From a virus (lineage: Duplodnaviria; Heunggongvirae; Uroviricota; Caudoviricetes): 64,000 bases of DNA. The notes under the pieces are model-generated. The model made no database searches. It worked only from the letters and a program-made list of their open reading frames with translations, and was not told the DNA's origin. This document shows positions 1-64,000 of this stretch, piece after piece. The position numbers and the translations under genes are program-made. The stretch's first letter is position 1. The number at the start of each line of letters is the position of its first letter. Location of the stretch: positions 1-64,000 of the IMG/VR virus record IMGVR_UViG_3300018493_000089; one strand, 5' to 3'.

Positions 1-1663
1 AAAAGATTCTGAATATCCAGTCTCAATGATTAACATGAAAGAACTCGATGCTCTGATGTATGTTAAATTAGATATCCTTGGTCTTGATAACATCGGTGTA
101 ATTAATGAAACATGTAGAATTCTTGGAATTGATCGTTTAAACCCAGATAATACTGACCTGAATGACGAAAATGTTTGGAAAAGTATCAGGGAAGATACGA
201 CGCTCATTTTTCAATGGGAATCAGAGTCAGCACAATCTTATTTAAAAAGATTTATGTCTGATAAAACAATTCAAAAAGTAAAGAAACGAAATGAAGATTT
301 TTCCTATATCAAATGGTTTTCATTTGGTAATGGTCTACTGAGACCTGCGTGTGCCAGCTACAGAGATTCCGTTGCGAGTGGTGAGTTTTATCAGAATGGT
401 TTAAAAGAGCTCGATGATTTTCTTGCCCCAACTATGGGACATGTAACTATGCAGGAAGATATTATGCAATTTCTTGTAAGATTTTGTGAATACACTCAAG
501 CAGAATCCGATACAGTACGTCGAGGTATTGCAAAAAAATATGGTACTGAAAAGTTTCTACCTGAAATTGAAGAGCGATTTACGAGTCATGCGACAGACGC
601 ATATGAATTAAAAACTGATGAATGTTCTGAAATTATCAAGCCGTTTTTGCAGGTAATTTTAGATGCATCAAAATATTCTTTTTCTTGGAATCACTCTGAT
701 GCATATAGCTGTGTAGGATATATTTGTGGATATTTAAGATATTATTATCCATTAGAATTTATTACTGCAGCGATGAATGTATTTAGATCAAAGGTAGAAA
801 AAATCGGGAATATCGTTAAATATTCAAAAAAATCAAATGTTGAATTAATGCCTATTCGATTCAGATATTCAAAATCAGATTATATGTTTGATAAAGATAA
901 CAACACAATTTATAAAGGCGTATTTTCTGTAAAAAGTGTAAACGAACAAGTATCTGATGATTTATATGCTCTTCGTGATATGAAATTTGATAACTTTATG
1001 GAATTAATTACATATTGCAAAATGAATTTTCCCATTAAATTTAATCAGATTGAGGCATTAATTAAACTTGAGTATTTTAAAGAGTTTGGAGAAATTCCAT
1101 ATCTTTTAACATGTTTAAATGTTTTTAAAGTATACCACAAAAGATCTACATTAAAAAAAGAAGAAGTTCGGGATCTTGGTATCTCTTATGATGAAATCAA
1201 AAAGTTTTGCGGAAAAGAAACAGCGAAACAGTATTCACAAGTTGATATGAGTTGTTTTATGAATTTGGTTGTCCAAAAGCAATATACACACAGAGAAGTG
1301 ACCATCGGTGAGATTTTATCTTATCAAGATAAATATCTTGGATATATTGATTTTGCTGATTCCAAATATTCCAAATTCGTTCTTATCGAGAAAGTTGATA
1401 CAAAATTTTCCCCTAAATTAACTGCGTATACATTATCTAAAGGTAAGAGGATTCCTTTAAAAATCAGTAAAACACAATTTAGAAAAAACCAGGTAAACGA
1501 GGGTGATGTTGTTCAGATTCTGAATTGGGAAAAGAATGTAAGACGAGTAAAAGATAGTAATGGAGAATGGTCTGCTATTCCGAATGAGTATGACTGGTGG
1601 CTTACAAACTACCGGATTGTTGATAACATCAAAAAATATGATTCAAAAGAAGAGGAGGTGTAA
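1..1663 (+). CDS. dnaE: DNA polymerase III alpha subunit (DnaE-type), C-terminal portion; 5' end lies outside the window
   Basis: The frame is open from position 2. Motifs KLDILGLDN and GHVTMQEDIMQ...ESDTVRRGIAKK match the Pol III alpha finger region (FLGL...; RRAMGKK-like). Confidence 0.65.
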   Translation, partial: KDSEYPVSMINMKELDALMYVKLDILGLDNIGVINETCRILGIDRLNPDNTDLNDENVWKSIREDTTLIFQWESESAQSYLKRFMSDKTIQKVKKRNEDFSYIKWFSFGNGLLRPACASYRDSVASGEFYQNGLKELDDFLAPTMGHVTMQEDIMQFLVRFCEYTQAESDTVRRGIAKKYGTEKFLPEIEERFTSHATDAYELKTDECSEIIKPFLQVILDASKYSFSWNHSDAYSCVGYICGYLRYYYPLEFITAAMNVFRSKVEKIGNIVKYSKKSNVELMPIRFRYSKSDYMFDKDNNTIYKGVFSVKSVNEQVSDDLYALRDMKFDNFMELITYCKMNFPIKFNQIEALIKLEYFKEFGEIPYLLTCLNVFKVYHKRSTLKKEEVRDLGISYDEIKKFCGKETAKQYSQVDMSCFMNLVVQKQYTHREVTIGEILSYQDKYLGYIDFADSKYSKFVLIEKVDTKFSPKLTAYTLSKGKRIPLKISKTQFRKNQVNEGDVVQILNWEKNVRRVKDSNGEWSAIPNEYDWWLTNYRIVDNIKKYDSKEEEV

Positions 1664-2364
1664 TGGTGAATAAATACGTGATCACAGATGGTATTAGATA
1701 TATTGCAAAAAATAAAGCTGGTTCCTATGTTCCTGAACATGATGCAAGCAAAGCTTTAATTCTTTCTAAAGGTGATGCAGAAAAGATTTATTATAATAAT
1801 TTAGCAAAACCCCTGAGAAAAGTTTTTAGATTGTCAAAAGACGCAGTTCCAACAATAAAATCTTCAGAAAGTACAAAAATTGAAGATACAGCGATTGAAG
1901 ACAAAAAGGTTATCGAATGTAAGCCAGATATAAAAACAACAGATGCAATCATTAAGCAGGATGCGAGTAAAAAAGAAATAAAATACACCAAGCATTATGA
2001 TACAAAATGCGGGCTTGATGATGAATTAACAACACAGATTGTTCAGGTAGTAGAGATATTTAAGAGTGCTGCAACAAAAAAAGCTGATCTACAATCAAAA
2101 TTAGATAAAGTAGAAAAAGAAATTGTTGATATCAACCATTACATTGAATTCAAATCTTTGAATGCATGTGATGGATATAATGCCTACAGAATGTTGCGGG
2201 ACAGATTAACAAAACGAAGAAAATTAAAAAATGAATTAAAGGTTGCAGAAATTCTTGCAAAAGGAATTTTCACAACTTCCGATATTACAGATATTGAGAA
2301 AGTTATTAGTTCTTTCGATAAAAATCAATATCGTCCTAGAGTTCTCAGTGATTTATTTGAATAA
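1663..2364 (+). CDS. hypothetical Lys-rich protein
   Basis: ORF of 233 aa. RBS AGGAGG precedes an ATG that overlaps the upstream stop (TAATGG). Confidence 0.5.
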   Translation: MVNKYVITDGIRYIAKNKAGSYVPEHDASKALILSKGDAEKIYYNNLAKPLRKVFRLSKDAVPTIKSSESTKIEDTAIEDKKVIECKPDIKTTDAIIKQDASKKEIKYTKHYDTKCGLDDELTTQIVQVVEIFKSAATKKADLQSKLDKVEKEIVDINHYIEFKSLNACDGYNAYRMLRDRLTKRRKLKNELKVAEILAKGIFTTSDITDIEKVISSFDKNQYRPRVLSDLFE

Positions 2365-2375
2365 GGAGGATTATC

Positions 2376-2930
2376 ATGAGGGAAGTTTATAAAGTTAAAA
2401 AAGGTGACATTGTTCGACTGGTAAAAGCAAATACATTTGATTATGTGGAACATCCTTATATTGCACATTTTATCAATAAAAATTTTGAAGTCGTTGATGT
2501 AAATAAATATAGAATTACTGTGCTAAGAGATAACACAAAAATCGAATGTTATGCCGAATATTTTTATGATTATTTTAAAGTAGTAAAACCTGCAAAAGTA
2601 AAAGAAGAAACCGAAACAAATAAAAAGCAAACCAAAGTATCCAACGAGAAACCCGTTGAAAAGAAAACAGAAAATAAAAAATGGACTGATTGGACAACAA
2701 TTAAAATTTTCGGTGAGGATTATGCATATAAAACTGATGGTAAAACAGTTATTCTGCGTAATGGTGGTTGTAAGGGTGTAAGCAAATGCCATGATGAGGA
2801 TGAATTTAATTTAACAAAAGGTCTTGAAATTGCATTTAATAGGCTGGTAGCTATGAGAACAGAAAAAGCCATTAATGATGCAAGGGCGGATCTTGATAAA
2901 AAAGTAAAAGTAAAGAAGAGAACTGTATGA
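2376..2930 (+). CDS. hypothetical protein
   Basis: ORF of 184 aa with RBS AAGGAGG upstream. Confidence 0.5.
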   Translation: MREVYKVKKGDIVRLVKANTFDYVEHPYIAHFINKNFEVVDVNKYRITVLRDNTKIECYAEYFYDYFKVVKPAKVKEETETNKKQTKVSNEKPVEKKTENKKWTDWTTIKIFGEDYAYKTDGKTVILRNGGCKGVSKCHDEDEFNLTKGLEIAFNRLVAMRTEKAINDARADLDKKVKVKKRTV

Positions 2931-3184
2931 GAAAAAACTTTACATGCTTAAATTGTTTTTCAGAATTTGATGATTGGGCGGAAGTCGTCGAGTCTCATGG
3001 CTTCGATACTCCGCCATATGAAACACAATAGGTTTGCCCATAGTGTCACGATAATAATATTGTTACAGCTGTATATTGTGATTTATGCTTACAGCCTATT
3101 CATGGCAAATACATTGTCACAGTTGATGGTGATACAATTTGTGACAACTGTTTTGTAAAAAGGGATGTGGAAGATCTAATATGA
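2927..3184 (+). CDS. small zinc-ribbon protein (four Cys pairs) with 2 in-frame TAG codons
   Basis: ATG overlaps the upstream TGA. Cys pairs are CLNC, CP*C, CDLC and CDNC. The frame stays open through two TAGs to a TGA that overlaps the next ATG (ATGA). Confidence 0.45.
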
Positions 3185-3756
3185 AAAATACATTGGTTGT
3201 AAATTTAGTTGGTGGACAAGGTTCTGGGAAATCTACAATGATGGCTCATTTATTTGCATAGTTAAAATGGAATAATATTGACTGTGAAATGTGCAGCGAA
3301 TTTGCAAAGGAGCTTGTTTGGGAAAATCGACAAGAAACATTTAAAGATGAGCTTTATATCTTTGCAAAACAGAATCATAGATTATTTAGATGTAACGGAA
3401 AAGTAGATGTAATTATCACCGATAGACCTTTAATCATGTCTATTGCGTATAACCGGTACTATGGAGACCAAACGGATTATTTTTGGAATGCAGCATACGA
3501 AAGTATTGTTTATGAAACATTTAACAAATAGAAAAACCTCAACATTTTTTTGAATAGAGTAAAACCTTTTAATCCAAATGGAAGAAACGAAAATGAAGAG
3601 GATGCTAAAAAATTTGATGAATATTTTAAAGCCTCTCTTGAAGACCTTCGGCTTCCGTACCATGAATTTGATGGTGATTCCAACAGCGTTGAGGAAATAG
3701 GCGAGATGATTATTGGGTTAATAAAGAGAGGTGAAACAAATGATTCAGAACATTAA
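3181..3756 (+). CDS. P-loop deoxynucleoside / nucleotide kinase-like protein (2 in-frame TAG)
   Basis: Walker A GGQGSGKST and a dNK-like DRPL segment. Two TAGs are bridged by continuous conserved sequence. Confidence 0.55.
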
Positions 3757-3883
3757 TTCATTAGAAAATAATGCTAAGTACATTTATATTGGCAACAATA
3801 AATTTGTGAAAATCTAGTTTGATCGACAAATGGCTGAAAAACTCGCAAATGGCATTAAGGAGATTAAAGTTAATGCCGGATAA
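3740..3883 (+). CDS. small hypothetical ORF (1 in-frame TAG), overlaps kinase 3' end
   Basis: ATG at 3740 and 47 codons, but no strong RBS. Confidence 0.2.
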
Positions 3884-3895
3884 GGGGTTGATTGA

Positions 3896-4372
3896 ATGAA
3901 TAAAAAAATTATTTATTGTTTTATAGCCTTTACATTTGTATTAACTTATACAGTATATGGTTGGTCTAAAAGCAATAAAGAAAACCTAGAAGAAATAGAT
4001 AGGTTAAGTGCTATGGTGGCGATTCAGCAAGAAAAAATTGATGAGTTGGAAAAAGAATTAAATATCACAACAGAAAAAAAGCCACAGAAAAAACATTTAG
4101 GTAAGTTTGAATTATCTTTTTATTCTAAGGAGCAGTTTCCAAATTCTCCGACTGCAACAGGTGTAATGCCAGTTGTTGGAAGAACAATTGCTGTTGATCC
4201 ATCTGTGATTCCATAGGGGACAGCAGTTGAAATTGATGGATTTGGTATTAGATATGCCGAAGATACTGGCGGGGCGATTAAAGGCAATAAAATTGATGTA
4301 TTTGTACAGACAACTGCAGAGGCTCGTCAGCTTGGCAGAAAATTTAATGTTGATGTATGGACAGTTGAATAA
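3896..4372 (+). CDS. 3D-domain (MltA/YocH-like) cell-wall-binding protein with N-terminal TM and coiled coil; 1 in-frame TAG
   Basis: RBS GGGG, TM helix IIYCFIAFTFVL, and the 3D motif AVDPSVIP*GTAVEIDGFG...EDTGGAIKGNKIDVF continuing after TAG at 4214. Confidence 0.6.
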
Positions 4373-4392
4373 CAGAAAGGAAGAGCAACAGT

Positions 4393-5121
4393 ATGGGAAA
4401 GGTTTAGATTCATCCATTTACAACAAAAAAACCAATCACAATGATTGGATATATGGCTGGTGTGTGTTATGGAACAGATGTATCTGACGATGAAAAGAAT
4501 TACAAAAGAGGTATTGATTGTCTAAAATCGCAGCATGGCAGAACATGGGAATTTCCAACAGTATAGATGACGATTGAAGGGTACTCTGCAAGAGTTATGA
4601 GAGAAATTTATACTCATATTGGTGGATCTCCTTCTCGTCTGCAAGCAAGTACAAGATATATTAATTACTCTGATTTTGACTATTTTACCCCTCCTTCTAT
4701 TGAAGCTAATCCAGTAGCAAAAATTATTTATGATTCAACAATTATGAATAATATTATGGCTGGATTAAACGAACTAGAAGAAATGGGTATCCCTAAAGAA
4801 GATTCTGCTAATGCACTACCTCTTGGTATGGAATCTGTTATGGTCGGCAAATATAATTTTAGAACGCTGGCGGATATGTCACATCAAAGAAAATGTGTAA
4901 GAGCGTACCATGAATTCAGAGGATGGTTTAATGATTTAGAAAATTCTTTATCTGAATATTCTGAAGAGTGGGCATATCTTGTAAAAGAACATTTTATGCC
5001 TAAATGTGAACATCTGTTACATTGTCCAGAAAGATTTTCTTGTGGTAAATATCCTCCTAAAAATGTTGTTATGGAACTGATTGCACAGTGGAAAAAACAA
5101 CAGGAGGCAAAATCAGAATGA
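4393..5121 (+). CDS. thyX: flavin-dependent thymidylate synthase ThyX (2 in-frame TAG)
   Basis: ThyX motifs are HGRTWEFPTV*MTIEG, SARVMREIYTHIGG, SxRY (ASTRYINYS) and ALPLGMESVMV...NFRTL. TAGs lie at 4405 and 4564. Start ATG is at 4393. Confidence 0.75.
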
Positions 5122-5639
5122 AAAAATCATTAATTTTACTTGTCGGAAAATCTGGTTCCGGTAAAACGACAATCGCAGAATAGCTTGAAAAGAATTATGG
5201 ACTAACAATGCTTGAATCATATACAACAAGGCAACCCAGGTACGAGGGTGAAAGAGGACATATTTTTGTTACAAAAGAGGAATTTGAAAAAATGCCTAAC
5301 AAAGTGGCGCACACATTTTTTGATGGAAATGATTATTGGGCAACACAAGAACAATGTGATGAATCAGATGTCTATGTGATCGATCCTGATGGCATCAAAA
5401 CATTTAAAAGAATTTATAATAGCCCAAGACCATACAAAATTGTTTATTTAAAAATAAGTCCGATTGTTAGATTTTGGCGAATGACAAAACGTGGTGATGG
5501 CGTAATGAAATCAATTAGACGTATTATGCATGACCATAAGAAATTTGGAAAATTTGAAAATGAGTTTGGCGTAAAAATTATTAAAAGAGACCCTGTTTGG
5601 AGCATTGCCAAACAAATTCATGAAATGAGGTCATTATGA
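5118..5639 (+). CDS. guanylate kinase-like nucleoside monophosphate kinase (1 in-frame TAG)
   Basis: P-loop GKSGSGKTT and guanylate-kinase motif SYTTRQPRYEGERGHIFVTKEEF. TAG at 5181. Confidence 0.6.
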
Positions 5640-6091
5640 TGAAATATTCTACAGTTGTGTAGATTTCACATCCATATGGCGGATTAAAGGAAAACGAGGA
5701 TATTGTGGCTGAGTTAATTATTGAACTCAGTCGCAAATTCCCGGAGTATTTATTTATCTCGCCAATCCACGCTTTTTCTTTCACATACAAAACAGAAAAG
5801 AAATATCAAGACGGTCTTGATAAATGTTTATGGTTGTTAGATCAGTGTGATGAAATGTGGGTTTTTGGCAAATATAGAGAAAGCATTGGATGTATGGCTG
5901 AAATCGAATATTGTAATGAGCATCATATTTATTATCAAGCAATCAATGACAATTGTTTAAAAATCATGGCAGAACCAAGAAAGTGCTGTGATTGTGGATT
6001 GATGGAAATAGATGAGCAATATGCAATTTGCAATAAAAGTTTTGTAAGTCAGATTTATGAAAAGGTTTGTGGTAAACATGGACAAGAATAA
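5636..6091 (+). CDS. nucleoside 2-deoxyribosyltransferase-fold (DUF4406-like) protein (1 in-frame TAG)
   Basis: SHPYGG...FISPIHAF...CDEMWVFG pattern typical of the NDT-like fold. The frame is open across the TAG at 5660. Confidence 0.45.
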
Positions 6092-6228
6092 AAAATTATT
6101 GCTTGAGTTGATTTGTGATAGACAGATTGCATTATTATTACAAGACAGTACAAATTATGAATCTGCAAAATATAAGCAATTAGAGAAACTGAAAGTATAT
6201 GTCAAAGATATTAAGGAGGGTGTTGCTA

Positions 6229-8469
6229 TTGAAGGTAATTAAAAGAAACGGTACAGAAATGTAGTTTGATTCAAATAAGATTAAAATAGCGATTTTAAAA
6301 GCATTTGTTGATGTAGATGGTGAAGAAAGCCAGTATGCAAAAGACAAGGCGAGAGATATTGCTAATTATATCGCATCTTTAAATAAAACAATGTCTGTAG
6401 AAGAAATCCAAAATATCGTTGAAGAAAAACTGATGGCTAGCAATAGAAAAGATGTAGCCAGAGCATATGTTCGATACAGATAGATGAGAGATATGGCAAG
6501 ATCCCAGTACGATGGTTTTATGCAAGCCATTAGGGAAAAGGTTGAAGCTTCAAATGTTCAAAATCAAAACGCCAATGTAGATGAACATTCTTTTGGTGGC
6601 AGAACCGGCGAGGCAACAGACACAATGATGAAAAAGTATGCTCTTGACTATTGTGTGTCAAAAATGGCTAGAGACAACCATCTGAATAATATTATTTACA
6701 TTCATGATCTGAATTCTTATGCCGTAGGCATGCATAACTGCCTGTCAGTACCTTTAGATGATTTGCTGAAAAATGGGTTTAACACAAGACAGACTGATGT
6801 ACGTCCTGCAAATTCTGTTAATACAGCATTTCAGCTTGTAGCAGTGTTATTCCAGTTGCAATCACTAATGCAGTTTGGCGGCGTGTCCGCTACCCATATT
6901 GACCATACAATGGTTCCTTATGTGAGAAAGAGTTTTTATAAACATCTAATGGATGGTTTTAAGTATATTGAGGGCGTAGCAGAGCCTAGAAAATATATGT
7001 ATCAAGAAAACGCTGATGAATTTTGGACTCAATACACTGATATTGATGACAAGGATTTAAAAGCAGCGCATCCTAAAGCATACCAATACGCAATGGATAT
7101 GACGACAAAAGAGACATATCAGGCAGTTGAAGGTATGTAGCATAACCTCAATACACTGCAGAGTAGATCTGGTAATCAGCTTCCATTTAGTTCTGTGAAT
7201 TACGGCACGTGTACTCTACCAGAAGGCAGAATGGTAACAAAAGCGTTGTTAGAAGTATCAATCAATGGTATCGGCAAACTACATAGAACGTCTGTGTTCC
7301 CTTGTGGTATTTTCCAGTGTATGAAAGGCGTAAATAGAAAACCTGGCGATCCTAACTACGATTTGTTCCAATTGGCATTAAAATCTACAGCACAGAGACT
7401 GTATCCCAATTATGCCAATGTGGATTGGAGTAATAACGCAGGATACGATATTAATGACCCTAGAACATATTTTAGTACAATGGGTTGTCGTACAGCCAAC
7501 CTGTTCGACATTAATGGCTTAGGTCAGCTTAAAGATGGTAGAGGCAACATCTGTCCTGTAACAATCATTATGCCTACATTGGCTATGATGGCAAAAGAAC
7601 TGTACGAAGACCAGACTTACGATACACATGCTAATATTGTAGATATTTTCTTATACATTCTCGACCAAAAAATTCATGAGGCAAAAGATATGCTTATTGA
7701 ACGATTTGAGTGGATTTGTAAACAGAATCCAAAATCTGCAAAATTCATGTATGAAAATAATCTAATGGCTGGTTATGTTCCAGAAGAAGGAATTAGAAGC
7801 GCTTTAAAACATGGCACCCTAGCTTTAGGTCAGTTAGGTCTTGCGGAAACACTGCAGATTCTAATTGGTTGTGACCATACAACAAAAGAAGGTATGGATT
7901 TGGCAAAACAGATTGAGCAGTTATTCAAAGATAGATGTGCTGAGTTCAAACAAGAATATCAACTGAATTTTGGTGTTTATTATTCTCCAGCAGAAAATCT
8001 TTGTCATACAGCAATGAGAAAATTCCAAGAACAATATGGCGTGATTGAAAAAGTATCTGATAAAGATTATTTTACAAACTCTATGCATATTCCTGTATGG
8101 CATAAAATGACACCATTTGAAAAGATTGATTTAGAAGCGCAGTTAACAGGATACTCTAGTGCTGGATGTATTACATATGTAGAACTTGAATCTTCAGTAA
8201 AACATAACATCGAGGCACTTGAAACACTTGTTAATTATGCAATGGATCAGGATATTCCTTATTTTGCAATTAATGTTCCCAATGATACATGTTTAGATTG
8301 TGGTTATTGCGATGAAATTAATGATGTTTGCCCCATGTGCGGAAGCAAAAGAATTCAGCGTTTACGTAGAGTAACTGGTTATTTAACAAATGATTACAAA
8401 ACAGCATTTAATTATGGCAAACAACAAGAAGTTGAAATGAGAGAAAAGCATAGTGGGGTATCCGTATGA
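6229..8469 (+). CDS. nrdD: anaerobic ribonucleoside-triphosphate reductase NrdD with N-terminal ATP-cone (3 in-frame TAG; TTG start)
   Basis: SD AGGAGGG sits 8 nt before TTG. ATP-cone VIKRNGTEM*FDSNKI and NrdD motifs NTLQSRSGNQLPFSS, GIGKLHRTSVFPCGIF. The C-terminal Zn and glycyl-radical region reads CLDCGYC...CPMCGS...RVTGYL. TAGs lie at 6262, 6481 and 7138. Confidence 0.85.
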
Positions 8470-9011
8470 GAATTATAGATATTACAACATGCAGTGTTGC
8501 TGATGGTTTAGGGTTCCGTTTGGTAATTTGGTGTGCTGGATGTGAACATCATTGTGAAGGATGTCATAATCCTGAATCATGGGATTGTAACGCTGGACAC
8601 AAACTAACAGATAAAGACCTTGATACAATATTTGATCAACTAGAATTTGATTATATTAAAGGAATCACATTTAGCGGAGGAGATCCTTTGCATCCACAAA
8701 ATGTAGAGCAAGTTTATAGACTCTGCAGAGTGATTAAAGAAAATTATCCGGATAAAACAATTTGGATATATACAGGATATAAATTTGAGAACATTTATTA
8801 CGAACCTGGTTGTTTTATGACTCAAGATTGTAATCCAGCAAGGGATCTTAGAAACGAAGTGCTGAAATATATCGATGTGCTTGTTGATGGCGAATTCGTT
8901 CACGACAGAAGAAATGTAACAATTGCTTTTCGAGGTAGCGATAATCAAAGACTAATTGATGTTCCAAAATCATTAAAGGCGTGGAAAGCAGTTATTTATG
9001 AGCAGGAGTAA
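8466..9011 (+). CDS. nrdG: anaerobic RNR activating protein NrdG (radical SAM)
   Basis: Radical-SAM cluster motif CEHHCEGC, overlapping nrdD stop; no TAG. Confidence 0.85.
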   Translation: MRIIDITTCSVADGLGFRLVIWCAGCEHHCEGCHNPESWDCNAGHKLTDKDLDTIFDQLEFDYIKGITFSGGDPLHPQNVEQVYRLCRVIKENYPDKTIWIYTGYKFENIYYEPGCFMTQDCNPARDLRNEVLKYIDVLVDGEFVHDRRNVTIAFRGSDNQRLIDVPKSLKAWKAVIYEQE

Positions 9012-9022
9012 CATCCTGCTCT
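8999..9022 (+). terminator. GC-rich hairpin after nrdG (AGCAGGA-gtaaca-TCCTGCT); weak terminator or attenuator
   Basis: 7-bp stem with a 6-nt loop, but no clean T-tract. Confidence 0.25.
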
Positions 9023-9042
9023 CTATTAAAAGAGGTAGTCTT

Positions 9043-9660
9043 ATGGGAAAAGAATTGAGTTTAAGAAATTAGAATCTTGTTATCGGAGTGATGCTCCTTT
9101 GGGGTTTTATTGTAAATGTATTTACATGTGCATTTGGTGGAGAATATTTTGCTTCAATTAGTCCAGTGAAATTATTAATAGGGTATTTTATTACAGCCAT
9201 TATTGGTATTTGTATGAGCGCATTTTCAGAAAATCCGTTTGTAAGTTTCATTGGTTATAACTTGGTTGTATTACCTATCGGCGCTGTATTAAGTGTTACA
9301 TTACAAGATGTTGCAAAACTAACAATCCTTATGGCGTTTGGTGCAACTGCGTGCATGACATGCTTAATGATGATAGCAGCAACATTGAAACCGCAATTGT
9401 TTTTATCAATGGGTAGAATTCTGTTTATGAGTTTGCTTTTTGTAATTATAATTGAGCTTCTAATGGTCGTGTTTTGCGGTGTATCTCCAACAATAATTGA
9501 CTTTGTTGTGATTGCTTTGTTCTGTTTATATGTAGGATATGATTGGGCAAAGGCGCAAGAGATGCCAAAAACATTGGATAATGCGGTAGATAGTGTTGTT
9601 GGACTGTATTTGGATATTGTAAATATTTTTATCAGACTCATTGATATTATGGAAGATTAA
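9043..9660 (+). CDS. Bax-inhibitor-1 / YccA-family multi-pass membrane protein (1 in-frame TAG near N-terminus)
   Basis: RBS AGAGG precedes ATG 9043. Seven predicted TM segments and the family C-terminal signature GLYLDIVNIFIRLIDIM. TAG at 9070. Confidence 0.5.
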
Positions 9661-9672
9661 GGAGTGCCTTGC

Positions 9673-9918
9673 ATGATAAACAAAAAAACTTGGGAAGAAT
9701 TTAGAGATTCTGGAATGTTATGGTAGATCAATATGATTCTGCATATCTTTGGATGGTCAATTGTAGTTGAATTAGAAGATAAAAAAATAATAAATGCATA
9801 TCCGGCAAGGGTAAAATTTAGGGGATTTTCCGAAGAGAATAATACAGAAGGATATAGAAAAGTAAGCAAATATATGTATGAAAACATTAATGAGATTTTA
9901 GAAGAAGCAGAAAACTAA
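9673..9918 (+). CDS. hypothetical Trp-rich small protein (1 in-frame TAG)
   Basis: RBS AAGGAG sits 8 nt before ATG, and the frame stays open through the TAG at 9724. Confidence 0.4.
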
Positions 9919-9929
9919 GGATTGATTAA

Positions 9930-11207
9930 ATGAAAACAGTAATCAAAATATTTGAGCAATTAAAAAACACCTCTGGCAAAAAAGATAAAGAGGCAATTAT
10001 TGAAACCAATAAGGATAATGAATTATTCAAAGAATGTCTGGTATTTCTGTTAGACGATAATGTGACTACAGGTATCGCAAAAAAATCCTTGCAAAAGAAC
10101 ATCAAATGCGACGGCGACATTATGTTATTAGTATCTTGGCAAGATTGTATGTCTTATTTAAAAGAAAATAATACTGGTAAAGATTACGACATTTTAGTTG
10201 CACAAGGTTTTGTAAAATTCCAAGATGAAGCAGATAGATGGTTTTATGAAGGTATGATTACCAAAACACTTAAAATTGGTTGCGATAAAGCAATTGTCAA
10301 TAAAGTGATTCCACAATTAATTCCAGATTGGAAAGTTCAGCTAGGTTCTTCGTTTGAAAAATTGAGATTGAAAGATAACGAAAAATTCTTTTTAAGTAAA
10401 AAAATGAATGGACATAGAGGATCATTTTATGAAGGCAAATTTATTTCTCGCCAAGGTAAAGAAATATCTGGTTTACAACATATCATTGACGATATTGAAA
10501 AACTATATCTTAGTACATACTTTATCGACGGCGAATTGATAAGGAAAAATGTAGAGAATCTTGATGATAACGAGAATTTCAGAATCACATCGAGTATTTT
10601 AAATTCTGATACAGAAGATAAATCTGACATTGAGTTTGTAATTTTTGATATTTTTCCAGCAGATACAATTGTTGGCAATCATACTATCGAAAATTATAGT
10701 GAACGGAAAAAGCGGATGAAAGATTTAGAGTATCTTTTTCAACATAATAATATTCGTAACTTGAAAATTGTCGAAATGGTGTATGAAGGTACAGATCCTA
10801 ATCAAATTCATAAATGGCTAAAATATGCTGTAGATAATGACTGGGAAGGGATTATGCTAAACAAGGATGTTCCTTATGTGTTTAAACGCACAACGAATGT
10901 TATAAAAATCAAACAGTTTTTATCCATAGATTTAAGAATCATCGGGTATGAAGAAGGTCAAGGAAAAAACGAAGGAAAGCTTGGAGCTTTTGTTGTTGAT
11001 TATAAAGGCAATAAAGTTGAAATTGGCGGTGGATACTCAGATGAAGAGCGTGCAACCTTTTGGGAACACAGGGATGAGATGATTGGAAAAATCATAGAAA
11101 TTAAATATAAAGGTGAATCCCAAAATAAAAGGAGTGGGTTAAAGAGTCTTCAGTTTGCAGATTTTGTCTGCATCAGAAACGATAAAAATGACCCTAGTTA
11201 CAACTAA
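9930..11207 (+). CDS. ATP-dependent DNA ligase
   Basis: Nucleotidyltransferase motifs are KMNGHRG (KxDG), FIDGELI, FVIFDIF and WEGIMLNKD...KIK. No TAG. Confidence 0.75.
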   Translation: MKTVIKIFEQLKNTSGKKDKEAIIETNKDNELFKECLVFLLDDNVTTGIAKKSLQKNIKCDGDIMLLVSWQDCMSYLKENNTGKDYDILVAQGFVKFQDEADRWFYEGMITKTLKIGCDKAIVNKVIPQLIPDWKVQLGSSFEKLRLKDNEKFFLSKKMNGHRGSFYEGKFISRQGKEISGLQHIIDDIEKLYLSTYFIDGELIRKNVENLDDNENFRITSSILNSDTEDKSDIEFVIFDIFPADTIVGNHTIENYSERKKRMKDLEYLFQHNNIRNLKIVEMVYEGTDPNQIHKWLKYAVDNDWEGIMLNKDVPYVFKRTTNVIKIKQFLSIDLRIIGYEEGQGKNEGKLGAFVVDYKGNKVEIGGGYSDEERATFWEHRDEMIGKIIEIKYKGESQNKRSGLKSLQFADFVCIRNDKNDPSYN

Positions 11208-11221
11208 GAGGTGATAGTTAT

Positions 11222-11929
11222 ATGAGTCGAATATTTGTGACGGGCGATACACACGGAGATTTTTTCCATATATAGAATTTCTGTCTTGATAATAATACTA
11301 GCATAGACGACATTATGATTGTTTGTGGCGATGCTTGCATAAATTTTTATCTTGATAAAAGAGATGACAGACTTAAAGAAAGAATAGCTGGAATACCAAT
11401 AACATTTCTAATTGTGCATGGAAACCATGAAGAACGAGCTTGGAATGTTAAGGGTTATAAACTGAAAGAACATAAAATTGGAACAGATAATTATGTGTAT
11501 GGATATAGCGAAGAAAAATATCCAAATATAATTTTTGTTCAAGATTTTCATATTGAAACATTGAACGGAAAAAGATTTATGTTCCTTGGTGGTGCTTATT
11601 CTGTAGATAAATTCTATAGATTAGCAATGAACTGGTACTGGTTTGAATCTGAGCAAATGCCAGAAGAGGAAATGCTAGAGGTCTTAAAATTTGTCACAAG
11701 CGTAAGTAATTTCGATTATGTTGTGTCACATACATGTCCGTATAAATATATTCCAACAGAGGCGTTTTTGCCATCGATTAACCAGAATACAGTTGATCAG
11801 AGTACAGAATATTTCTTAGATGAAGTTGATGATTTAATTCAATACAAACAATGGTATTGTGGGCATTGGCATATCAAAAAAGAAATTCAAAAATTAAAAT
11901 TCTTATTTGACGATATTATTGAAATTTAA
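11222..11929 (+). CDS. calcineurin-like metallophosphoesterase (1 in-frame TAG)
   Basis: Motifs GDTHGD, IVCGDA and GNHE. Frame open across the TAG at 11273. Confidence 0.7.
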
Positions 11930-11938
11930 GGTGATTAC

Positions 11939-12304
11939 ATGGATAAGCAGGAAAGAATAACCCAGTTAAAACAAGAAATACGTGAAAAAGAAAAAGAATT
12001 ACATAAACTCGAAAAAGAGATTAATACAGAATTTTTACCTCAATTCGTAGGAAAGTATTTCAAAAGTAAAAATGATTTTTATTACTTAAAAGTATGTGAA
12101 TATGATGAAGAGTTAAATTTGCTAAAAGGTTGGGGAATAACGATAGATAAAGACTGGAATAAAAACAATTTATACACAGCAGAATATTTATCATTTATGC
12201 ATTACCATCTTTTTGACGACAAAACTGAAATCAGCGAAAAAGATTTCGGTGTTGTTTTAAATATATACATCAATTCAATTAAAACAAGTATAGAAAAGGG
12301 GTGA
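11939..12304 (+). CDS. hypothetical coiled-coil protein
   Basis: ORF of 121 aa. Confidence 0.5.
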   Translation: MDKQERITQLKQEIREKEKELHKLEKEINTEFLPQFVGKYFKSKNDFYYLKVCEYDEELNLLKGWGITIDKDWNKNNLYTAEYLSFMHYHLFDDKTEISEKDFGVVLNIYINSIKTSIEKG

Positions 12305-12308
12305 AAAT

Positions 12309-12506
12309 ATGGTTACGTTTTTAGGATTCATGGCTATCGCTAGTGGCATTGTTTTGAGGGCATAGCTCACAATCGATCATCATTGTTCTGACAGAGACAA
12401 ACTAGAACTTAAAGACATTGCAGGTTATATGGTAATCGCAGGTGTCGCTATCATCTTAATTAATACATGGATTGCAAAGCCAGTGATAATTTGGTTGGGA
12501 GGTTAA
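12309..12506 (+). CDS. small two-TM membrane protein (1 in-frame TAG)
   Basis: RBS GGGGTGA. Two hydrophobic helices. Confidence 0.35.
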
Positions 12507-12507
12507 T

Positions 12508-12672
12508 ATGAACCCGGTAGTTATTTTAATAGTTATATTAGTTGCTATTGTTATTTGGCTCTGTTTATCCAAAAAGTTTGTTTGGATTGGGGATAAATTA
12601 TATAACATGTTTAGCGACACAAGAGATATTTTGAGCGAAGAGTTTGATAAAGAAAAGGAGAACAAAAAATGA
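12508..12672 (+). CDS. small single-TM membrane protein
   Basis: RBS GGAGG precedes the ATG (TAAtATG). N-terminal TM VVILIVILVAIVIWL. Stop overlaps the next ATG. Confidence 0.35.
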   Translation: MNPVVILIVILVAIVIWLCLSKKFVWIGDKLYNMFSDTRDILSEEFDKEKENKK

Positions 12673-13580
12673 TGTATGATTACGAAGCGTATGAAAAAGA
12701 AAGAGAAGAAAAACGAAAAAAAGTCAAAAAAGGTCTGATTGGTGGCGGTGTTGTTGCATTTGTTTTACTGATCGGTATTGGTTGTGCCGCTGCATGTATC
12801 GAAAAAATTCCAAACGGCTATTGTGGTGTTCAGTACTCCATGAACGGTGGTATTAAAGATGAAGTTCTAACACAGGGTTGGCATTTCGTATCTCCTTTTG
12901 TGCATGTTAAAGAATTTACAGTTGCCAATGAACAGCTGGTAATGTCTAAGGATGCGAGAGATGGCAGTGAATCTGATGATAGCTTTAATGTGGCAACAGC
13001 AGACGACGCAAGCATTGCAATCAGCTTCAGAATGGAATATGCATTTATTCAGGATGAACTTCCTGATACATTCAAGAGATACCGTGGCATGAGTGGTGAA
13101 GATATTGTTAATAACCGTGTAAGAGGTATTCTGAAATCTAAAATTTCTGAAGTAACAACTAACTATACAATGATGGATATTTACTCCGGCAATCGTAGTG
13201 AAATCAACAGAAAAATTCTGAATCATCTGAACGAAGAATTTAAAGATACATATGGTATTACAGTAATCAATGCAGATATTATTGATGTACATCCAGATGC
13301 ACAGCTACAGCAGACAATTGATAATCGTGTAAAAGCACTGCAGCAGAAACAAGAGGCTCAGGCTAAACAAGAAACAGCAAAAGTAGAAGCCGAAACAGAA
13401 CTGATCAAAGCTAAGAATGCGGCTGATATTGAAATCACAAAAGCAAAGGCTGAAGCAGAAGCCAACAGAGTTATCTCTGAAAGTATTACACAGGGTCTGA
13501 TTGATATGAAAAATGCAGAAGCAAGAATGCAGCATGGCTGGGTAACAATTAAGGGCGCAAATACTGTTGTAACAAAATAA
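12669..13580 (+). CDS. SPFH / band-7 (prohibitin/HflK-like) membrane protein with C-terminal coiled coil
   Basis: N-terminal TM, band-7 core YCGVQYSMNGGIKDEVLTQGWHFVSPF, then an Ala/Lys/Glu-rich coiled coil. Confidence 0.7.
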   Translation: MMYDYEAYEKEREEKRKKVKKGLIGGGVVAFVLLIGIGCAAACIEKIPNGYCGVQYSMNGGIKDEVLTQGWHFVSPFVHVKEFTVANEQLVMSKDARDGSESDDSFNVATADDASIAISFRMEYAFIQDELPDTFKRYRGMSGEDIVNNRVRGILKSKISEVTTNYTMMDIYSGNRSEINRKILNHLNEEFKDTYGITVINADIIDVHPDAQLQQTIDNRVKALQQKQEAQAKQETAKVEAETELIKAKNAADIEITKAKAEAEANRVISESITQGLIDMKNAEARMQHGWVTIKGANTVVTK

Positions 13581-13592
13581 ATTGGAACGAAT

Positions 13593-13616
13593 GGGCGGGG
13601 TTCATTCTCCGCCCTA
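13593..13616 (+). terminator. GC hairpin GGGCGG-ggttcattct-CCGCCC immediately after SPFH gene
   Basis: 6-bp GC stem in an AT-rich context. The T-tract is imperfect. Confidence 0.35.
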
Positions 13617-13629
13617 TTGGAGAAGTAGT

Positions 13630-13911
13630 ATGAAAAAAGAAGATTTTGAATTTATCAAACTGGATGAAAAATATAAAGACTATTGGTTCAAGGTAAAAGA
13701 TAGATCTGTGTCTGAGGCAGTTTTAACTGAACGATATATGGAGCAATCTATGGTTTGTGTATCTGAGGTTGTTTATTCTGTTCACGATGATGTTTTAGGT
13801 GTAAAGCAGCTATTTCCATTTAGCTTTTATGTATTACCAGTGCAAGATGAAGAATTGAAAAAAATAATTTTTTCTTTAATTGATGATATTAAAAAGGAAG
13901 AAGTGAAATAA
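13630..13911 (+). CDS. hypothetical protein
   Basis: RBS GGAG precedes ATG 13630. About 93 aa. Confidence 0.45.
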   Translation: MKKEDFEFIKLDEKYKDYWFKVKDRSVSEAVLTERYMEQSMVCVSEVVYSVHDDVLGVKQLFPFSFYVLPVQDEELKKIIFSLIDDIKKEEVK

Positions 13912-14826
13912 ATGCAATTTTGTAGCAAAGAAGATATTAAAGATTATATTGAAACAAGAAAAGCAGATATCAAAAAATCCGTTCAAAAAAATACCAGCAT
14001 GGGATTTGATGTTCCCACACTGGCGATTATTCAAGTCGGTAGCAATCCTGCATCTAACAAATATGTAAATGGCAAAATTAAGGATTGCGAAGAAGTTGGA
14101 ATGAAAGCTGTATTACATAAATTTAATGAAGACATTGAACCTGTAGATTTTGGAACAGAGATTATTAAAATCATGCATGATGAAATGATTCATGGTGTAA
14201 TTATCCAGAAACCACTGCCCGAAAAATTAGAAAAATATTTTGATAAGTTTGTAAAAATGATTCCAAAGAAAAAGGATGTCGATGGATTTAGAAAAGATAC
14301 TGAGTTCGATCCTTGTACTCCTAAAGGAGTGGTGGATTATATTGAAAGCAGACAGGGTAAAGACTGGCTGACAGGTAAAGATGTTGTCATTATCAATCGT
14401 ACAGAATTGGTTGGTAGGCCACTTGCAAAAATGATGTTGGATAGAAATGCGACAGTTACTGTTTGTCATAGTAAAACAGAGCGTCTGCGGAATCATTGCC
14501 AGTATGCAGACATTGTTGTGAGTGCTATTGGCAAACCTAAAATTTTAATTAGAGACTATGTTAAGCATGACAGTGTATGTTTTGATGTAGGAATTAGTTT
14601 TGATGAAAACGGAAAAATGTGTGGCGATTTTGACAGAGATAACGTAATGAAAATAACAGATTATTGCACACCTGTTCCTGGCGGCGTCGGTTTACTGACA
14701 AGAATTGCTCTTGTAGAAAATGTATTAAAAGCATATGAAAATCAGAAGTATAGAGCAAGTATGATTCCTAATGCAGAAAAGGATGAAAACAATGTGGGGA
14801 ATTACAAGTCTTATGAGAGAAAATAA
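13912..14826 (+). CDS. folD: bifunctional methylene-THF dehydrogenase / methenyl-THF cyclohydrolase FolD
   Basis: Motifs [36 protein letters not shown] and [10 protein letters not shown]. Confidence 0.85.
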
Positions 14827-15514
14827 TCACACTGGAGCCAACGAAATTGATACATATATTTCAGAAGTAAATAGTCAGGATAACTTTATTGCTGAAGTTA
14901 ATTCTTTGCCGATGCCGGAAAGTTATCCTCACGAAAATGATAGATTTTACATTCCAGAAGAATATAAAAATATGACTAGCAAACAATTAAAAAATGCTAA
15001 AAAAGCATGGGAAAATTATTTTAAAGAAAGAGAAAAAATGAGGGAATCATTATTTGGAGAAGGAGCAACTACCATGAATAAAAAAGAAATTAAAATTAAA
15101 TATTTTACAGATGAAATCGAAAAGCTTCGCTATATTGATGGAAAATCTGATTGGATTGATCTTAGAGCAGCAGAAGATGTTTCAATTAGTGCTGGTGAAT
15201 TTAAACTAATCCCTCTTGGTGTGGCAATGCAATTACCAGAAGGTTACGAAGCACATATTGTTCCTCGTAGTTCTACATTTAAAAATTTTGGCGTGATTCA
15301 GACAAATCACATGGGCGTTGTTGATGAAACATATTGCGGCGATAATGATCAGTGGTTTATGCCTGTATATGCGGCGAGAGATACTGTAATTAAAACAAAC
15401 GACAGGGTTTGCCAGTTTAGAATTGTAGAACATCAGCCAGCGATTGATTTTATTGAAGTTGAAGAGCTGGGAAATGATGACAGAGGCGGTCATGGCAGTA
15501 CAGGCAAGCAGTAA
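14792..15514 (+). CDS. dut: dUTPase with ~95-aa N-terminal extension (canonical core also startable at ATG 15075)
   Basis: dUTPase motifs [16 protein letters not shown] and [10 protein letters not shown]. There is no stop between the 14792 ATG and the core. An internal RBS AAGGAG precedes the ATG at 15075. Confidence 0.65.
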
Positions 15515-15526
15515 GAGGTGATATTG

Positions 15527-15820
15527 TTGATTAAAAGAGCATATGCAAGACATCTTGCTGATAAATATAATTAGAATATAGAGAGTCTGATTATCGAAGC
15601 AGCAAACATGGGTAAATATGAAATTGAGTATATTGTACCAATTCCTTCTGATAAACCTTGGTGTAAGTATGACTATCAAGATAAGGCATATCAATTAGCA
15701 CACAATATTGAAAAAAATGGATATCAAGTTGAAGTGAGATGTGAAGAAATCGCCGCAACAAATACAATCGGTAAAAGTGTATACACATCCATATCATATA
15801 TTTTAAAAATTAAATGGTGA
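15527..15820 (+). CDS. hypothetical protein (TTG start, 1 in-frame TAG)
   Basis: SD AAGAGG sits 8 nt before TTG. The frame is open through the TAG at 15572. Confidence 0.35.
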
Positions 15821-15824
15821 TATT

Positions 15825-15959
15825 ATGAAAAAAGAATAGCCGGAAAAAGAAACATTAATAGAAGAATTCTTGCGTGTAAATAATATTACAACTCAGGAAG
15901 ACTTGGAAGAATAGATCAAAAACCATAAAACTATAAATATAGCTTTGTTTACCAAATAA
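15825..15959 (+). CDS. small hypothetical ORF (2 in-frame TAG)
   Basis: 44 codons that end just before the terminator. Confidence 0.2.
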
Positions 15960-15966
15960 ATAAAAA

Positions 15967-15998
15967 GAGTGGCTATTTTTAGGTAGCCACTTTTTTTT
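15967..15998 (+). terminator. rho-independent terminator closing the plus-strand module
   Basis: AGTGGCTA-ttttt-TAGCCACT followed by TTTTTTTT. Confidence 0.7.
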
Positions 15999-16053
15999 AT
16001 GCAAAAAATATGTTATTATAAATGATAAATGTTTTTTTAGATAAGGAGTGAGT

Positions 16054-16215
16054 TATGTTAAATAATAAAGATATGAACGAGCTAGAAAGACAGCGTTATT
16101 ATATGAATATCGTTAAAGAGAAAGTGGCTCAAAAAAGTCGAGAACTTGGTAGACCACTTTTCATGACAGTTAAAACCTTCGGCTGTCAGATGAACAATAC
16201 TAACATGATATTGTA
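16054..16215 (+). pseudogene. phage-borne 5' fragment (53 codons) of a miaB-like methylthiotransferase gene; probable attP-associated reconstituting gene start
   Basis: RBS AAGGAG; translation ends ...RPLFMTVKTFGCQMNNTNMIL*. FGCQMN is the MiaB N-terminal cluster signature, but the ORF stops after 53 aa and abuts the recombinase 3' end. Confidence 0.55.
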
Positions 16216-16245
16216 AACCTTGATATATCAACGATATAAGAAGTT
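16190..16245. other. candidate attP core (contains perfect palindrome TTGATATATCAA)
   Basis: Placed between the miaB fragment and the integrase 3' end. Palindrome at about 16219-16230. Confidence 0.25.
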
Positions 16246-17883
16246 CTGTGTTAAGCCATTCTTAAATTTAATTGCCAAAACTGTGCTGTTATCACCCACA
16301 GAAACATAATCAATAACATTATTGAAGAAATCTTGTAGTTGTTTTTCATCAACATTCACGGCTAATTCTTGATAGGAAATTTCTTTTCCTCTGCCGAGTT
16401 CCCAGTCGATGATACATCTATCAAGTAATTTATTGTCAACCAGTGGAAGCATTGCATCTTTATTCTGATTTGCTGCATGTATCTGCTGGTTGATTTCATT
16501 TAATTCAGCAGTTAATTTTGTTCTTTTTTCGAGATAATCTCTTTCAGGCATACTGTCATCAGAAAACAGATATAAATCATCCAACCTTTTTAAAGCTCTC
16601 TCGATTTTTTCTTGACGCTGTTTAAATACTTCTGTGTCAGAATATTCAGTATTATGACTGACTGTGATAAGTTTATTCGGCTTGTAACCACATTTTAAAA
16701 CTTCTTTTATATCCTCGATACTCTGTTGACTGATATATGCAACATCTTTGAAGGCTTTACCAGATAGTAATCTTTCTTCTAAGTTAGTAAAGTCTTTACT
16801 GTTTTGAATGGTAATCATATTACTCATATAATTTAAAATGAAATTACCAAGATATGTATCCGTGATAGCGCCTTTACTCATACAGGTATTACCGTGCATT
16901 CTGTTAGAGCATCTATAAGAAGAAGGGTGGTATCCATTTTTTCTTTTAGTATCTTTGTGTGCAGATGTGCCTCCGCCACATAATCCACATTTTAATAAAC
17001 CGCTAAAAGAATGTGTATGACCGCCCACAATTCTTCGTCTGCATGGTTCAGCTCTTTTTTGAAGAATTGCATTCACTTTATCAAACTGTTCTTGTGAAAT
17101 AATTGCTTCATGATTATTTGGTACAATGACCCATTCTTCTTCTGGTCTAATCTTACCTCTACCACTTTCTTGGTAGTTGTATCTTAGTGTACCAATGTAG
17201 AAGGGGTTTCTTAGCGTCTGTGTGATGGATTTAGCATACCAGTTACCATTTCTCTTGGTTGGAATCTTTCGTTCATTTAAGAGCCTTGCAATGCGTAATA
17301 CGGATGGTTCTCTTTCGTATTCATCAAAAATCATTTGTACAATCTTCTTTTCATCTTCATCAACAACTGGATACATGCTTTCTGGATCAAATTTGTATCC
17401 TAATGGAGCCGCTGTGCCATTCCATTTACCTTCTTTGGCTCGTGAAATCATTGTTGCTCTTACTCTGACTGCAGTCATTTCTCGTTCCAACTGAGCAAAT
17501 GTCATGATGATATTCAACATTGCTCGACCCATAGGTGTGTCTGTCTGAAAATTATCAGTCTTACTTACAAACTGAATATCTAAATCTTCAAACTCATCCC
17601 ACATTTTTGCGAAGTCACCAATGTTTCTAGAAATTCTATCTAGTTTCCAAACTACAACATGAGAAAATTCTTTATTTCTCAACCTTTGCATCATACTCTG
17701 AAAAGCGGGACGATCTGTATTCTTAGCAGAATACCCAGCATCTTCAAAAATTTCATAATCTTTGACACCAAGAACAATCTCACAATAATTGATTAAATCT
17801 TTTTTCTGCATTGGAAGTGAATCTTTATCTGCTTGATAAATTGTACTTACTCGTACATAGATTGCTGCTTTACTGTTTTTAAT
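16228..17883 (-). CDS. large serine recombinase (phage integrase), no canonical start codon; probable ATT initiation
   Basis: N-terminus AAIYVRVSTIYQ with the catalytic Ser. Resolvase core, recombinase domain, zinc ribbon CGLCGGGTSAHK...YRC and a coiled coil. The reading frame opens after a TGA. It contains SD AAAGGAGG followed by ATT ATT ATT and has no ATG/GTG/TTG before the catalytic Ser. No TAG. Confidence 0.8.
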   Translation of the reverse strand: MKNSKAAIYVRVSTIYQADKDSLPMQKKDLINYCEIVLGVKDYEIFEDAGYSAKNTDRPAFQSMMQRLRNKEFSHVVVWKLDRISRNIGDFAKMWDEFEDLDIQFVSKTDNFQTDTPMGRAMLNIIMTFAQLEREMTAVRVRATMISRAKEGKWNGTAAPLGYKFDPESMYPVVDEDEKKIVQMIFDEYEREPSVLRIARLLNERKIPTKRNGNWYAKSITQTLRNPFYIGTLRYNYQESGRGKIRPEEEWVIVPNNHEAIISQEQFDKVNAILQKRAEPCRRRIVGGHTHSFSGLLKCGLCGGGTSAHKDTKRKNGYHPSSYRCSNRMHGNTCMSKGAITDTYLGNFILNYMSNMITIQNSKDFTNLEERLLSGKAFKDVAYISQQSIEDIKEVLKCGYKPNKLITVSHNTEYSDTEVFKQRQEKIERALKRLDDLYLFSDDSMPERDYLEKRTKLTAELNEINQQIHAANQNKDAMLPLVDNKLLDRCIIDWELGRGKEISYQELAVNVDEKQLQDFFNNVIDYVSVGDNSTVLAIKFKNGLTQNFLYR

Positions 17884-18116
17884 AATAATACCTCCTTTTA
17901 ATCGTCAGCAAACAACATACCTTTTGCATTAATAAAAGCACTCCTTATACTTTCATTGTAACAAGATGGTGTTTTGCTGTATAGTACAAAATTTTTTGAT
18001 AATAACATATTTTTTGCATAAAAAGTTTCTATAATGTAAATAAATATCCATATATTACCGCTTGTAAATTTAAGGAAGCCATACTACACTTATATTAAGA
18101 GAAAGGGGAGAGAATA

Positions 18117-18341
18117 ATGGCTAGAAGACCTAAAGAATACAAAACGACTGAACAAAAAATTATGGATGTAGTAAATGAAATTCAGATAACTGAAGAACAT
18201 TTAACTGAATTAAAAAATCAGAAAAAATTATTAGAAAGAGATTTAGAACAAGAAAAAATTGATGTACTATTAATGTCAATTAAAAATAAAAATATTTCTA
18301 TTGACAAAGCAAAAGAAATTATTGATAATATGCAAGAGTAA
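18117..18341 (+). CDS. hypothetical coiled-coil protein
   Basis: RBS AAAGGGGAG; 74 aa. Confidence 0.45.
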   Translation: MARRPKEYKTTEQKIMDVVNEIQITEEHLTELKNQKKLLERDLEQEKIDVLLMSIKNKNISIDKAKEIIDNMQE

Positions 18342-18377
18342 CATCCACAGTTATTCCATCTTTCTAAATCCAAGAAT

Positions 18378-18403
18378 TGCCCGCTATTTGCGGGCTTTTC
18401 TAT
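18378..18403 (+). terminator. rho-independent terminator (GCCCGC-tattt-GCGGGC TTTTC); a convergent minus-strand hairpin follows at ~18410-18450
   Basis: GC stem followed by a T-tract. Confidence 0.6.
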
Positions 18404-18453
18404 TTGTAAAAAAATAGGGAGGCATAGATAATGCACTCCCTAAATTCTTTATA

Positions 18454-19176
18454 TTATTTCTTTTTATCTAAAATAGGTGTACCACCTTTATTAGAAATAT
18501 TGTAACCGAATATTGCACCAATGTCTCTGGTTTTAATATATGTATAACCATCTTTATTAATCATTTCGACAGTATACTCTTCGCCATCAACAATAATATT
18601 TTCTCTTACAATCACTTCATCGTCCTCCTTATATTTTTCAGGAATTTCAATTTCCCAGTAATATTTTTGCTGTTTTATGAAGCGATCCCAAGGCATTTTA
18701 GAACAAATTTCTTTTTTATTATAAGGATCGTTAATAAGAACATTGTCACCATCCATTGCATAACAAAGAATATAATGTCCAGAAGATGTAAAATCGCCTT
18801 TTCCAGCAACTGCAATAATCCAATTGCCATTCTCTAACGATTTTCTAACTTCTTTGTGAACAGATGCGTTTGGTTTATTATAACAGTTAGCACTGTTCAT
18901 CATTCTACATTTTATTCCATACTCAGCCATCTGTGGTTTGAAATAAGCGTAGTATGTACCTTGTTTTAATGCTTTATATCCATGTGATTTAGACCATTCA
19001 GCAGTATCGATAGGTGTTACTGTTTTGCCGGTTATTGAAGAAATAACCATAGCAGAACAAGTAATCCCACATCCTTCTGCTTTAATGGTTGTCTGTTCTC
19101 CTTTGGTAGAGTAATCATGGTTTGCCCATTTTGGATCTGTCTGATAATACATCACAGGTCTGCCTAATTTATTCAT
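18454..19176 (-). CDS. endolysin, peptidase C39-like/CHAP-type cysteine amidase with C-terminal wall-binding domain
   Basis: RBS GGAGGTGA and motif YYQTDPKWANHDYS...GCGITCSAMV. No TAG. Confidence 0.65.
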   Translation of the reverse strand: MNKLGRPVMYYQTDPKWANHDYSTKGEQTTIKAEGCGITCSAMVISSITGKTVTPIDTAEWSKSHGYKALKQGTYYAYFKPQMAEYGIKCRMMNSANCYNKPNASVHKEVRKSLENGNWIIAVAGKGDFTSSGHYILCYAMDGDNVLINDPYNKKEICSKMPWDRFIKQQKYYWEIEIPEKYKEDDEVIVRENIIVDGEEYTVEMINKDGYTYIKTRDIGAIFGYNISNKGGTPILDKKK

Positions 19177-19191
19177 TGGTTTCACCTCCAA

Positions 19192-19226
19192 ACAATAAAA
19201 AAAGAACAGGGGGGTTAACCCTGTTC
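19192..19226 (-). terminator. terminator after holin (GAACAGGG-gggttaa-CCCTGTTC + T-run on minus strand)
   Basis: 8-bp stem followed by a T-tract on the minus strand. Confidence 0.5.
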
Positions 19227-19540
19227 AATAATGTCTGTTTTTAACTCGGCATCTGTATTAGAAATATCAATACGAAGTTCTGTGACAGCACGTTTAATAT
19301 AAGCTTTAACTTCTTTTTCATCAAAAGTGATTTTATATTTATTCAGAAATTCCACCATTGCATCCCAAACCTACTGTGCTTTATCTTCTATTTCGCCAGT
19401 GATATGTAACTCATTCGCTGCAGAAACCAGTGTTTTTGCAACTTTTAAAATTACTGTTCCTTTCAGCATAGGAATCCAATATTTCTTACTAAAGAATACA
19501 ATACAAATAATTAATAATTCAAAAATCCATGTAATATCCA
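19214..19540 (-). CDS. holin (LL-H-like: N-terminal TM then VAKTLVSAANE...IEQG) with 1 in-frame TAG
   Basis: RBS AAGGAGG sits 8 nt before ATG 19540. TAG at 19370-19372. Confidence 0.5.
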
Positions 19541-19559
19541 TTTTCGATGCCTCCTTATA

Positions 19560-19901
19560 TTAGAAATTAGGGTAATCATTACTTACTTCTGCCATCTCTT
19601 CGTAAATAAAATCGTCACCATATTTCTTTTTCATTTCATTGATATTCTTCAGTCTTTCCATTTCAATATCCACTCTATCTTTCTGTTTACATCTAAAAGC
19701 ATAGCACATTAATGCAATTGCACCTAAAATACAAACATATTTAATGAGATCAGGAAGGGCAGAGTAGTCTCCAGATTCTGTCATTGCTCTCGTACACCAA
19801 TGAATAAACCAAGCGACACCAATCATTACTCCGCCAACTAAAACTTTAGAATACTCTTTTTTTCTTTTTGGTTTAACTGCAGTAGTTTTTTTGGTAGCCA
19901 T
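19560..19901 (-). CDS. two-TM membrane protein (second holin/antiholin candidate)
   Basis: SD GAGGTGGTGA. TM helices VLVGGVMIGVAWFI and ILGAIALMCYAF. Confidence 0.4.
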   Translation of the reverse strand: MATKKTTAVKPKRKKEYSKVLVGGVMIGVAWFIHWCTRAMTESGDYSALPDLIKYVCILGAIALMCYAFRCKQKDRVDIEMERLKNINEMKKKYGDDFIYEEMAEVSNDYPNF

Positions 19902-19912
19902 GTTTCACCACC

Positions 19913-20491
19913 TCATTCTTCAAATTCATCAACTACAGACCATGTATAAATTTCTGGCTGAACAATGTTTTGAACAAAACTATTGCCATTGACCGCAAAC
20001 TATTCTTCAACCAATCCTTCCAAAGCATCCAGCTCCATAGCTGTAATCTTTTTAGTTTTATGATGCAAACGATATGCTCTCATTATTTTATCTTTTAATT
20101 CTGCACGAATTCTTTTTTGATTGCGTTCTTCACTTTCTGCAAAACGCTGGTCTGTTTTTCTTTGATTTTCTTGCATCATCCTAGACAATTCTGTAAGCTG
20201 TGTGGCTAATTGAGTATTAGCATCAATAAGTTGTTTTTGAATTTCAAATGATTGCTCACGGTCATGTTTACGATTATCTTCATATGCACAAATTCTGTCA
20301 TGATCCGATAACAACATATTCAGTAACTCATCTTTCCGTTTTCTCGTCTGATACCAAGAATCCCAAAGACCTTTGATATCTTTTCTGTTTGATAAAAACC
20401 ACCCAATCACAACTCCTAAAATAATCAAACTAACAAGAAGAGTAGAAGAGGGGATTCTATCTATATAATCAATTAATTCGGTAAGTGTCAT
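19913..20491 (-). CDS. N-terminally anchored coiled-coil membrane protein (lysis-associated); terminal TAG at 20000 read through to TGA 19913
   Basis: TM LLVSLIILGVVIGWFL. If TAG is sense, a 29-aa extension ends in the next gene's RBS. Confidence 0.35.
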
Positions 20492-20556
20492 TTTCTCACC
20501 GCCTTTTCCTCCGAAAGTGTTGCAATCATATAAAGCCTCGCTTTCTACAAAATTAC

Positions 20557-21378
20557 TTATTGTTTTCTAAGCTTATCTCGAATCTTTTTTTCAGAATCAT
20601 ATATGTTAATATAATGTGTGCCAAGAATTTTAGGGATACGATTTATTTGAGAAATCAGTTCTTCTAATTCAGCGATATCCAGACTACATTTATGATCTGT
20701 ACCTTCCATAGTTTTGTCTAATGTAATATGTCTTTCAATAATATCTGCACCTTTAATAACAGAAATCAGAGTAGGCAGCGTATCAATTTCATGACCGCTA
20801 TATCCAATTGCTAAAGTGGGGTACATGTTTTTTAATCTTGTAATAACATTTAAATCCAACTCATCGTCAGCACATGGGTAAGTACTATTACAATGTAAAA
20901 TACCAAGTAAATTATCTAAGTTATATATTGCATTTAAAACTTCTGGTTCAGTGCTCATCCCATCAGAAATAATAACAGGAATACCCCAATCATTAATGGC
21001 ATGGATTAATTCCATGTCTGTAATACATGCACTTGGAATCTTGATAAAAGGTATATCATAACTATATTGCTTCATAAATTCAACACTATTTACATCCCAT
21101 ACACTAACAGTCCACTTAATACCAATTTTTTGACAAAACTGATTAATAATATCGTATTCTGTTTTACCAAATTCAATTGACTTTTTATATTCAAGATAAG
21201 TCATTTCTTCACCTTTCCAGATGCGTTTAACATTTTTTTGATGTTCAGGAACACAAAAGTCTGGATCACGCTTCTGAAACTTTACAACATCAACACCACA
21301 TCGTTTTGCTTCTTGAATTAACTGTAGTGCTGTGTATAATTCTCCGTTATGATTAATTCCAATTTCTCCAATAAACAT
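20557..21378 (-). CDS. NeuB-family nonulosonic acid (sialic/pseudaminic/legionaminic acid) synthase
   Basis: MFIGEIGINHNGELYTALQLIQEAKRCGVDVVKFQ is the canonical NeuB N-terminus. No TAG. Confidence 0.8.
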   Translation of the reverse strand: MFIGEIGINHNGELYTALQLIQEAKRCGVDVVKFQKRDPDFCVPEHQKNVKRIWKGEEMTYLEYKKSIEFGKTEYDIINQFCQKIGIKWTVSVWDVNSVEFMKQYSYDIPFIKIPSACITDMELIHAINDWGIPVIISDGMSTEPEVLNAIYNLDNLLGILHCNSTYPCADDELDLNVITRLKNMYPTLAIGYSGHEIDTLPTLISVIKGADIIERHITLDKTMEGTDHKCSLDIAELEELISQINRIPKILGTHYINIYDSEKKIRDKLRKQ

Positions 21379-21380
21379 AT

Positions 21381-22028
21381 TTAAAACTCCTCTTTAATCC
21401 TTACAATATCGTCTAGTTCAATTGTAGAACTTTCAATAATGACTAAATCTGTAATGGCTTTTACTTGATGAATTGTGCCAGCCGGAATTCTGATAGTGTC
21501 ACCAATATTTATACGAAACTCTTTTCCGTCTACTTTGGCAATCCCAACACCTTCAACAACATGCCATGTCTCATGTTTTTTAACATGATATTGTAGAGAT
21601 ATATTTAATCCTGCATCAATATGCAATCTTTTCATTGCATAGTTTTTAGTGATGTCCAGTAAATACTCTTTACCCCAACGCTTGTTGATTACAGTTAAAC
21701 TTTCGGCATCATCTTTAGATATCAAATAATTTGCATTACAACCCTTATCATCTATGTAAACATCTGCAGCGGGTTTGCCAAATCTCAGTTCATGCTATTT
21801 TACACCCCAATCAGATAATTGTTGCGTTGTAAGATCGAACCAATCAATTCCAGTTTCTGTGCCACGAGCAGTATAATAAACCACTTTATTTCCGTTATCA
21901 TACAAAGTGTTTGCCATTTGTATCATATCCATATATGGTTTTGCGTCCGCATAATTTTCTTCTTGACTACAGATAGTTCCATCAATATCAAAAATGTACT
22001 TTAGAGGTTTCGTATTTGAATTTTGCAT
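21381..22028 (-). CDS. HAD-family phosphatase fused to a cupin domain (join crosses in-frame TAG at 21795)
   Basis: HAD motif I FDIDGT...TARG and motif KPAADVYIDDKG lie on opposite sides of the TAG. A cupin region WGKEYLL...HVKKHETWHVVEG follows. Confidence 0.45.
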
Positions 22029-22656
22029 ATTCGTAATCCTCCTTTGTATCAATATCGATGGTTTGTTCTTCGGGAATTTCAATCAGTGCCAAATCGTCTT
22101 TCAGCATATATCCATCTAATTTAAATAATTCTTTATTAAAAATATGGAAGCAATGTGCGGCTTGATATAATGGATCAATTTCTTTTGTGGTTAATTTTTG
22201 ATAATCAATATCCGTTTTAACATTGATATCTTTATCCCAAAGCCAGTTTTGAAATCTTTTAACGCTTGTGCCATATTCTTTTTTGCTCGCTAAGAATTGG
22301 CCGATTGATGAAATAATAGTTTGTGGTGTTAGAAAAATGAGGCATGGATTTAGAAACATTAAGTATTTTTCTGGTACGCCAAGAATGTCTTTAAAAATAA
22401 ATCGTAATGGAGTTTCTGCTTCTGCTGTAGCAGGGTGACGAATAATAATTTGTACATTTGGATATTTTTTAGCAATATCAATTAACTCTTTGTCACAAAC
22501 CAAGACATATGTATTTAGACCATAATAACTTTTAATATAATCCAGTTTCTTACAACAGATTTCAAACATACAAGTATCACCAATTGGTAAAGTCTGTTTG
22601 TTTGGTAATCTCTGACTACTCAATCTTGCTGGCACAAAAATTCCTACATGTTTCAA
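21988..22656 (-). CDS. CMP-nonulosonic acid cytidylyltransferase (NeuA/PseF-like)
   Basis: N-terminal motif GIFVPARLSSQRLPNKQTLPIGD. Confidence 0.65.
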   Translation of the reverse strand: MKHVGIFVPARLSSQRLPNKQTLPIGDTCMFEICCKKLDYIKSYYGLNTYVLVCDKELIDIAKKYPNVQIIIRHPATAEAETPLRFIFKDILGVPEKYLMFLNPCLIFLTPQTIISSIGQFLASKKEYGTSVKRFQNWLWDKDINVKTDIDYQKLTTKEIDPLYQAAHCFHIFNKELFKLDGYMLKDDLALIEIPEEQTIDIDTKEDYEYAKFKYETSKVHF

Positions 22657-23471
22657 TATAAAATACCTCCTTTTTCTCGTGTGTATCTCCCGCCACTATT
22701 ATTGCAATAAAAACACGGCATATCAGATGTAAACTCTGCAGAAGTTACACTTTTTACAAAATCTAAATATTTTTTAGATGATAGCATTTCGGATAATTTG
22801 CTTTCTTTTAAATCACCTAAAATATATTTTTTTTGATTTTCACAATCGTTTCTCACATTACAGCATGGGCTAACTGTCCCATCATAATTAATTCCAATAA
22901 AATAAATAGGCTCATAACACGGAGCCTCTCTTTTTATCTTAGAATATTCTGTTAAATTACCTCCACGATCAGAAATATTTGCTGTTTCTAACCATGAGTA
23001 ATAATAGAGAATTGTTTTCTCATTGTATCTACCTACAAAATAATGGTCATATTCAATGATATCTGAAACATTCCATTTTTGTAATTGTTGCAAAACAAAA
23101 TCTCTGCCTTTATAATCGTAATCCATAATAGTTAATTCATCGACTAACATTGTTTGAAGAATTTGCTCATTAATATAATCGCCATTCGTGTTTGACACAA
23201 TTGTTGTATCAGGAAAATAATGTTTTATTAATTGCATTGCATCACGCAATTCTTCGTGATTTGAAAATGGCTCATTATAACGTGAAAATGAAAATTTTCC
23301 TTCATATCCATTAACTTTTAATTCTTGGAGGAGAGTGGTAAACACATTATAATTAAGCCATTCAATTTTACTTTTGCGGTCTATATAACTATTTGGACAC
23401 CAGTTGCATTTGCGATTGCAATAAGAAAATAATTCTATTTCCACCAATCTAAGTTTTGAAATAATATCCAT
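22653..23471 (-). CDS. radical SAM protein with C-terminal SPASM/twitch Cys cluster
   Basis: CNRKCNWC (Cx3Cx2C), later CYEPIY...SPCCNVRNDCENQ...CFYCNN. Confidence 0.65.
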   Translation of the reverse strand: MDIISKLRLVEIELFSYCNRKCNWCPNSYIDRKSKIEWLNYNVFTTLLQELKVNGYEGKFSFSRYNEPFSNHEELRDAMQLIKHYFPDTTIVSNTNGDYINEQILQTMLVDELTIMDYDYKGRDFVLQQLQKWNVSDIIEYDHYFVGRYNEKTILYYYSWLETANISDRGGNLTEYSKIKREAPCYEPIYFIGINYDGTVSPCCNVRNDCENQKKYILGDLKESKLSEMLSSKKYLDFVKSVTSAEFTSDMPCFYCNNSGGRYTREKGGILY

Positions 23472-23472
23472 T

Positions 23473-24168
23473 TTATTCAAATCCTTTTATCCATTGATTA
23501 AATGCTGTTTCATCGTTAATATATTTACTAGGTGTAACATCTTGATAATTATAAAAATTTTCAGATAATTGACGTTGATAATTCATGGTTGCATTTATCA
23601 ATTCACCTACATACTAAGTTGTATATTGTATAGTATATTTATCTACTAACAAACACCCTATATTTTTAGGCGGGATATAATTCACTACAGAATCAAGATA
23701 TAAATAGCGATATGATAATGGCGAAGATAATTTTAAAGATTGATAATAATCCATAAGATTCTATACACAGTCATTAGATATGATACATAAAACTTTATAG
23801 TCAGGAGATAATTCGCCATCATCCATTAAAAACCTTAAAGCAGCAACACGATGTCTACCTTCATACACATAAAAACATCCTTTATTTTCTATAGGGTAAA
23901 CACAAAGAGGGAAGTACATTCCTTTAGATAGTATCTCTTCACCAAAAGCTTTTTGCTTTTCTTTATATTTTTTTATAAACGGATTATCAATATTTTGGCT
24001 CCATATATCTTTGTCATTGTCAAGAGGGTCTGGAAATAAATATTGGATACTTATAAACTTGAAATCTAATATATTGCTGCGTATAAGGGGGCGTAAGGCA
24101 TAATATATATAATCCGAATGATATATTTTAGAAAATTGCTCTACAGAACAATTAATTCTAGTCAACAA
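23473..24168 (-). CDS. ParB/Srx-like nuclease-domain protein; C-terminal extension through 2 in-frame TAG
   Basis: Motif VYEGRHRVAALRFL. A 96-codon stop-free extension follows the TAG at 23761 and ends at TAA 23473, next to the following gene's start. Confidence 0.35.
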
Positions 24169-24182
24169 AATATCATCTCCTA

Positions 24183-24338
24183 TTATACTATTTTATTACC
24201 ATTAGAGTCATACCCTAACGCCGTTAAAAGATGTAGTACATCTAATAAAAACTCATCAGGCACTAATTTCACTTCAGTATTATTTTTATCACAAGTTCTC
24301 AGTCCTGCTTTTACTAATCTAAAATATAATTCTGCCAT
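24183..24338 (-). CDS. small hypothetical protein (MAELYFRLVKAGLRT...)
   Basis: RBS GGAGGTAA. TAATG overlap with the upstream gene. Confidence 0.3.
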   Translation of the reverse strand: MAELYFRLVKAGLRTCDKNNTEVKLVPDEFLLDVLHLLTALGYDSNGNKIV

Positions 24339-24670
24339 TATTCATTACCTCCAGACTTATTTATAAATGCTTCATAAATAGTAGCTTGAGCTTCCATAAT
24401 AATTAAATTGTCTGCTTTTTGAGACTCATATTGTTCTGCTATAGCCTCCATGATAACTAAAATGTTTGAGGGTTCTTGAAGTAAAGATTCAATACTAGAT
24501 AATTTATCTAATACAGTATTATCTTCGCTCTTTAATCCAATATCTATAAATTCACCTTCTACATATTTTTTATGAAGAACATCAAGTCCTGTTTCTACTA
24601 CATTCTCGTGGAATCCAGGATCACTAGCTATAAGAACACAGATATCATTTTCATCTAATATAGCATACAT
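24338..24670 (-). CDS. hypothetical protein
   Basis: ORF of 110 aa. Confidence 0.45.
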   Translation of the reverse strand: MYAILDENDICVLIASDPGFHENVVETGLDVLHKKYVEGEFIDIGLKSEDNTVLDKLSSIESLLQEPSNILVIMEAIAEQYESQKADNLIIMEAQATIYEAFINKSGGNE

Positions 24671-24717
24671 AATTCATGATACCTCCTTTAATAATATATA
24701 CGATAAGAACTATTACT

Positions 24718-25587
24718 CTATAGTTTCACAATATAAGGTATACCATCCACAGTTCTAATACATCCTTGACTAACTAAATAATTATAAAGATAGTAGTCAT
24801 TCTGTGTCCATAGTTCAGTTCTATCTAATCTAGGAGCTGGATTTAATTCTGCAGCATCTCCGTAACCATAAGACTTCAAAGAATTTGCTATATATAACTC
24901 TGTAGTTACAGTTCTTTTGAAACCCATAATTCTGCAACGAACATTCTGTATATCGAAGTCAGCTCCACTCGATGGCGTACCATAAGTGTTTACTATCATC
25001 GCAAGCTTGAAAGTTTGACCCGCATAACTGTTACCAAGCCCATAATTAGTATATATTTTATCATATGTTTTTGAAGTACCGGCGGCTATATTACTCAAAC
25101 TTTCCAATGAAAACATAGGGGAAAAATTCCCAGCACTATCTACTGTACCAGCATGAAATCTGAGAACTCCAGGGTTACTTCCTACATGAGTGTACTTACA
25201 GTCAACTCTTATTCCGCAAGTATCTGCAAGTATTTGAATGTCACCCAATACGACATATCCAGTATCTTGATTACATCTTGTGGCGGTAGATAAAAAATTA
25301 AATGTCTGACTTGCAGTTTTCACCAAATAATCATCAGCTCTCTTTAGTGGAGCAACATTTGCAGATATATTATTAATTAAAGTGTTTGCAGCCTCTACTT
25401 TAGTTTTTACAGTTGCCAAATCATTTTTAACACTAGATATATCATTTTTAACTCCAGATACATCAGTTCTCACATTAGACACATCAGTTTTAACTCCTGA
25501 TACATTTGTGTTAACTTCTTGTAATGTAGTTTGTTTCGCCATATCCATACTAGGATCTAAATCAAACTCATTTATTTTAGAAGACAT
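24718..25587 (-). CDS. tail fibre / receptor-binding-like protein with N-terminal heptad repeats
   Basis: RBS AAAGGAGG sits 8 nt before ATG. Repeats VSGVKTDVSNVRTDVSGVKNDISSVKNDLATVKTKV. Confidence 0.5.
   Translation of the reverse strand: MSSKINEFDLDPSMDMAKQTTLQEVNTNVSGVKTDVSNVRTDVSGVKNDISSVKNDLATVKTKVEAANTLINNISANVAPLKRADDYLVKTASQTFNFLSTATRCNQDTGYVVLGDIQILADTCGIRVDCKYTHVGSNPGVLRFHAGTVDSAGNFSPMFSLESLSNIAAGTSKTYDKIYTNYGLGNSYAGQTFKLAMIVNTYGTPSSGADFDIQNVRCRIMGFKRTVTTELYIANSLKSYGYGDAAELNPAPRLDRTELWTQNDYYLYNYLVSQGCIRTVDGIPYIVKL
25418..25530. repeat. about five imperfect 21-bp tandem repeats encoding 7-aa units inside the fibre gene
   Basis: Repeats acatcagttttaactcctgat / atatcatttttaactccagat etc. 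The antisense frame gives LTPDTSVLT repeats in the ORF track. Confidence 0.55.
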
Positions 25588-25602
25588 TTTTCATTCCTCC
25601 TT

Positions 25603-25640
25603 TTTAAAATAAAAGAGGGTAGTTAACCCTCATGAAATTT
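25603..25640 (-). terminator. terminator (GAGGGT-taac-tACCCTC + T-run) upstream of fibre gene
   Basis: Hairpin plus a T-tract on the minus strand. Confidence 0.5.
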
Positions 25641-25657
25641 TATTGTGTTTAGTTAAA

Positions 25658-25810
25658 TCACTCAGCGTAATCTTCGCCAGTGATTTCTTTGTATTCTTTT
25701 TTTGTCAGAGAATTCTTTTCGCCATTTTCAACTCTGATTACAAACTCATCTTTTGTTTTTACTCCTGCTTCATACAGGCGTTTCATACTCTCAATGATTT
25801 TAGTATTCAT
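25658..25810 (-). CDS. XkdX-family small phage protein
   Basis: MNTKIIESMKRLYEAGVKTKDEFV...KEYKEITGEDYAE matches the XkdX signature. TAATG overlap with the upstream gene. Confidence 0.55.
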   Translation of the reverse strand: MNTKIIESMKRLYEAGVKTKDEFVIRVENGEKNSLTKKEYKEITGEDYAE

Positions 25811-25995
25811 TACAGAACACCTTCTTCCATTAACATTGCTGTATATTCATCAATTGCAGCATTTGCGATTTCTTCGTTTGTCTTTGACACCATAGCCTCG
25901 ATACGATCTAACTGAGAAAGCTCAATAACTATTTCTTGTTTTACATCCACCCATTCTCCATTTTCATACTTTTTACCAAGTGGATTGAAATTCAC
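25810..25995 (-). CDS. hypothetical small protein (GTG start, no RBS)
   Basis: 61-aa ORF, offset by one frame from the upstream 73-aa ORF. Confidence 0.25.
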   Translation of the reverse strand: MNFNPLGKKYENGEWVDVKQEIVIELSQLDRIEAMVSKTNEEIANAAIDEYTAMLMEEGVL

Positions 25996-26213
25996 ATCAA
26001 CGCAGAAAGTGCACAGGTAGTTGTTGTGCTGTCGGAAGTAAGTGTTGTGATAATCCGCTGGACGGATTTAATGCAGGTTGCTGTAACTCCTACATTAAGA
26101 GTATTATTTAAATTATTGACCTTTCCTAAAATTTCTTCAGATGTACTCTGCATAGCAACTCCATCAAAAACAGAATCATCAAGAGATCCAGCCATAATTT
26201 TTGAAGAACCCAT
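25992..26213 (-). CDS. hypothetical small protein
   Basis: ORF of 73 aa. Confidence 0.3.
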   Translation of the reverse strand: MGSSKIMAGSLDDSVFDGVAMQSTSEEILGKVNNLNNTLNVGVTATCIKSVQRIITTLTSDSTTTTCALSALM

Positions 26214-26298
26214 ATCAATTCTCCTTTCTTAATATAAAAAAGAGGGATTGATATTAATCAACCACCTCTAAAATATTATAAATGTTCATTTATTGTAA

Positions 26299-26400
26299 TT
26301 ATTTATCCAGTTCGCTTTGAACTGTTTCTCTCCACTTTGCAGGCACATCATTAATGGTTTTAAGACCTTTTTTAATTAAATTAACATATAGTTTTACCAT
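26299..26400 (-). CDS. very small hypothetical protein
   Basis: 34 aa (MVKLYVNLIKKGLKT...). TAATG overlap. Confidence 0.2.
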   Translation of the reverse strand: MVKLYVNLIKKGLKTINDVPAKWRETVQSELDK

Positions 26401-26819
26401 TATTCTGCACCTCCTAAAATAATTTCTGCTAATTCAGCAACAGCTAACTGTGTGTCAACAGACTCCTGTGCGATACTGGCAAGTTTTGTTTCAGAATATG
26501 TTCTCTGTGCCATAGAAACAAAAATTCTTTTTTCAACAACAGCTTCTGTTTTCTCTGTAGCTTTTTGGATTTCTACTTCTTTTTTTACTAACTCAGCACG
26601 AATTGTATAACCTGTATGAATTGCTTTACTACCATCATCGCCAATAATAACAATAGATCCACAATTATCTTCTGTAAATACTGAATCAAGTTCATCCATA
26701 CTAAAACTGTCATTAAAAATAAAAGTTAATGTATCACGATTAATACCTTGTATATATTTTAATTCACCTGTCACTAAGATAGGTGTTAATTCTACTGCAT
26801 TTGTTAATACAATTTTCAT
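26400..26819 (-). CDS. hypothetical virion protein
   Basis: RBS AAAGGAGG sits 9 nt before ATG. Confidence 0.45.
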   Translation of the reverse strand: MKIVLTNAVELTPILVTGELKYIQGINRDTLTFIFNDSFSMDELDSVFTEDNCGSIVIIGDDGSKAIHTGYTIRAELVKKEVEIQKATEKTEAVVEKRIFVSMAQRTYSETKLASIAQESVDTQLAVAELAEIILGGAE

Positions 26820-26838
26820 GTTTGTTTACCTCCTTTTA

Positions 26839-28065
26839 TTAACCTAAGAATTTAATGATAACTGCACCAGGTTGTCCATTTGCACCATGACTTGAACCAG
26901 AAGCATTACCAGAACCGCCATTGCCACCTGTACCATAAGAACCAATAGAACAGCCACCAGATTGTCCAGATGCTAAATTTCCGTATGATGTACCTACAGC
27001 ACTACCTCTATTGAGACGCGTACCTACAAACTGAGCACCTGTGCCACCCTTACCACCTGCAACGGAGTATAAATTACCAAAAGATGTAGTTCCTCCTTGT
27101 TCGCCATTATAGCCACTTATATAAGTCGCAGATGAAACTTGTACATCTTTTTTCATACCTCTTACCCCTGCGGCGCCTATAGTAATTGTATATGATGCAC
27201 CTTTTGATAAAGTTGTAGTATATAAAGCACCAGAACCACCACCAGCACCACCATTTGCGCCTGCATATGTGGATTTATCAGAAGTTACTCTAATACCACC
27301 AGCACCGCCTCCACCACCACCATGTAATTCGATGGAGTACTGACCATCATCTGGTACAGTGAATGTGCCATTGGAAGTAAAAGTCCATGTATACCCAACA
27401 GGGGTGTCCGCAGATGAGAAAAACTTCCTTGCTACATTATCTACACCAACATGACTAACTTTTATTTTTCTAGAAACATTGTTTATACCTGTCTATTTTT
27501 TTTTAACTTTTCTAGACACACCAGTTGATGTATGTACAGTGATTGTTGTGCTATTTAAAAAATATGGTATATTAGCATCACACCATTCCTTTGTTGGTTC
27601 ATTCCCAGAACCGAAACAAGCAGTTAAATCAATCAACATTGGCTCTTTTCTATAAGTAACTGCAGAAGTATTTACTACGAAGTTTCTAAACACCCATGTT
27701 CCACTCACATCTGTAAATGCTTTTGTGTTTGATGTCATTTCCCAATTGTCGGTTTTCTAATGATATGCCCATACTGACAGACAATTTGCGTCAGAAGCCC
27801 AGTATTCAAATCTACCATCGCTAAATGTTGAGTTTACTGGTGCTTTAACCATACATCGAATGTAATAAATATGGTTAACAACAGGTGCATTTAACATAAC
27901 AGTGAAATGAGAGTCGCCACTAGCAACCGGAAATACAAACTCTTCATATGCATTCACAGATGGTAAAGTCGCACCACTTTTAGTCCAAGCAGAAGGTTGG
28001 GGAAGTAAATTGGTGAGTCCAATTTGAATCTCTGATGTACTACTAACATACATTCCTTTAGCCAT
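26839..28065 (-). CDS. Gly-rich tail fibre/spike protein spanning three track ORFs (2 in-frame TAG)
   Basis: SD GGCGGTGA before ATG 28065. Frame continuous through TAGs at 27757 and 27493 to TAA 26839. Gly-rich segments HGGGGGAGG...GGKGGTG...GGNGGSGN. Confidence 0.45.
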
Positions 28066-28077
28066 GTTCTCACCGCC

Positions 28078-29415
28078 TTATTCGTACACCAGATGGATAC
28101 AACCGTTGGCAAGGGCAGAGCCTGCACCGATATCTGTTGTGCCTTTGGTGATGTTGTGTTCACCGTAGATGTTGTAACTTTTTGCACTTCCATCAATAAC
28201 ATCATATAAAAACATAGAATTTTCTAACTAACCAGAAGCGTGATTGGTCAGAACCAAAGAACGTCTGTTATTATTATCGAATTTTACATCATATGCAACG
28301 GCATAAGTCTGTCCATTGTAACTACCGAACAAACCTAAACCATCAGATACAAATAAATCCCCGCCTCTCAGCGTTCCGCCTTCGGTTGTAAAGATTTCTT
28401 TCCAACCTGTCCATGTAATATTACCATTTGCTGTGTAGTGTTCAGCGAACCATCTTCTGCTAGTGTTTGCCGCTTCTAATGTTAAAGATGTTCTGCTATC
28501 CATAGACTTATAAATAATACAAGTTGCTGTTGTTGTGGGATATTGACTCGCATTATTGGAAGATGTAACATGAAACATTAACATTGAATTGTTCGGTAAA
28601 GACGCCATAATACCATCAATTGTTTCTTCACCTACAGTAATACCAATCTGCTCAAGGGATGTGTATGTTTTTAAATTTGAATCCATCACTCTATCTAATG
28701 GCAAACTATCTTTTCTAATACTGCGACCAGACATATACTCTTCTGTTTCATTAGTTTCAATTTGTTTAAACACTTCCATTGTAATTGTTGTTCCAATAGA
28801 AACACCTTCAGTTAAAACAACTTTCATACCAGAAACCACAAAGTCAGAATTTTTATGTAATACCAGTTGACCTTGATATACTTTTAATACATCAATTGCA
28901 TCATCAAATGTATCAAAGGGAACAATAAATTCTCTTTGTCCATCTTCTACTGCAACTAAAGTATCAATCATATATACCATTTTGCCATTAATGGGAATTT
29001 TATTAATTTCATTATCAACATACTCTTTGGTAGTTACAGTTTCTGCTAATCTATCTAATGGCATTGTGCCAACGCCAATATTAACACCAGATAATGCTGA
29101 TTCTTCATCTGCACTAACTACGGCTTTAAACACAATGATATCAATTGTTCTGCCCGCAGGAACACCTTCAAGCAAAATAACTTTTGTACCATCGATAATC
29201 TAATCATCTACAGCAGATAATTTCATACGACCTGAAAAAACCATAACTGTGTCTTTTGAGTAGTCAAATGTCTGCATTGGAATTATAAATTCTGTTTGAC
29301 CATTGAATTCTGCGGTGTGTCGAAAATCGTATTTTACTAAGTTACCACTGGTAGCAAGAATTTGTTTTTTAATTTTTTGAATCTCAACGAGATTCTTAAA
29401 AGCATCAATACTCAC
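28078..29415 (-). CDS. tail/baseplate protein with three internal ~45-aa repeats (2 in-frame TAG; GTG start)
   Basis: Repeats GQTEF..SGRMKLSAVDD*IIDGTKVILLEGV and GQREF..HKNSDFVVSGMKVVLTEGV align with TAG opposite Phe. TAG at 29200 and at 28228; TAA at 28078. Confidence 0.45.
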
Positions 29416-29447
29416 ATTAACTTACCTCCTTTATAAATAAAAAAGAC

Positions 29448-30659
29448 TCAAATAATCATTTCTGAGCCATACTCAAAGTTTTGGTTATTAAAACGTGTTT
29501 CAGTATCTTTTCTCTTGTATAAAACATAAATACCACTTTCATCATATACAGTAAACTCAGATGTGATCACGCCATTAATGTGAGAATTGTCAGTTAAAAC
29601 ATATTTAGCAACTACAATAGATTCATCGGAGGCTAAATGTGCTTGCAAAGTATATACAGGTTCAATATCAGTAAATACAACAACCACATCTTCTCTTTCA
29701 AAATAATGTTGATAAATCCATTGTTGAACACTCTTGCCAGTAGCATCTTTTACATAAGCAGCTCTTGTTTCTGGGTACATGGGAGTGTATTCGCCATCAC
29801 TGTTTTTTGTTTTCATTAAAATTCTACCATCTTCTTGTAGGTGTAACCATAAGCCGCCTTCTTCTAAGTTTGACATAGGGTTTTCGCCATAAGAAACTTG
29901 TAGTAAAATTTTCATTTTAACCCAATATGTAGATCCATCAATAGGGCGAGTATTAATATTGGGCTGCAAACAATACCACATAAAACCATCACAGGAAACC
30001 ATATGATATTGTTCGTATTCAATATTATTTACCCATTCACCTCTAGGGGATAAGCCTAAACCAGTGTCACCAGTATCACCTTTGTCACCTTTATCGCCTT
30101 TTAATGCGGCAAGCTGTTCAGGTGTAAAGTCTTCATATCTAAAAGGTTCACCTTTATCGCCTTTATCACCTTTGTCACCTTTATCGCCTTTCATGGAGAT
30201 TTGAAGATATTTGTCTGGTGTTTCAATAGGTGTTTCTCCGGCAACAATACCATCACCATATACTAAAAAGTATTGTCTGATTCCATCTACAGGATATCTC
30301 ACAACATCAAATTTATTTAATAAATCATCACCATTAGCAGTAGAGGACATTGTAGGAGTCCAGTCGCCTTTCAGATTACCAATTCTGAAAATTTTGTCTT
30401 GGATATTATCATAAAAATATCTTTCTACAGCTACGATTGAGTGATACATTGTCATTAGTTTATCTGCATTAATAATGCATTCCATTAAACTGGGGTTTGC
30501 ATTTAGCAGTTCAATTGCTGAAGCTGTTTGCCCACCAGCAATTAATGAATTATACTGAGCAATCAGATTTACTTCAGATGCAGAGGGATCTCTCCAAGCA
30601 ACATTTTTACTGACTTGCTCTGGAAATTGCGTATGCGTTAAATCAGGATAAGTTACGCT
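29448..30659 (-). CDS. collagen-like tail fibre protein (TTG start)
   Basis: Gly-X-Y tracts KGDKGDKGDKGDKGEP and KGDKGDKGDTGDTG. Confidence 0.55.
   Translation of the reverse strand, partial: SVTYPDLTHTQFPEQVSKNVAWRDPSASEVNLIAQYNSLIAGGQTASAIELLNANPSLMECIINADKLMTMYHSIVAVERYFYDNIQDKIFRIGNLKGDWTPTMSSTANGDDLLNKFDVVRYPVDGIRQYFLVYGDGIVAGETPIETPDKYLQISMKGDKGDKGDKGDKGEPFRYEDFTPEQLAALKGDKGDKGDTGDTGLGLSPRGEWVNNIEYEQYHMVSCDGFMWYCLQPNINTRPIDGSTYWVKMKILLQVSYGENPMSNLEEGGLWLHLQEDGRILMKTKNSDGEYTPMYPETRAAYVKDATGKSVQQWIYQHYFEREDVVVVFTDIEPVYTLQAHLASDESIVVAKYVLTDNSHINGVITSEFTVYDESGIYVLYKRKDTETRFNNQNFEYGSEMII
30065..30195. repeat. 9-bp tandem repeats (tttatcgcc / tttgtcacc) encoding collagen-like GDK triplets
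   Basis: Direct repeats visible in the sequence. Confidence 0.5.
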
Positions 30660-30680
30660 CAATTCCGTCAACTCCTTTAT

Positions 30681-30711
30681 ATAAAAATACCCAGCAGTTT
30701 TTTCTGCTGGG
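30681..30711 (-). terminator. terminator (CCCAGCAG-aaaaaa-CTGCTGGG + T-run)
   Basis: 8-bp perfect stem. Confidence 0.55.
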
Positions 30712-30722
30712 ATGTATTAATA

Positions 30723-33700
30723 TTAAATAGTCGCAAATTTACCAGTGCCATTATTATAATAATATCGTTGTTCAACACGATCATATAAACAAGCAATACC
30801 ACGATAATCAATCATTGGTAAATAATCTCTAATTAAAATGTCATTATCATATATTTTACAAGAATATAGTCTGCCAACAAATCCATGACCATCACCACCA
30901 TCAGGTTGATTGTCTCTAAACAATCGTAATTCACATGTTGCATCAAATGGGATGTATTGATGTTCTCCGATAACAATATTGTCAAAACTAATTTGATTTT
31001 TATTAGCATCCACAATATGCCGCCCAATCATATTATATTGGAATGTGATATCTGATTGTTCGCCATAAGATGATAGCATTGAATGTGGTGCTATATTTAC
31101 ATTTTGAGAATATATACAGAACGCTTGTCTGCATTCATTATTTCGTGATGAAAATAATGTATAATAGCCAATAGCGTCTTGTTGTAAAATTTCATAGTTA
31201 AATACAACTCGAGTATTTTCGTCTGGTACAAATCCAGTATTGATATATTGATTACCATCACACGTTAAATAATTTACTGGAATCGAATCAGATTGGTTTG
31301 AATAAAAACTTCCTGTGCCTTGATTATAATAATACTGTTTTGTTACACAATCATATAAACAAACAATTCCATTTCCATCTTGAGCAGGAATATAATCTCT
31401 TACAAGGGTACTATTATGGTCATAAATTGCCATATTGTATAATTTTGCTGGTAAAAACTCACCAGCACGACCATTATTATTTAGTGCAAAAATATAAAGT
31501 GGATTTGCAGTTCTTACGCCAGTATCATTAGTGCCAGTTTGACCAGAACATATTATATTATTATTGATAATTAATGTAATATTATTTGCAAATGTTTGTA
31601 GTGCAATACAATATTTCGTATCAATAGTTTCGCCATTAGATGGTATATTTAAATATCCGCCATCGCCAAGTCCAAATTGATATAAATAGTTATACTGATT
31701 GTATTGATAAGGAAATCCCCAAAAGAACTGTTGTCCAAATTGCTCTGCATCTCTTGCACCAACAATCATACCTTGATATAGGCTAGGGTATTCAATATTT
31801 AACCTTGCCATATACCCATTTGGAACGGAAAGGTTAGTATTAATATATTGTGTTCCAGTTGAACCAATATATTTTAATGATTGCATACCAATTGGCGCTG
31901 CAACAAACTTTCCAAATCCTTGGTTATAGTAATATTTTTGTTCAACACGGTCATACACACAAGCAACATCATTTTCATCTAATGCTGGAATGAAATCACG
32001 AATTAAGACATTTTTATTATATAGTTTACAACCAAAAAATCTGATTTTTGAAAACTCGTTAACAGAACCATTATCATTGTCTGCAAAAATAACAATATTG
32101 TGTGGGCAAGTAAATTGAGTTGCTGTGCTGGTAAAAGCAACAGTATCATTAAAATACACATTATTGTTATCTAAATTTAATGCAACATTATATCGTGTAT
32201 TAACACCTGTATAACATGCTGCAGCTGTAGGTTCTAGTTTGTTTGAACCACGGCAACAATAATATTTGCCATCATTACTAAATCCGACATACAATGCATT
32301 TTCATTATGTACAACTCTAGAACCAAGAACCATATTATATTTGCTAATACATTCAATTGGTGTGAAATCAATGTTGTATGTAATATTTTCACTTGGTTTA
32401 ACGCCAGTATCAATCTATTGTTGACCAGTTGATTCGATAAATGCAATTTGTCTGACTTTTGCATCTTGGTATACAAATTGTCCGTTGCCTTTATTATAAT
32501 GAAATTTTCTATTTACCTTGTCATATAAACATGGAATATTATTTATATCTAACACTGGAATAAAATCACGAACTAAAATATCATTATCATAAATTTGACA
32601 ACCAAATAATCTCATAGTAGAGAACAAACTAGCAGTACCATTCAAAACTTCTGCAAATAAAATTAGTGGTGCTACGCCATCAAATGTAACATATTCATGT
32701 GTAATTTTCTTATCGTTGAATAAAACTACATTTTTGTTGTGGTCTACAATATGTCGATTATGTGGAACAGTATCAATAAAAATACCGGTATCATTATAAA
32801 AATTACTACGAAATTGACCATTTGGATTTCTCCATAAGGCGAACTCATTTGTATGTGGAGATGAAGTACGAGATGAATAAACAGCACCCCAAGAACTAGG
32901 ATCAACCGTATATTGAAAATCTATTACAACTCTTGTATTAGAATTTGGAGTATACTCTGTATCAATATATTGACTGCCAGTAGACTCGATAAATGGTATC
33001 TCTTCATAAATACCAATAATTTCATTTGTACTTAAACTATAATAAGGATAAAATTCTTCCATAGTAACATTCATTGTGCCATTTGGATGATCAGAAGAAA
33101 TATTTTTAATAATCCAATCTTTAATTTCGCCAGATTCACTATATTTAAATCTCACTTTTTCATTTCCTTGTAACCAAGGGATATACACCATATCTAAAGT
33201 AACTGTACAACCAATACGAGATGATAAATATGTTTCATGTTCAGCTCTTGCGACACAATCATCTACAGCTTGAATATCATCGTACTCTCCGCCCTGAAAT
33301 GATTTTAATCGTTCTCCAATTTTTTCAATCGCAAAAGGGGAATCTGGTGCTATTGTATATGAAATATGATCACAATGATGTTTTTTCACATCTGCTTTTT
33401 TTTCGTCAAGAGTAGGTTTTGTATTTCTTAATTTATTAACAGCCTGAATTTGCCATTGTCCTAAAGCATACATAGAATTTCTTCTGTATCTGAAAACAAA
33501 AGTAGAATTTGCAACAAAGAAATTTGCTTCAATTGCTTCTTCTAGGCTATTTGTAATATTATATAAACCAACCAACACTTCTTCAGATGATTCGTCTTTT
33601 TTATTCTAAATCGCAATTTTTGATCCAGCGTTTGAATTAATGAATGGCATTTTAACTGCAAATTTTGTGCTTGTAGGTAAACTACCATCATCATTTAAAG

Positions 33701-34562
33701 CGAGTCCTTTGAAATGTGCGGAGTATGTGTTTAAAGTAACATCATACTCACAAATTTCTGTATGATAATCTGTATCTAAGCATTTACCCCAAACCTTACT
33801 TACATTTCTAATGTCTTTCAAAACGCCATTATCAACTTCAGAAACATATAAATTTTGCAAAATATTGTTGTCTAAAACAATAGGATCGGACTCTTCCATA
33901 GGAATTTGTTTACAAATAAATGTACCATCGGTATCAAAATACATTTCATAAGAAGGGTAAAGGTCTCTGAGTTTTGTTAAAATTGTCCACACAGTATCTG
34001 TCGCACTAAATTCTAAATCATAAGGAACAAGTTGTGGCATGTCTGCAATATTATATCTCGTAAAAGGAGAGAAGGTTGTTAATACATAAATCATTGCATC
34101 ACGTACACTAACATTTTCCTCAGCCTTAATTACAACCTCTAAATCTTCTAAACTGCCATCAACATCACCATTTAATTTACAGACCAAATCAGAGCAATTT
34201 ACTTGTAGAATTCTTGTTTGTGGATTATAAGAATAATCTGTCATAACAAAAATACCTTTGTCATACCATAAAACATCCTCGTGAAAAGGTACTTGTACAC
34301 CAAAGAAAATTTTTACATATTGATCAATCCAAAGCAATCTGTCTTCTGAAATGCCAACATTTTTATTGATAACACCTAATGTCATACTCAATGTATTTCT
34401 AATATCAGAATCAACATTAGTTGAAATACTTCCAGATATATATTCATGCTTCATCTCATAAATTGTTTGAAATTTATCATTCAATAATAAAATCTTTACA
34501 TGCAATATTTTTTGCGGAAATTTTAAAGCATCAATATCAATTTGGGTAGGGTAATAAGCCAT
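30723..34562 (-). CDS. large (~1279 aa) tail fibre / receptor-binding protein made of three track ORFs joined by 2 in-frame TAG; four ~45-aa repeats
   Basis: TAGs at 33606-33608 and 32415-32417 are in frame and stop-free. Repeats STGSQYIDT / STGTQYINT / DGNQYINT versus STGQQ*IDT, and four copies of FGC.IYDNDILVRDFIP.LD....CLYD.V...YYYN.G.G.F. Confidence 0.5.
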
Positions 34563-35458
34563 TAATTACCCACCTCCAAAAATTCAACAAATCCATTATA
34601 ATATAGATCTTCATTACTATTTACATCGCCAACTTCAACGAAATTTACTGTTGTATGCACTAAGTCGGGATGACCATTTGTTGCTTCATTAATAGTATCA
34701 ATTGCAGATGCTAGATAGATTCGACCATCATAGAATTTAACAATTTTAGTTCTTTGATTGTCAATGAAATCTCTAAACGCTTTTCTATATCTCCATCCAT
34801 TATCGACATCCCATTGACATGTATTTCTATTTAATTCAATCATAGCACCAGTCACAGAGAATTTATCATATCTTGACTGACCATAATAATAAACATAAGG
34901 GTATTTAGAATTCACTGGTTCAATCATTGTAGATTTAATTTGTCTAGTCAGATTATCACTAGCGAAATCCAAAATTACTTGATATGTATTTGTTTTATCT
35001 ACAATAAAGCAACCATCAAATTCTACATCAACACTAATTGTTTGATAAGAACCTTCAACGCCATTAACAATAGGGACAGCAGCATACTCATATGTTGTAT
35101 TTGATGCTACAACCACATCATTAAAGAAGAAATCAAAGTCAGCTTCTGTTTTTACAGGGAATGTGTAAAGAGTAGACCATTTATAATCATCAACTTTTCT
35201 CTTTTTAATTACCATGTCACTAATAGAAGCGAGTGTAAAACCAACATTACCAGCTAAAATATTGTTTTGGAATTTCGCATTCATTAATGTTGTATGACCC
35301 CATGTTGGAATATTTGTGTCTGCCGGAGCAGAAACATCTGAATCCATCTACACTTCATCAAACACGGCATTAGTAATTTCTACATATTCCGTAGATTGTG
35401 GGGAAATAGGTGTTGCGTCTAAAGATGAGGCATAACTAACAAATCCTCCTAAAAACAT
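34562..35458 (-). CDS. tail/baseplate protein (1 in-frame TAG at 35348)
   Basis: ATG at 35458 overlaps the upstream TGA. A 36-codon open frame precedes the track's Met. Confidence 0.45.
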
Positions 35459-36621
35459 CATTCTACATCACTTCCTTCCACAATTTCTTCAATGAGTTCT
35501 TCAGGATTAGATGGTTCTGGTATATTAACATCATTATTTTCTGGAATTTCTAATGGTGTAATAACTAAATCAAATAAACCATTTACATGTCGAACATAAA
35601 TATGAACCTGCTGATCCCCAATTAAAGGGGAAATACGATTACTTACTTGTCTATATTTTAACTGCTCAGAACCAACATAATGGAATGTAGTTAACTCCGC
35701 ATAATATTTTACTTCTCCAGAATCATCAAAAGTCCCATAATTCCATGTAATTATTGCTTTTACTGATTTCATATTAAATGTAATCATTTTTGTGAAGTCT
35801 GGAATATTGCTTAACCTCATATCCCATGTGAAATTTTTAGCAGAAAAACCAGAATCCCAATATACTGTCTCTCCATTTAAAAGACTAATTTTTTCATCAT
35901 CAATATAAACCAATTCTGATTCATCAATATTAGAATCGCCTTCTACTAAAACATAATGTGCAGACAGTCTGACACTACCTTCTTCTGCAATATTATCTGC
36001 TCTAAATGCTAAGAACATGTCTGGCTTTAAATAATCACACAGTACTTCAATAAAACCAGTATCAATCTCCATACCATGAACTGTTTCGCCAGTTGCACGA
36101 AGATAAAATGTATTATCATCCACCAAACCTGTCACTCTTGTTATCATAGAGTCGCCAGAATATTTATAACCAGAATTATAAACAACGGTTGTTTGATTTG
36201 AAGCATAAAGGGTGACAATATATTCGTTTAGCAGCTCTCCATTTTCTTGAGAGTAATGTAATTCTGCATCAATATATGAACTTCTAATAGTTAATCCGTT
36301 TGTCACATTTGAAAAAGTAAATATTGGTGTCGCAAGACACTGAACGATAATAATATTACTCAATGGACTTTCAATATTTTCGTGATCAAACACAGATACT
36401 TGAACATTATAAGTAACACCATTTTGCAAAGTATTTGCGGGGATTGTCACATATGTTGTCATCGCATCATTTTTTTGATCATATACGATTGCATTAGTCG
36501 TGTTGTTTTTTACAATAACTCTATTTGCAAAAATCTGAGAACCGTTATATGTGAACTGCAGTATATGGTTAAGTGTTGCATCAAAAGGTACTGAGTTTAA
36601 TAAAATAGGGGAGACCGCCAT
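35458..36621 (-). CDS. tail protein (distal tail/baseplate candidate)
   Basis: ORF of 387 aa positioned just after the giant tail gene. Confidence 0.4.
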   Translation of the reverse strand: MAVSPILLNSVPFDATLNHILQFTYNGSQIFANRVIVKNNTTNAIVYDQKNDAMTTYVTIPANTLQNGVTYNVQVSVFDHENIESPLSNIIIVQCLATPIFTFSNVTNGLTIRSSYIDAELHYSQENGELLNEYIVTLYASNQTTVVYNSGYKYSGDSMITRVTGLVDDNTFYLRATGETVHGMEIDTGFIEVLCDYLKPDMFLAFRADNIAEEGSVRLSAHYVLVEGDSNIDESELVYIDDEKISLLNGETVYWDSGFSAKNFTWDMRLSNIPDFTKMITFNMKSVKAIITWNYGTFDDSGEVKYYAELTTFHYVGSEQLKYRQVSNRISPLIGDQQVHIYVRHVNGLFDLVITPLEIPENNDVNIPEPSNPEELIEEIVEGSDVE

Positions 36622-36654
36622 TTAATAATCACCGCCTTATCTGTTTGGATATAT

Positions 36655-36889
36655 CTATAAATCATCTGGGTTTGTTTTGCCTTGTGGAAACAATACATGT
36701 ACTGTTTCATTTATTGCAAATGTAAATCCAGATTTAATTTCGTAATTTGCATCATAAATTTGAACTTTATATTTACCATTTGGTAAAACTCCAATGATTC
36801 GACCACGTTTTGTTATATCAAAGTTAAATTTTGTTTCTTGAATAATAATATTAAACGCATCAATCACTTTTTGTGTTTCAGGAGACATA
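36655..36889 (-). CDS. small hypothetical tail-associated protein
   Basis: RBS GGAGGTGG sits 6 nt before ATG 36889. Confidence 0.4.
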
Positions 36890-36900
36890 ATCCACCTCCA

Positions 36901-36930
36901 TATAAAAAGGAGAGGGGTCAACCTCTCCTT
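36901..36930 (-). terminator. terminator (AAGGAGAGG-ggtcaa-CCTCTCCTT + T-run)
   Basis: 9-bp stem. Confidence 0.5.
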
Positions 36931-39900
36931 ATCGTGTACTCATATACTGTTTGGCTAAATTAGGCAGATTCTGAATATCTCTAATAAAGCCACTTACATC
37001 TTGAACATTAGGTAATGCAATAGAATCAATATGATAAGAGTTCTGAATTGTACTAGATGGTCTAGGCACAATTGCACCACCGATTGTTTCCATAACAACT
37101 TTTTTAATATTTTCAGCAGGATTTATACCAAAATTCCAAAGATTTTTGGTAACATCTGCTGGTATTACAGAGCCGCCTTTGGCAATACGAACATACCTAC
37201 CTTCATCTGGCTCAATGACAAATTCTGCACCTTTTTCATCGATATTATAAATATCAGATTTAAGATTTAAACCGCCTTTGGCTTTTTTCTTTTTCTTATC
37301 ATCAGTTTTAATAACCTGAGACCCATCAGTGCCACCAGAATATCCGTTTTGATTACGAATACTTTCAGCTTGACTGTGAGCTGCTGCCATGCCAGCTGTA
37401 TCACCTTTAGCTTTTGCATCATTATATGCCTTTTGTGCAGCTTTAATTCCGTCAGAGTCTGACTGAGAGATTGTTGTAGAAACGCCGTTGCTACCATTAA
37501 CGGTAACAGAGCCGCCTCCGCCACCGCCACCACTGCTAGGTCGACCGCCATTTCCACTACCACCAGATGATCCAGAACCACTAACGCTGATATTGACATT
37601 CATTCCTTCTTGGAATTCACTTTTTAATCCATTTGTAGCATCTGTTAATTCTCCAGTAGCATCTGTGTTGTCTTCAAGATTATCACTATTACCATGGATA
37701 GCATCTGTGTTTCCAGTTAAATTGGTTGAGTTTTTGTCTATATTTTTACTAGATTCTCTTAACTCTCTAACTTGTTCTTCGGTATACGCATTCGCTTCTT
37801 GTTTAGTAATAGTTTTACCAGTGTTGGGGTCAGTGTATTTTATTGTTGTCCAATAAGTTTCCCCACTATCACTATAACCATCGCTGACTACTTGCTTATT
37901 CCACCCAGACAAGTCTTCCCCTTTAGAAGATACTGATTTTTTAGTTCCATCAGGGTCGTAATGACCTCCACCAGATAATTGAACAAGTTTTTTCGCTTCT
38001 TCTGCTGTTAGTACACCACTATCAATAAGTTTTTGTACCTCTTTTTGGTTTGAAGCATCTAGACCCCAAATAGATTTTGTTGTACCAATAATACCAGCTA
38101 CAGGGGCTCCACCATAAGCATCACTACGACTGTTTTCGTGGAATACAGTGCTATATCCATCAGCACCAATTCTATTGTAATCCTTGCCATCAACTAAAGG
38201 TCTTAATGTGCCATCCAGATATTGTGCTCGTACAGCATCAGCCAATTCATGAAGGCGATCCATTAGTTCTGTATTGCCTTGTGCTTTTGCTGTATTCCAA
38301 GCTGCTTGTAGTTGTTTAACATAAGCCTGATCTTCAGGAGACATCATACTGTCATTGAAGTTTTCTAGTGTTCCAGAGACTATGCCTTCTATAATCTCTT
38401 CTTGCTCTAGAATAGGTACTTCAAAATTACTAATTGCGTACGCCAAATCATCTAAAGCGTAAATCATATTACCAATTTTAACAGTATTTTCATCAACGCT
38501 GACGCTATTGCCATCTAAAGAATCAATATTTTCAAATATTGAACCAAGCTGATCAGATGTTAAAGTATTGTTTTCGCCAATTGCTTTGGCAAGATACTCA
38601 TCACCAATAATACTGCGGATTACAGTATCGATATGTTTCTCTGCAGTATCAATAATGTCTTGAGTTTTTTTGCTATTGTTATATAATGCACCAGTTAATT
38701 CAACTGTTTCAGTTTTAAATGCTGTGCCCCATAAATTATCTGAAGGAGGAGTAGTATATTTATTATCAATTTTTGTGCTAGTAAACTTACCGTTTTCATC
38801 TTTCGCATCAATACGATAAGTGCCACCTTTAGTATAAATATAGTCTCCTACCTGGGCTTGAGAGGGTGCTTTGCCATCTCGCTGAACATACCAATGTTTT
38901 CTTGTTGTTTGTCCGCTTTGACCAGCATGTAGTGCTGCATCATCCATAGCAATGTACATCTGCATCATTGCTTGGAATAATTTCATTGTTTGCTGATAAC
39001 TCTCATTAGTCTTCTTGTTTAACTCTTCTGTTAAATCAAAAATATCTTGTTGGATATCAAAATAATTATCTTTGAAATCTTTATAAACATCGATACGGTC
39101 ATTTAAGATATCAGATTCCCAATCTGCGCCTAAAAGTTGTTCTGCAATTAAGGCATTTTGATATTTTTCAAATAACTCAGGAATTTCAGACCATTTTTCC
39201 TGTAATTTCTCTAATGCTTCTTTTTGCTCTTCAAGTTTAGAAATAGTTTCTTCATATCTTAAATCAGATAAAGCCTCTTCTGCTTCACGAATTGCGTCCT
39301 CATCAGCCTCATAAATAAAGCCTAAACCTTTTCTCAATACTCTACGAGTCTTTTGAGAATTAGCTTTATCCAATGCGGCTTGGGCTTTTTGCAGGTCTAA
39401 CGCTTCTCTGCGTTCTTCGTTAGCTTTGTTTAAAGCATCAATTTCTTCATCAATTTTTTTCGCTCTTTCATCAAGCAAATCATTGATTGCAGATAAAACA
39501 GAATCTTGATCTTCTTGCTCAAGTTCTTTGATTTCGATTTCTTTTTCAATACGAGCTTCATAATAAGACATGTATGCCTTCATTAGCGCTTTGATTTCAT
39601 CTTTTTTGCCTTCAAAATCATCTTTTGCAAGTTGTCCAAGACGTTTTAGTGAACGAATCATTAAATCCTCATAATGAGCAATAGAGTCGCCCATAGTAGA
39701 TTCGCTATCATTTAAAAGATCAATTAATATTTCAATATCATCAATTGTTGAATCAAAGTGTTTTTTCTCCAACTCTTCTATGGATTTCTTTGTTTCAAGA
39801 ATAGAGTAGGAGAGCTCCGTCCATTGTTCGGCAGAATCTTTATTAGCATCATTTAATTCATAAGTTTCATCAATGATTTTTTCATACTTTTTAATCTGAT

Positions 39901-42448
39901 CCTCAGACAAAGTATTTAAACGCTCAATGTTATTGATTTTTAGATGGTCTGTTTTTGGGTCATATGTAACATTAAATCCGCCAGCTCGCAATTCAGCAAC
40001 TTTATTTGCAATTTCCTTGTCTCTTGCATTATTTAATGCGTCTAGGGCATCTTTTTGCTCTTGATATAAACCAATCAGCTTGTCTTGTAACGCTATTTGC
40101 TCTGAAATATCGTCTGTATGCTCATATGCCTGATTTAGGTGTGTAATTTTTAATTCAACATCTTCTACAGCGTCAGATAAATCTTTAAATTTATCAATAT
40201 CTGCTTGATAAGGATCTGAAGACGAACCGCCTCCAGATTTACCACCGCCAACAGGAGCAGCATAATCTACCTTTGTTACAGCATTATTAATAGCACTACT
40301 AATATTTTGTGCTAAATAATCCACAGTAGACATTCCAGACCTTTCTGCTTGTCTGGCAACTTTTCTTTGATTTGCTTTGCTAACAAGTTCTGCAGCAACA
40401 CCAGCATTTACAGCAAGAGTTTTTAGTGCAGTTATTTGTTGGCTAAAATCTAAGCCTTGATTATTGGTTTGAATCATCTGAATCTGTAATTGATATAACA
40501 TATCTCTTGTTACACCAATCGCAGAATTTTCTTGAGCAAATTTTACAATTGATTCATCTGTTATTTTTGTTAGGTCTTGTGATGCTAACCATGCACTAGC
40601 TTTTGCTTGTGCTAAAGCATAATTCGCAACTTCAACGGCGTTTAATGCACCTTCTTGTTCTAACCAAGCAACTGTTGCATCATAATTATCTTCTGTGATA
40701 TTTTTTAATGCTTCTGAATCATAAAAATATGCTGTGGCAAGATCATTAAATGCTTGTTGACATTTATTTATATCATTAGGAGAATTTGATATTACTTTTA
40801 AGAAATTATCATACTCTTTTGTGTAGCCTTTAAATTTTTCCGCAAATCCAGCATCAATTAAAGAGTTATAATCAAAACCTTCTCCATCTGCAACATCTTT
40901 GTAAATAGCATGGAATGCTTTTAATTCATCAGATGCTGTGCTTAGATTTTTGATATCTCCTTCAACGCTAATTTCAATAGGGCTGCTTTCAATATCATCT
41001 TTTAACTCATAATAGTTTTCGTGTAGATTATGAGTTTCATTAGCTACAGACTCTGCGTCAATAATAGCATTTTCGCCTTCAAATACCGCACCAATTTGTA
41101 AGTTTCTATAATCATCAGCGCCGTTTAATACTTCATTAGCATAATTCTCTAATTCTTCTGGTGTTAAAACGCCAACATAATTACCATTTTTATCAACAAT
41201 GATAGGTGTGAAGTTAATTGCTTTTGTTCCATCTTTATTGCTATATGTAGATGTATATACAGTAGCAGATCCTTCTCCGGCATCTGTCCAACCTTTTTTA
41301 GCCAATTCTTTAGCATCAATAACAGGTCGATTTGTTAAGTCAACATTTCCGCCTTGACCAATTTGTGATAATCTTTCTTCAATTGCAGCGGTAGAATCAC
41401 CCAATGCTGCATCATAAGACACAATAGATTTATCTAAAGTATCCATGCCAGATTCATAAATTGCCTGAAGTTCTTTTAATACTCTTTCATACGCAGTTCC
41501 TTCAAAAGCCCCGCTTTCAAGGGCGTTTGTTACCATTTCGTAAGAACTAGCATATTTAGTATATTGTTGAATTGCACTATCACGATAAGAACCCATTGAA
41601 GCCATATAATCAGCTTCTTGTTGTACCAATTTAATATATTCAGAACTATTTTTATCTGTGTCAGCAATTTGTTTACGAAGATCATTCAAATATTGAATAT
41701 CATTTTTTGCGGTTTGTGCAATGCCTTCAATATTACTTTTAGCAGTATCTGCGTCACCGCCATAAACTAAATCACCGTCTGAAAGAGCATCGCCAACACC
41801 AAATAATTGGCTTAACACAAGTCTCTGCTGTTCAATTTTTAGTAAGCGCTCTTGATAATCAAGTTGACGTTCTAAATATCCAAGATGTTTATTTTCAGCA
41901 CTTGTACGATTTGATTTTCCATTTAATTCATCGTACTCATTTTTCAGTGATTCTACTTTTCCAGTTAATTCATCTACAATTTCTTGCTGTTCTTCTGCTG
42001 TGATATTAACTTTATCAAAGATGTAAATTGCACCTTCAATAGCAAGAGACGCTGCAAGCATAACACCCATATTTCCGGCAGCCTTTAAAATATTCTTTCC
42101 GAAATTTTTCAGCGTTACATTGGCACCATTAACAGAATTCATTAATTTTGAATCTGATAACGACTTACGATTTGTTGATGTTAAATATTTTTCAATTGAT
42201 TTAGATGCGTCCCCAAACTCTGAGGCAATCTTAGATGGATCTTCGCCACCAAGATATCTTGTAATAATACCATTTGCAACATCTTTGCTAATTGTTGTTT
42301 TTCCACCAGTGAAAAAGCCTTTTAGGTCTTTTACCGAACAATTGACTTTTATATTATTGTCAAGATATAATATAAAATAGAGAGTAGGTGGAATTATGAA
42401 AAAAGATATATTTTTAAATACACAAATTTGCACCGTATGCGGATGCAT
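36929..42448 (-). CDS. giant (>1800 aa) tape-measure-like tail protein with N-terminal TM, long coiled coils and a Gly-rich tract; true start unresolved (no canonical start below 42396)
   Basis: TM GNMGVMLAASLAIEGAIYIF, coiled coils, GSGSSGGSGNGG..GGGGGGG, and C-terminal AKGGSVIPADV. Protein-like coding continues upstream to about 42395, where the plus-strand island begins. Confidence 0.5.
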   Translation of the reverse strand: MHPHTVQICVFKNISFFIIPPTLYFILYLDNNIKVNCSVKDLKGFFTGGKTTISKDVANGIITRYLGGEDPSKIASEFGDASKSIEKYLTSTNRKSLSDSKLMNSVNGANVTLKNFGKNILKAAGNMGVMLAASLAIEGAIYIFDKVNITAEEQQEIVDELTGKVESLKNEYDELNGKSNRTSAENKHLGYLERQLDYQERLLKIEQQRLVLSQLFGVGDALSDGDLVYGGDADTAKSNIEGIAQTAKNDIQYLNDLRKQIADTDKNSSEYIKLVQQEADYMASMGSYRDSAIQQYTKYASSYEMVTNALESGAFEGTAYERVLKELQAIYESGMDTLDKSIVSYDAALGDSTAAIEERLSQIGQGGNVDLTNRPVIDAKELAKKGWTDAGEGSATVYTSTYSNKDGTKAINFTPIIVDKNGNYVGVLTPEELENYANEVLNGADDYRNLQIGAVFEGENAIIDAESVANETHNLHENYYELKDDIESSPIEISVEGDIKNLSTASDELKAFHAIYKDVADGEGFDYNSLIDAGFAEKFKGYTKEYDNFLKVISNSPNDINKCQQAFNDLATAYFYDSEALKNITEDNYDATVAWLEQEGALNAVEVANYALAQAKASAWLASQDLTKITDESIVKFAQENSAIGVTRDMLYQLQIQMIQTNNQGLDFSQQITALKTLAVNAGVAAELVSKANQRKVARQAERSGMSTVDYLAQNISSAINNAVTKVDYAAPVGGGKSGGGSSSDPYQADIDKFKDLSDAVEDVELKITHLNQAYEHTDDISEQIALQDKLIGLYQEQKDALDALNNARDKEIANKVAELRAGGFNVTYDPKTDHLKINNIERLNTLSEDQIKKYEKIIDETYELNDANKDSAEQWTELSYSILETKKSIEELEKKHFDSTIDDIEILIDLLNDSESTMGDSIAHYEDLMIRSLKRLGQLAKDDFEGKKDEIKALMKAYMSYYEARIEKEIEIKELEQEDQDSVLSAINDLLDERAKKIDEEIDALNKANEERREALDLQKAQAALDKANSQKTRRVLRKGLGFIYEADEDAIREAEEALSDLRYEETISKLEEQKEALEKLQEKWSEIPELFEKYQNALIAEQLLGADWESDILNDRIDVYKDFKDNYFDIQQDIFDLTEELNKKTNESYQQTMKLFQAMMQMYIAMDDAALHAGQSGQTTRKHWYVQRDGKAPSQAQVGDYIYTKGGTYRIDAKDENGKFTSTKIDNKYTTPPSDNLWGTAFKTETVELTGALYNNSKKTQDIIDTAEKHIDTVIRSIIGDEYLAKAIGENNTLTSDQLGSIFENIDSLDGNSVSVDENTVKIGNMIYALDDLAYAISNFEVPILEQEEIIEGIVSGTLENFNDSMMSPEDQAYVKQLQAAWNTAKAQGNTELMDRLHELADAVRAQYLDGTLRPLVDGKDYNRIGADGYSTVFHENSRSDAYGGAPVAGIIGTTKSIWGLDASNQKEVQKLIDSGVLTAEEAKKLVQLSGGGHYDPDGTKKSVSSKGEDLSGWNKQVVSDGYSDSGETYWTTIKYTDPNTGKTITKQEANAYTEEQVRELRESSKNIDKNSTNLTGNTDAIHGNSDNLEDNTDATGELTDATNGLKSEFQEGMNVNISVSGSGSSGGSGNGGRPSSGGGGGGGSVTVNGSNGVSTTISQSDSDGIKAAQKAYNDAKAKGDTAGMAAAHSQAESIRNQNGYSGGTDGSQVIKTDDKKKKKAKGGLNLKSDIYNIDEKGAEFVIEPDEGRYVRIAKGGSVIPADVTKNLWNFGINPAENIKKVVMETIGGAIVPRPSSTIQNSYHIDSIALPNVQDVSGFIRDIQNLPNLAKQYMSTR
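42342..42371 (+). promoter_or_regulatory. sigma70-like promoter of the plus-strand island (TTGACT -17/18- TATAAT)
   Basis: -35 at 42342 and -10 at about 42366. RBS GGTGG follows, then ATG 42396. Confidence 0.4.
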
Positions 42449-42881
42449 ATCCGAAGGGGCTGGCGACAGGCAATGTTATTATTGCAATGGCAAAACAGCC
42501 GTGTTAGAAGGAATTAATTTCTGGAATTTTGATGGTCATCGTGGAGATCTTGTTTTAACAACACAAGAAGATAGAGATAAAATTAGATTAAATTTCCAGC
42601 CAAAAGAAATGTATGACCAAAGGGCATGGTTATGTCGTGAACACTATGAAGAATCTTGGCATAAGTTTGGAATTCCAGATGATATTTGGGGTACAAAATA
42701 TCAAAATATAATAACCGAATATAATCCAGATGTAATTCCTGCTCAATGTCCTCATTGCACCAGCTACTTCACAACAAAAATATCAACTGGTAGTAAACTA
42801 TTCTCTGTTGGCTTATTTGGTCTTGCATCAAATAAAGTAGGGAAACAATGGTATTGCCACACTTGTAAAACTTATTTCTAA
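42396..42881 (+). CDS. Cys-rich double zinc-ribbon protein (moron)
   Basis: CTVCGC...CYYC at the N-terminus and CPHC...CHTC at the C-terminus. Its own promoter, and opposite orientation to the flanking tail genes. Confidence 0.5.
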   Translation: MKKDIFLNTQICTVCGCISEGAGDRQCYYCNGKTAVLEGINFWNFDGHRGDLVLTTQEDRDKIRLNFQPKEMYDQRAWLCREHYEESWHKFGIPDDIWGTKYQNIITEYNPDVIPAQCPHCTSYFTTKISTGSKLFSVGLFGLASNKVGKQWYCHTCKTYF

Positions 42882-42926
42882 GGTGATGACCAATGAAATT
42901 GAATCAGAATATAGCAAATTTAATCT

Positions 42927-43082
42927 ATGAATATGTTTCGCAAAGTTAAAGAATTTTTTAATAATATAACAGAAAAACAACAAAATATTATTTGTGGTGT
43001 TTCTGGTGTTATATTTGCCTTAATTATGGCAAAACTTTGTGAGATTATAGGTATTTGGATGTCTGAAATTTTCTTTTTATAA
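42927..43082 (+). CDS. small TM protein
   Basis: 51 aa with TM NIICGVSGVIFALIMAKLCEIIGIW, but no clear RBS. Confidence 0.25.
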   Translation: MNMFRKVKEFFNNITEKQQNIICGVSGVIFALIMAKLCEIIGIWMSEIFFL

Positions 43083-43087
43083 AATAG

Positions 43088-43120
43088 TGCAGGGGAGCAA
43101 TCCTCTGCTTTTGCTTTTCT
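43088..43120 (+). terminator. terminator (GCAGGGGA-gcaa-TCCTCTGC + TTTTGCTTTT)
   Basis: 8-bp stem with one GU pair, a GCAA loop and a T-rich tail. Confidence 0.45.
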
Positions 43121-43147
43121 TGACAATTTGTAGAAGCAAACTACAAT
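43120..43147 (+). promoter_or_regulatory. strong sigma70-like promoter TTGACA -16- TACAAT reading into a ~370-nt ORF-poor region
   Basis: Consensus -35, 16-nt spacer, and near-consensus -10. Confidence 0.45.
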
Positions 43148-43514
43148 TATTTTTTTTATCAATTCTATACTACTTCTGTGATCGGATTCACTTGCTTAAT
43201 TAGGCGAGTATAGAACCATACACATCAAAAATAAAAATCTATGTATGGCAGTCCCGACTGTACCTCATACTCTTTCGAGCAAACTCCCATGCAGTCTGTG
43301 TGCCTTCCCGTTTAACATATTTTCCGACATGTTACAACTACAAAAATGCAGAAGGGGCTTGGTGGCGGACTAGCGTATTATTCCAGCTTTTAGCATTATT
43401 TTTTAGCATGAGCCAAACACTTTGCTTTTTTCTGTGTTTCCACGACATTCACACTTACCCGTTAAGATTATGTTGTAGTGAAAGTGTTGTTAACGCCTCC
43501 CCGCAGTTTGAGAG

Positions 43515-46500
43515 TTAATACGACATGGAGTTACCCCCATGAAGGGCATATACGATTGTAATACCAATACCTTTATAGGCTAGGAAAGAACCAGCAGCGG
43601 CAGACATTACTGTAGGCAATAAGCCTGCAGTTTTTACTAACGCTGTTAATAATTCTAACATTGTTGTTAATCCAGAAATAATTGTTTTAACACTATCTGA
43701 ATTAACTGTTTCTGCCCAGAATTCTTCCATTGTTGCTCTTAGAATTTGGACTCTACCATTGATGGAATCTACAATTGCTTCGTTTTCACGCATAGCAGAT
43801 CCTTCATCATCAGCAATAGTTTCTAAAACTTCATCAATTGTTTCCCAGTTTTGTAGTAAGGAAGCAACTGCGTTAGCTCTGTTCTTACCAGCAATTAATT
43901 CTAGTAATCCGGCACGATCAATGTCACTCATTTTCTCAAATGCTTGACCTAATCCTTTAGCAATTTCAGCTGTTGATTTAAAATCGCCAGAACTTGTTAA
44001 GATATCAAAGCCACCCAAACCATCAACATTTGTTAATGCTTTAATTTGAGCTCTCATTTTTGCAGTGGATGTAACCATACCATCTGTAGATTCACCCATC
44101 TGTTCAATTTCAGATTTAACACCACGAATACGCAGTGAGAAAATTTTCAATGCAGAACCAGTTACTTCTGTGTCCTGTAATGCTTCATTCATTGCAGTAC
44201 CCAGAGCGATAGATTCGGCAAATGTATTATTTGCTACGGCTAATGCTGAAGCGGAACGCTCCAGAACCTCACCAATACCCGCAGAGCTGATGGAGAAGTT
44301 ATTACCAACTTCATTATATGCGTCAATGATACTGATAGAGTCTTTTGCCTCAATATCAAAAGCCCTCATTGCAGTAATCATATCTTTGGTAGCGGTATTA
44401 ATATCAATACCATCACCAACATTTACATATACTGCAGCATTTTTTGCTAATTCGCCAGCGTATTCAATACTTTCACCTAATCTTAACCAGTCGGCTGCAG
44501 AATTTCTTAATTCTACATTTGTGCTAGCAATTTCTTTTGCAGTTTGGGCTGTTTCTAATCTAAAAGATTCGTATGTTGATTCAGTTTCATCAGATACTTT
44601 ACGAACTTCAACCATTGCAGCATCCATGCTTCTCAATGCTTCAAATCCGTATCTGCCGATGTTAATAACTTCATATAAACTACCGAAGGACAGTAAGTAT
44701 CTTAATACTTCACGCCATTTGCCAGCCAAGTTATCAACAAATTGACTTAAACGATTGATGGATTGACCTGTTGCTCTTGTTGTAGCAGTAACTGTTTTTG
44801 TTAACTTGCCCATTGATGCTGTTAACTGAATTACTTCATTGTTCGCATCTTTAATTTGAGCAGTCCATTTCATAGTGCCAGAAGCTTTGCTTCCAGAAAA
44901 ACCAGTAGACAGGATTTCACCATATTGATTTGCTAAAGCCTTTAATTCATTTTCGGCTTCATCTAAAGTGTCTACGTTGACATCTAAAATTACTGTATCT
45001 TTTCTTTCTAGTAATTCTAAAATTTCAACAATTTCTTTAACTCTACTTTCTACATAGAATTTCGCTTCATCAAGTTCTTGTTTATTAACATATCCACCTG
45101 AAAGTGTATTTTTTATTTTCGCATCAACTTCAGATCTTAATTCTGTTGCACGATTAAATAAGGTTTGATATGCAATGGATTGTTCCGCAGGATCAATAAC
45201 AGAAAGTCTTGATGTTAGATCAGAATATTTCGCCTGGTTGGTTATTTTATTCTTTGTTGCATAAGCATCTTGAATTTTATATTTTGTTGCCTATGACTCT
45301 ACAAATGCCCTCGCATTTTCATCATAGGTTAATGTTAATTGGTCAATTACACCTTTTTCGTGTTCAAATTCGGCAATAATTGAATTTTCTGTTCTTTTAA
45401 CAATATTATATCCACTATCTAAATTATCCGCCCAAGAAGTGAAGATGTTTTCATTTCTACCATTTAAACCATGAACATCATAAAGTTTATTTCCGCCTTT
45501 TAATAAGTCTAATAACTTCTCAGCTCTTTTTAATTCATCATCAGATATATCTGTAATTGCACCATTTGTACGAAGACCGATTGTATCAATTAAAGAGTTT
45601 AAACCACGCTTATCATAATTTACTGAACCATCAGAATTCATTAACGCATGAGCTTCTTTTTGAATTTCACGCATTCTTTTAGAATTTGCTGTATCAGATT
45701 TTAGTGATTTCAATAGATTTTTAACATCGGCTTCATCTCTCAATGTATTGAATATATCGTCGGCATCTAAATAGTCCATACGATCTCTAGTTTGATACAT
45801 TGAGCTTAATTTACTCTGCGCTGTTGTTAACTTTTCTTCGAAAATAGAATCATATACTTCATCAACATTCGCTTGAATAATATTGTCTAACTCAGACATA
45901 TATCCATAAAGCTTCTTCTCTGATGGCAGATTATTTTTTAATGCCTGTAGAGGTAATTCACCTTCTTTGAATCTTTCTGTATAAACACTTCTACTAAACA
46001 TCATTCCAGTTTCTCTGTCAAAAGAGATATTTTCAACCTCATCCATTGCTGAATTGAGATGATAGAACAATGTCATATTAGGTGAATCAGAACTTGTTCT
46101 TTCCATATATGGCATTTTAATATTTTTGCCACGCTCTTCTTTAATGTCCGCTAATTTTCTTGACGCTTCCTCTTCGGTTCTTATTCCTGTTTCAACAATC
46201 TGTAATTCTCCAGAAACATGTTTTTGAAGCAGTCGAAGATTTTTAAACATAGACTGTTTAATATTATTCAGATTTAAGATTTCTTCTTGTGTTAAAGGGT
46301 TGTTAGCTTCTTGATTTCTTAAATCAATAAATCCCTGAATTGCAGAATCCTGTGTATCTAAAATACTTTGTAATTCACTAGAAAGAGTTGTACCAGATTT
46401 TTTGATTTCATCTCTGATAGCAAGTGCATTCTGAAGTTCTTTATCAGAAATTACATTCTTAGGGTATTTTTTATCATCAAATGGCTTATTATTTACCTTC

Positions 46501-47699
46501 TTGGATTTTGATGAACGAGAGGTGGAGGTTCCAGAACCACTAGGGGTTCCATCAGGATTTGCTGTTGGATTAGGAATATCTCCAGTCGCATCAATTTCTG
46601 CAACAATTTTGTATTTTCTTGAATTTAATTGTGTTTGAATGTTAGTTAATTCTTCATCAGAAATTTCAACTTTCGGACGAATTACTAGATCCTTTTGAGT
46701 ATCTACAGTGTCTTCTATGCCAGAGGCACCAAGTTCTTGCAGTTTCTCATTTAATTTCTTTTTTTCTTGCTCAAGAGCTAAATTTTCTTTGACTAACAAC
46801 CTTTCGGTTGCTTGAATACGATTTTTAATGTGGTTTTCTTGATCTTTAAACATTGATTGAGCTCTCAAGAAAGGCTTAGTATCTTCATTTAAGAATGAGT
46901 CACGTTTTAGTTGACTCATAACATCTTCATGTTTTTCGACAAAGGCTACTATATCTTGATATGAAGAAATAATTGAATCGTAATATCCACGAGCTTCTCT
47001 GTTTAAATCAGCATATTGTTGTCTTTCATCCGCTTTGTCTGATGTCTCAAGTAACTTCGCTTTATTATTTAAAGTATCATATCTCTTTATCTTTTTTTCT
47101 AAATCACTTAAATAACTATCAAATTTTTTCTGAACAGCATCATCGTCTGTAAAATCAAATTGTTCTAAAAACGGATCTTTCTTATCTCTTAATCTTGGTT
47201 TGCGTAAATTATTTAAGCGTGTTTCAAATTCAGCAATATTTCTTTTATATTTATTAATATTTTTTTGAATACCAAGAACATCTGGATCGAACATGCCAGC
47301 CATTTCGATTTTTGCTTCTTTTGCTTGATCAATAATTAAACTGGCCGCATTACAGAATGACACAGCAAGTTCTTCGTATCCACCAGCTTGAGGCATCATT
47401 TCTTTTAGGATTCTCATTTCGCCTCTAAGTCTGCTAGTAAAATTATCAATACGTTTGTTTAGAGTTTTAAATGTTGTTTCATTTCCAGTGAAAGCATCTT
47501 CAATTGATTGTTTGATATCTTCAATATCGCCCAATGCATCTCTTTTAAAATTACTAAAGTCCTTCTTTAATTCTTCGAAATCGGGTGCCCCGGCCATAGC
47601 AGAAAAGGCTTCCTCGATTTCTTTGGCTTTCTTATCAATATCCGTCATATCAGCCTTAAATTTAATAAGGACTTCACTTACACTGCTTTGTCTCGCCAA
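43515..47699 (-). CDS. tail tape measure protein (TP901-family core), ~1394 aa, two track ORFs joined by in-frame TAG at 45291; TTG start
   Basis: SD GGGGTGA before TTG 47699. The 420 nt between the track ORFs are stop-free and in frame. TMP core motifs AYNEVGNNFSISSAGIGEVLERSASALAVANNTFAESIALGTAMNEALQD. Confidence 0.7.
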
Positions 47700-47714
47700 T
47701 TATATCACCCCTTG

Positions 47715-48173
47715 TTAAAATAAATATGCCTAACCAGATTTTTTTGCAACATTAATTGCACGTTGTATGTACATTTCTGGATTAGCAATAATTTCATTTT
47801 GTTTATCTATCAATCTCTCCAAAGGAGATTCAGTAGTAATTTGAGATGTACCATGATAACCCATCATAGCCATAGATAATACATATTCTTTTGGATCTTT
47901 ATATACTTCCTTCATAGGTTCTGCGGAAACCAGTATACCACCTGTGTAAAATTTACCATGAGAATTTTTATAGTATTTAACATAGCCTTTATACAAATTA
48001 AAAAATCGGTTATAATACACTGGATCATAAGCATTATAAAACATTTCTACAGCAAAATAGTATTCACCAGCAAGAACCTCTCGAACTTGTGTGGCACAGC
48101 TTTTACAAATTATATCCGCAGCATCATAAATATCTGATATGATGCGATCCTTAATACCAATTTTTTTTGCCAA
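47715..48173 (-). CDS. tail assembly chaperone candidate (TTG start; terminal TAG at 47730 then TAA 47715)
   Basis: Sits between the major tail protein and the TMP. Confidence 0.35.
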
Positions 48174-48178
48174 TTACA

Positions 48179-48733
48179 TCACTTTACCTTTTCTGGTTTT
48201 AATAACATATTTTGGATTTTTGTAAAATTCTTCATAAATTCTTTATTTTTAGCCAATTCATTTGCAATACCAGCGTGTTTTTCAACTACTTCCATTAATC
48301 TTGTAATTTGAGATGCGATGAACACATAATTATCTTTTTCATTTGCATATAAGTCAGATACCACCATTTTAAAAATGGCAGAAAATTCTTCTAAATCTCT
48401 GCCGATAGATTCTGTAATTTTATCAATTAGTCCGGATGCTCTTAGGCTATCATAATCTTCATGTGGACGTTCTTTGCTTACTTGCAAATCAGTATATAAA
48501 GAAATCACGGACATAATATACATCAGATATTCATTTGGAGAATTATTTAATAACACACCGGAAACTCTGCGGGCATTTGTTTTTACAAGTGTCTCAGAGT
48601 GAATAACTTTTACCGAAAATGGCACATAGGTTTTAATATTAATAGAATTTAACAATTTTGTTTTTTCTACATCCGTTTTAGCAGACTGATATTTATTTAC
48701 AAATTCCTGTACATTCATTTTTTTAGATTCCAT
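48179..48733 (-). CDS. tail assembly chaperone candidate
   Basis: ORF of 184 aa directly upstream of the previous gene. Confidence 0.35.
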   Translation of the reverse strand: MESKKMNVQEFVNKYQSAKTDVEKTKLLNSINIKTYVPFSVKVIHSETLVKTNARRVSGVLLNNSPNEYLMYIMSVISLYTDLQVSKERPHEDYDSLRASGLIDKITESIGRDLEEFSAIFKMVVSDLYANEKDNYVFIASQITRLMEVVEKHAGIANELAKNKEFMKNFTKIQNMLLKPEKVK

Positions 48734-49207
48734 TTATTCCATCTCCTTATATTTTAGGCAAGTTTTATTATTAATATCAGCTTGAATTTTTCCATTCAAA
48801 GCATTTTTTAATATAGAACAATTACGTGCATAACGCTTACAGCCAACACATTTATCAATAAAATTATTTTTTTCTGATATATCATCAAAAATACCAAAGT
48901 AAGGGGCATCATATATTACAAGTTCAATTCTTGGATTTTTTGAATCATAATATATTCTATCAACACGCTCACAAACAAAATTGTCGTCATCCCAAACAAC
49001 ACGACTTTCAGTGATTGAATCCAATAAAAGCTTAAACTAATTATTAGTATCCATATCAATTCTAGGAAAATAGAATATACAATCGACATACAAATGCCTT
49101 TCACCATTTCTAAATTGCCAGCCTTGTTTTTCCGCTTCCTGTTTCACATAATCAATAAATTGCTTTTTATAATCTATTGATTCTCTTGTTTTATAACTCA
49201 TCGCCAT
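48734..49207 (-). CDS. rusA: RusA-family Holliday junction resolvase with C-terminal zinc-ribbon extension (1 in-frame TAG)
   Basis: RusA core CIFYFPRIDMDTNN*FKLLLDSITESRVVWDDDNFV, then CVGCKRYARNC. Confidence 0.6.
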
Positions 49208-49289
49208 CTATCTATTTCCTTTTTTAACAACCCTATAAGCCAAATAGTGATTAACACTTGGGGGAACAGGGGAGACGAGATATAATTTA

Positions 49290-49520
49290 TCAGTATTCTA
49301 ACTCATACTTACACCATCTATCATAAAGGTCTGTCATAAAATCATTCTTTTCATAAACAAAGACCATTTTATTTCTAATTTTACTTGGGCTATAAATTAC
49401 ATCTAAGATATAATCAACACCGCCATTTGCAAACTATGCAGACACCTGTTGCATATTGCTAATATACCAAACATGCTCTGGATCATATTCTTTTCCGGTA
49501 ACTCTGCTCTTAACTAACAT
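49290..49520 (-). CDS. small hypothetical protein (1 in-frame TAG)
   Basis: RBS AAAGGAG precedes ATG 49520. 76 aa. Confidence 0.3.
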
Positions 49521-49535
49521 CCAATTATCTCCTTT

Positions 49536-49580
49536 CAAAAAAAATGGGACACGCAAATAAAATGAATAAGCGTATCCCAT
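49536..49580 (-). terminator. terminator (GGGATACGC-loop-GCGTGTCCC + T8)
   Basis: 9-bp stem and a T-tract on the minus strand. Confidence 0.5.
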
Positions 49581-49610
49581 TAGATTACCTATTCACTATA
49601 TTTTTTGATT

Positions 49611-49913
49611 TTACTCAGATTTTGTTTTTTTTGTTCTTTTAGAACCTTTTTTATTAACCATTTCATCAACAGTACATGCAATTTTTTCATTCGCTGTCTC
49701 AGATTCAAGTACACTCAGATCGCAATTCATTAAAGTTTGAATTGCTTCGTCTTCAGAAATGTGTTCAAAATATTTTTGGTTAATTGTTTCAAAAATTGTT
49801 TTGCAATTTTCATCATGAAAAATAGTTCTCCATGCAGGTTCTTCAACATGACAATTATTGCAATAATGATATTGTTCACCACAAACAATACAAGTTCTAT
49901 TTGCTTTTGCCAT
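49611..49913 (-). CDS. small Cys-rich zinc-finger protein
   Basis: CIVCGEQYHYCNNCH... Confidence 0.4.
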   Translation of the reverse strand: MAKANRTCIVCGEQYHYCNNCHVEEPAWRTIFHDENCKTIFETINQKYFEHISEDEAIQTLMNCDLSVLESETANEKIACTVDEMVNKKGSKRTKKTKSE

Positions 49914-49935
49914 ATAAATCCCTCACTTTCAAATT

Positions 49936-49962
49936 AATAAAAGGGGAGGGGTTAACCTCCCC
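49936..49962 (-). terminator. terminator after major tail gene (GGGGAGG-ggttaa-CCTCCCC + T-run)
   Basis: GC stem in an AT-rich context. Confidence 0.55.
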
Positions 49963-49974
49963 ATAATGGTTTTA

Positions 49975-50766
49975 TTATTCAGCTTCGGGAATAACGATGT
50001 TGAACAGAACTTTTTTCTTATCGCAGTAAGCCTGTTGAGCTTTCATAGAGAAGGGGTGTTTGCCATCTGTTGTGAAGGACAGGTCAACATCAGAACTCAG
50101 TTTAGCGTTAGGGAAAATTACATATGCATATACCAGTGTTGTAGGATCACATACGTCACAACCCAGAACTTCCATGATAAATTTACCAGCTTTAGGGTAA
50201 TTTACAGCAGAGTTTGTTACCTGAACAGCAGCAGCAGATTCTGTTTCGTATACTACGAAGAACTGTGTGCCATCTGCAACAGCTTCATTCAGTGTAACTT
50301 TCTTAGAAACAGAGTCGTAAGCAAATTCTGTTACACCAGGAGTGGATGTTGTTAATGTGTATTTCTGACCTGTTGTGCCGTCGCCTCTCAGTTCATAAAT
50401 TTCAGAAATGGGAGCTTTAGGTTCTTTTACCAGAGAGAATGTTGCAGATTTTACTTCGCCTGTGAAGAATACGGGAGTTGTAATCTTTGCATCAGCAGAA
50501 GCGATTTCTTTTTCTGTACCCATCTGTGTAGCTAACAGGTTCAGGTCGAAGATAGAGTTGGAAGCAGAGAATTCAGCCTGTTTACCGTTCTGGAATGTCA
50601 TGATAGGTGTGCCCAGAGCGTCAACAGCTTCTCTTTCTTCAGATGTACAATTCAGAGAGGGATCTTCGATCTGATTGATGGAATACATAACAGAACCATC
50701 TGCTGTGGATAACATTACGCCTCTCAGTACGTGGTCAATAACAAAGTTGTTAATATCAAAAGCCAT
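49975..50766 (-). CDS. major tail (tube) protein
   Basis: RBS AAAGGAGG. Strong C-ending codon bias. Flanked by terminators and located upstream of the chaperones and TMP. Confidence 0.55.
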   Translation of the reverse strand: MAFDINNFVIDHVLRGVMLSTADGSVMYSINQIEDPSLNCTSEEREAVDALGTPIMTFQNGKQAEFSASNSIFDLNLLATQMGTEKEIASADAKITTPVFFTGEVKSATFSLVKEPKAPISEIYELRGDGTTGQKYTLTTSTPGVTEFAYDSVSKKVTLNEAVADGTQFFVVYETESAAAVQVTNSAVNYPKAGKFIMEVLGCDVCDPTTLVYAYVIFPNAKLSSDVDLSFTTDGKHPFSMKAQQAYCDKKKVLFNIVIPEAE

Positions 50767-50787
50767 ATTTGTTCCTCCTTTTGTAAT

Positions 50788-50819
50788 AAAAAAAAGAACA
50801 CTGTCATTCAGTGCTCTTC
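50788..50819 (-). terminator. terminator (AGAGCACTG-aatga-CAGTGTTCT + T8)
   Basis: 9-bp stem. Confidence 0.5.
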
Positions 50820-51478
50820 ATCCAATTAAATGCCTCTTTATCTATTTTTGATGTATCAATCATACCGCTGTAACTTCCCTGCAATAGCGCACAGGCACTC
50901 TTTTTTTTATTAATTTGTCTTATACTTTCAAATATTTCATATATCCCGACATTTTGAATGCTTTGGCTATTATATTTACATTCTTCGGTACAAATGAGTG
51001 ATACAATTGTCGGTAGTAAAATAGAGGTTTGTTTTTTATCTGCATTTTTAAATTTTTTTTGCCTATCCAGTTCAATCAATTTTCTCTTGGTTAACTCGTT
51101 ATACGATTTTTCGATTTTTGGAATTATACCATGTACTTTTCTAATATAGTCAACGATTACTCTATATAATAATTTATCAATAACAATAGTCGAATCTTTG
51201 TTGATTAAAACCGGCTCTCCAGTAACTTTATCCACTGCAGGATCAAAACTGGATATATCCAAATTACAAAAAACGAATTTCGAACATTCTTCTGATAAAG
51301 TTCTTGTTAGCATTATAAATAATTCAAAATCATCTATTTCTTCATAATCAATTCCCATATCCCAAAGGGTAGACTTCATATCACTTGGAATAGAACATAT
51401 GGTGTAAATGAAATTAAAATATTCTTGTTCCCCAAAACTTGCAATTTCTCCAATTCTAGGTTGCTTTATTTTAATCAT
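50804..51478 (-). CDS. hypothetical head-tail/neck protein
   Basis: ORF of 224 aa. Confidence 0.4.
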   Translation of the reverse strand: MIKIKQPRIGEIASFGEQEYFNFIYTICSIPSDMKSTLWDMGIDYEEIDDFELFIMLTRTLSEECSKFVFCNLDISSFDPAVDKVTGEPVLINKDSTIVIDKLLYRVIVDYIRKVHGIIPKIEKSYNELTKRKLIELDRQKKFKNADKKQTSILLPTIVSLICTEECKYNSQSIQNVGIYEIFESIRQINKKKSACALLQGSYSGMIDTSKIDKEAFNWMKSTE

Positions 51479-51555
51479 ATTATTTACTTCATAATCCTAC
51501 CCAAAAAACATTGAGAGCTCATCAAACTCTCTGACAGATGTCTCTAATGATAAAT

Positions 51556-52116
51556 TCATTTACGCACCGTATTATTATAAACTCTACCTTTGTTCATTAA
51601 ATCGGTTTTGATAATTGAATTAGGTGACTGAATTTCATATTTTAATGTTCTGCAAGAATAATATGTATCAGTAACTGATTCTTTGTCCTATATTAATTTC
51701 GCCTGTTTTCCAAATATATGCGACCAATTAAAAATATCTTTCACTAAGTAGGCTAATAAATCATGTCTTGCAATACCATATTTTGTATTGATATTTTGTG
51801 ATTCGCAGAAAATCACAAAAGTAATGTTTGCTATTTTCATAGCATTGTTATGATAAGAATCCTCAACCAAATCAACTTGAAAACAAATATAATTTTTAAC
51901 TTGATATTGAATATCTGGAATTCTTACAAACGGTAAAATACTTACTCCAATATATTCTTCTGGAGCATCCTCATCCAAATCAGGTGTTTCTAAAACATGG
52001 ATGATTTCTGGAGAATTGTATAGCTCTTCTTTAATGATTTCTTTAATGCGAATATTTTCGTCATTCACATTCTCACGTAAAGCAAACAATTTTGCTTCTT
52101 GCTCTTTAGTCATCAT
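51556..52116 (-). CDS. hypothetical neck/tail-completion protein (terminal TAG at 51688 read through to TGA 51556)
   Basis: 44-codon stop-free extension after the TAG. Confidence 0.35.
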
Positions 52117-53216
52117 AAGCTAACCACCTCCAATTTGAATTTTTCGCATAATGAAGATCCATTAGCGTCAACAATATATATTTCTAAAACCTTTCCGACA
52201 AAATCATAACTTTCAGTTTTTATCGAAATTTTTGTTGGTTCTAAAAATTCAATATTAAAATCATTTGAAACATCTACACCGTCACACTCTATAATCCAAT
52301 CAAACTGATCAATTACATCATCAACAAATTCTACATAAAGTTTTTTTGCAACATTAGGGACTTTTATTGATGGAACTGTGCCAATCATTTTTAAGCTGGC
52401 TGTAAAAGAGGGTGGCGCTATATCAGGTTCTTCTAAGGGAATAGCACTTTTATAATAATCGGCATACATTTCCCCAGTTTCTATATTAACGTAATCTTTT
52501 TGCTCGTTGAATTTATCTTGAGCTATCGTTAATTTATTAATCCCGAAAGGATGAATATTTTCAACTTTCGAAATTTTCCATGTAATAGGTTTCTCAATCA
52601 AAGCTGAAACAATAATTCTATCTCCATAATAAAGCTTAGAACTAATATCATTCATTGGTAGCCAAATTTGATCTTGGTTTTCAACAATTGTTGTTAAATA
52701 GTCTGTCCACAAACCACTATTGTAAGAGTTTCGCATACGGGCTATTCCCCACATAGAATATTTAATACCATCTAAAATCCATTTGAATTCATAATTGCAT
52801 GGCAATACACTGTGTTTAACAAATTGTTGTTCTCTATCAGAAGAGCAAATCATCCATTTATGATAAATACCTTGTGCATCCGGAATATCAATATATAAAC
52901 CGATAGGATAATCAGCATTGTATAATTTATTATATTCTTCATAATAGTCTAGAGGGCATTCACTCATTGGTCTGAACATAATATGATACTCAACTTGGTC
53001 TTTGCTTAATGAACCATATTGGGTAACAATAAATTTAGCATCAATAGGTGTTTTTTCTCCATCTTTATCATGATAATAATCATAAATATAACATTTTTTA
53101 CTCTGAATATCTCTGTCCCAGGTAGCATTCATAATCATATCTGCATTCCGTTTTTGGATTTGTCCAATCTGTTCACTTTGATTTGACAACATATTTTTAT
53201 ATTTCAAAAAATTCAT
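52113..53216 (-). CDS. hypothetical structural protein
   Basis: ORF of 367 aa. TAATG overlap. Confidence 0.45.
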   Translation of the reverse strand: MNFLKYKNMLSNQSEQIGQIQKRNADMIMNATWDRDIQSKKCYIYDYYHDKDGEKTPIDAKFIVTQYGSLSKDQVEYHIMFRPMSECPLDYYEEYNKLYNADYPIGLYIDIPDAQGIYHKWMICSSDREQQFVKHSVLPCNYEFKWILDGIKYSMWGIARMRNSYNSGLWTDYLTTIVENQDQIWLPMNDISSKLYYGDRIIVSALIEKPITWKISKVENIHPFGINKLTIAQDKFNEQKDYVNIETGEMYADYYKSAIPLEEPDIAPPSFTASLKMIGTVPSIKVPNVAKKLYVEFVDDVIDQFDWIIECDGVDVSNDFNIEFLEPTKISIKTESYDFVGKVLEIYIVDANGSSLCEKFKLEVVSL

Positions 53217-53530
53217 TAATCTCCCTCCTTGATTTTGTCAATCAGGGAATGAGAATCTAAAATTAATTTTCTATATTTTTTAAAATCACAATCTTTTTTA
53301 TTGGCTTCTTTTCGTGCTGTTTCTAATAAACTAATTAAAGTTACTAATTCTGGAGGATTGAATAATATATCATTCATCCCAGAAATTCTCCATAACAATG
53401 TCTCAAAATAATAATCTAATTGTGGATAATTTTCTTCTTTATATATTAATAACCAATGGATAGAATTGTGTAATGAGCGTTTTTGCTCTTTGATTTGATC
53501 ACTATTAAAAGTGCCATATAAATGTTCCAT
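53216..53530 (-). CDS. hypothetical protein
   Basis: ORF of 104 aa. Confidence 0.45.
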   Translation of the reverse strand: MEHLYGTFNSDQIKEQKRSLHNSIHWLLIYKEENYPQLDYYFETLLWRISGMNDILFNPPELVTLISLLETARKEANKKDCDFKKYRKLILDSHSLIDKIKEGD

Positions 53531-53994
53531 TATTCTTCACCATTAATCTAAGAATTAGCAATATATCCACGATCACGAATCATTTTTCTGAGCTCGACCT
53601 TGCAGTCTTTTAGTAAACTTTTAAGTTCGCTAAGATGCGCTGCCTGAGAATAAAATTTTTCTTCTTTACCACCGAACATTTGTAGCGTATGTAATACTGA
53701 TTTTACTTGTGGTTCTAACCACTGAATAACCATTCCGATGGCTAAAATGTTTGTAACATAATCAATATCACCATTTTTAAAAATTTCATTTTTTAGTTCG
53801 TATGTTAAAGTCAAAATTTCATCATCAAATGTTATTGAAGAAAAAATTTTAGAAATATAAGGTACTGCAACAGCAGAATGTAAATAGCCTTTCATCATTT
53901 CGTAAGCATCATTAGGATTCAATGATGCAAAGTTGTAATCTGTGATTTTAAGTAAAAATTTTGAGTAGATGTCATCATATAGAACGCTGTTCAC
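53530..53994 (-). CDS. hypothetical head-tail connector protein (GTG start; terminal TAG then TAA giving TAATG overlap)
   Basis: SD GGCGGTGA sits 7 nt before GTG. After the TAG at 53548, 5 codons run to TAA, which overlaps the next ATG. Confidence 0.4.
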
Positions 53995-54008
53995 TCAATC
54001 ACCGCCAC

Positions 54009-54590
54009 TCATCTAATTAGGCACATTAAATCAGAACCAAGAATAGAGTCAACTGTTTTAATTTTTGTAATAGAATCAAAAGTGCCGTTTTCAACTCTTT
54101 CTGTGATTACAGTTTTCAGAGTATTTTGCATACTTTTAGGAACTTGTTTTAAAGCTTCTGAAAACTGAGCGTTAGGAAGATTTAGGATTTCATCAATATC
54201 CTGTTTTGTAAACGCATTATCATATACAGCTTTTACTTTTTCCCATCCCTTAGAATCAATCAGATTATTATCTTCAATAATAAATCTAGGTTTAAACAGA
54301 TAATTTGAGCGACTATCTCTCATATATACAAGATCTTCATATCTAACATTTTCTGTATAACCATGATTTGCCCATTTATAAAGAATGCCGCTTTTTTTAG
54401 CAGAACAAAATAACTCACCAGCTGTCACAGAACGACAGGGGATTAGATCATCTGATTTGTATTCTTTTGCTTTTTTAACACTTTTTTTAGACACAGGAGC
54501 CTGTGTAGTTTCTTTTGTTTCTTCTACAATTACATTTTCAACAGCAACATCTTCAATAGTTGCTGATTTTTTTGCGGGTTTTGTCGCCAT
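54009..54590 (-). CDS. hypothetical head-associated protein
   Basis: RBS GGAGGATTAATAAT precedes the ATG. It follows the MCP terminator. Confidence 0.45.
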   Translation of the reverse strand: MATKPAKKSATIEDVAVENVIVEETKETTQAPVSKKSVKKAKEYKSDDLIPCRSVTAGELFCSAKKSGILYKWANHGYTENVRYEDLVYMRDSRSNYLFKPRFIIEDNNLIDSKGWEKVKAVYDNAFTKQDIDEILNLPNAQFSEALKQVPKSMQNTLKTVITERVENGTFDSITKIKTVDSILGSDLMCLIR

Positions 54591-54612
54591 ATTATTAATC
54601 CTCCTATTTTCT

Positions 54613-54644
54613 CCTTAAAAATAGGGTGCCCAGAAAGGACACCC
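54613..54644 (-). terminator. terminator after major capsid gene (GGGTGTCC-tttct-GGGCACCC + T-run)
   Basis: 8-bp stem. Confidence 0.55.
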
Positions 54645-54663
54645 ATTGTATTTATAAATCAAA

Positions 54664-55740
54664 TTAAGCTTCGATTTCCCATGTACCGAATTTCTTGCCG
54701 ATAACTGTAGCTACACCCAGTTTCTGCTGATATTCAGCTTCAATAGACATATCTCTATTTGTATCTTTATCAGTTACTTCACTCATCTGAGCATCGCCTT
54801 CATCGTACAGTTTGATGAATTTGTTATCGCCAACGGGCATAATCAGCAGTTTGCTATTATCAACCAGTTTTGTTGTTGTGTCATGAGGAGCGAATGCTTG
54901 GGGAATTTCAACCAGTCTTGTGCCTTCGAAATAACCCAGTCTACCTGTTGTATATCTTTCTTGTTTCATTTCATTAGAAACCCAATCAACTTCAGACATA
55001 CCATTCAGTTTAGCCAGAGCAGATTTTGTACCCATGATAACAACTTCTTCACCTGTAGCTGTCTGAACATCTTCAATCAGTGTGATGAATGTGTCTCTCA
55101 TAGAAGAATTCAGCTGACCTGTTTTAGCAAACTGAGATGTAGGCATTACTTTATCGCCAGCAGACATAACTGCTGCATATACCATATCGTTTACTTTTTT
55201 GTCAAATCCTTCATAGATTTTCTGAACAAAACCAGCCCAGTCAATTCTGCCAGCCATGAACAGTTCGTATTCAGCATAGATTTTTACACCATACCAGCTT
55301 GTTTTAACATTGAATGTTTCGCCTTCAGCCAGTTTCTGTCTAATCAGGTTGTGATGATTACCAGACAGTTCGGATACAGTCAGGATACATTCATTAGGTG
55401 CATAGAATTCGTTTGTATCGCCAGCAGCCATAGATTTCATTTCTACGAATTCGTTGAAGAAAGGATTTTCACCCCAACCGGACACCAGCAGATCTGTTAC
55501 TGTTTCTTCGATTACTTCGTAAACTGCAACTTTATTTTTTCTAATTGCTTTTCTCAGTTCTTTTCTTGTGCAACCTTCATCAACACCTAGAACCTGGAAC
55601 ATTACTTCTCTAATTTTAGCGTTTGTATCTTCTTTAGATTTTTCATAAATGCCTTGAGCAGCATCAAACATCAGGTTTTTAAAACCATTCTATTCAAATG
55701 CAACAAATACGTTGTTTGTGCTATCGTTTGTGAATCTCAT
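54664..55740 (-). CDS. major capsid protein (1 in-frame TAG at 55690)
   Basis: SD AGGAGG sits 9 nt before ATG 55740. High-expression codon bias, and a terminator downstream. Confidence 0.6.
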
Positions 55741-55770
55741 TATAGTAGTCCTCCTTTCAGCAAGTAATTA

Positions 55771-56238
55771 TCAACCGATTGTCAGTTTTTTGTTAGCAAC
55801 AGAAACTTTAGCGCCTTTTGCAACTTCGCCAGAGATTGCTTCTGCAGAAACTTCGAATCTATCATATTTCAGCAGTTCCATACATCTCATAATGTCACCC
55901 TGTGCATTGTAGAAATTGGATTCATGCTGGCACTGTGTTGTGTATTCTTCATAAATCATAGGAACCTGTGCTACTAACCAGCAATTTTCAGCAGATGCTA
56001 CGTCAATCAGCCAGTTACCATTTGCTGTTTTATCAATAATTGTACCAGCGAATGTACCAGCAGCAGCTTCAGCCTATACATCAGGTCTCAGATATTCGCC
56101 ACAACCAACGATGCAACCGTTGTCGATGTCTGCTGTAGCTTCGATGTTGCGGATGTGAGAACCGCCAATTGTAGACAGCAGTTCGCTTGTACCAACAACA
56201 GCGTGTTTGTTTTTAAAGTTTAAAAAATTTGTTGCCAT
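55771..56238 (-). CDS. head decoration / scaffold-like protein (1 in-frame TAG at 56074)
   Basis: SD AAGGAGG sits 8 nt before ATG 56238. Codon bias matches the MCP. Confidence 0.4.
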
Positions 56239-56259
56239 TTAAATTTCCTCCTTTTTATA

Positions 56260-56282
56260 ATAAAAAAAGACCATGCGGTCTT
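56260..56282 (-). terminator. terminator (AAGACC-gcat-GGTCTT + T7)
   Basis: 6-bp stem and a T-tract. Confidence 0.45.
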
Positions 56283-57851
56283 AGTCAAATAAATTACCAT
56301 ATCTTTTATTTGTAGTAGTTTTAACAGAAAAATTAATTTTGTTAGTTTCTTTTTCTTTACTATGTGTGAATGCTGTGGGGTTTTCATATACATAGTTAGA
56401 GAAAATAACTTTTGCTTTTTCTTCAACTTCTGTTACAGAATATTTATCAATATCTTTTTTCAGACAATTAAATTCTTCGTTGTCAGCAAGAACAGAGAAT
56501 TTTTCATTACTAATAATAGCTTGTTTTTCACTTCTTGCAACTTCTAAGTCATAATTATCTTTAAATGCTTTGAGTTCGTTATATGTAGCCTTCATTAAAT
56601 CAAGAGCAACTTTTTCTTCTGCAGTAATAAATTCAGCAAATACTTCAATTTTATCGCCTTCAAAAGCGATGTTATCTCCATCAACCACATATCCCTGACG
56701 ATAATATTTCATACCATCTGTATAATCTTCGTAAATAAAATAAGAATCAAACACTTCTACAATCCAAACATTGTAATACTGTTGTTCATCAACACTTTCT
56801 CTTAAAATTGTATATAAACCAGCACGAATGTCGTCATGAGAAATTTCATAAGAGATTACTTTACTTTCAAAGTTTTCGGGTTCATCTTCGGGCTGAGGAT
56901 CAACTTCAGGCTGAGGGTCGACTTCAGGTTGTGGATCTGTTTCAGGTTCAGTTTCAGGAGCTGGCTCTGGTTCGCCTTCTTCAAAAGCATTCTCAAAAGC
57001 CTGTTCTAATTCTTCATCTGTCAGTCCTTCAATTTCAAAAGTAATATCTTGTTCTGTCTTATTGTATTTTTCCAGTAATTCTTGCAGTTTCAAGTTTTCA
57101 TATCCTCCTTTCTCAGTGTGCTTTCTAAAATCAGATAATAATGACTGGAATTCGGATAGAATACTCTTCAACTCATCATAGTCATTATTGTTTTCAAAAG
57201 TTTGCACAGTTGCTTTGGCTCCATCCATACCGGGTTTTACATGTGAACCTAGTAGAGTTACACCAAAGAAAGTAAATTCATCGATAGAGAGACGTTTATT
57301 TTTTGCATCAAAAGAAAATTTCTTGACATTTAATTCCACAGAAACATCAACAACACCACGTTTTTCTAAAATATCAGCAGCGTAGCTATATTCTCTAAAA
57401 ACTAAACCATCAACGAAAACATATTTTTTATCAGATTGTTCATCTTCTACCAATTCAATATTATTATCTTTTGGAATAATGCCGACAATTTTTTCTATGT
57501 ACTCGATACGTTCTTTGTCTGGATTCATTTTATCCTGAGCAATTACCATATCATGTCCATTAAAATCTAATGGTAAGTCGTCATTCCCATTTTGCACTTC
57601 AATTATAGATGCAAGGATAGGTTTCTCAGCAAAAGAGGGTAGGGCATTCGTCATAGATTCTTCAGAAATATAAGATCCATTCAAGTTTTCAAGCGTATGA
57701 CAAGCCTTAAATCTGCAGGGAAGATAATGTTCATCATATTCGCCTTCAATAGCTGAAAAAGAAGCTGGCACTGAAACTAAAATACCATTTTCTTCTTTTG
57801 CTTCGTAATTCTACACACTATTCTGAACACAATAATTGAACAGTTCGTGCA
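56281..57851 (-). CDS. putative prohead protease / scaffold fusion with acidic Pro-rich repeats (1 in-frame TAG at 57810)
   Basis: SD AAGAGG sits 7 nt before ATG 57851. PEPAPETEPETDPQPEVDPQPEVDPQP repeats and an HK97-protease-like FNGHD segment. Confidence 0.35.
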
Positions 57852-57908
57852 TAGGAATACCTCTTAAATTCATTACGCACATACACCTCCTTTCTAAAAT
57901 TGATGAGC

Positions 57909-58088
57909 TTAAAATGTTAAAATGTCTGAATAACAAACATTAGCATTTTCAAAATTAAATTTAACATTATTATCATTAATGAAAATATATTTAAATTCAT
58001 CAGATGAAATCAGTATAAAACCAGCAACAATCATTTTTTCTGCAGTAGTTTTATCTTTAACGATGATAAATGTATTATTACTTGACAT
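57909..58088 (-). CDS. small hypothetical protein
   Basis: SD GAGGTGAG precedes the ATG. 59 aa. Confidence 0.3.
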   Translation of the reverse strand: MSSNNTFIIVKDKTTAEKMIVAGFILISSDEFKYIFINDNNVKFNFENANVCYSDILTF

Positions 58089-58098
58089 TTATCTCACC

Positions 58099-59592
58099 TC
58101 ACATAGAATTTTTTTCTTGTTCTTTGGTTTTTTCCCCTTCATCTGTTAATTCATCAGTATCTTTTTCATGTGATGTATCAGTAGATTGTGTATAACTTGT
58201 TTGGAAGGGTATCCAAGTTTTATGTAGTTGTAAAACTTCGTTTTCCAAGAAATCAAGACTCATGGTTTCTAAAGGACTAAAGCCATCCAATGCCGCTACC
58301 GCAAGCTTAACAGGAACGCCGTTTTGTCCGGATTCTAACAATTCTTTTTTCTTTTTATTTTTTGTATAAGGTGACACTTCCATATATTTTACAAAAGCAT
58401 GATCACCCAAAATATATCCAATATATCTATTCACCCAATTTTGAATCTGGGGTAAAAGTGGTTTCAATGCCGTTAAAGTATCAGATAAAATTTGAGCTTC
58501 GTAAATTGTTGTCCCAGTTTTATCATTATCTAAAACTTGTGAGCCGCCAGACATTTTTAACAAATTACTTTGGGCATTTGATAAAGAGTCAACATCCTGT
58601 GTCTGATTATCTTTAAATTCAATTGGTTCAATAGGAAGCGGGGAGATAACTGCATTTACCTGATCCGGTAAAGAATCTGCAAATTTATTAAAATATTCAA
58701 TTGCAGTATCAACATCAACCTCGAAATCATCTGGCTCATCAGTTCCAGATAAAACCTTTAATCGTGCGACAAGTAATTTATAAATTGATAATTCATCTTT
58801 AACAGCCTGAATTGATTGTAAATCAATTAAATCAATTAATGACTCAAACAAACCAACGAAAGGTGGCATAGCCATAGTAGAGTCTTCAACATTAATTTTC
58901 AAACAAATGGTTCGCTCTATATCTAATTCTTGCCAACGTAAATTATTATCATTTTGATATTTATTCCATTTTGATTTAAATTCTTTATCCCAATATTCTA
59001 AATTGTCAGAGTATCTTCTAAAATAAGAGAAATCAAATGCAAAATTTAATGTGCCATCATAATTTACAGAGCTAACTCTACAATATTCAGAAGGAAGAGG
59101 CATTATATAAAAATTTTCATCGTCTTCATACACATAACCAAAAAAAGCGTCTTCAATCCAAGCGGATAGAACACACTTATAAATCTCATTTTGCAAATTC
59201 ATTTTATGTAATTGTTTTAATGTGCTAGAATATTCTTTTAAAACATCTTCCCTAGATCTTGGTTCGTCTAAATTTTGTAAAGGAATAATAGACATATAAT
59301 TTAAGTCAATCATTTCTGTATAATACTTAACCAATCTTCTATAAGGGTAGGATAATCTATATAAAAACCTACTTAGATTTCTGAGATTGGTTTCATTATT
59401 TTTAGGGTTTTTCATATAGTTTCTCAATAATGTTTTTGAGAAAATAGTGAAAGTTCTGTTTTCATTTTTTGTCAAATTTGCAAGCTGAATTATTTCTTTA
59501 GTTTTTGCAAAGGTTTCGTGACGTTCTTTGATGTCTTTAACGCTATATTGGCGATTCTTATTTTTTTGTTTTGGTTCTTTTTGTGCTCCCAA
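58099..59592 (-). CDS. putative portal protein (TTG start after SD AAGGCGGTGA)
   Basis: About 497 aa. Directly downstream of terL, with an acidic C-terminus. Confidence 0.45.
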   Translation of the reverse strand: MGAQKEPKQKNKNRQYSVKDIKERHETFAKTKEIIQLANLTKNENRTFTIFSKTLLRNYMKNPKNNETNLRNLSRFLYRLSYPYRRLVKYYTEMIDLNYMSIIPLQNLDEPRSREDVLKEYSSTLKQLHKMNLQNEIYKCVLSAWIEDAFFGYVYEDDENFYIMPLPSEYCRVSSVNYDGTLNFAFDFSYFRRYSDNLEYWDKEFKSKWNKYQNDNNLRWQELDIERTICLKINVEDSTMAMPPFVGLFESLIDLIDLQSIQAVKDELSIYKLLVARLKVLSGTDEPDDFEVDVDTAIEYFNKFADSLPDQVNAVISPLPIEPIEFKDNQTQDVDSLSNAQSNLLKMSGGSQVLDNDKTGTTIYEAQILSDTLTALKPLLPQIQNWVNRYIGYILGDHAFVKYMEVSPYTKNKKKKELLESGQNGVPVKLAVAALDGFSPLETMSLDFLENEVLQLHKTWIPFQTSYTQSTDTSHEKDTDELTDEGEKTKEQEKNSM

Positions 59593-59610
59593 CTTTTCAC
59601 CGCCTTTCAA

Positions 59611-61626
59611 TTATAGTCCAGAGAATAGAGAGCTGCGAGTCCCAGTTCTCATTGGTAATTTTTGTGCTAAACTAACATTTGGAGTTTCTTTTTTCTTATT
59701 TCTAATTTGGGAAACTCGTTTTTCACTCAAATACCAACCAAGCATTGCTAATGTGTAAGCACGGTCATCATGCAACGTGCCTTCACTAGCGCCGGTATCA
59801 GCATCTTTATGAGCAGGAAGTTTAAATGAGTCAGAGCCGCTATCACGTTTTACACGACAAATATTTACAATTTCTTCTTTCATCGCATCAATTTGTGATA
59901 AAGCAACTTCTTCATCAGGTGATAATTTATACATAATTGTTTGAGCTGTATCTAATTTGTCTAGCTCATCTGCTAGACGTTCTTCATATTCTTTTGTTGG
60001 AAGATCTAATTTATCTAATTCAGCTCTAATTCTTTTTTCGTTTTCTTTAATTGTTTTTGTGTCAATCTGTAGCATATTTAAATAACCACGATTATCATAC
60101 TTTTCTGGGAATGTAATATAATCTCCTTCGACCATTTTAATTAATGCCTCAAACATTTGAGATTTATATTTTGCTGGTTCGAGCATTTTAATTTTATCAA
60201 CAGCGTTGGGGAATTTTCTTATGTAGTCTTTAGAAAATTCTTTGTCAATAAATCCACGCTGTTTTTTCCCGGATTTATCCATCCAGTCCTCTAATAAAAA
60301 GTCTGGAATACTTTTACCGCCACCGCCGGCACCAGCATCAATCATAATACATTCAATATTACCATATAAATCGGCATCTCCATTGTAATCTAAAATCAAT
60401 TGTTTTAATTCGCTAATTTGTTGTGGAGTTGTTTTGGGTGTTTTTTTTCTAGTACTTAAATCCATAAAATTAACACAATTAACAATATCCATCATCCAAC
60501 CCTTCTCATCGTCATAGCGTAATTCACCAACGCTAACAACAGAATTGTCAGTAGATCTTGCAGGGTCATATGCTAATACAAAAGTTCTTTTTCCTGTATC
60601 ATTACTCATTACAGGAGGGCGAACATAAGAGTTTCGTGTAATTAATGCACGTTTAATAATTTGTCCGGAACCACCATCTTCCGTGAACACATTATAATAT
60701 TCTCTTAATGCCTTTTCTTGATTAACACGCATTTCTGCATCAACAGTTTCCTGACGCAGTAGTGAAGCGGGATAAATTTTTCCGCCTTTTGTGCCTCTAA
60801 TTACAACATCGCAGTTAATATCTGCAACAAAATAACGAGGATCGCCTAAAAGCATTTTCTTGGAAAAATCCCTATATTTAGAATAAAACGGTGTATCAAT
60901 AGAAGATGCAGATGAAATCTAGACAAGTTGATTTGGAATTTCTCTGGGTAGAGTTCTAATATCCATATCTCCACCCATTTTAAAATCTTTATTTACGATG
61001 GTAAATGCACCATATACATTCATCATTTCTTCCGACAAGAAGCCACATTCATCAAATACAACCATATTGCCACGAGCACCTCTTTTGCGGTCAATATTTG
61101 AATTCAATGTCTTAGTAAAAGAACCATTATAAAGACTGTAAAAATGCCCAGATGGATTATGGACAAATCCTTCACCCATGCCATTTCTAATCTCTAATTC
61201 TTGTTTAAATACACCGGTTAACCCAGTCATAGATTCAATATTTCTATTTGCAATATTTTCTAGTGTTTTAAAAGTTGTGATAGCCTGATCGCCAGAGCCA
61301 GAGGCAATATATGCCCAATAGTTATTAAATAGCATACCTTTTGCCATTAACATTAAGTCTGTAATTGAAGATTTACCAAAACCACGACTACACACCCATA
61401 AGGAGTAGGGGGTGTTCCAAGTTTTCATAATAGCATACGCCTGTGCATCAAGTAATTCTGCGCCGATTACATCTTTGATAAATTTAATCGGGTTTTTCTG
61501 ATACTAAGCACGAATTTCAGCAAGTTTTTGAAAACTCTCCAATTTTCTTGTGGACATAGAGTATTCAGTTGGTTTTACAAAAATCTCATAATTCTTGGGG
61601 ATAAATAATTTATTTTCATCATTCAT
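59611..61626 (-). CDS. terminase large subunit, 671 aa, assembled from two track ORFs plus an uncalled N-terminus via 2 in-frame TAG
   Basis: N-terminus MNDENKLFIPKNYEIF..., Walker A CSRGFGKSS, Walker B MVVFDECGF, and nuclease domain VLAYDPARSTDNSV. TAGs at 61504 and 60919 are in frame. Confidence 0.8.
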
Positions 61627-62965
61627 TTAAATTACCCCCGTCTTCATCATTATGTTCTGGCATACTATAATCCATTGGAATATATTTATCTTCTTGTGAT
61701 CCATTACTATACAAAATAGTATCTTTTGATAAATTGGCTTTATCAAGATAACCAATTTCTTTTAAATAATCTTTTAAATCCATATTTTCACGCAACAAGA
61801 TTCTTGCTTGTTCTTCACGCTCTTCAGCTAATTCAATGTATTTCTGTAAAAGTTCACGTTGTTCCGCAAGCATTTCAGAATAATCATTTTCATCAAGTTT
61901 AATTTTGTTTAAAATCGACTGATTGCTGATATCTGCGACTTGACGCATACCACGACATGTGCCAATATCAAACCCATTAACTTCCGCTGCACGAAGATTC
62001 ATATCTTTTAATTTTCTTGTTCTACCAGTGAATGTATCGTCGCCACGCTTAACATTCTTATTGTTTTTTAAAGAAATACAGCTTTCTGTAGCTAATTTTT
62101 GAATACTTGCTGTAATCTTTGATTTTGTATCTTCAAGAGCCCTGATGGTAGATACATTTCTATCTAAATTTCTAGTATCGTTAATCAATACAGAAATAAT
62201 ATCGTTAATTTTTTCAATATGTAAAAACCCTTTTACAATTTCAATGATGGAGCTAATTCTCATCATATCTGCACTTGTATCTTCATCTAAATCACAATAT
62301 CCAACAAACTGAGAATATAAAAATGGCTTATCTTTTTCCTGTTCGGTTTCAAATGGATCATATCCAAGTAACCTTAAAGTATCAGCTTTATTTTTTTCAT
62401 ATTCCTCAAGCAATGTTTTGTTTTTTAATAAAGTTGCATCCGTTGGAATTAGTGCTATTTCAGGCTTAAATACATCGCCATCACGCCAGCGATAGCCAGC
62501 ATATTGTTTCATAGCAATATTTTTTGTGTATGCAGTAAAAACATTGTTTTTAATTTTTTCATGTGTATTATTTGCAGCCTCAAGCAAACTAGATTCCCAA
62601 ACACTTGTTAAAAATGGTTTATCAACATATTCAAGATATGCTTTAACAGAATCAACTGTTGGAGCAGAGGCTACACCAGTATCAGGATCGACAGGCATAG
62701 CAATTTGATAACAACATTTTTTGCAAATTCTGCTTACGCTTGTTTTTGATAGTGGGTCTGTACATGCGAAAAATTCAGTGTGCGGATATACACCACCGCA
62801 TAAATAACATGTATGATAATCTCTACCTATCTTTAATTTTCTAAACAACTCAAGTTTCTATTGCTGTGGAATTGTTTCAATTTCTTTTACCAAATCATCA
62901 ATTTGGTATTTTTGATCCCGAAGTGGTTGTTTTACTTCTTTTGTTTTTTTCGCTGTCTTAGGCAA
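61619..62965 (-). CDS. zinc-ribbon + coiled-coil protein upstream of terL (terminase small subunit / packaging candidate); TTG start, 1 in-frame TAG
   Basis: SD GGAGGTGG precedes TTG. CYLCGG...CKKCC. TAG at 62858. Confidence 0.4.
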
Positions 62966-62984
62966 CAAACCACCTCCGTTTCAA

Positions 62985-64000
62985 TTACAATAATATTTTT
63001 GTTGACTTATTAGTACAAATAACTTTTGTTGTTTTACAGCGATTTCCGAGTTCCGCTTCCAAATCATCCTTGAATTGTAATTTATTGTGATCGGAATGAA
63101 CAAGATATACTCGTTCAGCGTTAATATCGGCATAATAATTAATTAAATCTTCTCTTTGCATATGTGAAGAGAAAGATGTTAAATTACAAATTTGAGCTCT
63201 ATTTTTAAAAGGTTTGCCATTAATAGTGATTGTTTTTTGTGTATCACCATTTTTAATTTTATATGCTAAACTACCTTCTGTAGAATAACCACAAAAAAGA
63301 ATACAATCATTCTCTACAGGTAAAATACTTTCTGTCCATTTTACGCTTCGCCCAGCAGTTAACATACCAGAACTAGATAAAATGCATTTTGCACTCTTAT
63401 CCATGACTGCAGCCTTGCTCTCTTCGGGATCTGTAATAAAAATAATATTTTTCCAATTCATCATGGTGTCAAATTTCTCTTTTGCGTCACCGGACAACAA
63501 ATTAGAATAATGTTCTAATAATCTAATAGCAAGTGGGCTATCTATAACTATTGGAATATCAAAATTTTTATCATTCCCGAATATAGTAAAAATATTCCAA
63601 AGCATATATGGCATACGGTCAAGGCTGAATGTTGGAATCAAAACACGCTGATTTCTATCTATGCAATATTGTTCAATAACACTTTTAATTTTTTGCATAT
63701 CTAAATCATATGTTTTCTTTGTCATATCTCTGCCTTTCGCTGAATATGTGCATTCACCAATAACAATATTAGCTTTTTTGACAGGCTCAAATTCTTCAAC
63801 AAATACATGTTGTTTTTGTGTGATAATATTACCCAAATCAGAGGTGAATAAAATTGTTCTTGGATGAACACCTCGTAAAATTACCTCTGTTTGTTGTGAC
63901 AAGAAAATATGTCCAGCAGGAGTGTATCTGACAGACACATCTTCTGTTATCTCAAAAATTTGATGTGATTCATATTCCTCAATATATTTTAAAGCCATAT
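62985..64000 (-). CDS. MBL-fold / beta-CASP-like hydrolase (possibly 5'-partial at window edge)
   Basis: C-terminal VYLVHSDHN. The ATG at 63998 is 2 nt from the window end. Confidence 0.45.
   Translation of the reverse strand, partial: MALKYIEEYESHQIFEITEDVSVRYTPAGHIFLSQQTEVILRGVHPRTILFTSDLGNIITQKQHVFVEEFEPVKKANIVIGECTYSAKGRDMTKKTYDLDMQKIKSVIEQYCIDRNQRVLIPTFSLDRMPYMLWNIFTIFGNDKNFDIPIVIDSPLAIRLLEHYSNLLSGDAKEKFDTMMNWKNIIFITDPEESKAAVMDKSAKCILSSSGMLTAGRSVKWTESILPVENDCILFCGYSTEGSLAYKIKNGDTQKTITINGKPFKNRAQICNLTSFSSHMQREDLINYYADINAERVYLVHSDHNKLQFKDDLEAELGNRCKTTKVICTNKSTKILL

What the first reader, a model, noticed from the sequence alone, without database searches (positions are those of the whole stretch)
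1..64000. Genome-wide amber (TAG) codon reassignment
In-frame TAG codons interrupt at least 35 otherwise intact genes on both strands. They include ThyX, NrdD (3x), guanylate kinase, TerL (2x), major capsid protein, tape-measure protein, RusA, holin and all large fibre genes. Conserved motifs resume immediately after each TAG: NrdD NTLQSRSGNQ after TAG 7138, TerL Walker A after TAG 61504, and HAD motif KPAADVYIDDK after TAG 21795. Genuine ends use TAA or TGA, often in TAATG or ATGA start-stop overlaps. No in-frame TGA was seen. The supplied ORF track is fragmented accordingly.
Basis: partly seen in the sequence, partly recalled or inferred. Interest (0 to 1): 0.85.

Follow-up and report, generated by a model that had tools for sequence, protein, structure and literature searches.

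The report
Phage reads TAG as tyrosine
This window comes from a roughly 129 kb SPbeta-like gut phage that reads the stop codon TAG as an amino acid, and the evidence says that amino acid is tyrosine, not the glutamine that phage annotation tools assume.

Summary
With TAG read as sense, the window holds 73 genes. Of these, 35 carry 49 in-frame TAGs, and every gene ends in TAA (48) or TGA (25). Single Pfam or PHROG domain matches run across TAGs in NrdD, ThyX, RusA and TerL.

The new point is which amino acid TAG encodes. At TAG positions, homologues have Tyr:
- NrdD: 117/120 and 97/120.
- TerL: 49/53.
- A PDB homologue of the HAD domain.
- Paralogous repeats in a fibre gene.

Against the closest relative, which is also recoded, TAG swaps with TAT/TAC at 19 sites and never with CAA/CAG. 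A likelihood test over 22 sites puts Tyr ahead of Gln by 31 ln units.

About 8 kb beyond the window end, the same phage has a cloverleaf with a CUA anticodon. It has a long variable arm and A73, and is homologous to phage tRNA-Tyr genes. In the window's strain its T-loop is aberrant. A sister strain and the closest relative carry canonical versions.

The recoding is not genome-wide. A block of about 23 kb holding replication and RNA-repair genes has no TAG, where about 17 are expected.

Verdict: TAG reassignment in phages is a known phenomenon. The TAG-to-Tyr assignment looks like an unreported variant of it.

The parts
26..2930 (+). End of the TAG-free block: C-terminal part of PolIII-alpha plus two small genes. 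The block continues about 20 kb upstream of the window.
   Evidence: 0 TAG in L138 1-20705 plus window 1-2930, about 372 Tyr codons, about 17 TAG expected
2927..3184 (+). Small Cys-rich ORF with TAG at 3029 and 3041
   Evidence: Coding score positive on both sides. 3041 aligns to Y and 3029 to R in relative L001
3181..3756 (+). P-loop kinase-like ORF with TAG at 3259 and 3529
3740..3883 (+). Small ORF with TAG at 3815
3896..4372 (+). 3D-domain protein with TAG at 4214
   Evidence: Non-recoded relatives L001 and L003 have TAT here
4393..5121 (+). ThyX with TAG at 4405 and 4564
   Evidence: Pfam Thy1 match 11-182 spans 4564. L001 has CAC (His) at 4564 and ACC at 4405
5118..5639 (+). Guanylate-kinase-like NMP kinase with TAG at 5181
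   Evidence: Guanylate_kin 29.8 bits, match 4-168 spans the TAG. L001 has CAT
5636..6091 (+). DUF7768-like ORF with TAG at 5660
   Evidence: L001, L002 and L003 have TAT
6199..8469 (+). NrdD (anaerobic ribonucleotide reductase) with TAG at 6262, 6481 and 7138
   Evidence: Pfam NRDD match 124-751 and ATP-cone 12-98. Homologue columns: 6481 = Y in 97/120, 7138 = Y in 117/120, 6262 variable. L001 has TAC, TAT and GAT
8998..9660 (+). Bax1-I-like membrane protein with TAG at 9070 (near the N-terminus, uncertain)
9673..9918 (+). Small ORF with TAG at 9724
   Evidence: L001 has TTT (Phe)
11222..11929 (+). Metallophosphatase-like ORF with TAG at 11273
   Evidence: L001 has TAT
12309..12506 (+). Small ORF with TAG at 12363 (weak)
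15825..15959 (+). Small ORF with TAG at 15837 and 15912 (weak)
16228..17811 (-). Large serine recombinase, TAG-free
   Evidence: Pfam Resolvase + Recombinase + Zn_ribbon_recom. 22 Tyr codons, 0 TAG
19215..19541 (-). Holin-like ORF with TAG at 19373
   Evidence: Phage_holin_6_1 E = 5.6e-4, below cut-off, match 11-95 spans the TAG
19913..20491 (-). ORF with TAG at 20002
21381..22028 (-). HAD phosphatase-cupin fusion with TAG at 21797
   Evidence: PDB 9iqw_A aligns GLKYHNL to GVK[TAG]HEL
23473..24168 (-). ORF with TAG at 23763 and 23616
24688..25587 (-). ORF with TAG at 24720, 9 codons before TAA
   Evidence: Not resolved whether TAG is read here
26839..28065 (-). Glycine-rich fibre protein with TAG at 27759 and 27495
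28078..29415 (-). Fibre-like ORF with TAG at 29202 and 28230
30723..34562 (-). 1279-aa fibre with internal repeats, TAG at 33608 and 32417
   Evidence: Paralogous repeats read STGSQYIDT, STGQQ[TAG]IDT, STGTQYINT and DGNQYINT (sequence)
34562..35461 (-). Tail or baseplate ORF with TAG at 35350
36637..36888 (-). Small ORF with TAG at 36657, 5 codons before TAA
36929..42448 (-). 1839-aa ORF, TAG-free, no family match
   Evidence: 80 Tyr codons, 0 TAG, 3.7 expected. No PHROG hit
43515..47648 (-). Tape-measure protein with TAG at 45293
   Evidence: C-terminal part hits tape-measure PHROGs. Coding score 416 and 383 on the two sides
47715..48173 (-). ORF with TAG at 47732, 4 codons before TAA
   Evidence: Relative L137 has TAC and the same tail ...YNFLF
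48734..49324 (-). RusA with TAG at 49300, 49210 and 49039
   Evidence: Pfam RusA match 24-140 spans two TAGs. L137 has TAT at 49210 and 49039 and a shared TAG at 49300
49290..49580 (-). ORF with TAG at 49436
   Evidence: TAG shared with L137
50804..51559 (-). YomV-like ORF with TAG at 51499
   Evidence: TAG shared with L026. Other relatives have E or D
51556..52149 (-). YomW-like ORF with TAG at 51690. TAG 52122 is probably upstream of the true start
   Evidence: L137 has TAT at 51690
53530..53994 (-). ORF with TAG at 53550
   Evidence: Y in 15/15 relatives
54664..55740 (-). YonB-family protein (candidate capsid protein) with TAG at 55692
   Evidence: TAG shared with L026. PF27364, phrog_4088
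55771..56238 (-). ORF with TAG at 56076
   Evidence: Relatives Y 6, F 5. L137 has TAT
56281..57882 (-). phrog_3313 protein with TAG at 57813
   Evidence: L137 has TAT
59611..61626 (-). Large terminase with TAG at 61506 and 60921
   Evidence: phrog_2 match 57-494 spans 60921. 60921 = Y in 49/53 relatives. 61506 = F 26, W 17, Y 5
61619..62968 (-). YonG-like ORF with TAG at 62860

Best explanation
The window is part of a roughly 129 kb SPbeta-like phage of gut or rumen Clostridia. It carries a large serine recombinase, so it is probably temperate. In this phage UAG is translated as tyrosine.

**Shown**
- TAG is in frame in about half of the window's genes, and these genes are intact only if TAG is read through.
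- TAG behaves as a synonym of TAT/TAC, both in comparisons with relatives and at invariant Tyr positions.
- TAG is absent from a contiguous block of at least 23 kb holding replication and RNA-repair genes.
- The phage genome carries, about 8.1 kb past the window end, a cloverleaf gene with anticodon CUA. It has a long variable arm, a G1-C72 pair and discriminator A73. It is homologous to tRNA-Tyr(GUA) genes of related phages.

**Inferred**
- This tRNA arose from a phage tRNA-Tyr by a G34-to-C change, as in E. coli supF.
- Host tyrosyl-tRNA synthetase charges it, because that enzyme reads mainly U35 and A73.
- The charged tRNA out-competes host release factor 1 at UAG.
- The TAG-free block is translated first, under the host's standard code. 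Genes for nucleotide metabolism, virion structure and lysis become fully translatable only once the suppressor has accumulated. TAG would then act as a timing or lysogeny safeguard, as proposed for TAG=Gln phages.
- TAG makes up only 4.6% of Tyr-family codons and is followed by A in 51% of cases. This fits drift of TAT/TAC to TAG under a moderately efficient suppressor.
For: **TAG is sense**
- Domain matches span TAGs.
- Read-through statistics favour TAG.
- All stops are TAA or TGA.
- The sequence is identical in more than 20 assemblies.

**The amino acid is Tyr**
- NrdD columns are Y in 97/120 and 117/120 homologues.
- Codons in the non-recoded relative L001 are 5 Tyr, 2 His, 1 Phe, 1 Thr, 1 Asp and 0 Gln.
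- TerL TAG 60921 is Y in 49/53 relatives, and TAG 53550 is Y in 15/15.
- Likelihood over 22 sites puts Tyr best, with His -12, Phe -13 and Gln -31 ln units.
- Against the recoded relative L026/L137, window TAG pairs with TAT/TAC at 7 sites. Relative TAG pairs with window TAT/TAC at 12 of 14 sites (p = 2e-14). No site pairs with CAA or CAG.
- PDB 9iqw has Y at TAG 21797.
- Fibre repeats place Y at TAG 32417.
- The Y of the YIG motif of a flanking GIY-YIG gene is TAG, while its paralogue has TAT.

**The tRNA**
- L130 590-673 folds as a five-arm cloverleaf with loop CUCUAAA. It is identical in three assemblies.
- Strain L134 has a canonical tRNA(CUA) at the same locus. Its anticodon stem equals that of the phage's own tRNA-Tyr(GUA).
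- L026's tRNA(CUA) shares its variable arm and T arm with the L059 tRNA-Tyr(GUA).
- Anticodon-masked profile scores favour Tyr over Ser and Leu.

**The TAG-free block**.

**The +4 A bias**.
Against: - In the window's own strain the T-loop of the CUA cloverleaf is GGCAGUA instead of UUCGAAU. Neither ARAGORN nor Rfam calls it a tRNA, and its Tyr-profile score is only 4.4 bits. It may be impaired.
- About 38 kb of the genome was not seen and could hold another suppressor.
- No aminoacylation or peptide evidence exists.
- At some TAG sites the relatives have residues unlike Tyr: E/D at 51499, mostly E at 55692, mostly S or Q at 51690.
- A type II tRNA with A73 could also be a Leu acceptor. Only the protein alignments exclude Leu.
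- TAG is found in 'middle' genes (NrdD, ThyX) as well as late genes, so a simple early/late switch is only partly supported.
- The +4 bias is weak (p = 0.03).
Confidence: 0.82

Rival explanations
1. Standard phage 'code 15': TAG is read as glutamine by a Gln-type suppressor tRNA. This is what pyrodigal-gv-type gene callers assume, and it is how the public protein copy P0001 is translated.
For: It is the only TAG reassignment described for phages in the papers read. More distant relatives L065 and L068 have TAGs aligned mostly to window CAG/CAA. A tRNA-Gln(UUG) gene sits directly next to the CUA cloverleaf.
Against: - Gln is 31 ln units worse than Tyr.
- No window TAG pairs with CAA or CAG in close relatives.
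- Y is near-invariant at several TAG columns.
- The CUA tRNAs have a long variable arm and A73, unlike tRNA-Gln.
Confidence: 0.03
2. Tyr is inserted, but not by the CUA cloverleaf found next to the window. The reader could be another phage tRNA(CUA) in the unseen ~38 kb, a host suppressor, or near-cognate reading by the phage's tRNA-Tyr(GUA).
For: - The window strain's CUA cloverleaf has a non-canonical T-loop and escapes tRNA finders.
- The phage also encodes a normal tRNA-Tyr(GUA).
- Related TAG=Gln phages carry two or three suppressor copies.
- Own knowledge: plant tRNA-Tyr(G-psi-A) can misread UAG.
Against: - Stems of the cloverleaf are kept by compensatory changes relative to L026 and L134.
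- No other CUA candidate was found in the ~91 kb seen: ARAGORN on window, L004, L130 and L138, a relaxed cloverleaf search on window, L004 1-8400 and L130 1-8800, and a loop-motif listing only for L138 1-10100.
- G34 pairing with G at the third codon position would be too inefficient for three TAGs in one essential gene.
Confidence: 0.12
3. TAG remains largely a stop and is read through only at low efficiency. The TAGs would then act mainly as attenuators that set protein dosage, rather than as a full reassignment.
For: - TAG is sparse, at 4.6% of Tyr-family codons.
- 19/49 TAGs lie in the first fifth of their gene.
- No release-factor gene or RF1 inhibitor was seen.
Against: - The candidate capsid protein (YonB family), terminase, tape measure, NrdD (three TAGs) and RusA (three TAGs) would be made in very low yield.
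- No gene uses TAG as its terminator.
- Some N-terminal TAGs may simply lie upstream of the true start.
Confidence: 0.15
4. The TAGs are nonsense mutations or assembly errors in a decaying prophage, or they separate genuinely independent genes.
For: Fibre and tape-measure segments could in principle be separate genes. Code 11 still gives about 90% coding density.
Against: - Only TAG interrupts genes; TAA and TGA never do.
- Identical TAGs occur in more than 20 assemblies.
- Six TAGs are shared with a relative of 78% nucleotide identity.
- Single-domain matches span the TAGs.
Confidence: 0.01
5. TAG encodes pyrrolysine. ARAGORN labels every CUA tRNA 'tRNA-Pyl'.
For: Only the ARAGORN label.
Against: - The tRNAs have a long variable arm and a normal-sized D-loop, unlike pylT (pylT features are own knowledge).
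- TAG aligns with Tyr, Phe and His, not Lys.
- No Pyl synthesis genes were seen in the ~91 kb examined.
Confidence: 0.005

Closest known systems
TAG-recoded phages using 'genetic code 15' (crAss-like, Lak, Garnet/Topaz clades; Borges et al. preprint 10.1101/2021.08.26.457843; Peters et al. PMC9523058; Cook et al. PMC11210395)
   Same: - In-frame TAG in structural, lysis and some DNA-metabolism genes.
- A phage-borne tRNA with anticodon CUA.
- A TAG-free early or integrase gene set.
- A host that presumably uses the standard code.
   Different: - The amino acid here is Tyr, not Gln.
- The suppressor is a long-variable-arm, Tyr-derived tRNA.
- TAG density is low (0.24% of codons), so coding density under code 11 is hardly depressed. 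I infer (not tested) that density-based detectors may therefore miss it.
Phassvirus group (phAss-1, 136 kb; Babkin et al. 2023, PMC10607447)
   Same: - Phages of about 130 kb from gut Bacillota.
- TAG in about 40 ORFs, including TerL, tape measure, portal and fibre genes.
- Many tRNA genes.
- Some members of the wider clade have TAGs but no recognised Sup-CTA gene.
   Different: - phAss-1 TAGs align with Gln, and its Sup-CTA tRNAs are typed as Gln by tRNAscan-SE.
- Sequence relatedness to this window was not tested, because those records are not in the collections I could search.
- The Gln-like relatives L065 and L068 may belong to that kind.
E. coli supF (su3+, tyrT G34C) tyrosine-inserting amber suppressor tRNA
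   Same: A tRNA-Tyr body with anticodon CUA and loop CUCUAAA, A73 and a long variable arm. It relies on the resident TyrRS and competes with RF1. Suppression is best with a 3' purine (own knowledge).
   Different: - Natural, phage-borne, and fixed together with dozens of sense TAGs.
- The allele in the window's strain has a non-canonical T-loop.
- Charging with Tyr is inferred, not shown.
Eukaryotic and organellar codes with stop-to-Tyr (code 29 Mesodinium UAA/UAG=Tyr; code 14 flatworm mitochondria UAA=Tyr)
   Same: A stop codon is captured by tyrosine, the one-step mutational neighbour of UAR.
   Different: A different domain of life. Those are whole-genome codes of a cell or organelle. This is a virus overriding its host's code.
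Bacillus phage SPbeta
   Same: Pfam families YonB, YonG, YonJ, YomU, YomV and YomW on the structural genes. A large serine recombinase. A genome of about 130 kb.
   Different: No nucleotide-level or close protein-level similarity to cultured phages. SPbeta uses the standard code.

Membership tests
Stop-codon-recoded (alternatively coded) phage | In-frame stop codons of one kind interrupt conserved genes, and homology continues across them | tested here: met
   Pfam/PHROG single matches span TAGs in NrdD, ThyX, RusA and TerL. There are 49 TAGs in 35 of 73 genes.
Stop-codon-recoded (alternatively coded) phage | The recoded codon is not used as a terminator; genes end in the other two stops | tested here: met
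   Stops are TAA 48 and TGA 25. Four TAGs lie 4-9 codons before a TAA. Two of them (47732, 53550) align to Tyr codons in relatives, with the tail conserved.
Stop-codon-recoded (alternatively coded) phage | A phage-encoded suppressor tRNA matches the recoded stop | tested here: inconclusive
   None in the window. A CUA cloverleaf lies at L130 590-673, same phage, about 8.1 kb beyond the window. It has an aberrant T-loop and is not called by ARAGORN or Rfam. Canonical tRNA(CUA) genes are present in sister strain L134 and relative L026.
Stop-codon-recoded (alternatively coded) phage | The translated product contains an amino acid at the stop position (proteomics) | not testable with these tools
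   Needs LC-MS/MS on samples holding this phage.
Genetic code 15 (TAG = Gln) | TAG columns align with Gln, and TAG interchanges with CAA/CAG in relatives | tested here: not met
   Gln is 31 ln units worse than Tyr. There are 0 CAA/CAG partners against 19 TAT/TAC partners.
Genetic code 15 (TAG = Gln) | The suppressor tRNA has a tRNA-Gln body (short variable loop) | tested here: not met
   All three CUA tRNAs of this lineage have a long variable arm and A73.
supF-type tyrosine amber suppressor tRNA | tRNA-Tyr body: long variable arm, G1-C72, A73, U35-A36-A37, with C34 replacing G34 | tested here: met
   Alignment A1. L026's CUA tRNA shares its variable and T arms with the L059 tRNA-Tyr(GUA). L134's CUA tRNA shares its anticodon stem with the phage's own tRNA-Tyr(GUA). 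Profile scores put Tyr above Ser and Leu.
supF-type tyrosine amber suppressor tRNA | Canonical elbow (T-loop UUCRANY pairing with D-loop GG) | tested here: not met
   The window-strain allele has T-loop GGCAGUA. The feature is met in the L134 and L026 alleles.
supF-type tyrosine amber suppressor tRNA | Charged with tyrosine by TyrRS and active at UAG | not testable with these tools
   Inferred from the protein alignments only.
Pyrrolysine decoding | pylT-type tRNA (3-nt variable loop, small D-loop) and pylS/pylBCD genes | tested here: not met
   The tRNAs have a long variable arm and a 9-nt D-loop. No such genes appear in the gene tables of the flanks.
SPbeta-like phages | Shared virion-module protein families and a large serine recombinase | tested here: met
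   PF27364 YonB, PF27269 YonG_N, PF27387 YonJ_CC, PF27173 YomU, PF27211 YomV and PF27256 YomW. Resolvase + Recombinase + Zn ribbon. Only 22-26% TerL identity to cultured SPbeta-like phages.

The most novel reading that the evidence does not exclude
This lineage (the window phage plus IMGVR_UViG_3300045988_185107) uses a natural TAG=Tyr code. I found no report of such a code for any phage or bacterium. It would be driven by a phage tRNA-Tyr-derived CUA suppressor. It arose inside a phage family that also contains standard-code members and members whose TAGs align with Gln. Current gene callers and public protein databases therefore mistranslate these phages, writing Q for Y. The strain in this window may do the job with a suppressor whose T-loop is non-canonical.
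Probability: 0.55. Interest if true: 0.8.

Novelty: new variant of a known kind. Interest (0 to 1): 0.72.

Why it matters
Stop-codon recoding in phages is treated as two cases, TAG=Gln and TGA=Trp. Annotation tools (prodigal-gv, geNomad, Pharokka-gv, Mgcod) hard-wire those assignments. A TAG=Tyr lineage has several consequences.

- The amino acid identity cannot be assumed. The public copy of this NrdD already carries Q at two near-invariant Tyr positions.
- TAG capture has happened more than once, by different tRNAs, within one phage family. That family can be used to ask how a virus crosses from the standard code to a new one.
- Recoding this sparse barely lowers coding density, so density-based screens may miss it, although this was not tested.
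- It offers natural Tyr-type amber suppressors from Clostridia phages. One has an odd T-loop, which may interest people who engineer suppressor tRNAs.

Tried and rejected
**Searches that found nothing useful**
- Megablast of 43000-64000 against GenBank phages: no match.
- tblastn with TerL: only 21-26% identity to cultured phages.
- IMG/VR and metagenome scans with the TROVE protein, aimed at the rest of this phage's genome: only relatives of at most 68% identity.
- IMG/VR scans with the 1839-aa ORF and with the tape-measure C-terminus: nothing.
- Genome-contig scan with the beta-CASP protein, aimed at a prophage or host: nothing.
- IMG/VR scan for the 5' half of the CUA tRNA: only L026's own contig.
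- RusA against the PDB: no hit.

**Genome walking**
- The first chimeric query returned only TROVE cluster representatives on short contigs. These nevertheless revealed the sister-strain tRNA.
- The second chimeric query extended the left flank by 10 kb and found no tRNA there.
- About 38 kb of the genome stays unseen.

**Hypotheses rejected**
- Gln (code 15), pyrrolysine, and pseudogenes or assembly errors.
- Leu or Ser insertion. The protein alignments argue against both, and A73 rules out Ser.

**Other**
- MFE folding z-scores are uninformative for tRNAs.
- I did not build covariance models. Sequence-profile scores were enough for isotype ranking.

Full report
**What the window is.** The window has 33% G+C and is densely coding, on the + strand to about 16.2 kb and on the - strand from there on. 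It encodes:
- ThyX, a guanylate-kinase-like kinase, NrdD/NrdG, DNA ligase, FolD and dUTPase;
- a large serine recombinase;
- a NeuB/HAD-cupin/radical-SAM cluster;
- fibres, a tape-measure protein, RusA, portal and large terminase.

The virion genes carry the Pfam families of Bacillus phage SPbeta: YonB, YonG, YonJ, YomU, YomV and YomW. The same sequence, 99.9-100% identical, occurs on more than 20 metagenome contigs of up to about 129.7 kb. So this is a real, recurrent phage of about 129 kb. No cultured phage is close.

**Checking the observation.**
- *Gene model.* With TAA and TGA as the only stops, a self-trained codon model gives 73 genes. Of these, 35 contain 49 in-frame TAGs, and all end in TAA (48) or TGA (25).
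- *Robust TAGs.* Thirty-one TAGs in 22 genes are at least 20 codons from both ends, with positive coding score on both sides. About ten more are backed by homology. A few N-terminal ones, such as 52122, probably lie upstream of the true start.
- *Read-through.* ORFs ending in TAG run on in frame far more often than ORFs ending in TAA or TGA (18/29 against 15/87 with at least 40 further codons; p = 1e-5).
- *Domain continuity.* Single domain matches cross TAGs in NrdD, its ATP-cone, ThyX, RusA and TerL.
- *Coding density.* It rises only from at most 89.8% to 95.6%, because TAG is rare: 0.24% of codons and 4.6% of TAT+TAC+TAG.

**Which amino acid.** This is where the evidence departs from the usual reading.
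- *NrdD homologues.* In 120 homologues of about 75% identity, TAG 6481 aligns with Y in 97 and TAG 7138 with Y in 117. The few Q there include P0001, the 100%-identical public copy of this gene, whose Q residues stand at this gene's TAG positions.
- *Standard-code relative L001.* This is a 148 kb contig with NrdD 82% identical. At ten window TAG sites it has TAT/TAC five times, CAC/CAT twice, and TTT, ACC and GAT once each. It never has CAA or CAG.
- *IMG/VR relatives.* In 53 relatives found with TerL, TAG 60921 is Y in 49 and F in 4. TAG 61506 is F/W/Y. TAG 53550 is Y in 15/15. TAG 56076 is Y or F.
- *Likelihood.* An empirical-substitution likelihood over 22 sites ranks Tyr first, His -12.2, Phe -13.2, Trp -21 and Gln -31 ln units.
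- *Closest relative.* IMGVR_UViG_3300045988_185107 (loci L026, L133, L137; TerL 79%) is itself recoded. Window TAG meets its TAT/TAC at 7 sites, and 6 TAGs are shared. Its TAG meets window TAT/TAC at 12 of 14 sites (p = 2e-14, given 5% Tyr codons).
- *Independent checks.* PDB 9iqw_A has Y opposite TAG 21797. Within the 1279-aa fibre, the repeat motif STG.QY[ID]T reads STGQQ[TAG]IDT in one copy. In a GIY-YIG gene just outside the window, the Y of the YIG motif is TAG, while the paralogue 800 bp away has TAT.

A minority of sites have unrelated residues in relatives (E/D at 51499, mostly E at 55692). I read these as ordinary substitutions at variable positions.

**The decoder.**
- *Where it is.* The window has no tRNA gene. 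Flanks fetched through window proteins show a tRNA cluster 2-8 kb beyond the window's right end. It includes a normal tRNA-Tyr(GUA).
- *The CUA cloverleaf.* Directly after tRNA-Gln(UUG), at L130 590-673 (window-equivalent about 72,026-72,109), lies an 84-nt sequence that folds into a five-arm cloverleaf. Its features are acceptor GGGUUAU/AUAACCC, A73, a 3-bp D stem, anticodon loop CUCUAAA, and a 4-bp variable arm. It is identical in three assemblies, one of them 100% identical to the window over their overlap.
- *Its defect.* The T-loop is GGCAGUA instead of UUCGAAU, so ARAGORN and Rfam miss it.
- *Canonical alleles.* A sister strain (TROVE protein 98% identical) has a canonical tRNA(CUA) at the same locus. 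Its anticodon stem, GCAGA/UCUGU, equals that of the phage's tRNA-Tyr(GUA). L026 has a third allele. It shares its acceptor with the window allele, and its variable and T arms with the tRNA-Tyr(GUA) of relative L059.
- *Isotype.* Anticodon-masked profiles give Tyr > Ser > Leu for the two canonical alleles. A73 excludes Ser.
- *What is inferred.* That host TyrRS charges these tRNAs is inference, from what is known of supF and TyrRS identity rules. Whether the odd-T-loop allele works, or another copy sits in the ~38 kb I could not reach, is open.

**Distribution.** TAG is not genome-wide.
- The 20.7 kb upstream of the window plus window 1-2930 hold about 31 genes. They include an MrpR-like recombinase, an aminotransferase, PTH2, RtcB, a NadR-like protein, PnuC, SSAP, DnaB, primase, a PDDEXK nuclease and PolIII-alpha. 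Together they have about 372 Tyr codons and no TAG, where about 17 are expected.
- TAGs begin with the very next gene (2927) and continue through nucleotide-metabolism, lysis and virion genes on both strands.
- The serine recombinase and the 1839-aa ORF are also TAG-free.
- This matches the model proposed for TAG=Gln phages, in which early and lysogeny genes stay readable under the host code. Expression timing was not tested here.
- TAG is followed by A in 25/49 cases against 32% for TAT/TAC (p = 0.03). 19/49 TAGs lie in the first fifth of their gene. The second figure is partly inflated by uncertain start sites.

**Comparison with what is known.** The papers I could read describe phage TAG reassignment only as Gln. 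This includes a 136 kb group from gut Bacillota that resembles this phage in size and gene content. Four full-text searches found no report of TAG=Tyr in a phage or bacterium. The library lacks most subscription journals, so prior description cannot be excluded. More distant members of the same TerL family (L065, L068; 39% identity) have TAGs aligned mainly with Gln codons of the window. L065 carries a different CUA tRNA, with G73 and a 22-nt variable region. TAG therefore seems to have been captured independently within the family. I file the finding as a new variant of a known kind: the phenomenon is established, but the codon meaning and the type of suppressor are not the described ones.

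**Confidence.**

| Claim | Confidence |
|---|---|
| TAG is a sense codon | ~0.97 |
| It means Tyr | ~0.9 |
| The nearby CUA cloverleaf is the working decoder in this strain | ~0.6 |
| The TAG-free block reflects an expression-timing or lysogeny safeguard | ~0.5 (inferred) |

Noticed in passing
L130 6614-6748 (same phage, about 2 kb beyond the window end, window-equivalent ~65,951-66,085): A 44-aa ORF right after the tRNA cluster passes Pfam's ArfA threshold (28.1 bits against 25.5). It carries the motif KNKKGKGSYKRKEKH, close to E. coli ArfA as I recall it (own knowledge). ArfA recruits RF2 to ribosomes stalled on non-stop mRNA. In a cell where UAG stops are read through, it could relieve such stalling. 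As far as I know ArfA is a proteobacterial factor, so it is unexpected in a Clostridia phage.
   Followed up: partly
L130 2458-4089 and L009 2516-2790 (4-7 kb beyond the window end): A Ro60/Rsr-like TROVE protein gene is followed by at least two sub-threshold YrlA (Y RNA-like) matches. A short motif (CTGATGCAGTT...GTTACTTCG) is repeated about five times, interleaved with the tRNA genes. This looks like a phage-borne Rsr/Y-RNA module.
   Followed up: partly
L130 ~690-1350 and ~1530-2200: Two GIY-YIG homing-endonuclease genes, each with three in-frame TAGs, are inserted between tRNA genes in the window's strain. They are absent from sister strain L134. The neighbouring tRNA(CUA) allele differs completely between the two strains, which suggests allele replacement or co-conversion linked to the endonuclease insertions.
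   Followed up: partly
L138 5132-6809, 7583-9410 (10-15 kb upstream of the window start): The TAG-free block encodes peptidyl-tRNA hydrolase PTH2, RNA ligase RtcB, a NadR-like protein and a PnuC-type NMN transporter. ClpP lies beside the tRNA cluster. Together with ArfA and Rsr these form a translation and RNA-repair tool kit.
   Followed up: no
L065 6958-7045; L065 and L068 generally: More distant relatives (TerL 39%) are TAG-rich, but their TAGs align mostly with Gln codons of the window. L065's CUA tRNA has G73 and a 22-nt variable region, and is most like tRNA-Ser. What TAG means there is unresolved.
   Followed up: partly
window 6199-8469 / protein P0001: The public protein collection holds this NrdD translated with Q at the TAG positions, evidently by a code-15 gene caller. 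This puts Q at two positions where 97 and 117 of 120 homologues have Y.
   Followed up: yes
window 19913-23471 (-): A cluster of NeuB (sialic/nonulosonic acid synthase), a HAD phosphatase-cupin fusion, and a radical-SAM/SPASM protein suggests phage-encoded sugar modification.
   Followed up: no
window 36929-42448 (-): A 1839-aa ORF has no Pfam or PHROG match and no TAG. In relative L137 a single 2700-codon ORF matches both this protein and the C-terminal half of the window's tape-measure protein.
   Followed up: no
window 30723-34562 (-): The fibre gene contains at least four copies of a ~190-aa repeat, each ending in a ...YYYN.G.G.F motif. The neighbouring fibre 26839-28065 ends in a glycine-rich domain.
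   Followed up: no
L009 4315-4390; L026 4460-4555: The phage and its relatives carry tRNA-Ile with anticodon UAU. In L026 it is 96 nt long, with an extra long arm, which is unusual for tRNA-Ile.
   Followed up: no
window, all TAG-bearing genes: 19 of 49 TAGs fall in the first 20% of their gene. Either some annotated starts are too far upstream, or early TAGs are favoured, since termination there would waste little.
   Followed up: partly

Follow-up and report, generated by a model that had tools for sequence, protein, structure and literature searches.

A conserved dNTP-supply gene block with in-frame TAG codons in a phage most likely infecting anaerobic gut Clostridia

The stretch of DNA analysed here (64 kb, hereafter the window) is AT-rich, with a GC content of 33% for the phage, and encodes terminase, portal, capsid, tail and lysis genes as well as a large serine recombinase, which bears out its assignment to a phage. 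Searches with Pfam, PHROGs and NCBIfam profiles place its dNTP-supply genes at positions 3181-15514, all on the + strand. The genes of this block and the recombinase are as follows:

3181-3756, + strand: P-loop (d)NMP kinase, Tmk-like (Pfam AAA_28, 59 bits; PHROG 2107 'thymidylate kinase', 84 bits); in-frame TAG at 3259 and 3529
3896-4372, + strand: 3D-domain protein with an N-terminal membrane anchor (Pfam 3D, 64 bits); TAG at 4214
4393-5121, + strand: ThyX, flavin-dependent thymidylate synthase of the 'THIGG' clade (Pfam Thy1, 94 bits); TAG at 4405 and 4564
5118-5639, + strand: Gmk-fold kinase (Guanylate_kin, 30 bits, cut-off 25; AAA_18, 34 bits; PHROG 1815, 134 bits); TAG at 5181
5639-6091, + strand: DUF7768/DUF4406 protein with NDT fold (PHROG 355 'nucleoside 2-deoxyribosyltransferase', 57 bits); TAG at 5660
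about 6229-8469, + strand: NrdD, anaerobic class III ribonucleotide reductase (RNR) with ATP-cone (NRDD 472, ATP-cone 72, Gly_radical 33 bits); TAG at 6262, 6481 and 7138
8466-9011, + strand: NrdG activase, radical SAM (Pfam Fer4_12, 152 bits; Radical_SAM, 34 bits)
9043-9660, + strand: Bax1-I/YccA-type membrane protein (Pfam Bax1-I, 70 bits); TAG at 9070
9930-11207, + strand: ATP-dependent DNA ligase, a replication gene outside dNTP supply (DNA_ligase_A_M 43, DNA_ligase_OB_2 55 bits)
11222-11929, + strand: calcineurin-like metallophosphoesterase (Pfam Metallophos, 40 bits; PHROG 1649, 96 bits); TAG at 11273
12669-13580, + strand: SPFH/Band-7 membrane protein (Pfam Band_7, 96 bits)
13912-14826, + strand: FolD, bifunctional 5,10-methylene-THF dehydrogenase / methenyl-THF cyclohydrolase (THF_DHG_CYH_C 168, THF_DHG_CYH 86 bits)
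15074-15514 (ORF open from 14771), + strand: dUTPase, trimeric-type core (Pfam dUTPase, 48 bits)
16228-17811, - strand: large serine recombinase (integrase) (Pfam Resolvase 109, Recombinase 101, Zn_ribbon_recom 38 bits), TAG-free and convergent with the dNTP genes

Every gene named in a sequence-only reading of the window is found on the + strand where that reading had placed it, provided that TAG is read through, and intact catalytic motifs are seen in the sequence and in profile searches. The dense nucleotide module that it described does contain these genes, but the 3D-domain, Bax1-I, ligase and SPFH genes are interspersed among them, and about eight small ORFs of no assigned function are scattered through the block. 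The block is conserved and functionally ordinary; less ordinary is its genetic code, with TAG as an in-frame codon.

In-frame TAG occurs 13 times in the module, spread over nine genes, and the standard code would split six of them (Tmk-like kinase, ThyX, Gmk-like kinase, NDT-fold protein, NrdD and phosphoesterase). This splitting could mean that the TAGs are genuine stops and that the genes are decaying pseudogenes of a non-functional module, a reading to which we attach almost no weight. TAG alone interrupts the frames, never TAA, TGA or a frameshift; homology runs on past every TAG; and a wider tally gives 46 in-frame TAGs across 65 genes, among them genes for terminase and capsid as well as portal-adjacent ones. 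In comparison with the two closest relatives, 19 of 26 TAG positions align with Tyr, and the nearest relative encodes a tRNA(CUA) derived from tRNA-Tyr. It resembles the E. coli amber suppressor supF, which is a tRNA-Tyr with a G34-to-C change. TAG-only interruption, continuous homology, Tyr pairing and the tRNA(CUA) together effectively refute gene decay, and because of the last two TAG is probably read as tyrosine, not as glutamine as reported for recoded phages. If a phage supF-like tRNA(CUA) reads the TAG codons of the module as tyrosine, full translation would occur only when that tRNA is expressed.

Code 15 gut phages, which read TAG as Gln, likewise have in-frame TAG, a phage tRNA(CUA) (here seen in the relative) and a TAG-free integrase; the last is one part of the published recoding model for gut phages (bioRxiv 10.1101/2021.08.26.457843). 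The present phage differs from them in that TAG pairs with Tyr and is at least as common in early and nucleotide genes as in structural genes (3.2 vs 2.0 per 1000 codons).

ThyX scores 52.6 bits against the NCBIfam thyX equivalog TIGR02170, below the cut-off of 87.9. Searched as a single sequence it matches none of the solved ThyX proteins, and a profile of its family gets no further than E=0.005. All of the best 50 Foldseek matches in the PDB to its AF2 model (pLDDT 82.6) are ThyX (50/50), with E 5e-8 for the shared fold. Residues were mapped onto T. maritima ThyX using HMM and hhalign. In place of the RHR signature the phage enzyme has T74-H75-I76, within T-H-I-G-G, and the two arginines of that signature are missing. 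In solved ThyX structures these arginines bind the FAD phosphates and the dUMP 3'-OH (PMC6514825, PMC9571937, PMC3498832). Compared with canonical ThyX (T. maritima TM0449, M. tuberculosis, PBCV-1), the fold, the Thy1 match, the uracil-contacting residues and the counterparts of Tm S83, S88, R90, Y91, N163, R165 and R174 are retained, whereas the phosphate anchor R147 is replaced by Ala, H53 and H178 are both replaced by R, the substrate loop carries a two-residue insertion, and the clade has six invariant cysteines, three of which form a C-terminal CX5CX5C motif. We found no published activity assay for any THIGG-clade ThyX in the literature.

Members of this clade, at 54-63% identity, were found in 322 species genomes, most of them Clostridia; in Lachnospiraceae/Oscillospiraceae the variant is chromosomal, linked to DHFR and the predicted thymidylate synthase. 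DHFR immediately adjoins ThyX in 13 distinct loci (the thyX-folA arrangement); one chromosomal copy has UvrC, CoaD, pyruvate carboxylase, DHFR, DprA and Tex as neighbours, and another lies near Rho on a 1.9-Mb contig. Phage-group loci have a GC content of 30-36%, vs 42-55% for chromosomal loci with the same ThyX type. Because the variant is common to chromosomal housekeeping ThyX in thyX-folA arrangements, its non-canonical residues are a trait of the lineage and not a phage specialisation.

Two kinases accompany ThyX. The first, proposed earlier to be dNK-like, is indeed a kinase, but Tmk-like is the better label; Pfam Thymidylate_kin reaches 19 bits, under the cut-off, and a DRPxxxSxAY motif can be read in the sequence. 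Its homologues come after NrdG in four prophage-like loci (L012, L016, L038, L042). For the second kinase, the proposal of a GMP kinase holds for the fold but no further (TIGR03263, 42 bits vs a cut-off of 160). Its start overlaps the ThyX stop (ATGA), Gmk-type kinases adjoin ThyX in L001, L156 and L157, and ThyX is called as a fusion with a Gmk-like kinase in P0157 and P0298, the two domains occurring in both orders, and with a MazG-like NTPase in P0192, although such calls may be gene-calling artefacts. The phage kinase is 37% identical (E 2e-30) to the kinase domain of the P0298 fusion and 28% identical to its P0157 counterpart. It is probably a nucleotide kinase coupled to ThyX, and the three fusion calls would tie ThyX to dUMP/dTMP flux.

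The NDT-fold protein lies just under the cut-off for Pfam DUF7768 (24.7 vs 26 bits) and bears a Cys-rich C-terminal tail. Its AF2 model (pLDDT 86.6) finds NDTs, MilB and DNPH1 as best Foldseek matches (E ~2e-3, TM ~0.5), and S11, H12, N20, S42, H45, Y51, Y57, S83, G85 and E89 are invariant. DUF7768 genes are directly 5' of NrdD in several phage groups, and in an unrelated small phage (L154) a Metallophos gene abuts one.

The ORF of NrdD is open from 6199, and its start is probably the TTG at 6229, 3' of AAGGAGG. The NrdD sequence contains a glycyl-radical motif (RVTGY) as well as a CxxC...CxxC site, and that of NrdG a CxxxCxxC motif (CEHHCEGC). FolD (PHROG 7320, 256 bits; motif Y51-x3-K55) is rare in phages, with homologues in 55 of 50,697 phage records. 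Lak megaphages and a small number of contigs from gut phages also encode a bifunctional FolD of this PHROG, at only 35-42% identity; here, unlike there, the gene adjoins that for dUTPase, in a Firmicutes phage of roughly the 100-kb class. FolD and Dut are likewise paired in the prophage-like locus L027. The dUTPase domain (PHROG 135, 143 bits; TIGR00576, 75 bits) comprises residues 130-243 of a long ORF, and GGAGAAGGAG lies 8 nt 5' of the ATG at 15074. As the ORF is open from 14771, overlapping the end of FolD, an N-terminal extension of about 100 aa is possible.

The order 3D-ThyX-kinase-DUF7768-(NrdD-NrdG) is retained in related uncultured gut phage contigs (L087-L090, L156, L157), with the 3D-domain gene directly 5' of ThyX; the SPFH gene is present in L157 too, and the Bax1-I gene is also called in the identical contig L084. 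Prophage-like loci of Clostridia show the order DnaE-ThyX-NrdD-NrdG-kinase-Dut. The recurrence of the core order in related phages argues that the module is real and that its clustering is not due to chance. One could instead see in the block an early-gene mosaic of independently acquired auxiliary genes, each useful alone, with no integrated pathway. The interspersed genes and small ORFs fit such a mosaic, FolD, Dut and the Tmk-like kinase differ in presence or position among relatives, and the search for operon-defining promoter and terminator signals in the block found none exceeding shuffled controls. We nevertheless hold it to be unlikely: the order ThyX-kinase-DUF7768-NrdD-NrdG persists across relatives at just 50-80% protein identity, ThyX and the kinase overlap and are called as fusions in both domain orders, and the enzymatic steps are biochemically consecutive.

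Our preferred reading is that the module probably provides an AT-rich temperate phage of gut Clostridia with canonical dNTPs, chiefly dTTP, when oxygen is absent, and it is likely to be the nucleotide-precursor part of the phage early/replication region. The pathway logic suggested earlier is upheld in this form. NrdD activated by NrdG would reduce NTPs to dNTPs in an oxygen-free reaction, dUTPase would convert dUTP to dUMP, and the host-type ThyX would methylate dUMP to dTMP with 5,10-methylene-THF, which FolD may replenish out of the formyl/methenyl-THF pool. The ThyX-coupled Gmk-fold kinase and the Tmk-like kinase would then phosphorylate dTMP and other dNMPs, and the NDT-fold protein may serve in salvage or clean-up of (deoxy)nucleosides or nucleotides.

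The sequence-only reading had also hinted at hmU or other non-canonical thymidine, pointing to the ThyX active site and to DNA-modification genes. On this account the RHR-less ThyX would be a hydroxymethylase or another C5-transferase making 5-hmdU or hypermodified thymidine, which we judge improbable; it is just as doubtful that the kinases phosphorylate the modified nucleotide while the NDT-fold protein and the phosphoesterase remove canonical dTMP/dTTP. The lost RHR and R147 and the sub-threshold equivalog score speak for it, as do two kinases of unassigned specificity, structural neighbours of the NDT-fold protein (DNPH1, MilB) that act on C5-modified pyrimidine nucleotides, and a nucleotide-sugar gene cluster elsewhere in the window. 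The active-site residues are thus non-canonical, but being lineage-wide they do not indicate a hydroxymethylase: the same variant, with its invariant residues, adjoins DHFR in many Clostridia, which need ordinary dTMP. The fusion calls with a kinase or a MazG-like NTPase fit dUTP to dUMP to dTMP to dTDP, and profile searches of the 64 kb detected no hydroxymethylase, 5-hmU DNA kinase, DNA-acting amino-acid or sugar transferase, DNA glycosyltransferase or dTTPase. Known hmU pathways, such as those of SPO1, PhiW-14 and ViI-type phages, depend on dUMP hydroxymethylases of the ThyA family together with 5-hmU DNA kinases and transferases, and we know of no ThyX-type hydroxymethylase. The present block resembles those toolkits in bringing a pyrimidine-C5 enzyme, nucleotide kinases and dUTPase into one region, but their characteristic enzymes are undetected in the window. 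Because the ThyX variant is chromosomal and DHFR-linked, and no hmU or hypermodification gene is seen in 64 kb, the idea of modified thymidine is unsupported.

The archetype of phage dNTP gene sets is that of T4 (td, frd, nrdAB, nrdDG, the gene 1 dNMP kinase and dCTPase/dUTPase). In both phages a virus-borne RNR, a dUMP source, a thymidylate synthase and nucleotide kinases feed replication, and both have NrdD/NrdG. This phage differs from T4 in having ThyX for ThyA and FolD for DHFR, in the anaerobic RNR being the only one seen in its 64 kb, in the absence of the hmC branch, in the NDT-fold protein of its conserved core and in its TAG sense codons. The SPbeta-like phages that infect Bacillus resemble this phage in being large temperate phages of Firmicutes that combine a large serine recombinase, a DnaE-type polymerase, an ATP-dependent ligase, a dUTPase and an RNR. 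The RNR of SPbeta is aerobic class Ib, its code is standard, and to our knowledge it has neither ThyX nor FolD, in contrast to the anaerobic RNR, ThyX, FolD and TAG sense codons found here.

The serine recombinase and YonG/YonJ-type domains (YonG_N and YonJ_CC adjoin terminase in L158, a contig of the same phage) suggest that the phage is most likely large, temperate and SPbeta-like, with a whole genome probably exceeding 100 kb, of which 64 kb was analysed. NrdDG by itself would not prove an anaerobic host, but obligately anaerobic gut Clostridia carry this ThyX type in their genomes, as well as prophage-like modules related to the present one, which agrees with the host proposed earlier and makes such Clostridia the most likely hosts. 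The phage collection contains no close isolate: megablast gave no hit there, and TerL a match of only 25%, to a Clostridioides phage. The window also holds a NeuB / cytidylyltransferase / radical-SAM sugar cluster at 20557-23480, which the proposed pathway does not explain.

The GC content is about 33% across the window, and a strand bias separates a plus-strand block (1 to ~15.8 kb) from a minus-strand block. Read with the standard code, several genes of the dNTP-supply module look broken, but a three-frame read shows that each break is an in-frame TAG. Protein homology runs on past every one of them, and the frames are never broken by TAA or TGA, for which reason we rejected the interpretation of the region as pseudogenes. 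A bacterial chromosome was likewise rejected as its origin; the minus-strand block contains phage genes (tail, capsid, portal, terminase and lysis, together with a large serine recombinase and a RusA-like resolvase). With TAG read through, 21 contiguous plus-strand ORFs are obtained. Genes were assigned with Pfam, PHROGs and NCBIfam profiles, as follows.

Gene assignments at 3181-15514 (scores in bits)
3181-3756, plus strand: P-loop kinase (AAA_28, 59; PHROG 2107 'thymidylate kinase', 84)
3896-4372, plus strand: 3D-domain protein (profile assignment)
4393-5121, plus strand: ThyX (Thy1, PF02511, 94; cut-off 24.8)
5118-5639, plus strand: Gmk-fold kinase (Guanylate_kin, 30.3, cut-off 25.2; PHROG, 134)
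5639-6091, plus strand: DUF7768/DUF4406 protein (PHROG 'nucleoside 2-deoxyribosyltransferase', 57)
~6229-8469, plus strand: NrdD with ATP-cone (NRDD, 472; ATP-cone, 72; Gly_radical, 33)
8466-9011, plus strand: NrdG (Fer4_12, 152)
9043-9660, plus strand: Bax1-I membrane protein (profile assignment)
9930-11207, plus strand: ATP-dependent DNA ligase (profile assignment)
11222-11929, plus strand: metallophosphoesterase (profile assignment)
12669-13580, plus strand: SPFH protein (profile assignment)
13912-14826, plus strand: FolD (PF02882, 168; PF00763, 86)
15074-15514, plus strand: dUTPase core (PF00692, 48 against 22; ORF open from 14771)

The identical DNA is also found in a public run, as a 16.5-kb contig whose gene calls are equivalent; together with the profile assignments, this confirms that the listed genes exist. 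The sequence-only reading had described a dense nucleotide block; all genes it named are present, but around half of the ORFs between 3181 and 15514 have nothing to do with nucleotide metabolism. A promoter and terminator scan of positions 1-16600 gave no excess over shuffled expectation.

The window has 46 in-frame TAG codons in 65 genes, beside 818 TAT and 190 TAC, and the stop codons used are TAA (41) and TGA (24). Thirteen TAGs lie within 3181-11929 (at 3259, 3529, 4214, 4405, 4564, 5181, 5660, 6262, 6481, 7138, 9070, 9724 and 11273), none within 11939-15514 and none in the integrase; per 1000 codons there are 3.2 TAGs in the plus-strand block and 2.0 in the minus-strand block, which holds the structural genes. 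TAG was at first assumed to encode Gln (code 15), and the early searches put Q at TAG sites, which left family assignments unaffected; a public database copy of the phage ThyX also carries Gln at both of its TAG sites. This assumption was dropped on the evidence of the alignments, which contradict it. TAG-spanning segments include ...AVEGM[Y/Q]HNLNTLQSR in NrdD and ...EIPNQLV[Y/Q]ISSASSIDTPFYSK in TerL. In the DUF7768 family, TAG coincides with a position at which 90% or more of 30 homologues have Tyr, and in ThyX it meets Tyr in 68 of the 88 informative standard-code homologues. An empirical-substitution likelihood over the 20 TAG positions with at least three homologues ranks Tyr first (-58.3; Gln -67.6). 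The two closest relatives, L095 (TerL 79% identical to that of the window) and L156 (NrdD 81% identical), allow a reciprocal comparison, which is the decisive one: a window TAG facing a sense codon in either relative faces Tyr at 11 of 15 positions, and a TAG of theirs facing a sense codon in the window does so at 8 of 11, giving 19 of 26, while Tyr makes up 5.2% of codons overall. At such positions in two more distant TAG-users, L134 and L137, Tyr was found at 0 of 53 and Gln was most frequent, so the alignment method can separate Tyr from Gln codes. A code-15 phage would have TAG aligned with Gln of standard-code relatives; in the phage of the window it pairs mostly with Tyr.

A candidate decoding tRNA was found in L095, in an array of tRNAs that lies 4-8 kb upstream of the terminase. 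This tRNA (L095:2821-2907) is an 87-nt class II molecule with a CTA (CUA) anticodon and a long variable arm, and with a phage tRNA-Tyr(GTA) from a relative it shares 73% identity; L128 has a tRNA-Tyr at 2050-2137. Each of the top four matches is a tRNA-Tyr, with tRNA-Gln genes at 54-55% identity, and the molecule thus resembles a supF-type suppressor. An exact-pattern scan for this suppressor tRNA returned the L095 contig itself only. The window has no tRNA and no Rfam families at the gathering threshold; its own phage has a tRNA in the corresponding place just past the window end, where the same-phage contig L158 opens within the 3' end of a tRNA. We therefore consider it probable that the 13 TAGs of the module, and all 46 in the window, are read as Tyr, the decoder being a supF-like tRNA-Tyr(CUA) carried by the phage. 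If so, a temperate Clostridia phage lineage has undergone a natural reassignment distinct from the codes reported for phages, TAG to Gln and TGA to Trp/Gly; because it reaches early and nucleotide-metabolism genes, full translation of the dNTP module would depend on the suppressor tRNA. Where phage and host codes differ, the main survey of recoded phages observed TAG to Gln and TGA to Trp only (10.1101/2021.08.26.457843), and a later tool paper gives the same two codes plus an unsupported TAA to Tyr (10.1101/2022.06.29.495998). Our literature search found no report of TAG to Tyr in phages. If TAG is Tyr in this lineage, code-15 gene callers mistranslate these phages, and natural phage genetic codes outnumber those reported.

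The large serine recombinase (16228-17811, minus strand), convergent with the module, has no TAG, as would fit a lysogeny gene that the host can read in its standard code, and a palindromic terminator-like hairpin (15968-15991) lies between the two blocks. The RusA-like Holliday-junction resolvase (48734-49324, minus strand; PHROG 34, 105 bits), located among structural genes, has three TAG codons, the highest TAG density in the window.

Single-sequence phmmer searches of the PDB gave nothing meaningful for ThyX (no solved ThyX was found) or for the NDT-fold protein, so that profiles and fold searches were needed; the ThyX family profile itself reaches T. maritima ThyX at E = 0.005 only, and the NCBIfam equivalog TIGR02170 gives 52.6 bits, under its cut-off of 87.9. 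The AF2 model of the 4393-5121 protein (pLDDT 82.6, substrate loop disordered) retrieves only ThyX among its top 50 Foldseek matches in the PDB (E 5e-8, TM 0.49-0.54), and the modelled fold is clearly that of ThyX. Residues were placed in register by an HMM alignment, with which an independent hhalign agrees, anchored on a conserved Ser five residues past the motif and on S-x-R-Y. The RHRxxS signature is absent: the phage protein has T74-H75-I76-G-G-S79, retaining His and Ser alone, and across the clade the motif reads THIGG, or THVGG/RHVGG. Relative to T. maritima (Tm) numbering, R78 is changed to T74, R80 to I76, R147 to A139, H53 to R50 and H178 to R170; kept are H79 (H75), S83 (S79), S88 (S86), R90 (R88), Y91 (Y89), N163 (N155), R165 (R157) and R174 (R166). 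In a 17-sequence family alignment S86, R88, Y89, R157 and R166 are invariant, which correspond to the substrate contacts Tm S88, R90, Y91 and R174 and to the FAD contact R165, while the contact made by Tm R147 is missing, its counterpart being Ala139. In published ThyX structures the RHR residues contact the FAD phosphates and ribityl, and the first Arg also touches the isoalloxazine ring and the dUMP 3'-OH; of the dUMP molecule, the phosphate is anchored at R147 (Mtb R172) and the uracil at R174 (Mtb R199) and R90 (Mtb R107) (PMC6514825, PMC9571937, PMC3498832). Read against these structures, the residue mapping predicts a pocket intact on its uracil side and rebuilt on its phosphate/FAD-phosphate side. 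The catalytic residues, which the sequence-only reading had singled out for comparison, are thus non-canonical at the RHR and R147 positions; a literature search found no report of a ThyX lacking RHR. The clade also has six invariant cysteines (C25, C43, C168 and the C-terminal C205-x5-C211-x5-C217), none of which occurs in T. maritima ThyX and which are kept in chromosomal and phage copies (L015/L091, L047, L052, L058, L060); they could possibly form a metal or Fe-S site.

The THIGG variant is no phage invention, being widespread in Clostridia genomes with many copies plainly chromosomal. With one genome scanned per species, it turned up in 322 genomes at 54-63% identity, nearly all gut Clostridia, at loci of which some are prophage-like and many plainly chromosomal. 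In an Oscillospiraceae MAG, ThyX is flanked on one side by UvrC, RsmD, CoaD, pyruvate carboxylase, an SLH protein and DHFR, and on the other by a DEAD helicase, DprA, an ABC transporter and Tex; on a 1.9-Mb contig its neighbours include acyl-CoA synthetase and Rho. DHFR directly adjoins ThyX in 13 distinct loci, mostly of Lachnospiraceae and Acetatifactor, and in 12 Lachnospiraceae-type loci it follows ThyX by ~10-120 bp on the same strand, which is the classic thymidylate-synthase/folA arrangement. An exhaustive search of 1.84 billion cluster representatives recovered a compact clade of 77 representatives (50% identity clusters, E up to 1e-30), and all family-invariant residues are common to phage and chromosomal copies. 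Judged by these chromosomal contexts, which are supportive if indirect, many gut Lachnospiraceae and Oscillospiraceae, and their phages too, seem to use this undescribed RHR-less, Cys-rich clade as their housekeeping thymidylate synthase. Since ThyX is a target for antibacterials, an active site that differs in abundant commensals bears on inhibitor selectivity and on mechanism.

Three ThyX-family proteins are called as fusions: P0157 has a Gmk-like kinase N-terminal to ThyX, P0298 has ThyX followed by a C-terminal Gmk-like kinase (37% identical to the window kinase at 5118-5639, E 2e-30), and P0192 joins ThyX to a MazG-like (PRA-PH) NTP pyrophosphatase. The ThyX of P0298 keeps RHR yet has the C-terminal Cys motif. 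If real, these fusions are what a line from dUTP through dUMP and dTMP to dTDP predicts. Conserved adjacency and the called fusions suggest that the Gmk-fold kinase is a ThyX partner, and the fused homologues point to a pyrimidine role rather than to GMP. The kinase passes the Pfam Guanylate_kin cut-off and scores 42 bits against a cut-off of 160 for TIGR03263; a phage 'Gmk' adjoining ThyX may really be a dTMP kinase, and the label 'guanylate kinase' in phage genomes may be misleading. The kinase at 3181-3756 has a DRxxxxSxAY motif and matches the PHROG 2107 'thymidylate kinase' profile (84 bits), with 19 bits for Thymidylate_kin (cut-off 27) and 17 bits for TIGR00041 (cut-off 83). For both kinases, the labels given by the sequence-only reading stand at the level of fold only.

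The sequence-only reading had noted a likeness of the ThyX, kinase and NDT combination to toolkits for non-canonical thymidine or hmU-type DNA modification. That the module serves to modify or hypermodify thymidine we regard as very unlikely. The ThyX variant is shared with chromosomal copies in gut Clostridia, many of them DHFR-adjacent, and the phage protein has every residue invariant among them; the called kinase and NTPase fusions, if real, match ordinary dTMP synthesis from dUTP to dTDP. The toolkit genes are not found among the ORFs of the 64-kb window either, where a Pfam and PHROG scan detected no ThyA-family dUMP hydroxymethylase, 5-hmU DNA kinase, DNA glycosyl- or aminoacyl-transferase, or methyltransferase.

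The DUF7768 protein (5639-6091) scores 24.7 bits with the DUF7768 profile (cut-off 26), and no classical PF05014 membership was detected. Its confident AF2 model (pLDDT 86.6) best matches NDTs (2a0k, 8pq*), MilB and DNPH1 in Foldseek (probability 1.0, E ~2e-3, TM ~0.5), a modest match explained in part by a C-terminal Cys-rich tail, and S83-x-G85-x3-E89 is invariant in the family where NDT-superfamily enzymes bear their nucleophile; the model thus supports the 'NDT-fold' label. NrdD and NrdG show the features of a class III RNR that were looked for, namely the NRDD domain, the glycyl-radical motif (RVTGY), a C-terminal zinc Cys4 site (CLDC...CPMC) and a radical-SAM activase (CxxxCxxC as CEHHCEGC); NrdD probably starts at TTG 6229, after AAGGAGG. 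FolD contains both THF dehydrogenase/cyclohydrolase domains and the catalytic YxxxK (Y51-V-N-G-K55), and is an equivalog of no curated subfamily, its best NCBIfam model giving 233 bits against a cut-off of 421. Phage FolD is rare, not new: of 50,697 phage records just 55 have a homologue, Lak megaphages among them. The dUTPase motifs, including RGGHGSTG, can be seen in the protein (TIGR00576 gives 75 bits, cut-off 102.6), and a strong RBS (15056-15065) precedes the ATG at 15074. Upstream of this core, about 100 further codons (14771-15073) are open, and 56 nt of them are shared with the 3' end of FolD; the long ORF already matches the PHROG dUTPase profile from residue 74, and the upstream frame is either an N-terminal extension or an untranslated spacer.

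The pathway proposed by the sequence-only reading is sound. NrdDG would reduce NTPs under anoxia, and because class III enzymes yield dNTPs, dUMP would have to be reached via dUTP, making dUTPase the gate to ThyX. ThyX would consume methylene-THF and give back THF, so that a phage DHFR would be dispensable, and FolD would keep methylene-THF in equilibrium with formyl-THF, a large pool in Clostridia that ferment and produce formate. Onward conversion of dTMP probably falls to the kinase that overlaps ThyX (ATGA) and elsewhere is called as its fusion, while the Tmk-like kinase and the NDT-fold protein may serve salvage; membership of the metallophosphoesterase in the pathway is a guess. Base composition is a plausible driver of the module, loci of the phage group having 30-36% GC versus 42-55% for chromosomal loci with the same ThyX type. 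The module is one more, unusually complete, case of phage auxiliary nucleotide metabolism suited to anoxia; it combines class III RNR, ThyX and FolD, and the kind itself is already well known.

Relatives of the phage are uncultured viral contigs, with sizes between about 57 and 216 kb. The 12.3-kb region had no megablast match among 50,697 phage records, two viral-contig scans with structural proteins returned only 1 and 3 loci, and a TerL search of isolated phages gave a single weak match, to a Clostridioides phage, so that no cultured relative is at hand. The relatives L087-L090, L156 and L157 (proteins 50-80% identical) retain 3D-ThyX-kinase-DUF7768 and then NrdD-NrdG in this order. Prophage-like loci with DnaE-ThyX-NrdD-NrdG-kinase-Dut occur in Clostridia genomes, including the isolate Dysosmobacter segnis BX15 and a Flavonifractor MAG that adds a FolD-Dut pair, and in another phage group DUF7768 lies immediately upstream of NrdD. 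This retention of gene order shows that the module is a conserved feature and not a chance cluster.

NrdDG by itself is no proof of obligate anaerobiosis. The anaerobic host proposed by the sequence-only reading is backed by other evidence: the host-type ThyX, the prophage-like relatives in Oscillospiraceae and other Clostridia, the sole isolate match to a Clostridioides phage, and the finding of no aerobic RNR in the window or in the loci of its relatives. Obligately anaerobic Clostridia (Oscillospirales or Lachnospirales) are thus the best inference.

Several relatives carry insertions or additional genes around the module. In L157, an IS605/Cas12f-like (TnpB) element is inserted between DUF7768 and NrdD, and NrdD lies between a thioredoxin-like gene and a small ferredoxin-thioredoxin-reductase-like gene (L157:13615-16425). 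Inteins or homing endonucleases occur in NrdD or DnaE of other relatives, and in others the anti-defence genes Tad4 and Gad2 are found downstream of NrdG (L089, L090, L151-L153 and L087-L090 for these two observations together). The same-phage contig reaches 2.1 kb beyond the window end and has SPbeta-type YonG_N and YonJ_CC domains; there (L158:1-320, ~2.1 kb past the window end), the tRNA end is followed by a 44-aa ORF with a weak Pfam match to the ribosome-rescue factor ArfA, and downstream by YonJ_CC, a beta-CASP nuclease and YonG_N. Within the window, a cluster between the lysis and structural genes (20557-23480, minus strand) encodes a NeuB-family synthase (211 bits), a protein that is HAD-like plus mannose-6-P-isomerase/cupin, a cytidylyltransferase (CTP_transf_3, 31 bits) and a radical-SAM/SPASM enzyme, which suggests nonulosonic- or keto-sugar nucleotide synthesis.

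What the first reader, a model, noticed from the sequence alone, without database searches (positions are those of the whole stretch)
16228..19540. TAG-free lysogeny and selected enzymes versus TAG-containing holin and virion genes
The integrase, endolysin, DNA ligase, FolD, the dUTPase core, NrdG and NeuB contain no TAG, while the holin (TAG at 19370), NrdD, ThyX and essentially every structural gene do. The integrase can therefore be expressed without a suppressor, whereas lysis timing and virion production depend on it. This fits the idea that recoding partitions lysogenic from lytic expression. It also implies the host uses standard code.
Basis: partly seen in the sequence, partly recalled or inferred. 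Interest (0 to 1): 0.6.

Follow-up and report, generated by a model that had tools for sequence, protein, structure and literature searches.

The report
Phage that reads TAG as tyrosine

Summary
The gene-level facts are mostly right. Integrase, endolysin, ligase, FolD, dUTPase, NrdG and NeuB have no in-frame TAG. The holin (TAG at 19373..19371), NrdD and ThyX do. "Essentially every structural gene" is wrong: 18 of 36 virion genes lack TAG, including the portal, the tail tube and a 1839-aa protein. Only about 5% of Tyr codons are TAG, so a TAG-free integrase (P0 0.25-0.35) or endolysin is unremarkable, and module differences inside the window are not significant (p=0.18).

New points:
- TAG here encodes tyrosine. 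Close relatives carry TAT/TAC at the window's TAG sites, and a class-II tRNA(CUA) lies about 8 kb beyond the window.
- Over 110 kb of the ~129 kb genome there is a sharp partition, but it is early versus the rest. The early arm has 53 genes, 570 Tyr codons and 0 TAG, against 67/1207 elsewhere (p=5e-12).
- The YonO-like late-gene RNA polymerase carries 7 TAGs.
- 42% of TAGs lie in the first 40 codons (p=1e-9).

It is partly supported in spirit, but not by the integrase/holin contrast.

The parts
1..2930 (+). Distal end of the TAG-free early arm: C-terminal part of Pol III alpha (g01, to 1663), g02 (1663-2364), g03 (2376-2930).
   Evidence: No in-frame TAG. Continuous with the TAG-free SSAP/DnaB/DnaG/PD-(D/E)XK/Pol III genes upstream in L001 and L109.
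2927..15820 (+). Nucleotide-metabolism and other plus-strand genes (g04-g25): 18 TAGs in 22 genes, the highest TAG use in the window. Includes ThyX 4393-5121 (TAG codons 5 and 58), NrdD 6220-8469 (TAG at 6262, 6481, 7138), 3D-domain g07, kinases g05 and g09, metallophosphatase g17. NrdG, ligase, FolD and dUTPase are TAG-free.
   Evidence: (Pfam domains span the TAGs).
16228..17880 (-). Large serine recombinase (integrase), 550 codons, 24 Tyr codons, no TAG. Starts at a non-canonical AUU (17880..17878), 7 nt after AAAGGAGG.
   Evidence: Resolvase, Recombinase and Zn_ribbon_recom domains; the domain begins upstream of the first ATG; phrog_95, E=2.5e-126; a homolog has ATG at the same position; P0 0.25-0.35.
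18117..18341 (+). Small 74-aa ORF divergent from the integrase (possible regulator or RDF; no family match), no TAG. Followed by a GC hairpin terminator at 18379-18395.
18454..19176 (-). Putative endolysin (Peptidase_C39_2 domain plus a C-terminal domain), 240 codons, 19 Tyr codons, no TAG.
   Evidence: PF13529, E=1.6e-11. The function is inferred from the domain and the position next to the holin. P0 0.34-0.43.
19215..19541 (-). Holin (phrog_6918), 108 codons, one TAG at 19373..19371 (codon 57). A terminator-like hairpin at 19226-19204 overlaps its stop codon.
   Evidence: (E=1.2e-13; the match covers residues 1-102 and spans the TAG).
19560..20491 (-). Two more lysis-cassette membrane proteins: g32 (19560-19901, 2 TM, no TAG) and g33 (19913-20491, TM plus coiled coil, TAG at 20002..20000).
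   Evidence: No family hits. Their role is inferred from position and membrane topology.
20557..23471 (-). Sugar (nonulosonic-acid-like) cluster: NeuB, HAD+cupin (one TAG at 21797), cytidylyltransferase, radical SAM/SPASM.
23473..63998 (-). Virion and packaging module. Includes TerL 59611-61626 (2 TAG), portal 58099-59592 (0), major capsid YonB-like 54664-55740 (1), tail tube 49975-50766 (0), tape measure 43515-47699 (TAG at 45293..45291, needed to join the two halves), g53 36929-42448 (1839 aa, 0 TAG), baseplate/fibre g49-g46. 18 genes have TAG and 18 do not.
   Evidence: (Yon/Yom Pfam names).
42396..42881 (+). Moron-like plus-strand insert within the virion module (161-aa Zn-ribbon-like protein, followed by a ~50-aa membrane peptide), no TAG.

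Best explanation
The window is half of a ~129 kb circularly permuted, SPβ-like temperate siphovirus from gut or rumen-type metagenomes. Its host is probably a member of the Clostridia. In this phage TAG is a sense codon for tyrosine. It makes up about 5% of Tyr codons outside the early arm, and TAA and TGA are the terminators. Decoding is most likely done by a phage-encoded class-II tRNA with a CUA anticodon that resembles the phage's own tRNA-Tyr. This tRNA lies in a tRNA array about 8 kb beyond the right end of the window (window-equivalent ~72.03-72.11 kb, minus strand). TAG is absent from a long early arm and is present, patchily, everywhere else. The early arm comprises 53 genes over at least 31 kb of coding sequence, including SSAP, DnaB, primase, Pol III alpha, PTH2 and RtcB. 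TAG use is densest at the head of the late arm, where the YonO-type single-subunit RNA polymerase carries 7 TAGs. In SPβ, YonO transcribes the structural and lysis operon. TAG use is next densest in the homing endonucleases and the nucleotide-metabolism genes, and it is thin in virion genes. TAG codons sit preferentially in the first ~40 codons. The inferred mechanism is as follows. Under the host's standard code, only the early arm, the integrase, the moron and other TAG-free genes can be made in full length. Once the suppressor tRNA accumulates, YonO and the other TAG-bearing proteins can be completed, which licenses late transcription, virion assembly and lysis. Within this scheme the TAG-free state of the integrase, endolysin, ligase, FolD, dUTPase, NrdG and NeuB is what chance gives for genes of their size. 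The holin's single TAG is one of many gates, not the key one. Shown here: TAG is read through, TAG equals Tyr by comparative evidence, the early/rest partition, the 5' bias, and the TAG load of YonO. Inferred: which tRNA decodes TAG, the timing, and whether the arrangement is adaptive.
For: Read-through: Pfam and PHROG matches run across TAGs in NrdD, ThyX, the 3D domain, kinases, the metallophosphatase, the holin, the tape measure and TerL. No in-frame TAA or TGA is needed anywhere. The sequence is identical in independent JGI, ENA and Logan assemblies. Tyr: at 22 informative window TAG sites, relatives have Tyr as the majority residue at 13. The mean per-site fraction is 0.57 against a background of 0.054, and log2-odds are +31 for Tyr and -31 for Gln. 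NrdD codon 307 is Tyr in 78 of 80 relatives. The closest lineage (L090/L101, 71-73% identity) has TAT at the window's TAG sites, and the window has Tyr at 10+2 of that lineage's TAGs. In YonO, 7 of 7 reciprocal sites are Tyr. Internal repeats in g49 and g47, and the GIY-YIG and PD-(D/E)XK motifs, place TAG at Tyr or aromatic positions. tRNA: L090 has a tRNA(CUA) called by ARAGORN. The window's phage has a homolog at L092:590-673, identical in 3 assemblies. All 20 stem pairs are intact, with 5 compensatory double changes relative to L090. It has the same CUCUAAA loop, a long variable arm, G1-C72 and A73, and it is closest to the phage's tRNA-Tyr(GUA). Partition: 0/570 against 67/1207, Fisher p=5.5e-12; scan permutation P=0.006 on the smaller data set. 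YonO: tblastn to SPβ yonO, Goe12 'DNA-directed RNA polymerase' and PMBT24; 7 TAGs; its role in late transcription is from PMC5467207. 5' bias: 28 of 67 TAGs against 129 of 1140 Tyr codons fall in the first 40 codons, p=1.2e-9. It remains with only alignment-supported sites (p=5e-4) and replicates in the L090 lineage (p=3e-4).
Against: The window phage's CUA tRNA has a non-canonical T-loop (GGCAGUA). ARAGORN does not recognise it, and neither does the Rfam tRNA model even at E<=10, so it may be inactive. About 19 kb of the genome (window-equivalent ~92.5-111.6 kb) was not seen and could hold another suppressor, an aaRS or a release factor. Tyr is inferred only from alignments; no peptide evidence exists. 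Distant homologs do not have Tyr at several sites: PDB NrdDs have Ile, Glu or Asn, and PMBT24 has Tyr at only 3 of 11 sites. 'Early' and 'late' are assigned by gene content, strand and analogy with SPβ, not by expression data. Some N-terminal TAGs (7 of 20 in the window) rest on my start-codon choices alone. YonO's excess of TAG (P=0.006-0.02) and the choice of module boundaries are post hoc.
Confidence: 0.75

Rival explanations
1. model. Recoding specifically separates the lysogenic programme from the lytic programme. The integrase is translatable under the host code. The holin and virion genes depend on the suppressor. The TAG-free state of the integrase and the TAG in the holin are the selected features.
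For: The integrase, the adjacent small ORF and the moron have no TAG. The holin, g33, TerL, the capsid and the tape measure have TAG. The integrase is a separate transcription unit behind a terminator. There is a published precedent in which integrase families significantly avoid recoded stops.
Against: P(0 TAG) is 0.25-0.35 for the integrase and 0.14 for all three lysogeny/moron genes together. The endolysin, portal, tail tube, g53 and 14 other virion genes are equally TAG-free. The TAG density of the lysis cassette equals the genome average. Replication-associated nucleotide-metabolism genes are the most TAG-rich. TAG presence per gene is not conserved between lineages. No relatives with this integrase/holin region could be found to test conservation.
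Confidence: 0.25
2. Constraint only, with no regulatory function. After a tRNA-Tyr copy acquired a CUA anticodon, TAT/TAC to TAG changes became nearly neutral in genes translated once the suppressor is abundant. They were purged from genes that must be translated before that point. The 5' bias reflects cost minimisation: an inefficiently suppressed codon wastes less when it lies early. It does not reflect selected gating.
For: TAG is rare (5% of Tyr codons) and patchy, and it changes between lineages. It is absent from the early arm. Half of the late genes have none.
Against: TAGs are spread over more genes than random placement predicts (34 observed against 29.0 ± 2.5 expected, P=0.035). They are enriched in small genes (p=1e-4). 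They are concentrated in the master late polymerase YonO. These facts are suggestive but do not exclude this rival.
Confidence: 0.3
3. Ordinary 'code 15': TAG encodes glutamine, as in crAss-like, Lak and phAss-1 phages.
For: This is the only amber reassignment reported for phages. Many NrdD-bearing relatives fetched here do have their TAGs aligned with the window's Gln. The Logan gene calls for this very contig treat TAG as sense.
Against: Gln is never the majority residue at any of the 22 informative sites, and its log2-odds is -31. All reciprocal sites with the closest lineage are Tyr. The CUA tRNA is class II with a long variable arm, unlike tRNA-Gln.
Confidence: 0.03
4. No recoding. The TAGs are nonsense mutations in a decaying prophage, or sequencing or assembly errors.
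For: Standard-code gene callers split the genes.
Against: Only TAG interrupts genes, never TAA or TGA, and there are no frameshifts. The TAGs lie in essential genes (TerL, capsid, tape measure, NrdD, YonO). The sequence is identical in more than 20 contigs from independent samples. Some TAG sites are shared with a 71-73% identical lineage. A CUA tRNA is present.
Confidence: 0.01

Closest known systems
TAG-recoded ('code 15') phages: crAss-like, Lak, Garnet/Amethyst, and especially the SPβ-related Phassvirus group (phAss-1, PMC10607447)
   Same: A-T-rich gut phages with in-frame TAG in essential genes, a phage tRNA(CUA), TAA/TGA as terminators, and hosts presumed to use the standard code. phAss-1 is also ~136 kb, clusters near Spbetavirus, and has TAG in its holin, dUTPase and virion genes.
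   Different: Those phages read TAG as Gln, shown by tRNAscan, alignments and metaproteomics (PMC9523058). Here every comparative test gives Tyr, and the suppressor is a class-II, tRNA-Tyr-like molecule. TAG density is also much lower here (~2 per kb at most).
Borges et al. model of recoding as a lysis-timing and lysogeny switch (bioRxiv 10.1101/2021.08.26.457843)
   Same: A standard-code set of genes is expressed first. The suppressor then enables the late genes. The integrase has no recoded stops.
   Different: In this genome the significant partition is a large early arm against the rest. Lysis genes are not preferentially recoded. The heaviest load is on the phage's own late RNA polymerase. 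That paper states that only TAG->Gln and TGA->Trp were observed.
Bacillus phage SPβ and its relatives (YonO late RNA polymerase, PMC5467207; large serine integrase SprA)
   Same: ~130 kb temperate siphovirus with two divergent arms, a YonO homolog upstream of the late operon, Yon/Yom virion proteins and a large serine recombinase.
   Different: SPβ uses the standard code. This phage has a tRNA array, a Ro60/Y-RNA module, TAG=Tyr recoding and a probable Clostridia host.
Classical amber suppressor supF (E. coli tRNA-Tyr with a CUA anticodon). This comparison is from my own knowledge and was not tested here.
   Same: A tRNA-Tyr derivative whose G34->C change lets it insert Tyr at UAG. U35 and A73 are retained.
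   Different: supF is a laboratory or host mutation with partial suppression. Here the suppressor is a natural phage gene that the phage's essential genes depend on, and in the window's phage its T-loop is non-canonical.

Membership tests
Stop-codon-recoded (amber-reassigned) phage | In-frame TAG inside conserved domains of essential genes, with reading frames continuing to TAA or TGA | tested here: met
Stop-codon-recoded (amber-reassigned) phage | Phage-encoded suppressor tRNA with a CUA anticodon | tested here: inconclusive
   A homolog of L090's ARAGORN-called tRNA(CUA) is present in the same genome, outside the window (L092:590-673). All stems are intact and there are 5 compensatory changes. 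Its T-loop is aberrant, and neither ARAGORN nor Rfam recognises it.
Genetic code 15 (TAG = Gln) | TAG positions align with Gln in homologs that use the standard code | tested here: not met
   Tyr is the majority residue at 13 of 22 sites and Gln at none. Log2-odds are +31 for Tyr and -31 for Gln. YonO reciprocal sites are Tyr in 7 of 7 cases.
Borges-type lysogeny/lysis code partition | The integrase avoids recoded stops more than chance predicts | tested here: inconclusive
   0 TAG in 24 Tyr codons, P0=0.25-0.35. No orthologs from TAG=Tyr relatives were available.
Borges-type lysogeny/lysis code partition | Lysis genes are preferentially recoded | tested here: not met
   2 TAGs in 36 Tyr codons across 4 genes (5.6%), equal to the non-early average of 5.55%. 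The endolysin and g32 have none.
Borges-type lysogeny/lysis code partition | A set of early genes is kept in the standard code | tested here: met
   53 genes, 570 Tyr codons, 0 TAG; p=5.5e-12. 'Early' is inferred from gene content and arrangement.
SPβ-like phages | YonO-type single-subunit RNA polymerase, Yon/Yom virion proteins, a large serine integrase and a ~130 kb genome | tested here: met
   yonO hits; YonB, YonG, YonJ, YomU, YomV, YomW Pfam names; integrase; 129,194 bp. Identity to SPβ proteins is low (~25%), so this is a distant relative, not a member of the genus Spbetavirus.
Bacterial-type tRNA-Tyr (as the origin and identity of the suppressor) | Class-II long variable arm, G1-C72, A73, U35 | tested here: met
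   Read directly from the sequence and tabulated. It is closest to the phage's tRNA-Tyr(GUA) among the class-II tRNAs, but the margin is modest.
Bacterial-type tRNA-Tyr (as the origin and identity of the suppressor) | Aminoacylation by TyrRS | not testable with these tools
   Needs biochemistry or tRNA sequencing with charging assays.

The most novel reading that the evidence does not exclude
This phage lineage, together with the L090/OLVR01000428 lineage, represents a previously undescribed viral genetic code in which UAG means tyrosine. It is implemented by a tRNA-Tyr-derived CUA suppressor. It arose among SPβ-like gut phages whose relatives independently use UAG=Gln. TAG codons are placed near the 5' ends of genes and are concentrated in the phage's own late RNA polymerase, so a single tRNA gates the whole late programme.
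Probability: 0.55. Interest if true: 0.8.

Novelty: new variant of a known kind. Interest (0 to 1): 0.68.

Why it matters
All current phage tools and surveys (prodigal-gv, Pharokka-gv, Mgcod, table 15) assume that a recoded TAG means Gln. For this lineage they would insert the wrong residue at every site, often at conserved Tyr positions. Borges et al. argued from the Gln/Trp-only pattern that GlnRS and TrpRS are uniquely easy to hijack. A natural TAG=Tyr phage would broaden that view, and it shows two different amber meanings among related phages. The combination seen here gives a concrete, testable circuit for how recoding could time the lytic programme in a temperate phage. That combination is a TAG-free early arm, seven TAGs in the late RNA polymerase, and a 5'-end bias. 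A natural Tyr amber suppressor with an unusual elbow may also interest people working on genetic-code expansion.

Tried and rejected
(1) megablast of 24 kb against annotated phage records found no match.
(2) ARAGORN and Rfam on the window found no tRNA or other RNA family, even at E<=1.
(3) Looking for the suppressor immediately upstream of tRNA-Ser, as in L090, found coding sequence instead.
(4) An exact-pattern search for the window's phage in IMG/VR found nothing. The tRNA pattern in IMG/VR and in the metagenome collection found only the L090 lineage plus one chance hit, and did not return the window's own contigs.
(5) Host search: the portal has no relative in 185k species genomes, and the integrase has only 40-45% homologs in Clostridia.
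(6) Viral relatives of the integrase/lysis region turned out to be two short fragments, so conservation of the integrase/holin pattern could not be tested.
(7) MFE folding of the tRNAs was uninformative, as expected for tRNAs.
(8) Solved NrdD structures and the cultured relative PMBT24 are too distant to be informative at most TAG sites.
(9) I considered that the N-terminal TAG enrichment is a start-codon artefact. I rejected this because 13 of 20 early sites are covered by alignments or domains, the test stays significant without the rest, and the bias replicates in L090.
(10) I considered g49 (1279 aa) to be three separate genes ending in TAG. The second TAG lies at the Tyr of a four-fold internal repeat, so at least that one is sense. 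The first (codon 319) remains ambiguous.
(11) No release factor, TyrRS or other code-change gene was seen in the 110 kb examined. This relies on precomputed Pfam hits only for the flanks.


Full report
WHAT THE WINDOW IS. The window has two coding arms. Plus-strand genes run from 1 to about 15.8 kb and minus-strand genes from about 16.2 to 64 kb. Many frames stay open only if TAG is read through. I built a gene model with TAG as sense and annotated it with Pfam and PHROGs.
- The plus arm holds the C-terminal part of Pol III alpha, ThyX, NrdD/NrdG, kinases, an ATP ligase, FolD and dUTPase.
- The minus arm holds, in transcription order: a beta-CASP RNase, YonG, TerL, the portal, the capsid (YonB), the tail (YomU/V/W), the tape measure, a plus-strand moron, a 1839-aa protein, baseplate and fibres, a NeuB-type sugar cluster, a lysis cassette (g33, g32, holin, endolysin), a terminator, and then a separately transcribed large serine integrase.

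Contigs 100% identical to the window occur in many JGI, ENA and Logan assemblies, up to 129.3 kb long. Contig arithmetic gives a circular map of about 129,194 bp. The precomputed Pfam names (Yon/Yom) and a YonO homolog make this a distant SPβ-like temperate siphovirus. Integrase homologs (40-45% identity) occur in Clostridia. The cultured relative Enterocloster phage PMBT24 has the same layout under the standard code.

CHECK OF THE OBSERVATION. The holin (phrog_6918, 19215..19541) has one TAG at 19373..19371. NrdD has three and ThyX two, all inside domain matches. 'Essentially every structural gene' is wrong: 18 of 36 virion genes have no TAG, among them the portal, the tail tube, a collagen-like fibre, g51, g65 and the 1839-aa g53.

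TAG behaves as a Tyr codon (see below), so I used TAG/(TAT+TAC+TAG) as the null model.
- In the window 46 of 1069 Tyr codons are TAG (4.3%), and 39 of 73 genes are TAG-free.
- P(0 TAG) is 0.35 for the integrase, 0.43 for the endolysin, and 0.50-0.67 for the ligase, FolD, dUTPase, NrdG and NeuB.
- Module heterogeneity inside the window is not significant (chi-square p=0.18). Lysogeny/moron genes against the rest gives p=0.40.
- The densest module is nucleotide metabolism, not the virion.

TAG MEANS TYROSINE. I fetched 80 NrdD-bearing viral loci (75-86% identity) and two portal relatives. I then aligned the window's proteins to them with TAG masked.
- Relatives carry TAT/TAC at the window's TAG sites. 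NrdD codon 307 is Tyr in 78 of 80 relatives, and codon 88 in 47 of 79. Almost every structural-gene site is TAT in the closest lineage (L090).
- Over 22 informative sites Tyr is the majority residue at 13. The mean fraction is 0.57 against a background of 0.054. Log2-odds are +31 for Tyr, and every other residue is negative (Gln -31).
- Reciprocally, L090's own TAGs align with the window's Tyr (10), with the window's TAG (4) or with Met (1).
- In YonO all 7 reciprocal sites are Tyr.
- Internal repeats agree: g49's four 'STG.QYI(D/N)T' repeats have TAG at the Y in one copy, and a g47 repeat has TAG opposite Phe.
- So do the GIY-YIG motifs 'GKK[TAG]IGKT' and 'RPL[TAG]' (against RPLY in the paralog), and the PD-(D/E)XK motif.
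- Many other NrdD-bearing relatives have TAGs aligned with the window's Gln, which is the classical code 15. Two amber meanings therefore coexist among related phages.

On the literature: Borges et al. state that only TAG->Gln and TGA->Trp were seen, and never mention tyrosine. The SPβ-related phAss-1 group uses Gln. Annotation tools assume table 15. Mgcod models only TAA->Tyr. No paper in the searchable library reports TAG->Tyr in a phage. The library is incomplete, so priority cannot be guaranteed.

THE SUPPRESSOR. The window has no tRNA. Just beyond its right end lies an array of 13 tRNAs, including tRNA-Tyr(GUA) but no called CUA. L090 has a tRNA(CUA) that ARAGORN calls: 85 nt, a long variable arm, G1-C72, A73 and a CUCUAAA loop. 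Rfam places it in the tRNA clan, below threshold.

The window's own phage has a homolog at L092:590-673 (window-equivalent ~72.03-72.11 kb, minus strand), directly after tRNA-Gln. It is identical in three assemblies. All 20 stem pairs are intact, and five differ from L090 by compensatory double changes. The anticodon loop is identical. The T-loop is GGCAGUA instead of TTCGATT, and the D-loop has lost one GG, which explains why detectors miss it. Among the phage's class-II tRNAs it is closest to tRNA-Tyr(GUA). Its function is inferred, not shown.

THE REAL PARTITION. I extended the map to 110 kb (window -17.6 to +92.5 kb). A 2.2 kb non-coding region at ~77-79 kb separates two divergent arms.
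- The plus arm, from ~79.2 kb onward and again from -17.6 kb to +2.93 kb, contains 53 confidently called genes. These include SSAP, DnaB, DnaG, PD-(D/E)XK, Pol III alpha, an AAA/STAND protein, PTH2, RtcB and NadR/PnuC. They hold 570 Tyr codons and no in-frame TAG.
- Elsewhere 67 of 1207 Tyr codons are TAG (Fisher p=5.5e-12). An earlier scan test on a smaller set gave P=0.006.
- TAG starts abruptly at g04 (window 2927), within the same strand.
- Outside the early arm, TAG use differs between modules (chi-square p=0.005). It is 12.5% at the head of the late arm, 9% in the tRNA region (two GIY-YIG endonucleases with 3 TAGs each), 8% in nucleotide metabolism, 5.6% in lysis, 3.9% in the virion, 1.6% in the sugar genes and 0% in lysogeny/moron genes (34 codons, P0=0.14).
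- The head of the late arm is an 849-aa YonO homolog with seven TAGs. In SPβ, YonO transcribes the structural and lysis genes as one operon (PMC5467207).

Two further regularities emerged. TAGs are spread over more genes than random placement predicts and are enriched in small genes. Also, 42% of TAGs lie in the first 40 codons against 11% of other Tyr codons (p=1.2e-9). That bias is robust to dropping unsupported N-termini and replicates in the L090 lineage.

MECHANISM (inferred). Under the host code the early arm, the integrase and other TAG-free genes can be translated. TAG-bearing mRNAs yield short N-terminal fragments until the tRNA(CUA) accumulates. Full-length YonO then appears and drives late transcription, and the late mRNAs themselves need the suppressor. 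The holin's TAG is one gate among many. The integrase is additionally throttled by an AUU start codon. Whether this arrangement is a selected timing or lysogeny device, or only the footprint of purifying selection on genes translated before the suppressor is available, cannot be decided from sequence.

VERDICT. What is really there is more interesting than the finding as written. It is an SPβ-like phage with an apparent UAG=Tyr code, a divergent tRNA-Tyr-like suppressor, a strictly standard-code early arm, a heavily TAG-loaded late RNA polymerase, and 5'-biased TAG placement. I rate it a new variant of a known kind.

Noticed in passing
window 17878-17893 (minus strand): The serine integrase has no ATG/GTG/TTG before its catalytic N-terminus. 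It must start at AUU (17880..17878), 7 nt after AAAGGAGG. The Clostridium ihumii homolog has ATG at exactly that position. A weak start codon would keep integrase translation low.
   Followed up: partly
window 42396-43150 (plus strand): A moron-like insert on the opposite strand, inside the virion operon, between the tape measure and g53. It encodes a 161-aa Zn-ribbon-like protein and a ~50-aa membrane peptide, with no family matches and no TAG. One JGI contig (Ga0187907_10000728) ends inside this insert (window ~42.86 kb).
   Followed up: partly
window 19204-19226 and 18379-18395: A terminator-like hairpin overlaps the holin stop codon just upstream of the endolysin. A GC-rich hairpin between the endolysin and the small plus-strand ORF separates the late operon from the integrase unit.
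   Followed up: no
L007:615-2850 (window-equivalent ~68.0-70.2 kb): A Ro60/TROVE gene is followed by several Y-RNA-like modules. Two have sub-threshold YrlA matches, and there are repeated 'CTGATGCAGT…GTTACTTC' stems with tRNA-like halves. They are embedded in the phage tRNA array.
   Followed up: partly
L109:4435-8713 (window-equivalent about -13.2 to -8.9 kb); L007:4771-4905: The TAG-free early arm encodes a PTH2 peptidyl-tRNA hydrolase, an RtcB RNA ligase, and NadR-like and PnuC-like proteins. A 44-aa ORF in the tRNA region has a weak ArfA (ribosome rescue) hit. These could relate to handling ribosomes or tRNAs at unsuppressed TAGs. This is speculative.
   Followed up: no
L092:700-2230 (window-equivalent ~70.4-72.0 kb): Two paralogous GIY-YIG homing-endonuclease genes lie between tRNA genes. 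Each has 3 TAGs, some at the motif tyrosines. This is among the highest TAG densities in the genome, echoing the recoded intron endonuclease noted by Borges et al.
   Followed up: partly
window 20557-23471 (minus strand): NeuB, a HAD+cupin protein, a cytidylyltransferase and a radical-SAM/SPASM protein form a sialic/nonulosonic-acid-like biosynthesis cluster between the virion genes and the lysis cassette.
   Followed up: no
window 30723-34562 (minus strand, g49): A 1279-aa frame made of a baseplate-like N-terminal part plus four internal repeats ('STG.QYI(D/N)T…YYYN.G.G.F'). It could be one protein or up to three, depending on how the two TAGs are read. The first TAG (33608) is ambiguous.
   Followed up: partly
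L010-L089 (IMG/VR NrdD loci): Among related NrdD-bearing large phages, at least 20 loci have in-frame TAGs aligned with Gln, while the window's lineage and L090 have TAG aligned with Tyr. Amber has been reassigned to different amino acids in related phages.
   Followed up: partly
L104:3388-5598 (window-equivalent ~77.0-79.2 kb): A 2.2 kb region without convincing ORFs lies between the two divergent arms. It is probably the main regulatory or origin region and was not analysed.
   Followed up: no

What the first reader, a model, noticed from the sequence alone, without database searches (positions are those of the whole stretch)
20557..23471. Phage-encoded nonulosonic acid (sialic/pseudaminic/legionaminic-like) biosynthesis cassette next to the fibre genes
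The block holds a NeuB-family synthase, a HAD phosphatase-cupin fusion, a CMP-sugar cytidylyltransferase (NeuA/PseF-like) and a radical SAM/SPASM enzyme. It is contiguous and co-oriented, sitting between the lysis module and the tail fibres. It could make an activated 9-carbon sugar for glycosylating virion proteins such as the Ser/Thr-rich fibres, or for altering the host surface. The radical SAM partner hints at an unusual sugar derivative.
Basis: partly seen in the sequence, partly recalled or inferred. Interest (0 to 1): 0.75.

Follow-up and report, generated by a model that had tools for sequence, protein, structure and literature searches.

The report
Phage CMP-nonulosonic (KDN-like) sugar cassette
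A large temperate phage of an anaerobic Firmicute carries, between its tail-fibre and lysis genes, a tightly packed late operon that most likely makes a CMP-activated nine-carbon acidic sugar from central metabolites. The same module recurs in hundreds of uncultivated phages, and here it can only be read if the TAG stop codon is translated as tyrosine.

Summary
On the minus strand at 20557-23480 lie four contiguous, overlapping genes: a SAF-less NeuB-family synthase (Pfam 2e-62), a HAD phosphatase fused to a mannose-6-P-isomerase-type cupin, a CTP_transf_3 cytidylyltransferase and a radical SAM enzyme. The fusion is one ORF only if an in-frame TAG (21795-21797) is read through.

The radical SAM enzyme's only strong solved relative is BtrN, which acts on a sugar-like cyclitol, not on peptides. 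A fifth conserved gene, a ParB/Srx-fold protein (23473-24168), belongs to the unit.

No enzymes for amino-sugar precursors are present, and the synthase travels with a phosphatase. I therefore favour a 9-phosphate (KDN-type) route over sialic, pseudaminic or legionaminic acid.

At least 548 IMG/VR contigs carry the short synthase. It sits with this HAD in 52 of 88 phage loci but in 1 of 80 cellular loci.

No glycosyltransferase was found in the window, so the acceptor is unknown.

Side finding: the phage uses TAG as a sense codon, and orthologue comparison gives tyrosine (24 Tyr, 0 Gln), not the glutamine assumed by current pipelines.

The parts
20557..21378 (-). Short (273 aa) SAF-less NeuB-family PEP-condensing synthase. 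I propose it is a nonulosonate-9-phosphate (KDN-9-P-like) synthase.
   Evidence: PF03102 2.3e-62. It falls below the NeuB and PseI equivalog cutoffs. All catalytic and metal residues are invariant in alignment A1. Best PDB match is 6ncs at 118 bits; N. meningitidis NeuB scores 77 bits. Against human NANS, recalled from memory, it scores 169 bits at 34% identity and shares the insertion after KFQK and the IGYSGHE motif.
21381..22028 (-). HAD phosphatase (N-terminal ~100 aa) fused to a PMI-type cupin (C-terminal ~114 aa). It is one ORF with an in-frame TAG read as Tyr.
   Evidence: Cupin: PF01050 3.7e-14; GMP_PMI C-terminus 8e-12. HAD: 9iqw 2e-11; phrog_1238 5e-30. HAD motifs III and IV lie after the TAG. 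L009 has an uninterrupted fusion.
21795..21797 (-). In-frame TAG codon inside the HAD domain (WGVK-TAG-HELRFGKP).
   Evidence: Read from the sequence. It aligns to Tyr in L001 and L009 and in PDB 9iqw.
21988..22656 (-). CTP_transf_3 nucleotidyltransferase, proposed CMP-ulosonate synthetase. It overlaps both neighbouring genes.
   Evidence: PF02348 3.3e-7, 30.8 bits against a cutoff of 22.6. PseF model 2e-11 over residues 7-216, below the equivalog cutoff. PDB 6oew 1e-4. Homologues at 44-69% identity lie next to the radical SAM gene in relatives.
22653..23480 (-). BtrN-like radical SAM enzyme with one twitch/SPASM auxiliary cluster. Proposed sugar dehydrogenase or epimerase.
   Evidence: BtrN 1.1e-17 over residues 11-263. 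CX3CX2C and the four auxiliary-cluster Cys positions of BtrN are aligned. Peptide maturases score E>=0.008. SPASM 5e-10.
23473..24168 (-). ParB/Srx-fold NTP-binding-type protein (231 aa, two in-frame TAG at 23761-23763 and 23614-23616). It is a conserved fifth member of the unit; its role is unknown.
   Evidence: Conserved G-x-Y-x-P ... EG-x-HR motif, and C-terminal homology continues beyond both TAGs. AF2 model pLDDT 79.6. Foldseek returns only ParB, Noc, KorB, PadC, Srx, SerK and SbnI. The family HMM hits 20 of 22 radical-SAM-type loci. There are 336 representatives in 1.84e9 proteins.
19204..19226 (-). Terminator-like hairpin that closes the transcription unit downstream of the cassette and the small membrane proteins.
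   Evidence: Consensus scan only.
25615..25631 (-). Terminator-like hairpin upstream. The unit between the two hairpins runs: fibre-like gene, small ORF, ParB/Srx-like gene, cassette, holin-like genes.
   Evidence: Consensus scan only.

Best explanation
The block is a late-transcribed phage operon. It builds a CMP-activated 3-deoxy-nonulosonic acid of the KDN type through a phosphorylated intermediate, using only central metabolites.

Proposed steps:
1. The cupin domain interconverts fructose-6-P and mannose-6-P (inferred from family membership).
2. The short NeuB condenses the sugar-6-phosphate with PEP to the ulosonate-9-phosphate. The catalytic machinery is shown to be intact. The substrate is inferred from the missing SAF domain, the linked phosphatase and the resemblance to NANS.
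3. The HAD domain removes the phosphate (inferred from co-occurrence).
4. The CTP_transf_3 enzyme makes the CMP-sugar (inferred from family membership).
5. The BtrN-like radical SAM enzyme oxidises or epimerises one carbinol of the sugar, giving an unusual derivative. The fold and cluster type are shown; the substrate is inferred.

The ParB/Srx-fold protein is an obligate partner. It is possibly an NTP-dependent kinase or a CMP-binding component (speculative).

I think the product is most likely attached to virion fibre or baseplate proteins during late infection. The transferase and the acceptor are not identified.

Full-length HAD-cupin and ParB/Srx-like proteins are made only when TAG is suppressed as Tyr.
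For: -
- The genes overlap, and no strong minus-strand terminator lies between 25615 and 19226.
- The gene set is sufficient for Fru-6-P or Man-6-P + PEP + CTP to give a CMP-sugar. No amino-sugar pathway genes occur in the window.
- The short NeuB co-occurs with this HAD in 52 of 88 phage loci and with a CTP_transf_3 in 64 of 88. In cellular loci the figures are 1 of 80 and 6 of 80.
- The insertion after KFQK is shared with recalled human NANS (169 bits) and is absent from Leptospira NeuB 6ncs.
- BtrN is the only strong solved relative of the radical SAM enzyme.
- The module sits beside tail-fibre or baseplate genes in unrelated phage backbones: L001, L006, L007, L009.
- Marine relatives embed the same NeuB/HAD/CTP set among glycosyltransferases, methyltransferases, a pyruvyl transferase and a weak Maf-like domain.
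Against: - No enzyme here has been assayed, and the sugar identity is entirely inferred.
- The HAD is of the TIGR01689/9iqw type, not the KdsC-type phosphatase of the one characterised bacterial KDN pathway.
- The cupin lacks two of the His residues of the PMI motif (read).
- The cupin occurs in only 18 of 88 loci, and 36 of 88 loci lack the HAD.
- Cellular homologues of the short NeuB sit in other contexts, such as split transketolase, aminotransferase and SDR genes. The clade's substrate is therefore not fixed.
- No glycosyltransferase was found in the window, and at least 65 kb of the genome lies outside it.
- The NANS comparison uses a sequence recalled from memory.
- The position next to the recombinase also fits a lysogenic-conversion gene set.
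Confidence: 0.5

Rival explanations
1. The cassette makes an amino-nonulosonic acid (Neu5Ac, pseudaminic or legionaminic acid) from a host-supplied acetamido sugar and activates it with CMP.
For: NeuB_NnaB and PseI are the best NCBIfam models (3e-62, 8e-45) and PseF is the best for the transferase. PseI is the second-best PDB hit.
Against: - All three scores are far below the equivalog cutoffs.
- The SAF domain is absent. From my knowledge of the N. meningitidis NeuB structure, this domain supplies the Arg that binds the N-acetyl group.
- No NeuC, PseB/C/H/G or LegB/C/H/G genes occur in the window.
- A dedicated phosphatase has no role in the bacterial Neu5Ac, Pse or Leg routes.
Confidence: 0.15
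2. The same chemistry but a different purpose. The CMP-sugar feeds a host transferase and remodels the host envelope (capsule, S-layer, teichoic acid, flagellin). This could act in the lysogen as lysogenic conversion or superinfection exclusion, or late in infection to stop progeny re-adsorbing to debris.
For: - The block lies 2.7 kb from the serine recombinase, at the prophage end. This is the classic position of conversion genes.
- No phage glycosyltransferase was found.
Against: - There is no terminator or convincing separate promoter. The block is co-oriented and overlapping with late genes.
- Two of its genes contain TAG, which is absent from the recombinase and so is probably decoded only when the suppressor is expressed.
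- In L006 the module lies inside a tail module, away from any integrase.
Confidence: 0.25
3. The product is not a C9 acid. The short NeuB clade condenses PEP with another phosphorylated aldose (for example a pentose or heptose phosphate made by the cupin isomerase). This would give a KDO-like or longer ulosonic acid.
For: - The short clade is uncharacterised, and its cellular members sit with transketolase, aminotransferase and SDR genes.
- The cupin lacks part of the PMI metal motif.
Against: To my knowledge, all characterised NeuB-family enzymes make C9 acids. The cupin passes the PF01050 threshold.
Confidence: 0.15
4. The radical SAM and ParB/Srx-fold genes form a separate system that modifies fibre proteins or nucleic acid. 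They are only neighbours of a three-gene sugar pathway.
For: - SPASM enzymes are mostly peptide maturases. NCBIfam's best hits are maturases at 6e-13 to 5e-5 over the N-terminal half.
- ParB-fold proteins are usually DNA-associated.
Against: - BtrN matches full length at 1e-17, against 0.008 for YydG.
- The radical SAM gene is translationally coupled to the cytidylyltransferase gene.
- Radical SAM, ParB/Srx-like, high-identity CTP_transf_3 and NeuB genes travel together in 20 of 22 loci across different phage backbones.
Confidence: 0.1

Closest known systems
KDN pathway of Bacteroides thetaiotaomicron (BT1714 KDN-9-P synthase, BT1713 KDN-9-P phosphatase, CMP-KDN synthetase; Wang et al. 2008, from memory)
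   Same: The logic matches: a NeuB-family synthase acting on a sugar 6-phosphate, a dedicated HAD phosphatase, then CMP activation. No amino-sugar steps are needed.
   Different: - The phosphatase here is a TIGR01689/9iqw-type HAD fused to a cupin, not a KdsC-type tetramer.
- A BtrN-like radical SAM and a ParB/Srx-fold protein are added.
- It is phage-borne and late-expressed.
- Sequence relatedness to BT1714 could not be tested.
Animal sialic acid 9-phosphate synthase NANS with NANP phosphatase
   Same: 34% identity over the whole catalytic domain. It shares the insertion after KFQK and the IGYSGHE and ERHITLDK motifs (with a recalled sequence). Both use a phosphorylated substrate followed by a HAD phosphatase.
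   Different: There is no antifreeze-like/SAF C-terminal domain and no GNE-type epimerase/kinase to make ManNAc-6-P.
Bacterial NeuB/PseI/LegI with NeuA/PseF/LegF (sialic, pseudaminic and legionaminic acid pathways)
   Same: The same two enzyme families (PF03102, PF02348). All catalytic residues are conserved.
   Different: It falls below the equivalog cutoffs, lacks the SAF domain, has no upstream UDP- or GDP-sugar tailoring enzymes, and carries an extra phosphatase.
BtrN (butirosin 2-deoxy-scyllo-inosamine dehydrogenase) and its relative HygY, a twitch radical SAM sugar epimerase (from memory)
   Same: Full-length similarity of 1e-17, the same CX3CX2C motif and the same four auxiliary-cluster cysteines.
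   Different: The context is a nonulosonate operon in a phage rather than aminoglycoside biosynthesis. There are two extra Cys (C206, C212). The substrate is unknown.
Mycobacteriophage virion glycosylation (glycosyltransferases in the structural operon; Freeman et al. 2023, from memory)
   Same: Sugar-metabolism genes are embedded among late structural genes.
   Different: Those phages encode transferases and use host nucleotide sugars. This phage encodes the nucleotide-sugar pathway and no recognisable transferase.

Membership tests
NeuB family (PF03102) | Match to the family HMM above the gathering score | tested here: met
   211 bits against a cutoff of 22.1, covering 238 of 241 profile positions.
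NeuB family (PF03102) | Catalytic and metal-binding residues (E, K/Q of KFQ, K/S, N/Y, S/H, E/H, D) | tested here: met
   E5, K33, Q35, K113, S116, N164, Y167, S194, H196, E215, H217 and D228 are invariant or nearly so in 29 sequences. The mapping to N. meningitidis residues is from memory.
N-acetylneuraminate synthase / pseudaminic acid synthase equivalogs (TIGR03569, TIGR03586) | Score above the curated equivalog cutoff; C-terminal SAF/antifreeze-like domain | tested here: not met
   210.5 against 399.65 bits and 153.4 against 340.25 bits. The alignment stops at profile position 278 of 329, and there is no SAF hit.
Sialic acid / KDN 9-phosphate synthase type (NANS-like) | Closer to 9-phosphate synthases than to bacterial NeuB; phosphorylated substrate | tested here: inconclusive
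Solved bacterial NeuB, PseI and SpsE score 77-118 bits. The substrate cannot be tested here.
HAD phosphatase superfamily | Motifs I (DxDxT), II (T/S), III (K) and IV (DD) | tested here: met
   DIDGT, YYTARG, GKP and YIDDK can be read once TAG is read through. 9iqw 2e-11; phrog_1238 5e-30. The Pfam HAD_PNKP hit is below cutoff.
Type II phosphomannose isomerase cupin (PF01050) | HMM above the gathering score; cupin metal ligands | tested here: inconclusive
   The HMM criterion is met (53.3 against 23.6 bits). However, the motif reads QYHVKKHETW, so two of the usual His positions are K and T (consensus from memory).
CMP-ulosonate synthetases (CTP_transf_3, PF02348) | HMM above the gathering score; N-terminal PAR-x-S-x-RLP-x-K CTP loop | tested here: met
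   30.8 against 22.6 bits, with PARLSSQRLPNK present. The PseF equivalog cutoff is not met (44 against 205.7 bits).
Radical SAM, BtrN-like twitch subclass | CX3CX2C motif; auxiliary 4Fe-4S cysteines; similarity to BtrN rather than to peptide maturases | tested here: met
   CNRKCNWC is present. Cys187, 205, 254 and 257 align to the four auxiliary Cys positions of BtrN. BtrN 1e-17 against YydG 0.008. Pfam Radical_SAM is just below cutoff (24.9 against 29.5 bits); SPASM is above it.
ParB/Srx fold | Fold match and the G-x-HR nucleotide-binding motif | tested here: met
   EGRHR is invariant. All 41 top Foldseek hits have this fold at probability about 1, though TM is only about 0.45 and E>=2e-3. 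There is no Pfam hit.
Complete glycosylation system (donor pathway plus transferase) | A glycosyltransferase, sialyltransferase or Maf-type transferase encoded with the pathway | tested here: not met
   No such Pfam domain occurs in about 55 of 69 window ORFs. Such domains are present in the marine relatives L033 and L076.
Genetic code 15 phages (TAG read as Gln) | In-frame TAG aligns with Gln in standard-code homologues | tested here: not met
   At well-aligned sites there are 24 Tyr, 8 TAG, 1 Lys and 0 Gln. Two TAGs fall on columns that are Tyr in 120/121 and 117/121 homologues.

The most novel reading that the evidence does not exclude
A five-gene phage module occurs beside the receptor-binding genes of many uncultivated phages. 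It comprises a ParB/Srx-fold protein, a BtrN-like radical SAM enzyme, a cytidylyltransferase, a HAD phosphatase and a NANS-like short NeuB. On this reading it makes a previously undescribed oxidised or epimerised nonulosonic acid. The sugar is attached to virion fibres by a non-canonical transferase, with the CTP/CMP-binding ParB/Srx-fold protein as the candidate. Here this happens in a phage lineage whose genetic code reads amber as tyrosine through a tRNA-Tyr-derived CUA suppressor.
Probability: 0.2. Interest if true: 0.9.

Novelty: new variant of a known kind. Interest (0 to 1): 0.68.

Why it matters
Nonulosonic acids are key surface determinants of bacteria and animals, and they are phage receptors. 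A widespread phage-encoded route to such a sugar would mean that phages decorate either their own adsorption apparatus or the host surface with sialic-like sugars. That bears on host range, mucus and immune interactions in the gut, and phage therapy.

The module has at least 548 IMG/VR contigs, no PHROG family, and only three distant hits in 50,697 deposited phage records.

The BtrN-like enzyme and the ParB/Srx-fold partner offer new sugar chemistry that can be tested with a handful of recombinant proteins.

The amber-to-tyrosine reading also matters in practice. Public pipelines either fragment these genes or translate TAG as Gln, which puts the wrong residue at invariant Tyr positions.

Tried and rejected
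- **DNA similarity to deposited phages.** There was no match for 18001-26000. tblastn with NeuB found only three distant records.
- **PHROGs.** There is no family for NeuB, the cytidylyltransferase, the radical SAM enzyme or the ParB-like protein.
- **Literature.** Seven searches found no description of a phage nonulosonate cassette or of TAG read as Tyr in phages. 9IQW is not in the library. The first two candidate papers were irrelevant, as were two further papers read afterwards.
- **Glycosyltransferase hunt in the window.** Negative.
- **Peptide-maturase reading of the radical SAM enzyme.** Rejected because BtrN is by far the best full-length relative.
- **DNA-hypermodification reading.** I considered it because of the ParB fold and the cytidylyltransferase. 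Nothing supports it: there is no base-modifying enzyme nearby and the module sits in tail regions.
- **Standard code or code 15.** Rejected.
- **Suppressor tRNA of this phage.** There is none in the window. L092 shows a tRNA 3' end 2.15 kb past the window. Exact-pattern scans did not extend it.
- **Structure prediction of the full 231-aa ParB-like protein.** Only the first 135 aa were modelled.
- **Word-indexed homologue search for the ParB-like protein.** It found only itself.
- **Rfam.** Nothing in the window.
Full report
**1. What is in the sequence**

The region lies on the minus strand of a low-GC (about 0.30-0.36) stretch. In transcription order the genes are:
- a fibre-like protein (24688-25587);
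- a 110-aa ORF (24338-24670);
- a 231-aa ORF (23473-24168);
- a radical SAM/SPASM protein (22653-23480);
- a CTP_transf_3 protein (21988-22656);
- a HAD domain followed by a cupin domain (21381-22028);
- a 273-aa NeuB-family protein (20557-21378);
- small membrane or coiled-coil proteins (19215-20491);
- a C39-like peptidase (18454-19191);
- a large serine recombinase (16228-17811).

Neighbouring genes overlap by 4-41 nt or are 2 nt apart. Terminator-like hairpins on this strand lie at 25631-25615 and 19226-19204. The only one between them is a weak hairpin inside the radical SAM gene. I read the block as one late transcription unit together with a fibre-like gene and holin-like genes. This rests on consensus scans only.

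**2. Domain checks**

| Gene | Evidence |
|---|---|
| NeuB | PF03102 2.3e-62. No SAF domain. Below the NeuB and PseI equivalog cutoffs. |
| Cupin | PF01050 3.7e-14, above threshold. It matches the C-terminal PMI part of GMP_PMI. |
| HAD | Motifs I-IV are readable. Best solved relative is 9iqw 'capsule biosynthesis protein', 2e-11. phrog_1238 5e-30. |
| Cytidylyltransferase | PF02348 above threshold. Full-length match to the PseF model, below its cutoff. PDB 6oew. |
| Radical SAM | CX3CX2C motif and SPASM 5e-10. BtrN 1.1e-17 across the whole protein, with the four auxiliary-cluster cysteines aligned. Peptide maturases score only 0.008. |

**3. The fusion needs TAG read-through**

In the standard code the HAD ORF stops at a TAG (21795-21797), before HAD motifs III and IV. 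The cupin would then start from an internal codon. Three observations show that the TAG is read as sense:
- Treating TAG as sense raises the window to 69 genes at 95.6% coding density. There are 48 in-frame TAGs in 35 genes, and every gene ends in TAA or TGA.
- The relative L009 has the HAD-cupin as one uninterrupted ORF.
- The gene caller behind the Logan record also used a TAG-sense code.

**4. A fifth member**

The 231-aa ORF upstream of the radical SAM gene also reads through two TAGs. Its C-terminus (PSKYINDETAFNQWI) is homologous to relatives only beyond those codons. It has no Pfam or PHROG hit.

It does carry an invariant G-x-Y-x-P...EG-x-HR motif. An AlphaFold model of its first 135 residues (pLDDT 79.6) retrieves only ParB/Srx-fold proteins: Noc, KorB, PadC, CDP- or CTP-bound ParB, sulfiredoxin, and the serine kinases SerK and SbnI.

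An HMM of the family hits 20 of the 22 phage loci that carry the radical SAM gene. The family is small, with 336 representatives among 1.84 billion.

**5. Distribution**

- The short NeuB has thousands of homologues of 270-285 aa.
- In IMG/VR, at least 548 contigs encode it.
- In the 88 phage loci held, it is accompanied by the HAD in 52, a CTP_transf_3 in 64, the radical SAM in 22 and the cupin in 18.
- In 80 cellular genome loci (576 or more hits; Ignavibacteria, Chlorobi, Chloroflexi, Bacteroidota and others) the HAD appears once and the radical SAM never.
- A Hymenobacter locus instead has split transketolase, aminotransferase and SDR genes.
- The radical-SAM-type module lies next to fibre or baseplate genes in different phage backbones: L001 and L009 (relatives of this phage), L006 (a myovirus-like prophage in a 4.7-Mb genome) and L007.
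- Relatives swap tailoring genes in and out: a second SPASM protein, a carbamoyltransferase, methyltransferases, and what looks by eye like a 2OG-dioxygenase.
- Marine loci add glycosyltransferases, FkbM methyltransferases, a pyruvyl transferase, GNAT and PhyH enzymes, a second SAF-containing NeuB and a weak Maf-like domain.
- Deposited phage genomes have almost nothing comparable.

**6. Which sugar**

Several things argue for a phosphorylated substrate and a 9-phosphate intermediate:
- All NeuB catalytic residues are conserved.
- The SAF domain is missing.
- A phosphatase travels with the gene.
- No amino-sugar-forming enzymes are present.
- The protein aligns gap-poor with human NANS (169 bits, 34% identity). 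It shares an insertion after KFQK that the Leptospira short NeuB lacks.

With the PMI-type cupin, the simplest chemistry is Fru-6-P to Man-6-P to KDN-9-P to KDN to CMP-KDN. The BtrN-like enzyme would then oxidise or epimerise one position. From memory, BtrN is a dehydrogenase and its relative HygY is an epimerase, and both act on sugar-like substrates.

Other chain lengths are not excluded.

**7. What it is for**

No transferase was found in about 55 scanned ORFs. The genome is at least 129 kb, so about half of it was not seen.

I lean towards virion decoration for three reasons:
- The operon structure is that of late genes.
- TAG codons occur inside two genes of the unit, while the recombinase has none.
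- The module recurs next to fibre genes in unrelated phages.

Host-surface remodelling remains a serious rival.

**8. Side finding: TAG is read as tyrosine**

- Comparing orthologues of the window with L001, L009, L089 and L090, the window's TAGs face Tyr 10 times and TAG 4 times. The relatives' TAGs face the window's Tyr 14 times, TAG 4 times and Lys once. Gln never appears.
- The two TAGs in the L001 NeuB fall on columns that are Tyr in 120/121 and 117/121 homologues.
- PDB 9iqw has Tyr at the window's HAD TAG.
- The fibre repeat ST-G-x-Q-Y-I-D/N-T has TAG in one copy.
- The relative L089 carries a tRNA array with a CUA-anticodon tRNA of 85 nt. It has a long variable arm, discriminator A73 and anticodon loop CUCUAAA. 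It is closest to phage tRNA-Tyr(GUA) genes (66/85 identical, against 57 or fewer for Ser, Leu and other CUA tRNAs).
- The window itself holds no tRNA. A tRNA 3' end lies 2.15 kb beyond it.
- The recombinase has no TAG. The host genes flanking the L001 prophage also have none.
- Papers found describe TAG read as Gln and TGA read as Trp or Gly in phages, and model only TAA as Tyr.

**9. Verdict**

The block is a new phage-borne variant of a known kind of pathway. It has two unexplained conserved partners and an unidentified acceptor, and it sits in a phage with an apparently undescribed amber-to-tyrosine code.

Noticed in passing
whole window; the 48 in-frame TAG positions are listed (e.g. 6262, 6481, 7138 in NrdD; 4405, 4564 in ThyX; 61506, 60921 in the 671-aa 59611-61626 gene): The phage uses TAG as a sense codon genome-wide, in early and late genes. 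Orthologue comparison says it encodes tyrosine, not glutamine: 24 Tyr, 0 Gln, and two sites on invariant Tyr columns. TAG makes up about 4.5% of Tyr codons. I found no paper describing an amber-to-Tyr code in phages.
   Followed up: yes
L089:797-881 (IMGVR_UViG_3300045988_185107): A relative with the same recoding carries a 12-tRNA array. It includes a class-II CUA suppressor (long variable arm, A73, loop CUCUAAA) that is closest to phage tRNA-Tyr(GUA) genes. This resembles a natural supF-like suppressor.
   Followed up: partly
L092:1-27 (about 2.15 kb beyond window position 64000): The window's own DNA, in a Logan contig, starts with what looks like the 3' end of a tRNA (GGTTCGATTCC...CATCCGCA). 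The tRNA array, and probably the suppressor, therefore lie just outside the window. Exact-pattern scans could not extend it.
   Followed up: partly
window 24720, 36657, 47732, 53550, 20002: Five in-frame TAGs lie only 4-29 codons before the next TAA or TGA. They could be residual true stops, leaky termination, or short Tyr-containing extensions. No gene in the window needs TAG as its stop.
   Followed up: no
window 16228-17811; L001:11801-13456 and its host flank 13468-18644: The large serine recombinase has no TAG in either phage. The host genes flanking the L001 prophage (GC 0.41-0.47 against 0.25-0.35) also have none. This fits a recoded prophage in a standard-code host, with lysogeny genes kept readable without the suppressor.
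   Followed up: partly
P0002, P0121; L093 gene calls: Public gene calls for this lineage are wrong in two ways. Some use code 11 and split the genes (NrdD as 218 + 424 aa; the ParB-like protein truncated at 135 aa). Others use code 15 and put Gln at invariant Tyr positions (the NeuB P0002).
   Followed up: yes
window 1-15820 (+ strand) and L092-L094: The backbone looks SPbeta-like and anaerobe-adapted. It encodes DNA polymerase III alpha, DnaB, primase, ThyX, NrdD/NrdG, FolD, dUTPase, ATP-dependent ligase, SPFH, and YonJ/YonG-type domains. Contigs of 91.6 and 128.9 kb carry it, and at least 22 contigs in public assemblies hold an identical early protein.
   Followed up: partly
window 30723-34562 (1279 aa) and L001:2134-5136: This giant fibre protein is built of about 5 repeats of a ~200-aa module that begins (E/G)STG-x-QYI(D/N)T and ends ...LYD-x-V-x-x-x-(F/Y)YN-x-G-x-G-x-F. 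It has a DUF5048 domain near residue 407-508.
   Followed up: no
window 26839-28065: A fibre-region protein with a C-terminal Gly_rich_2 domain (2e-4) and two in-frame TAGs. A Gly_rich_2 protein also lies four genes upstream of the radical SAM / cytidylyltransferase / NeuB module in the unrelated prophage L006. It is a possible acceptor, or the pairing may be coincidence.
   Followed up: no
L177, L180, L184, L190, L191, L193, L194 (158-197 kb IMG/VR phages); L176, L188: A second type of CUA tRNA (90 nt, long variable arm) sits about 600 nt from a 90-nt tRNA-Tyr(GUA) in several huge phages. Two other contigs carry two CUA tRNAs next to a tmRNA gene. Amber suppressors of several origins seem to circulate in phages.
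   Followed up: no
L141:5611-9773 (Hymenobacter negativus) and other cellular loci L096-L175: In cellular genomes the short SAF-less NeuB clade is not linked to the phage-type HAD, cytidylyltransferase or radical SAM genes. In Hymenobacter it sits with split transketolase, a class-III aminotransferase and an SDR, which suggests a different, uncharacterised ulosonic acid pathway.
   Followed up: partly
L017:5597-6307 and L076:12043-12912: In relatives from other environments, the slot between the cytidylyltransferase and NeuB holds a protein that looks by eye like a 2OG/Fe(II) dioxygenase (HxD...H) or matches PhyH. These may be oxygen-dependent counterparts of the radical SAM tailoring step.
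   Followed up: no
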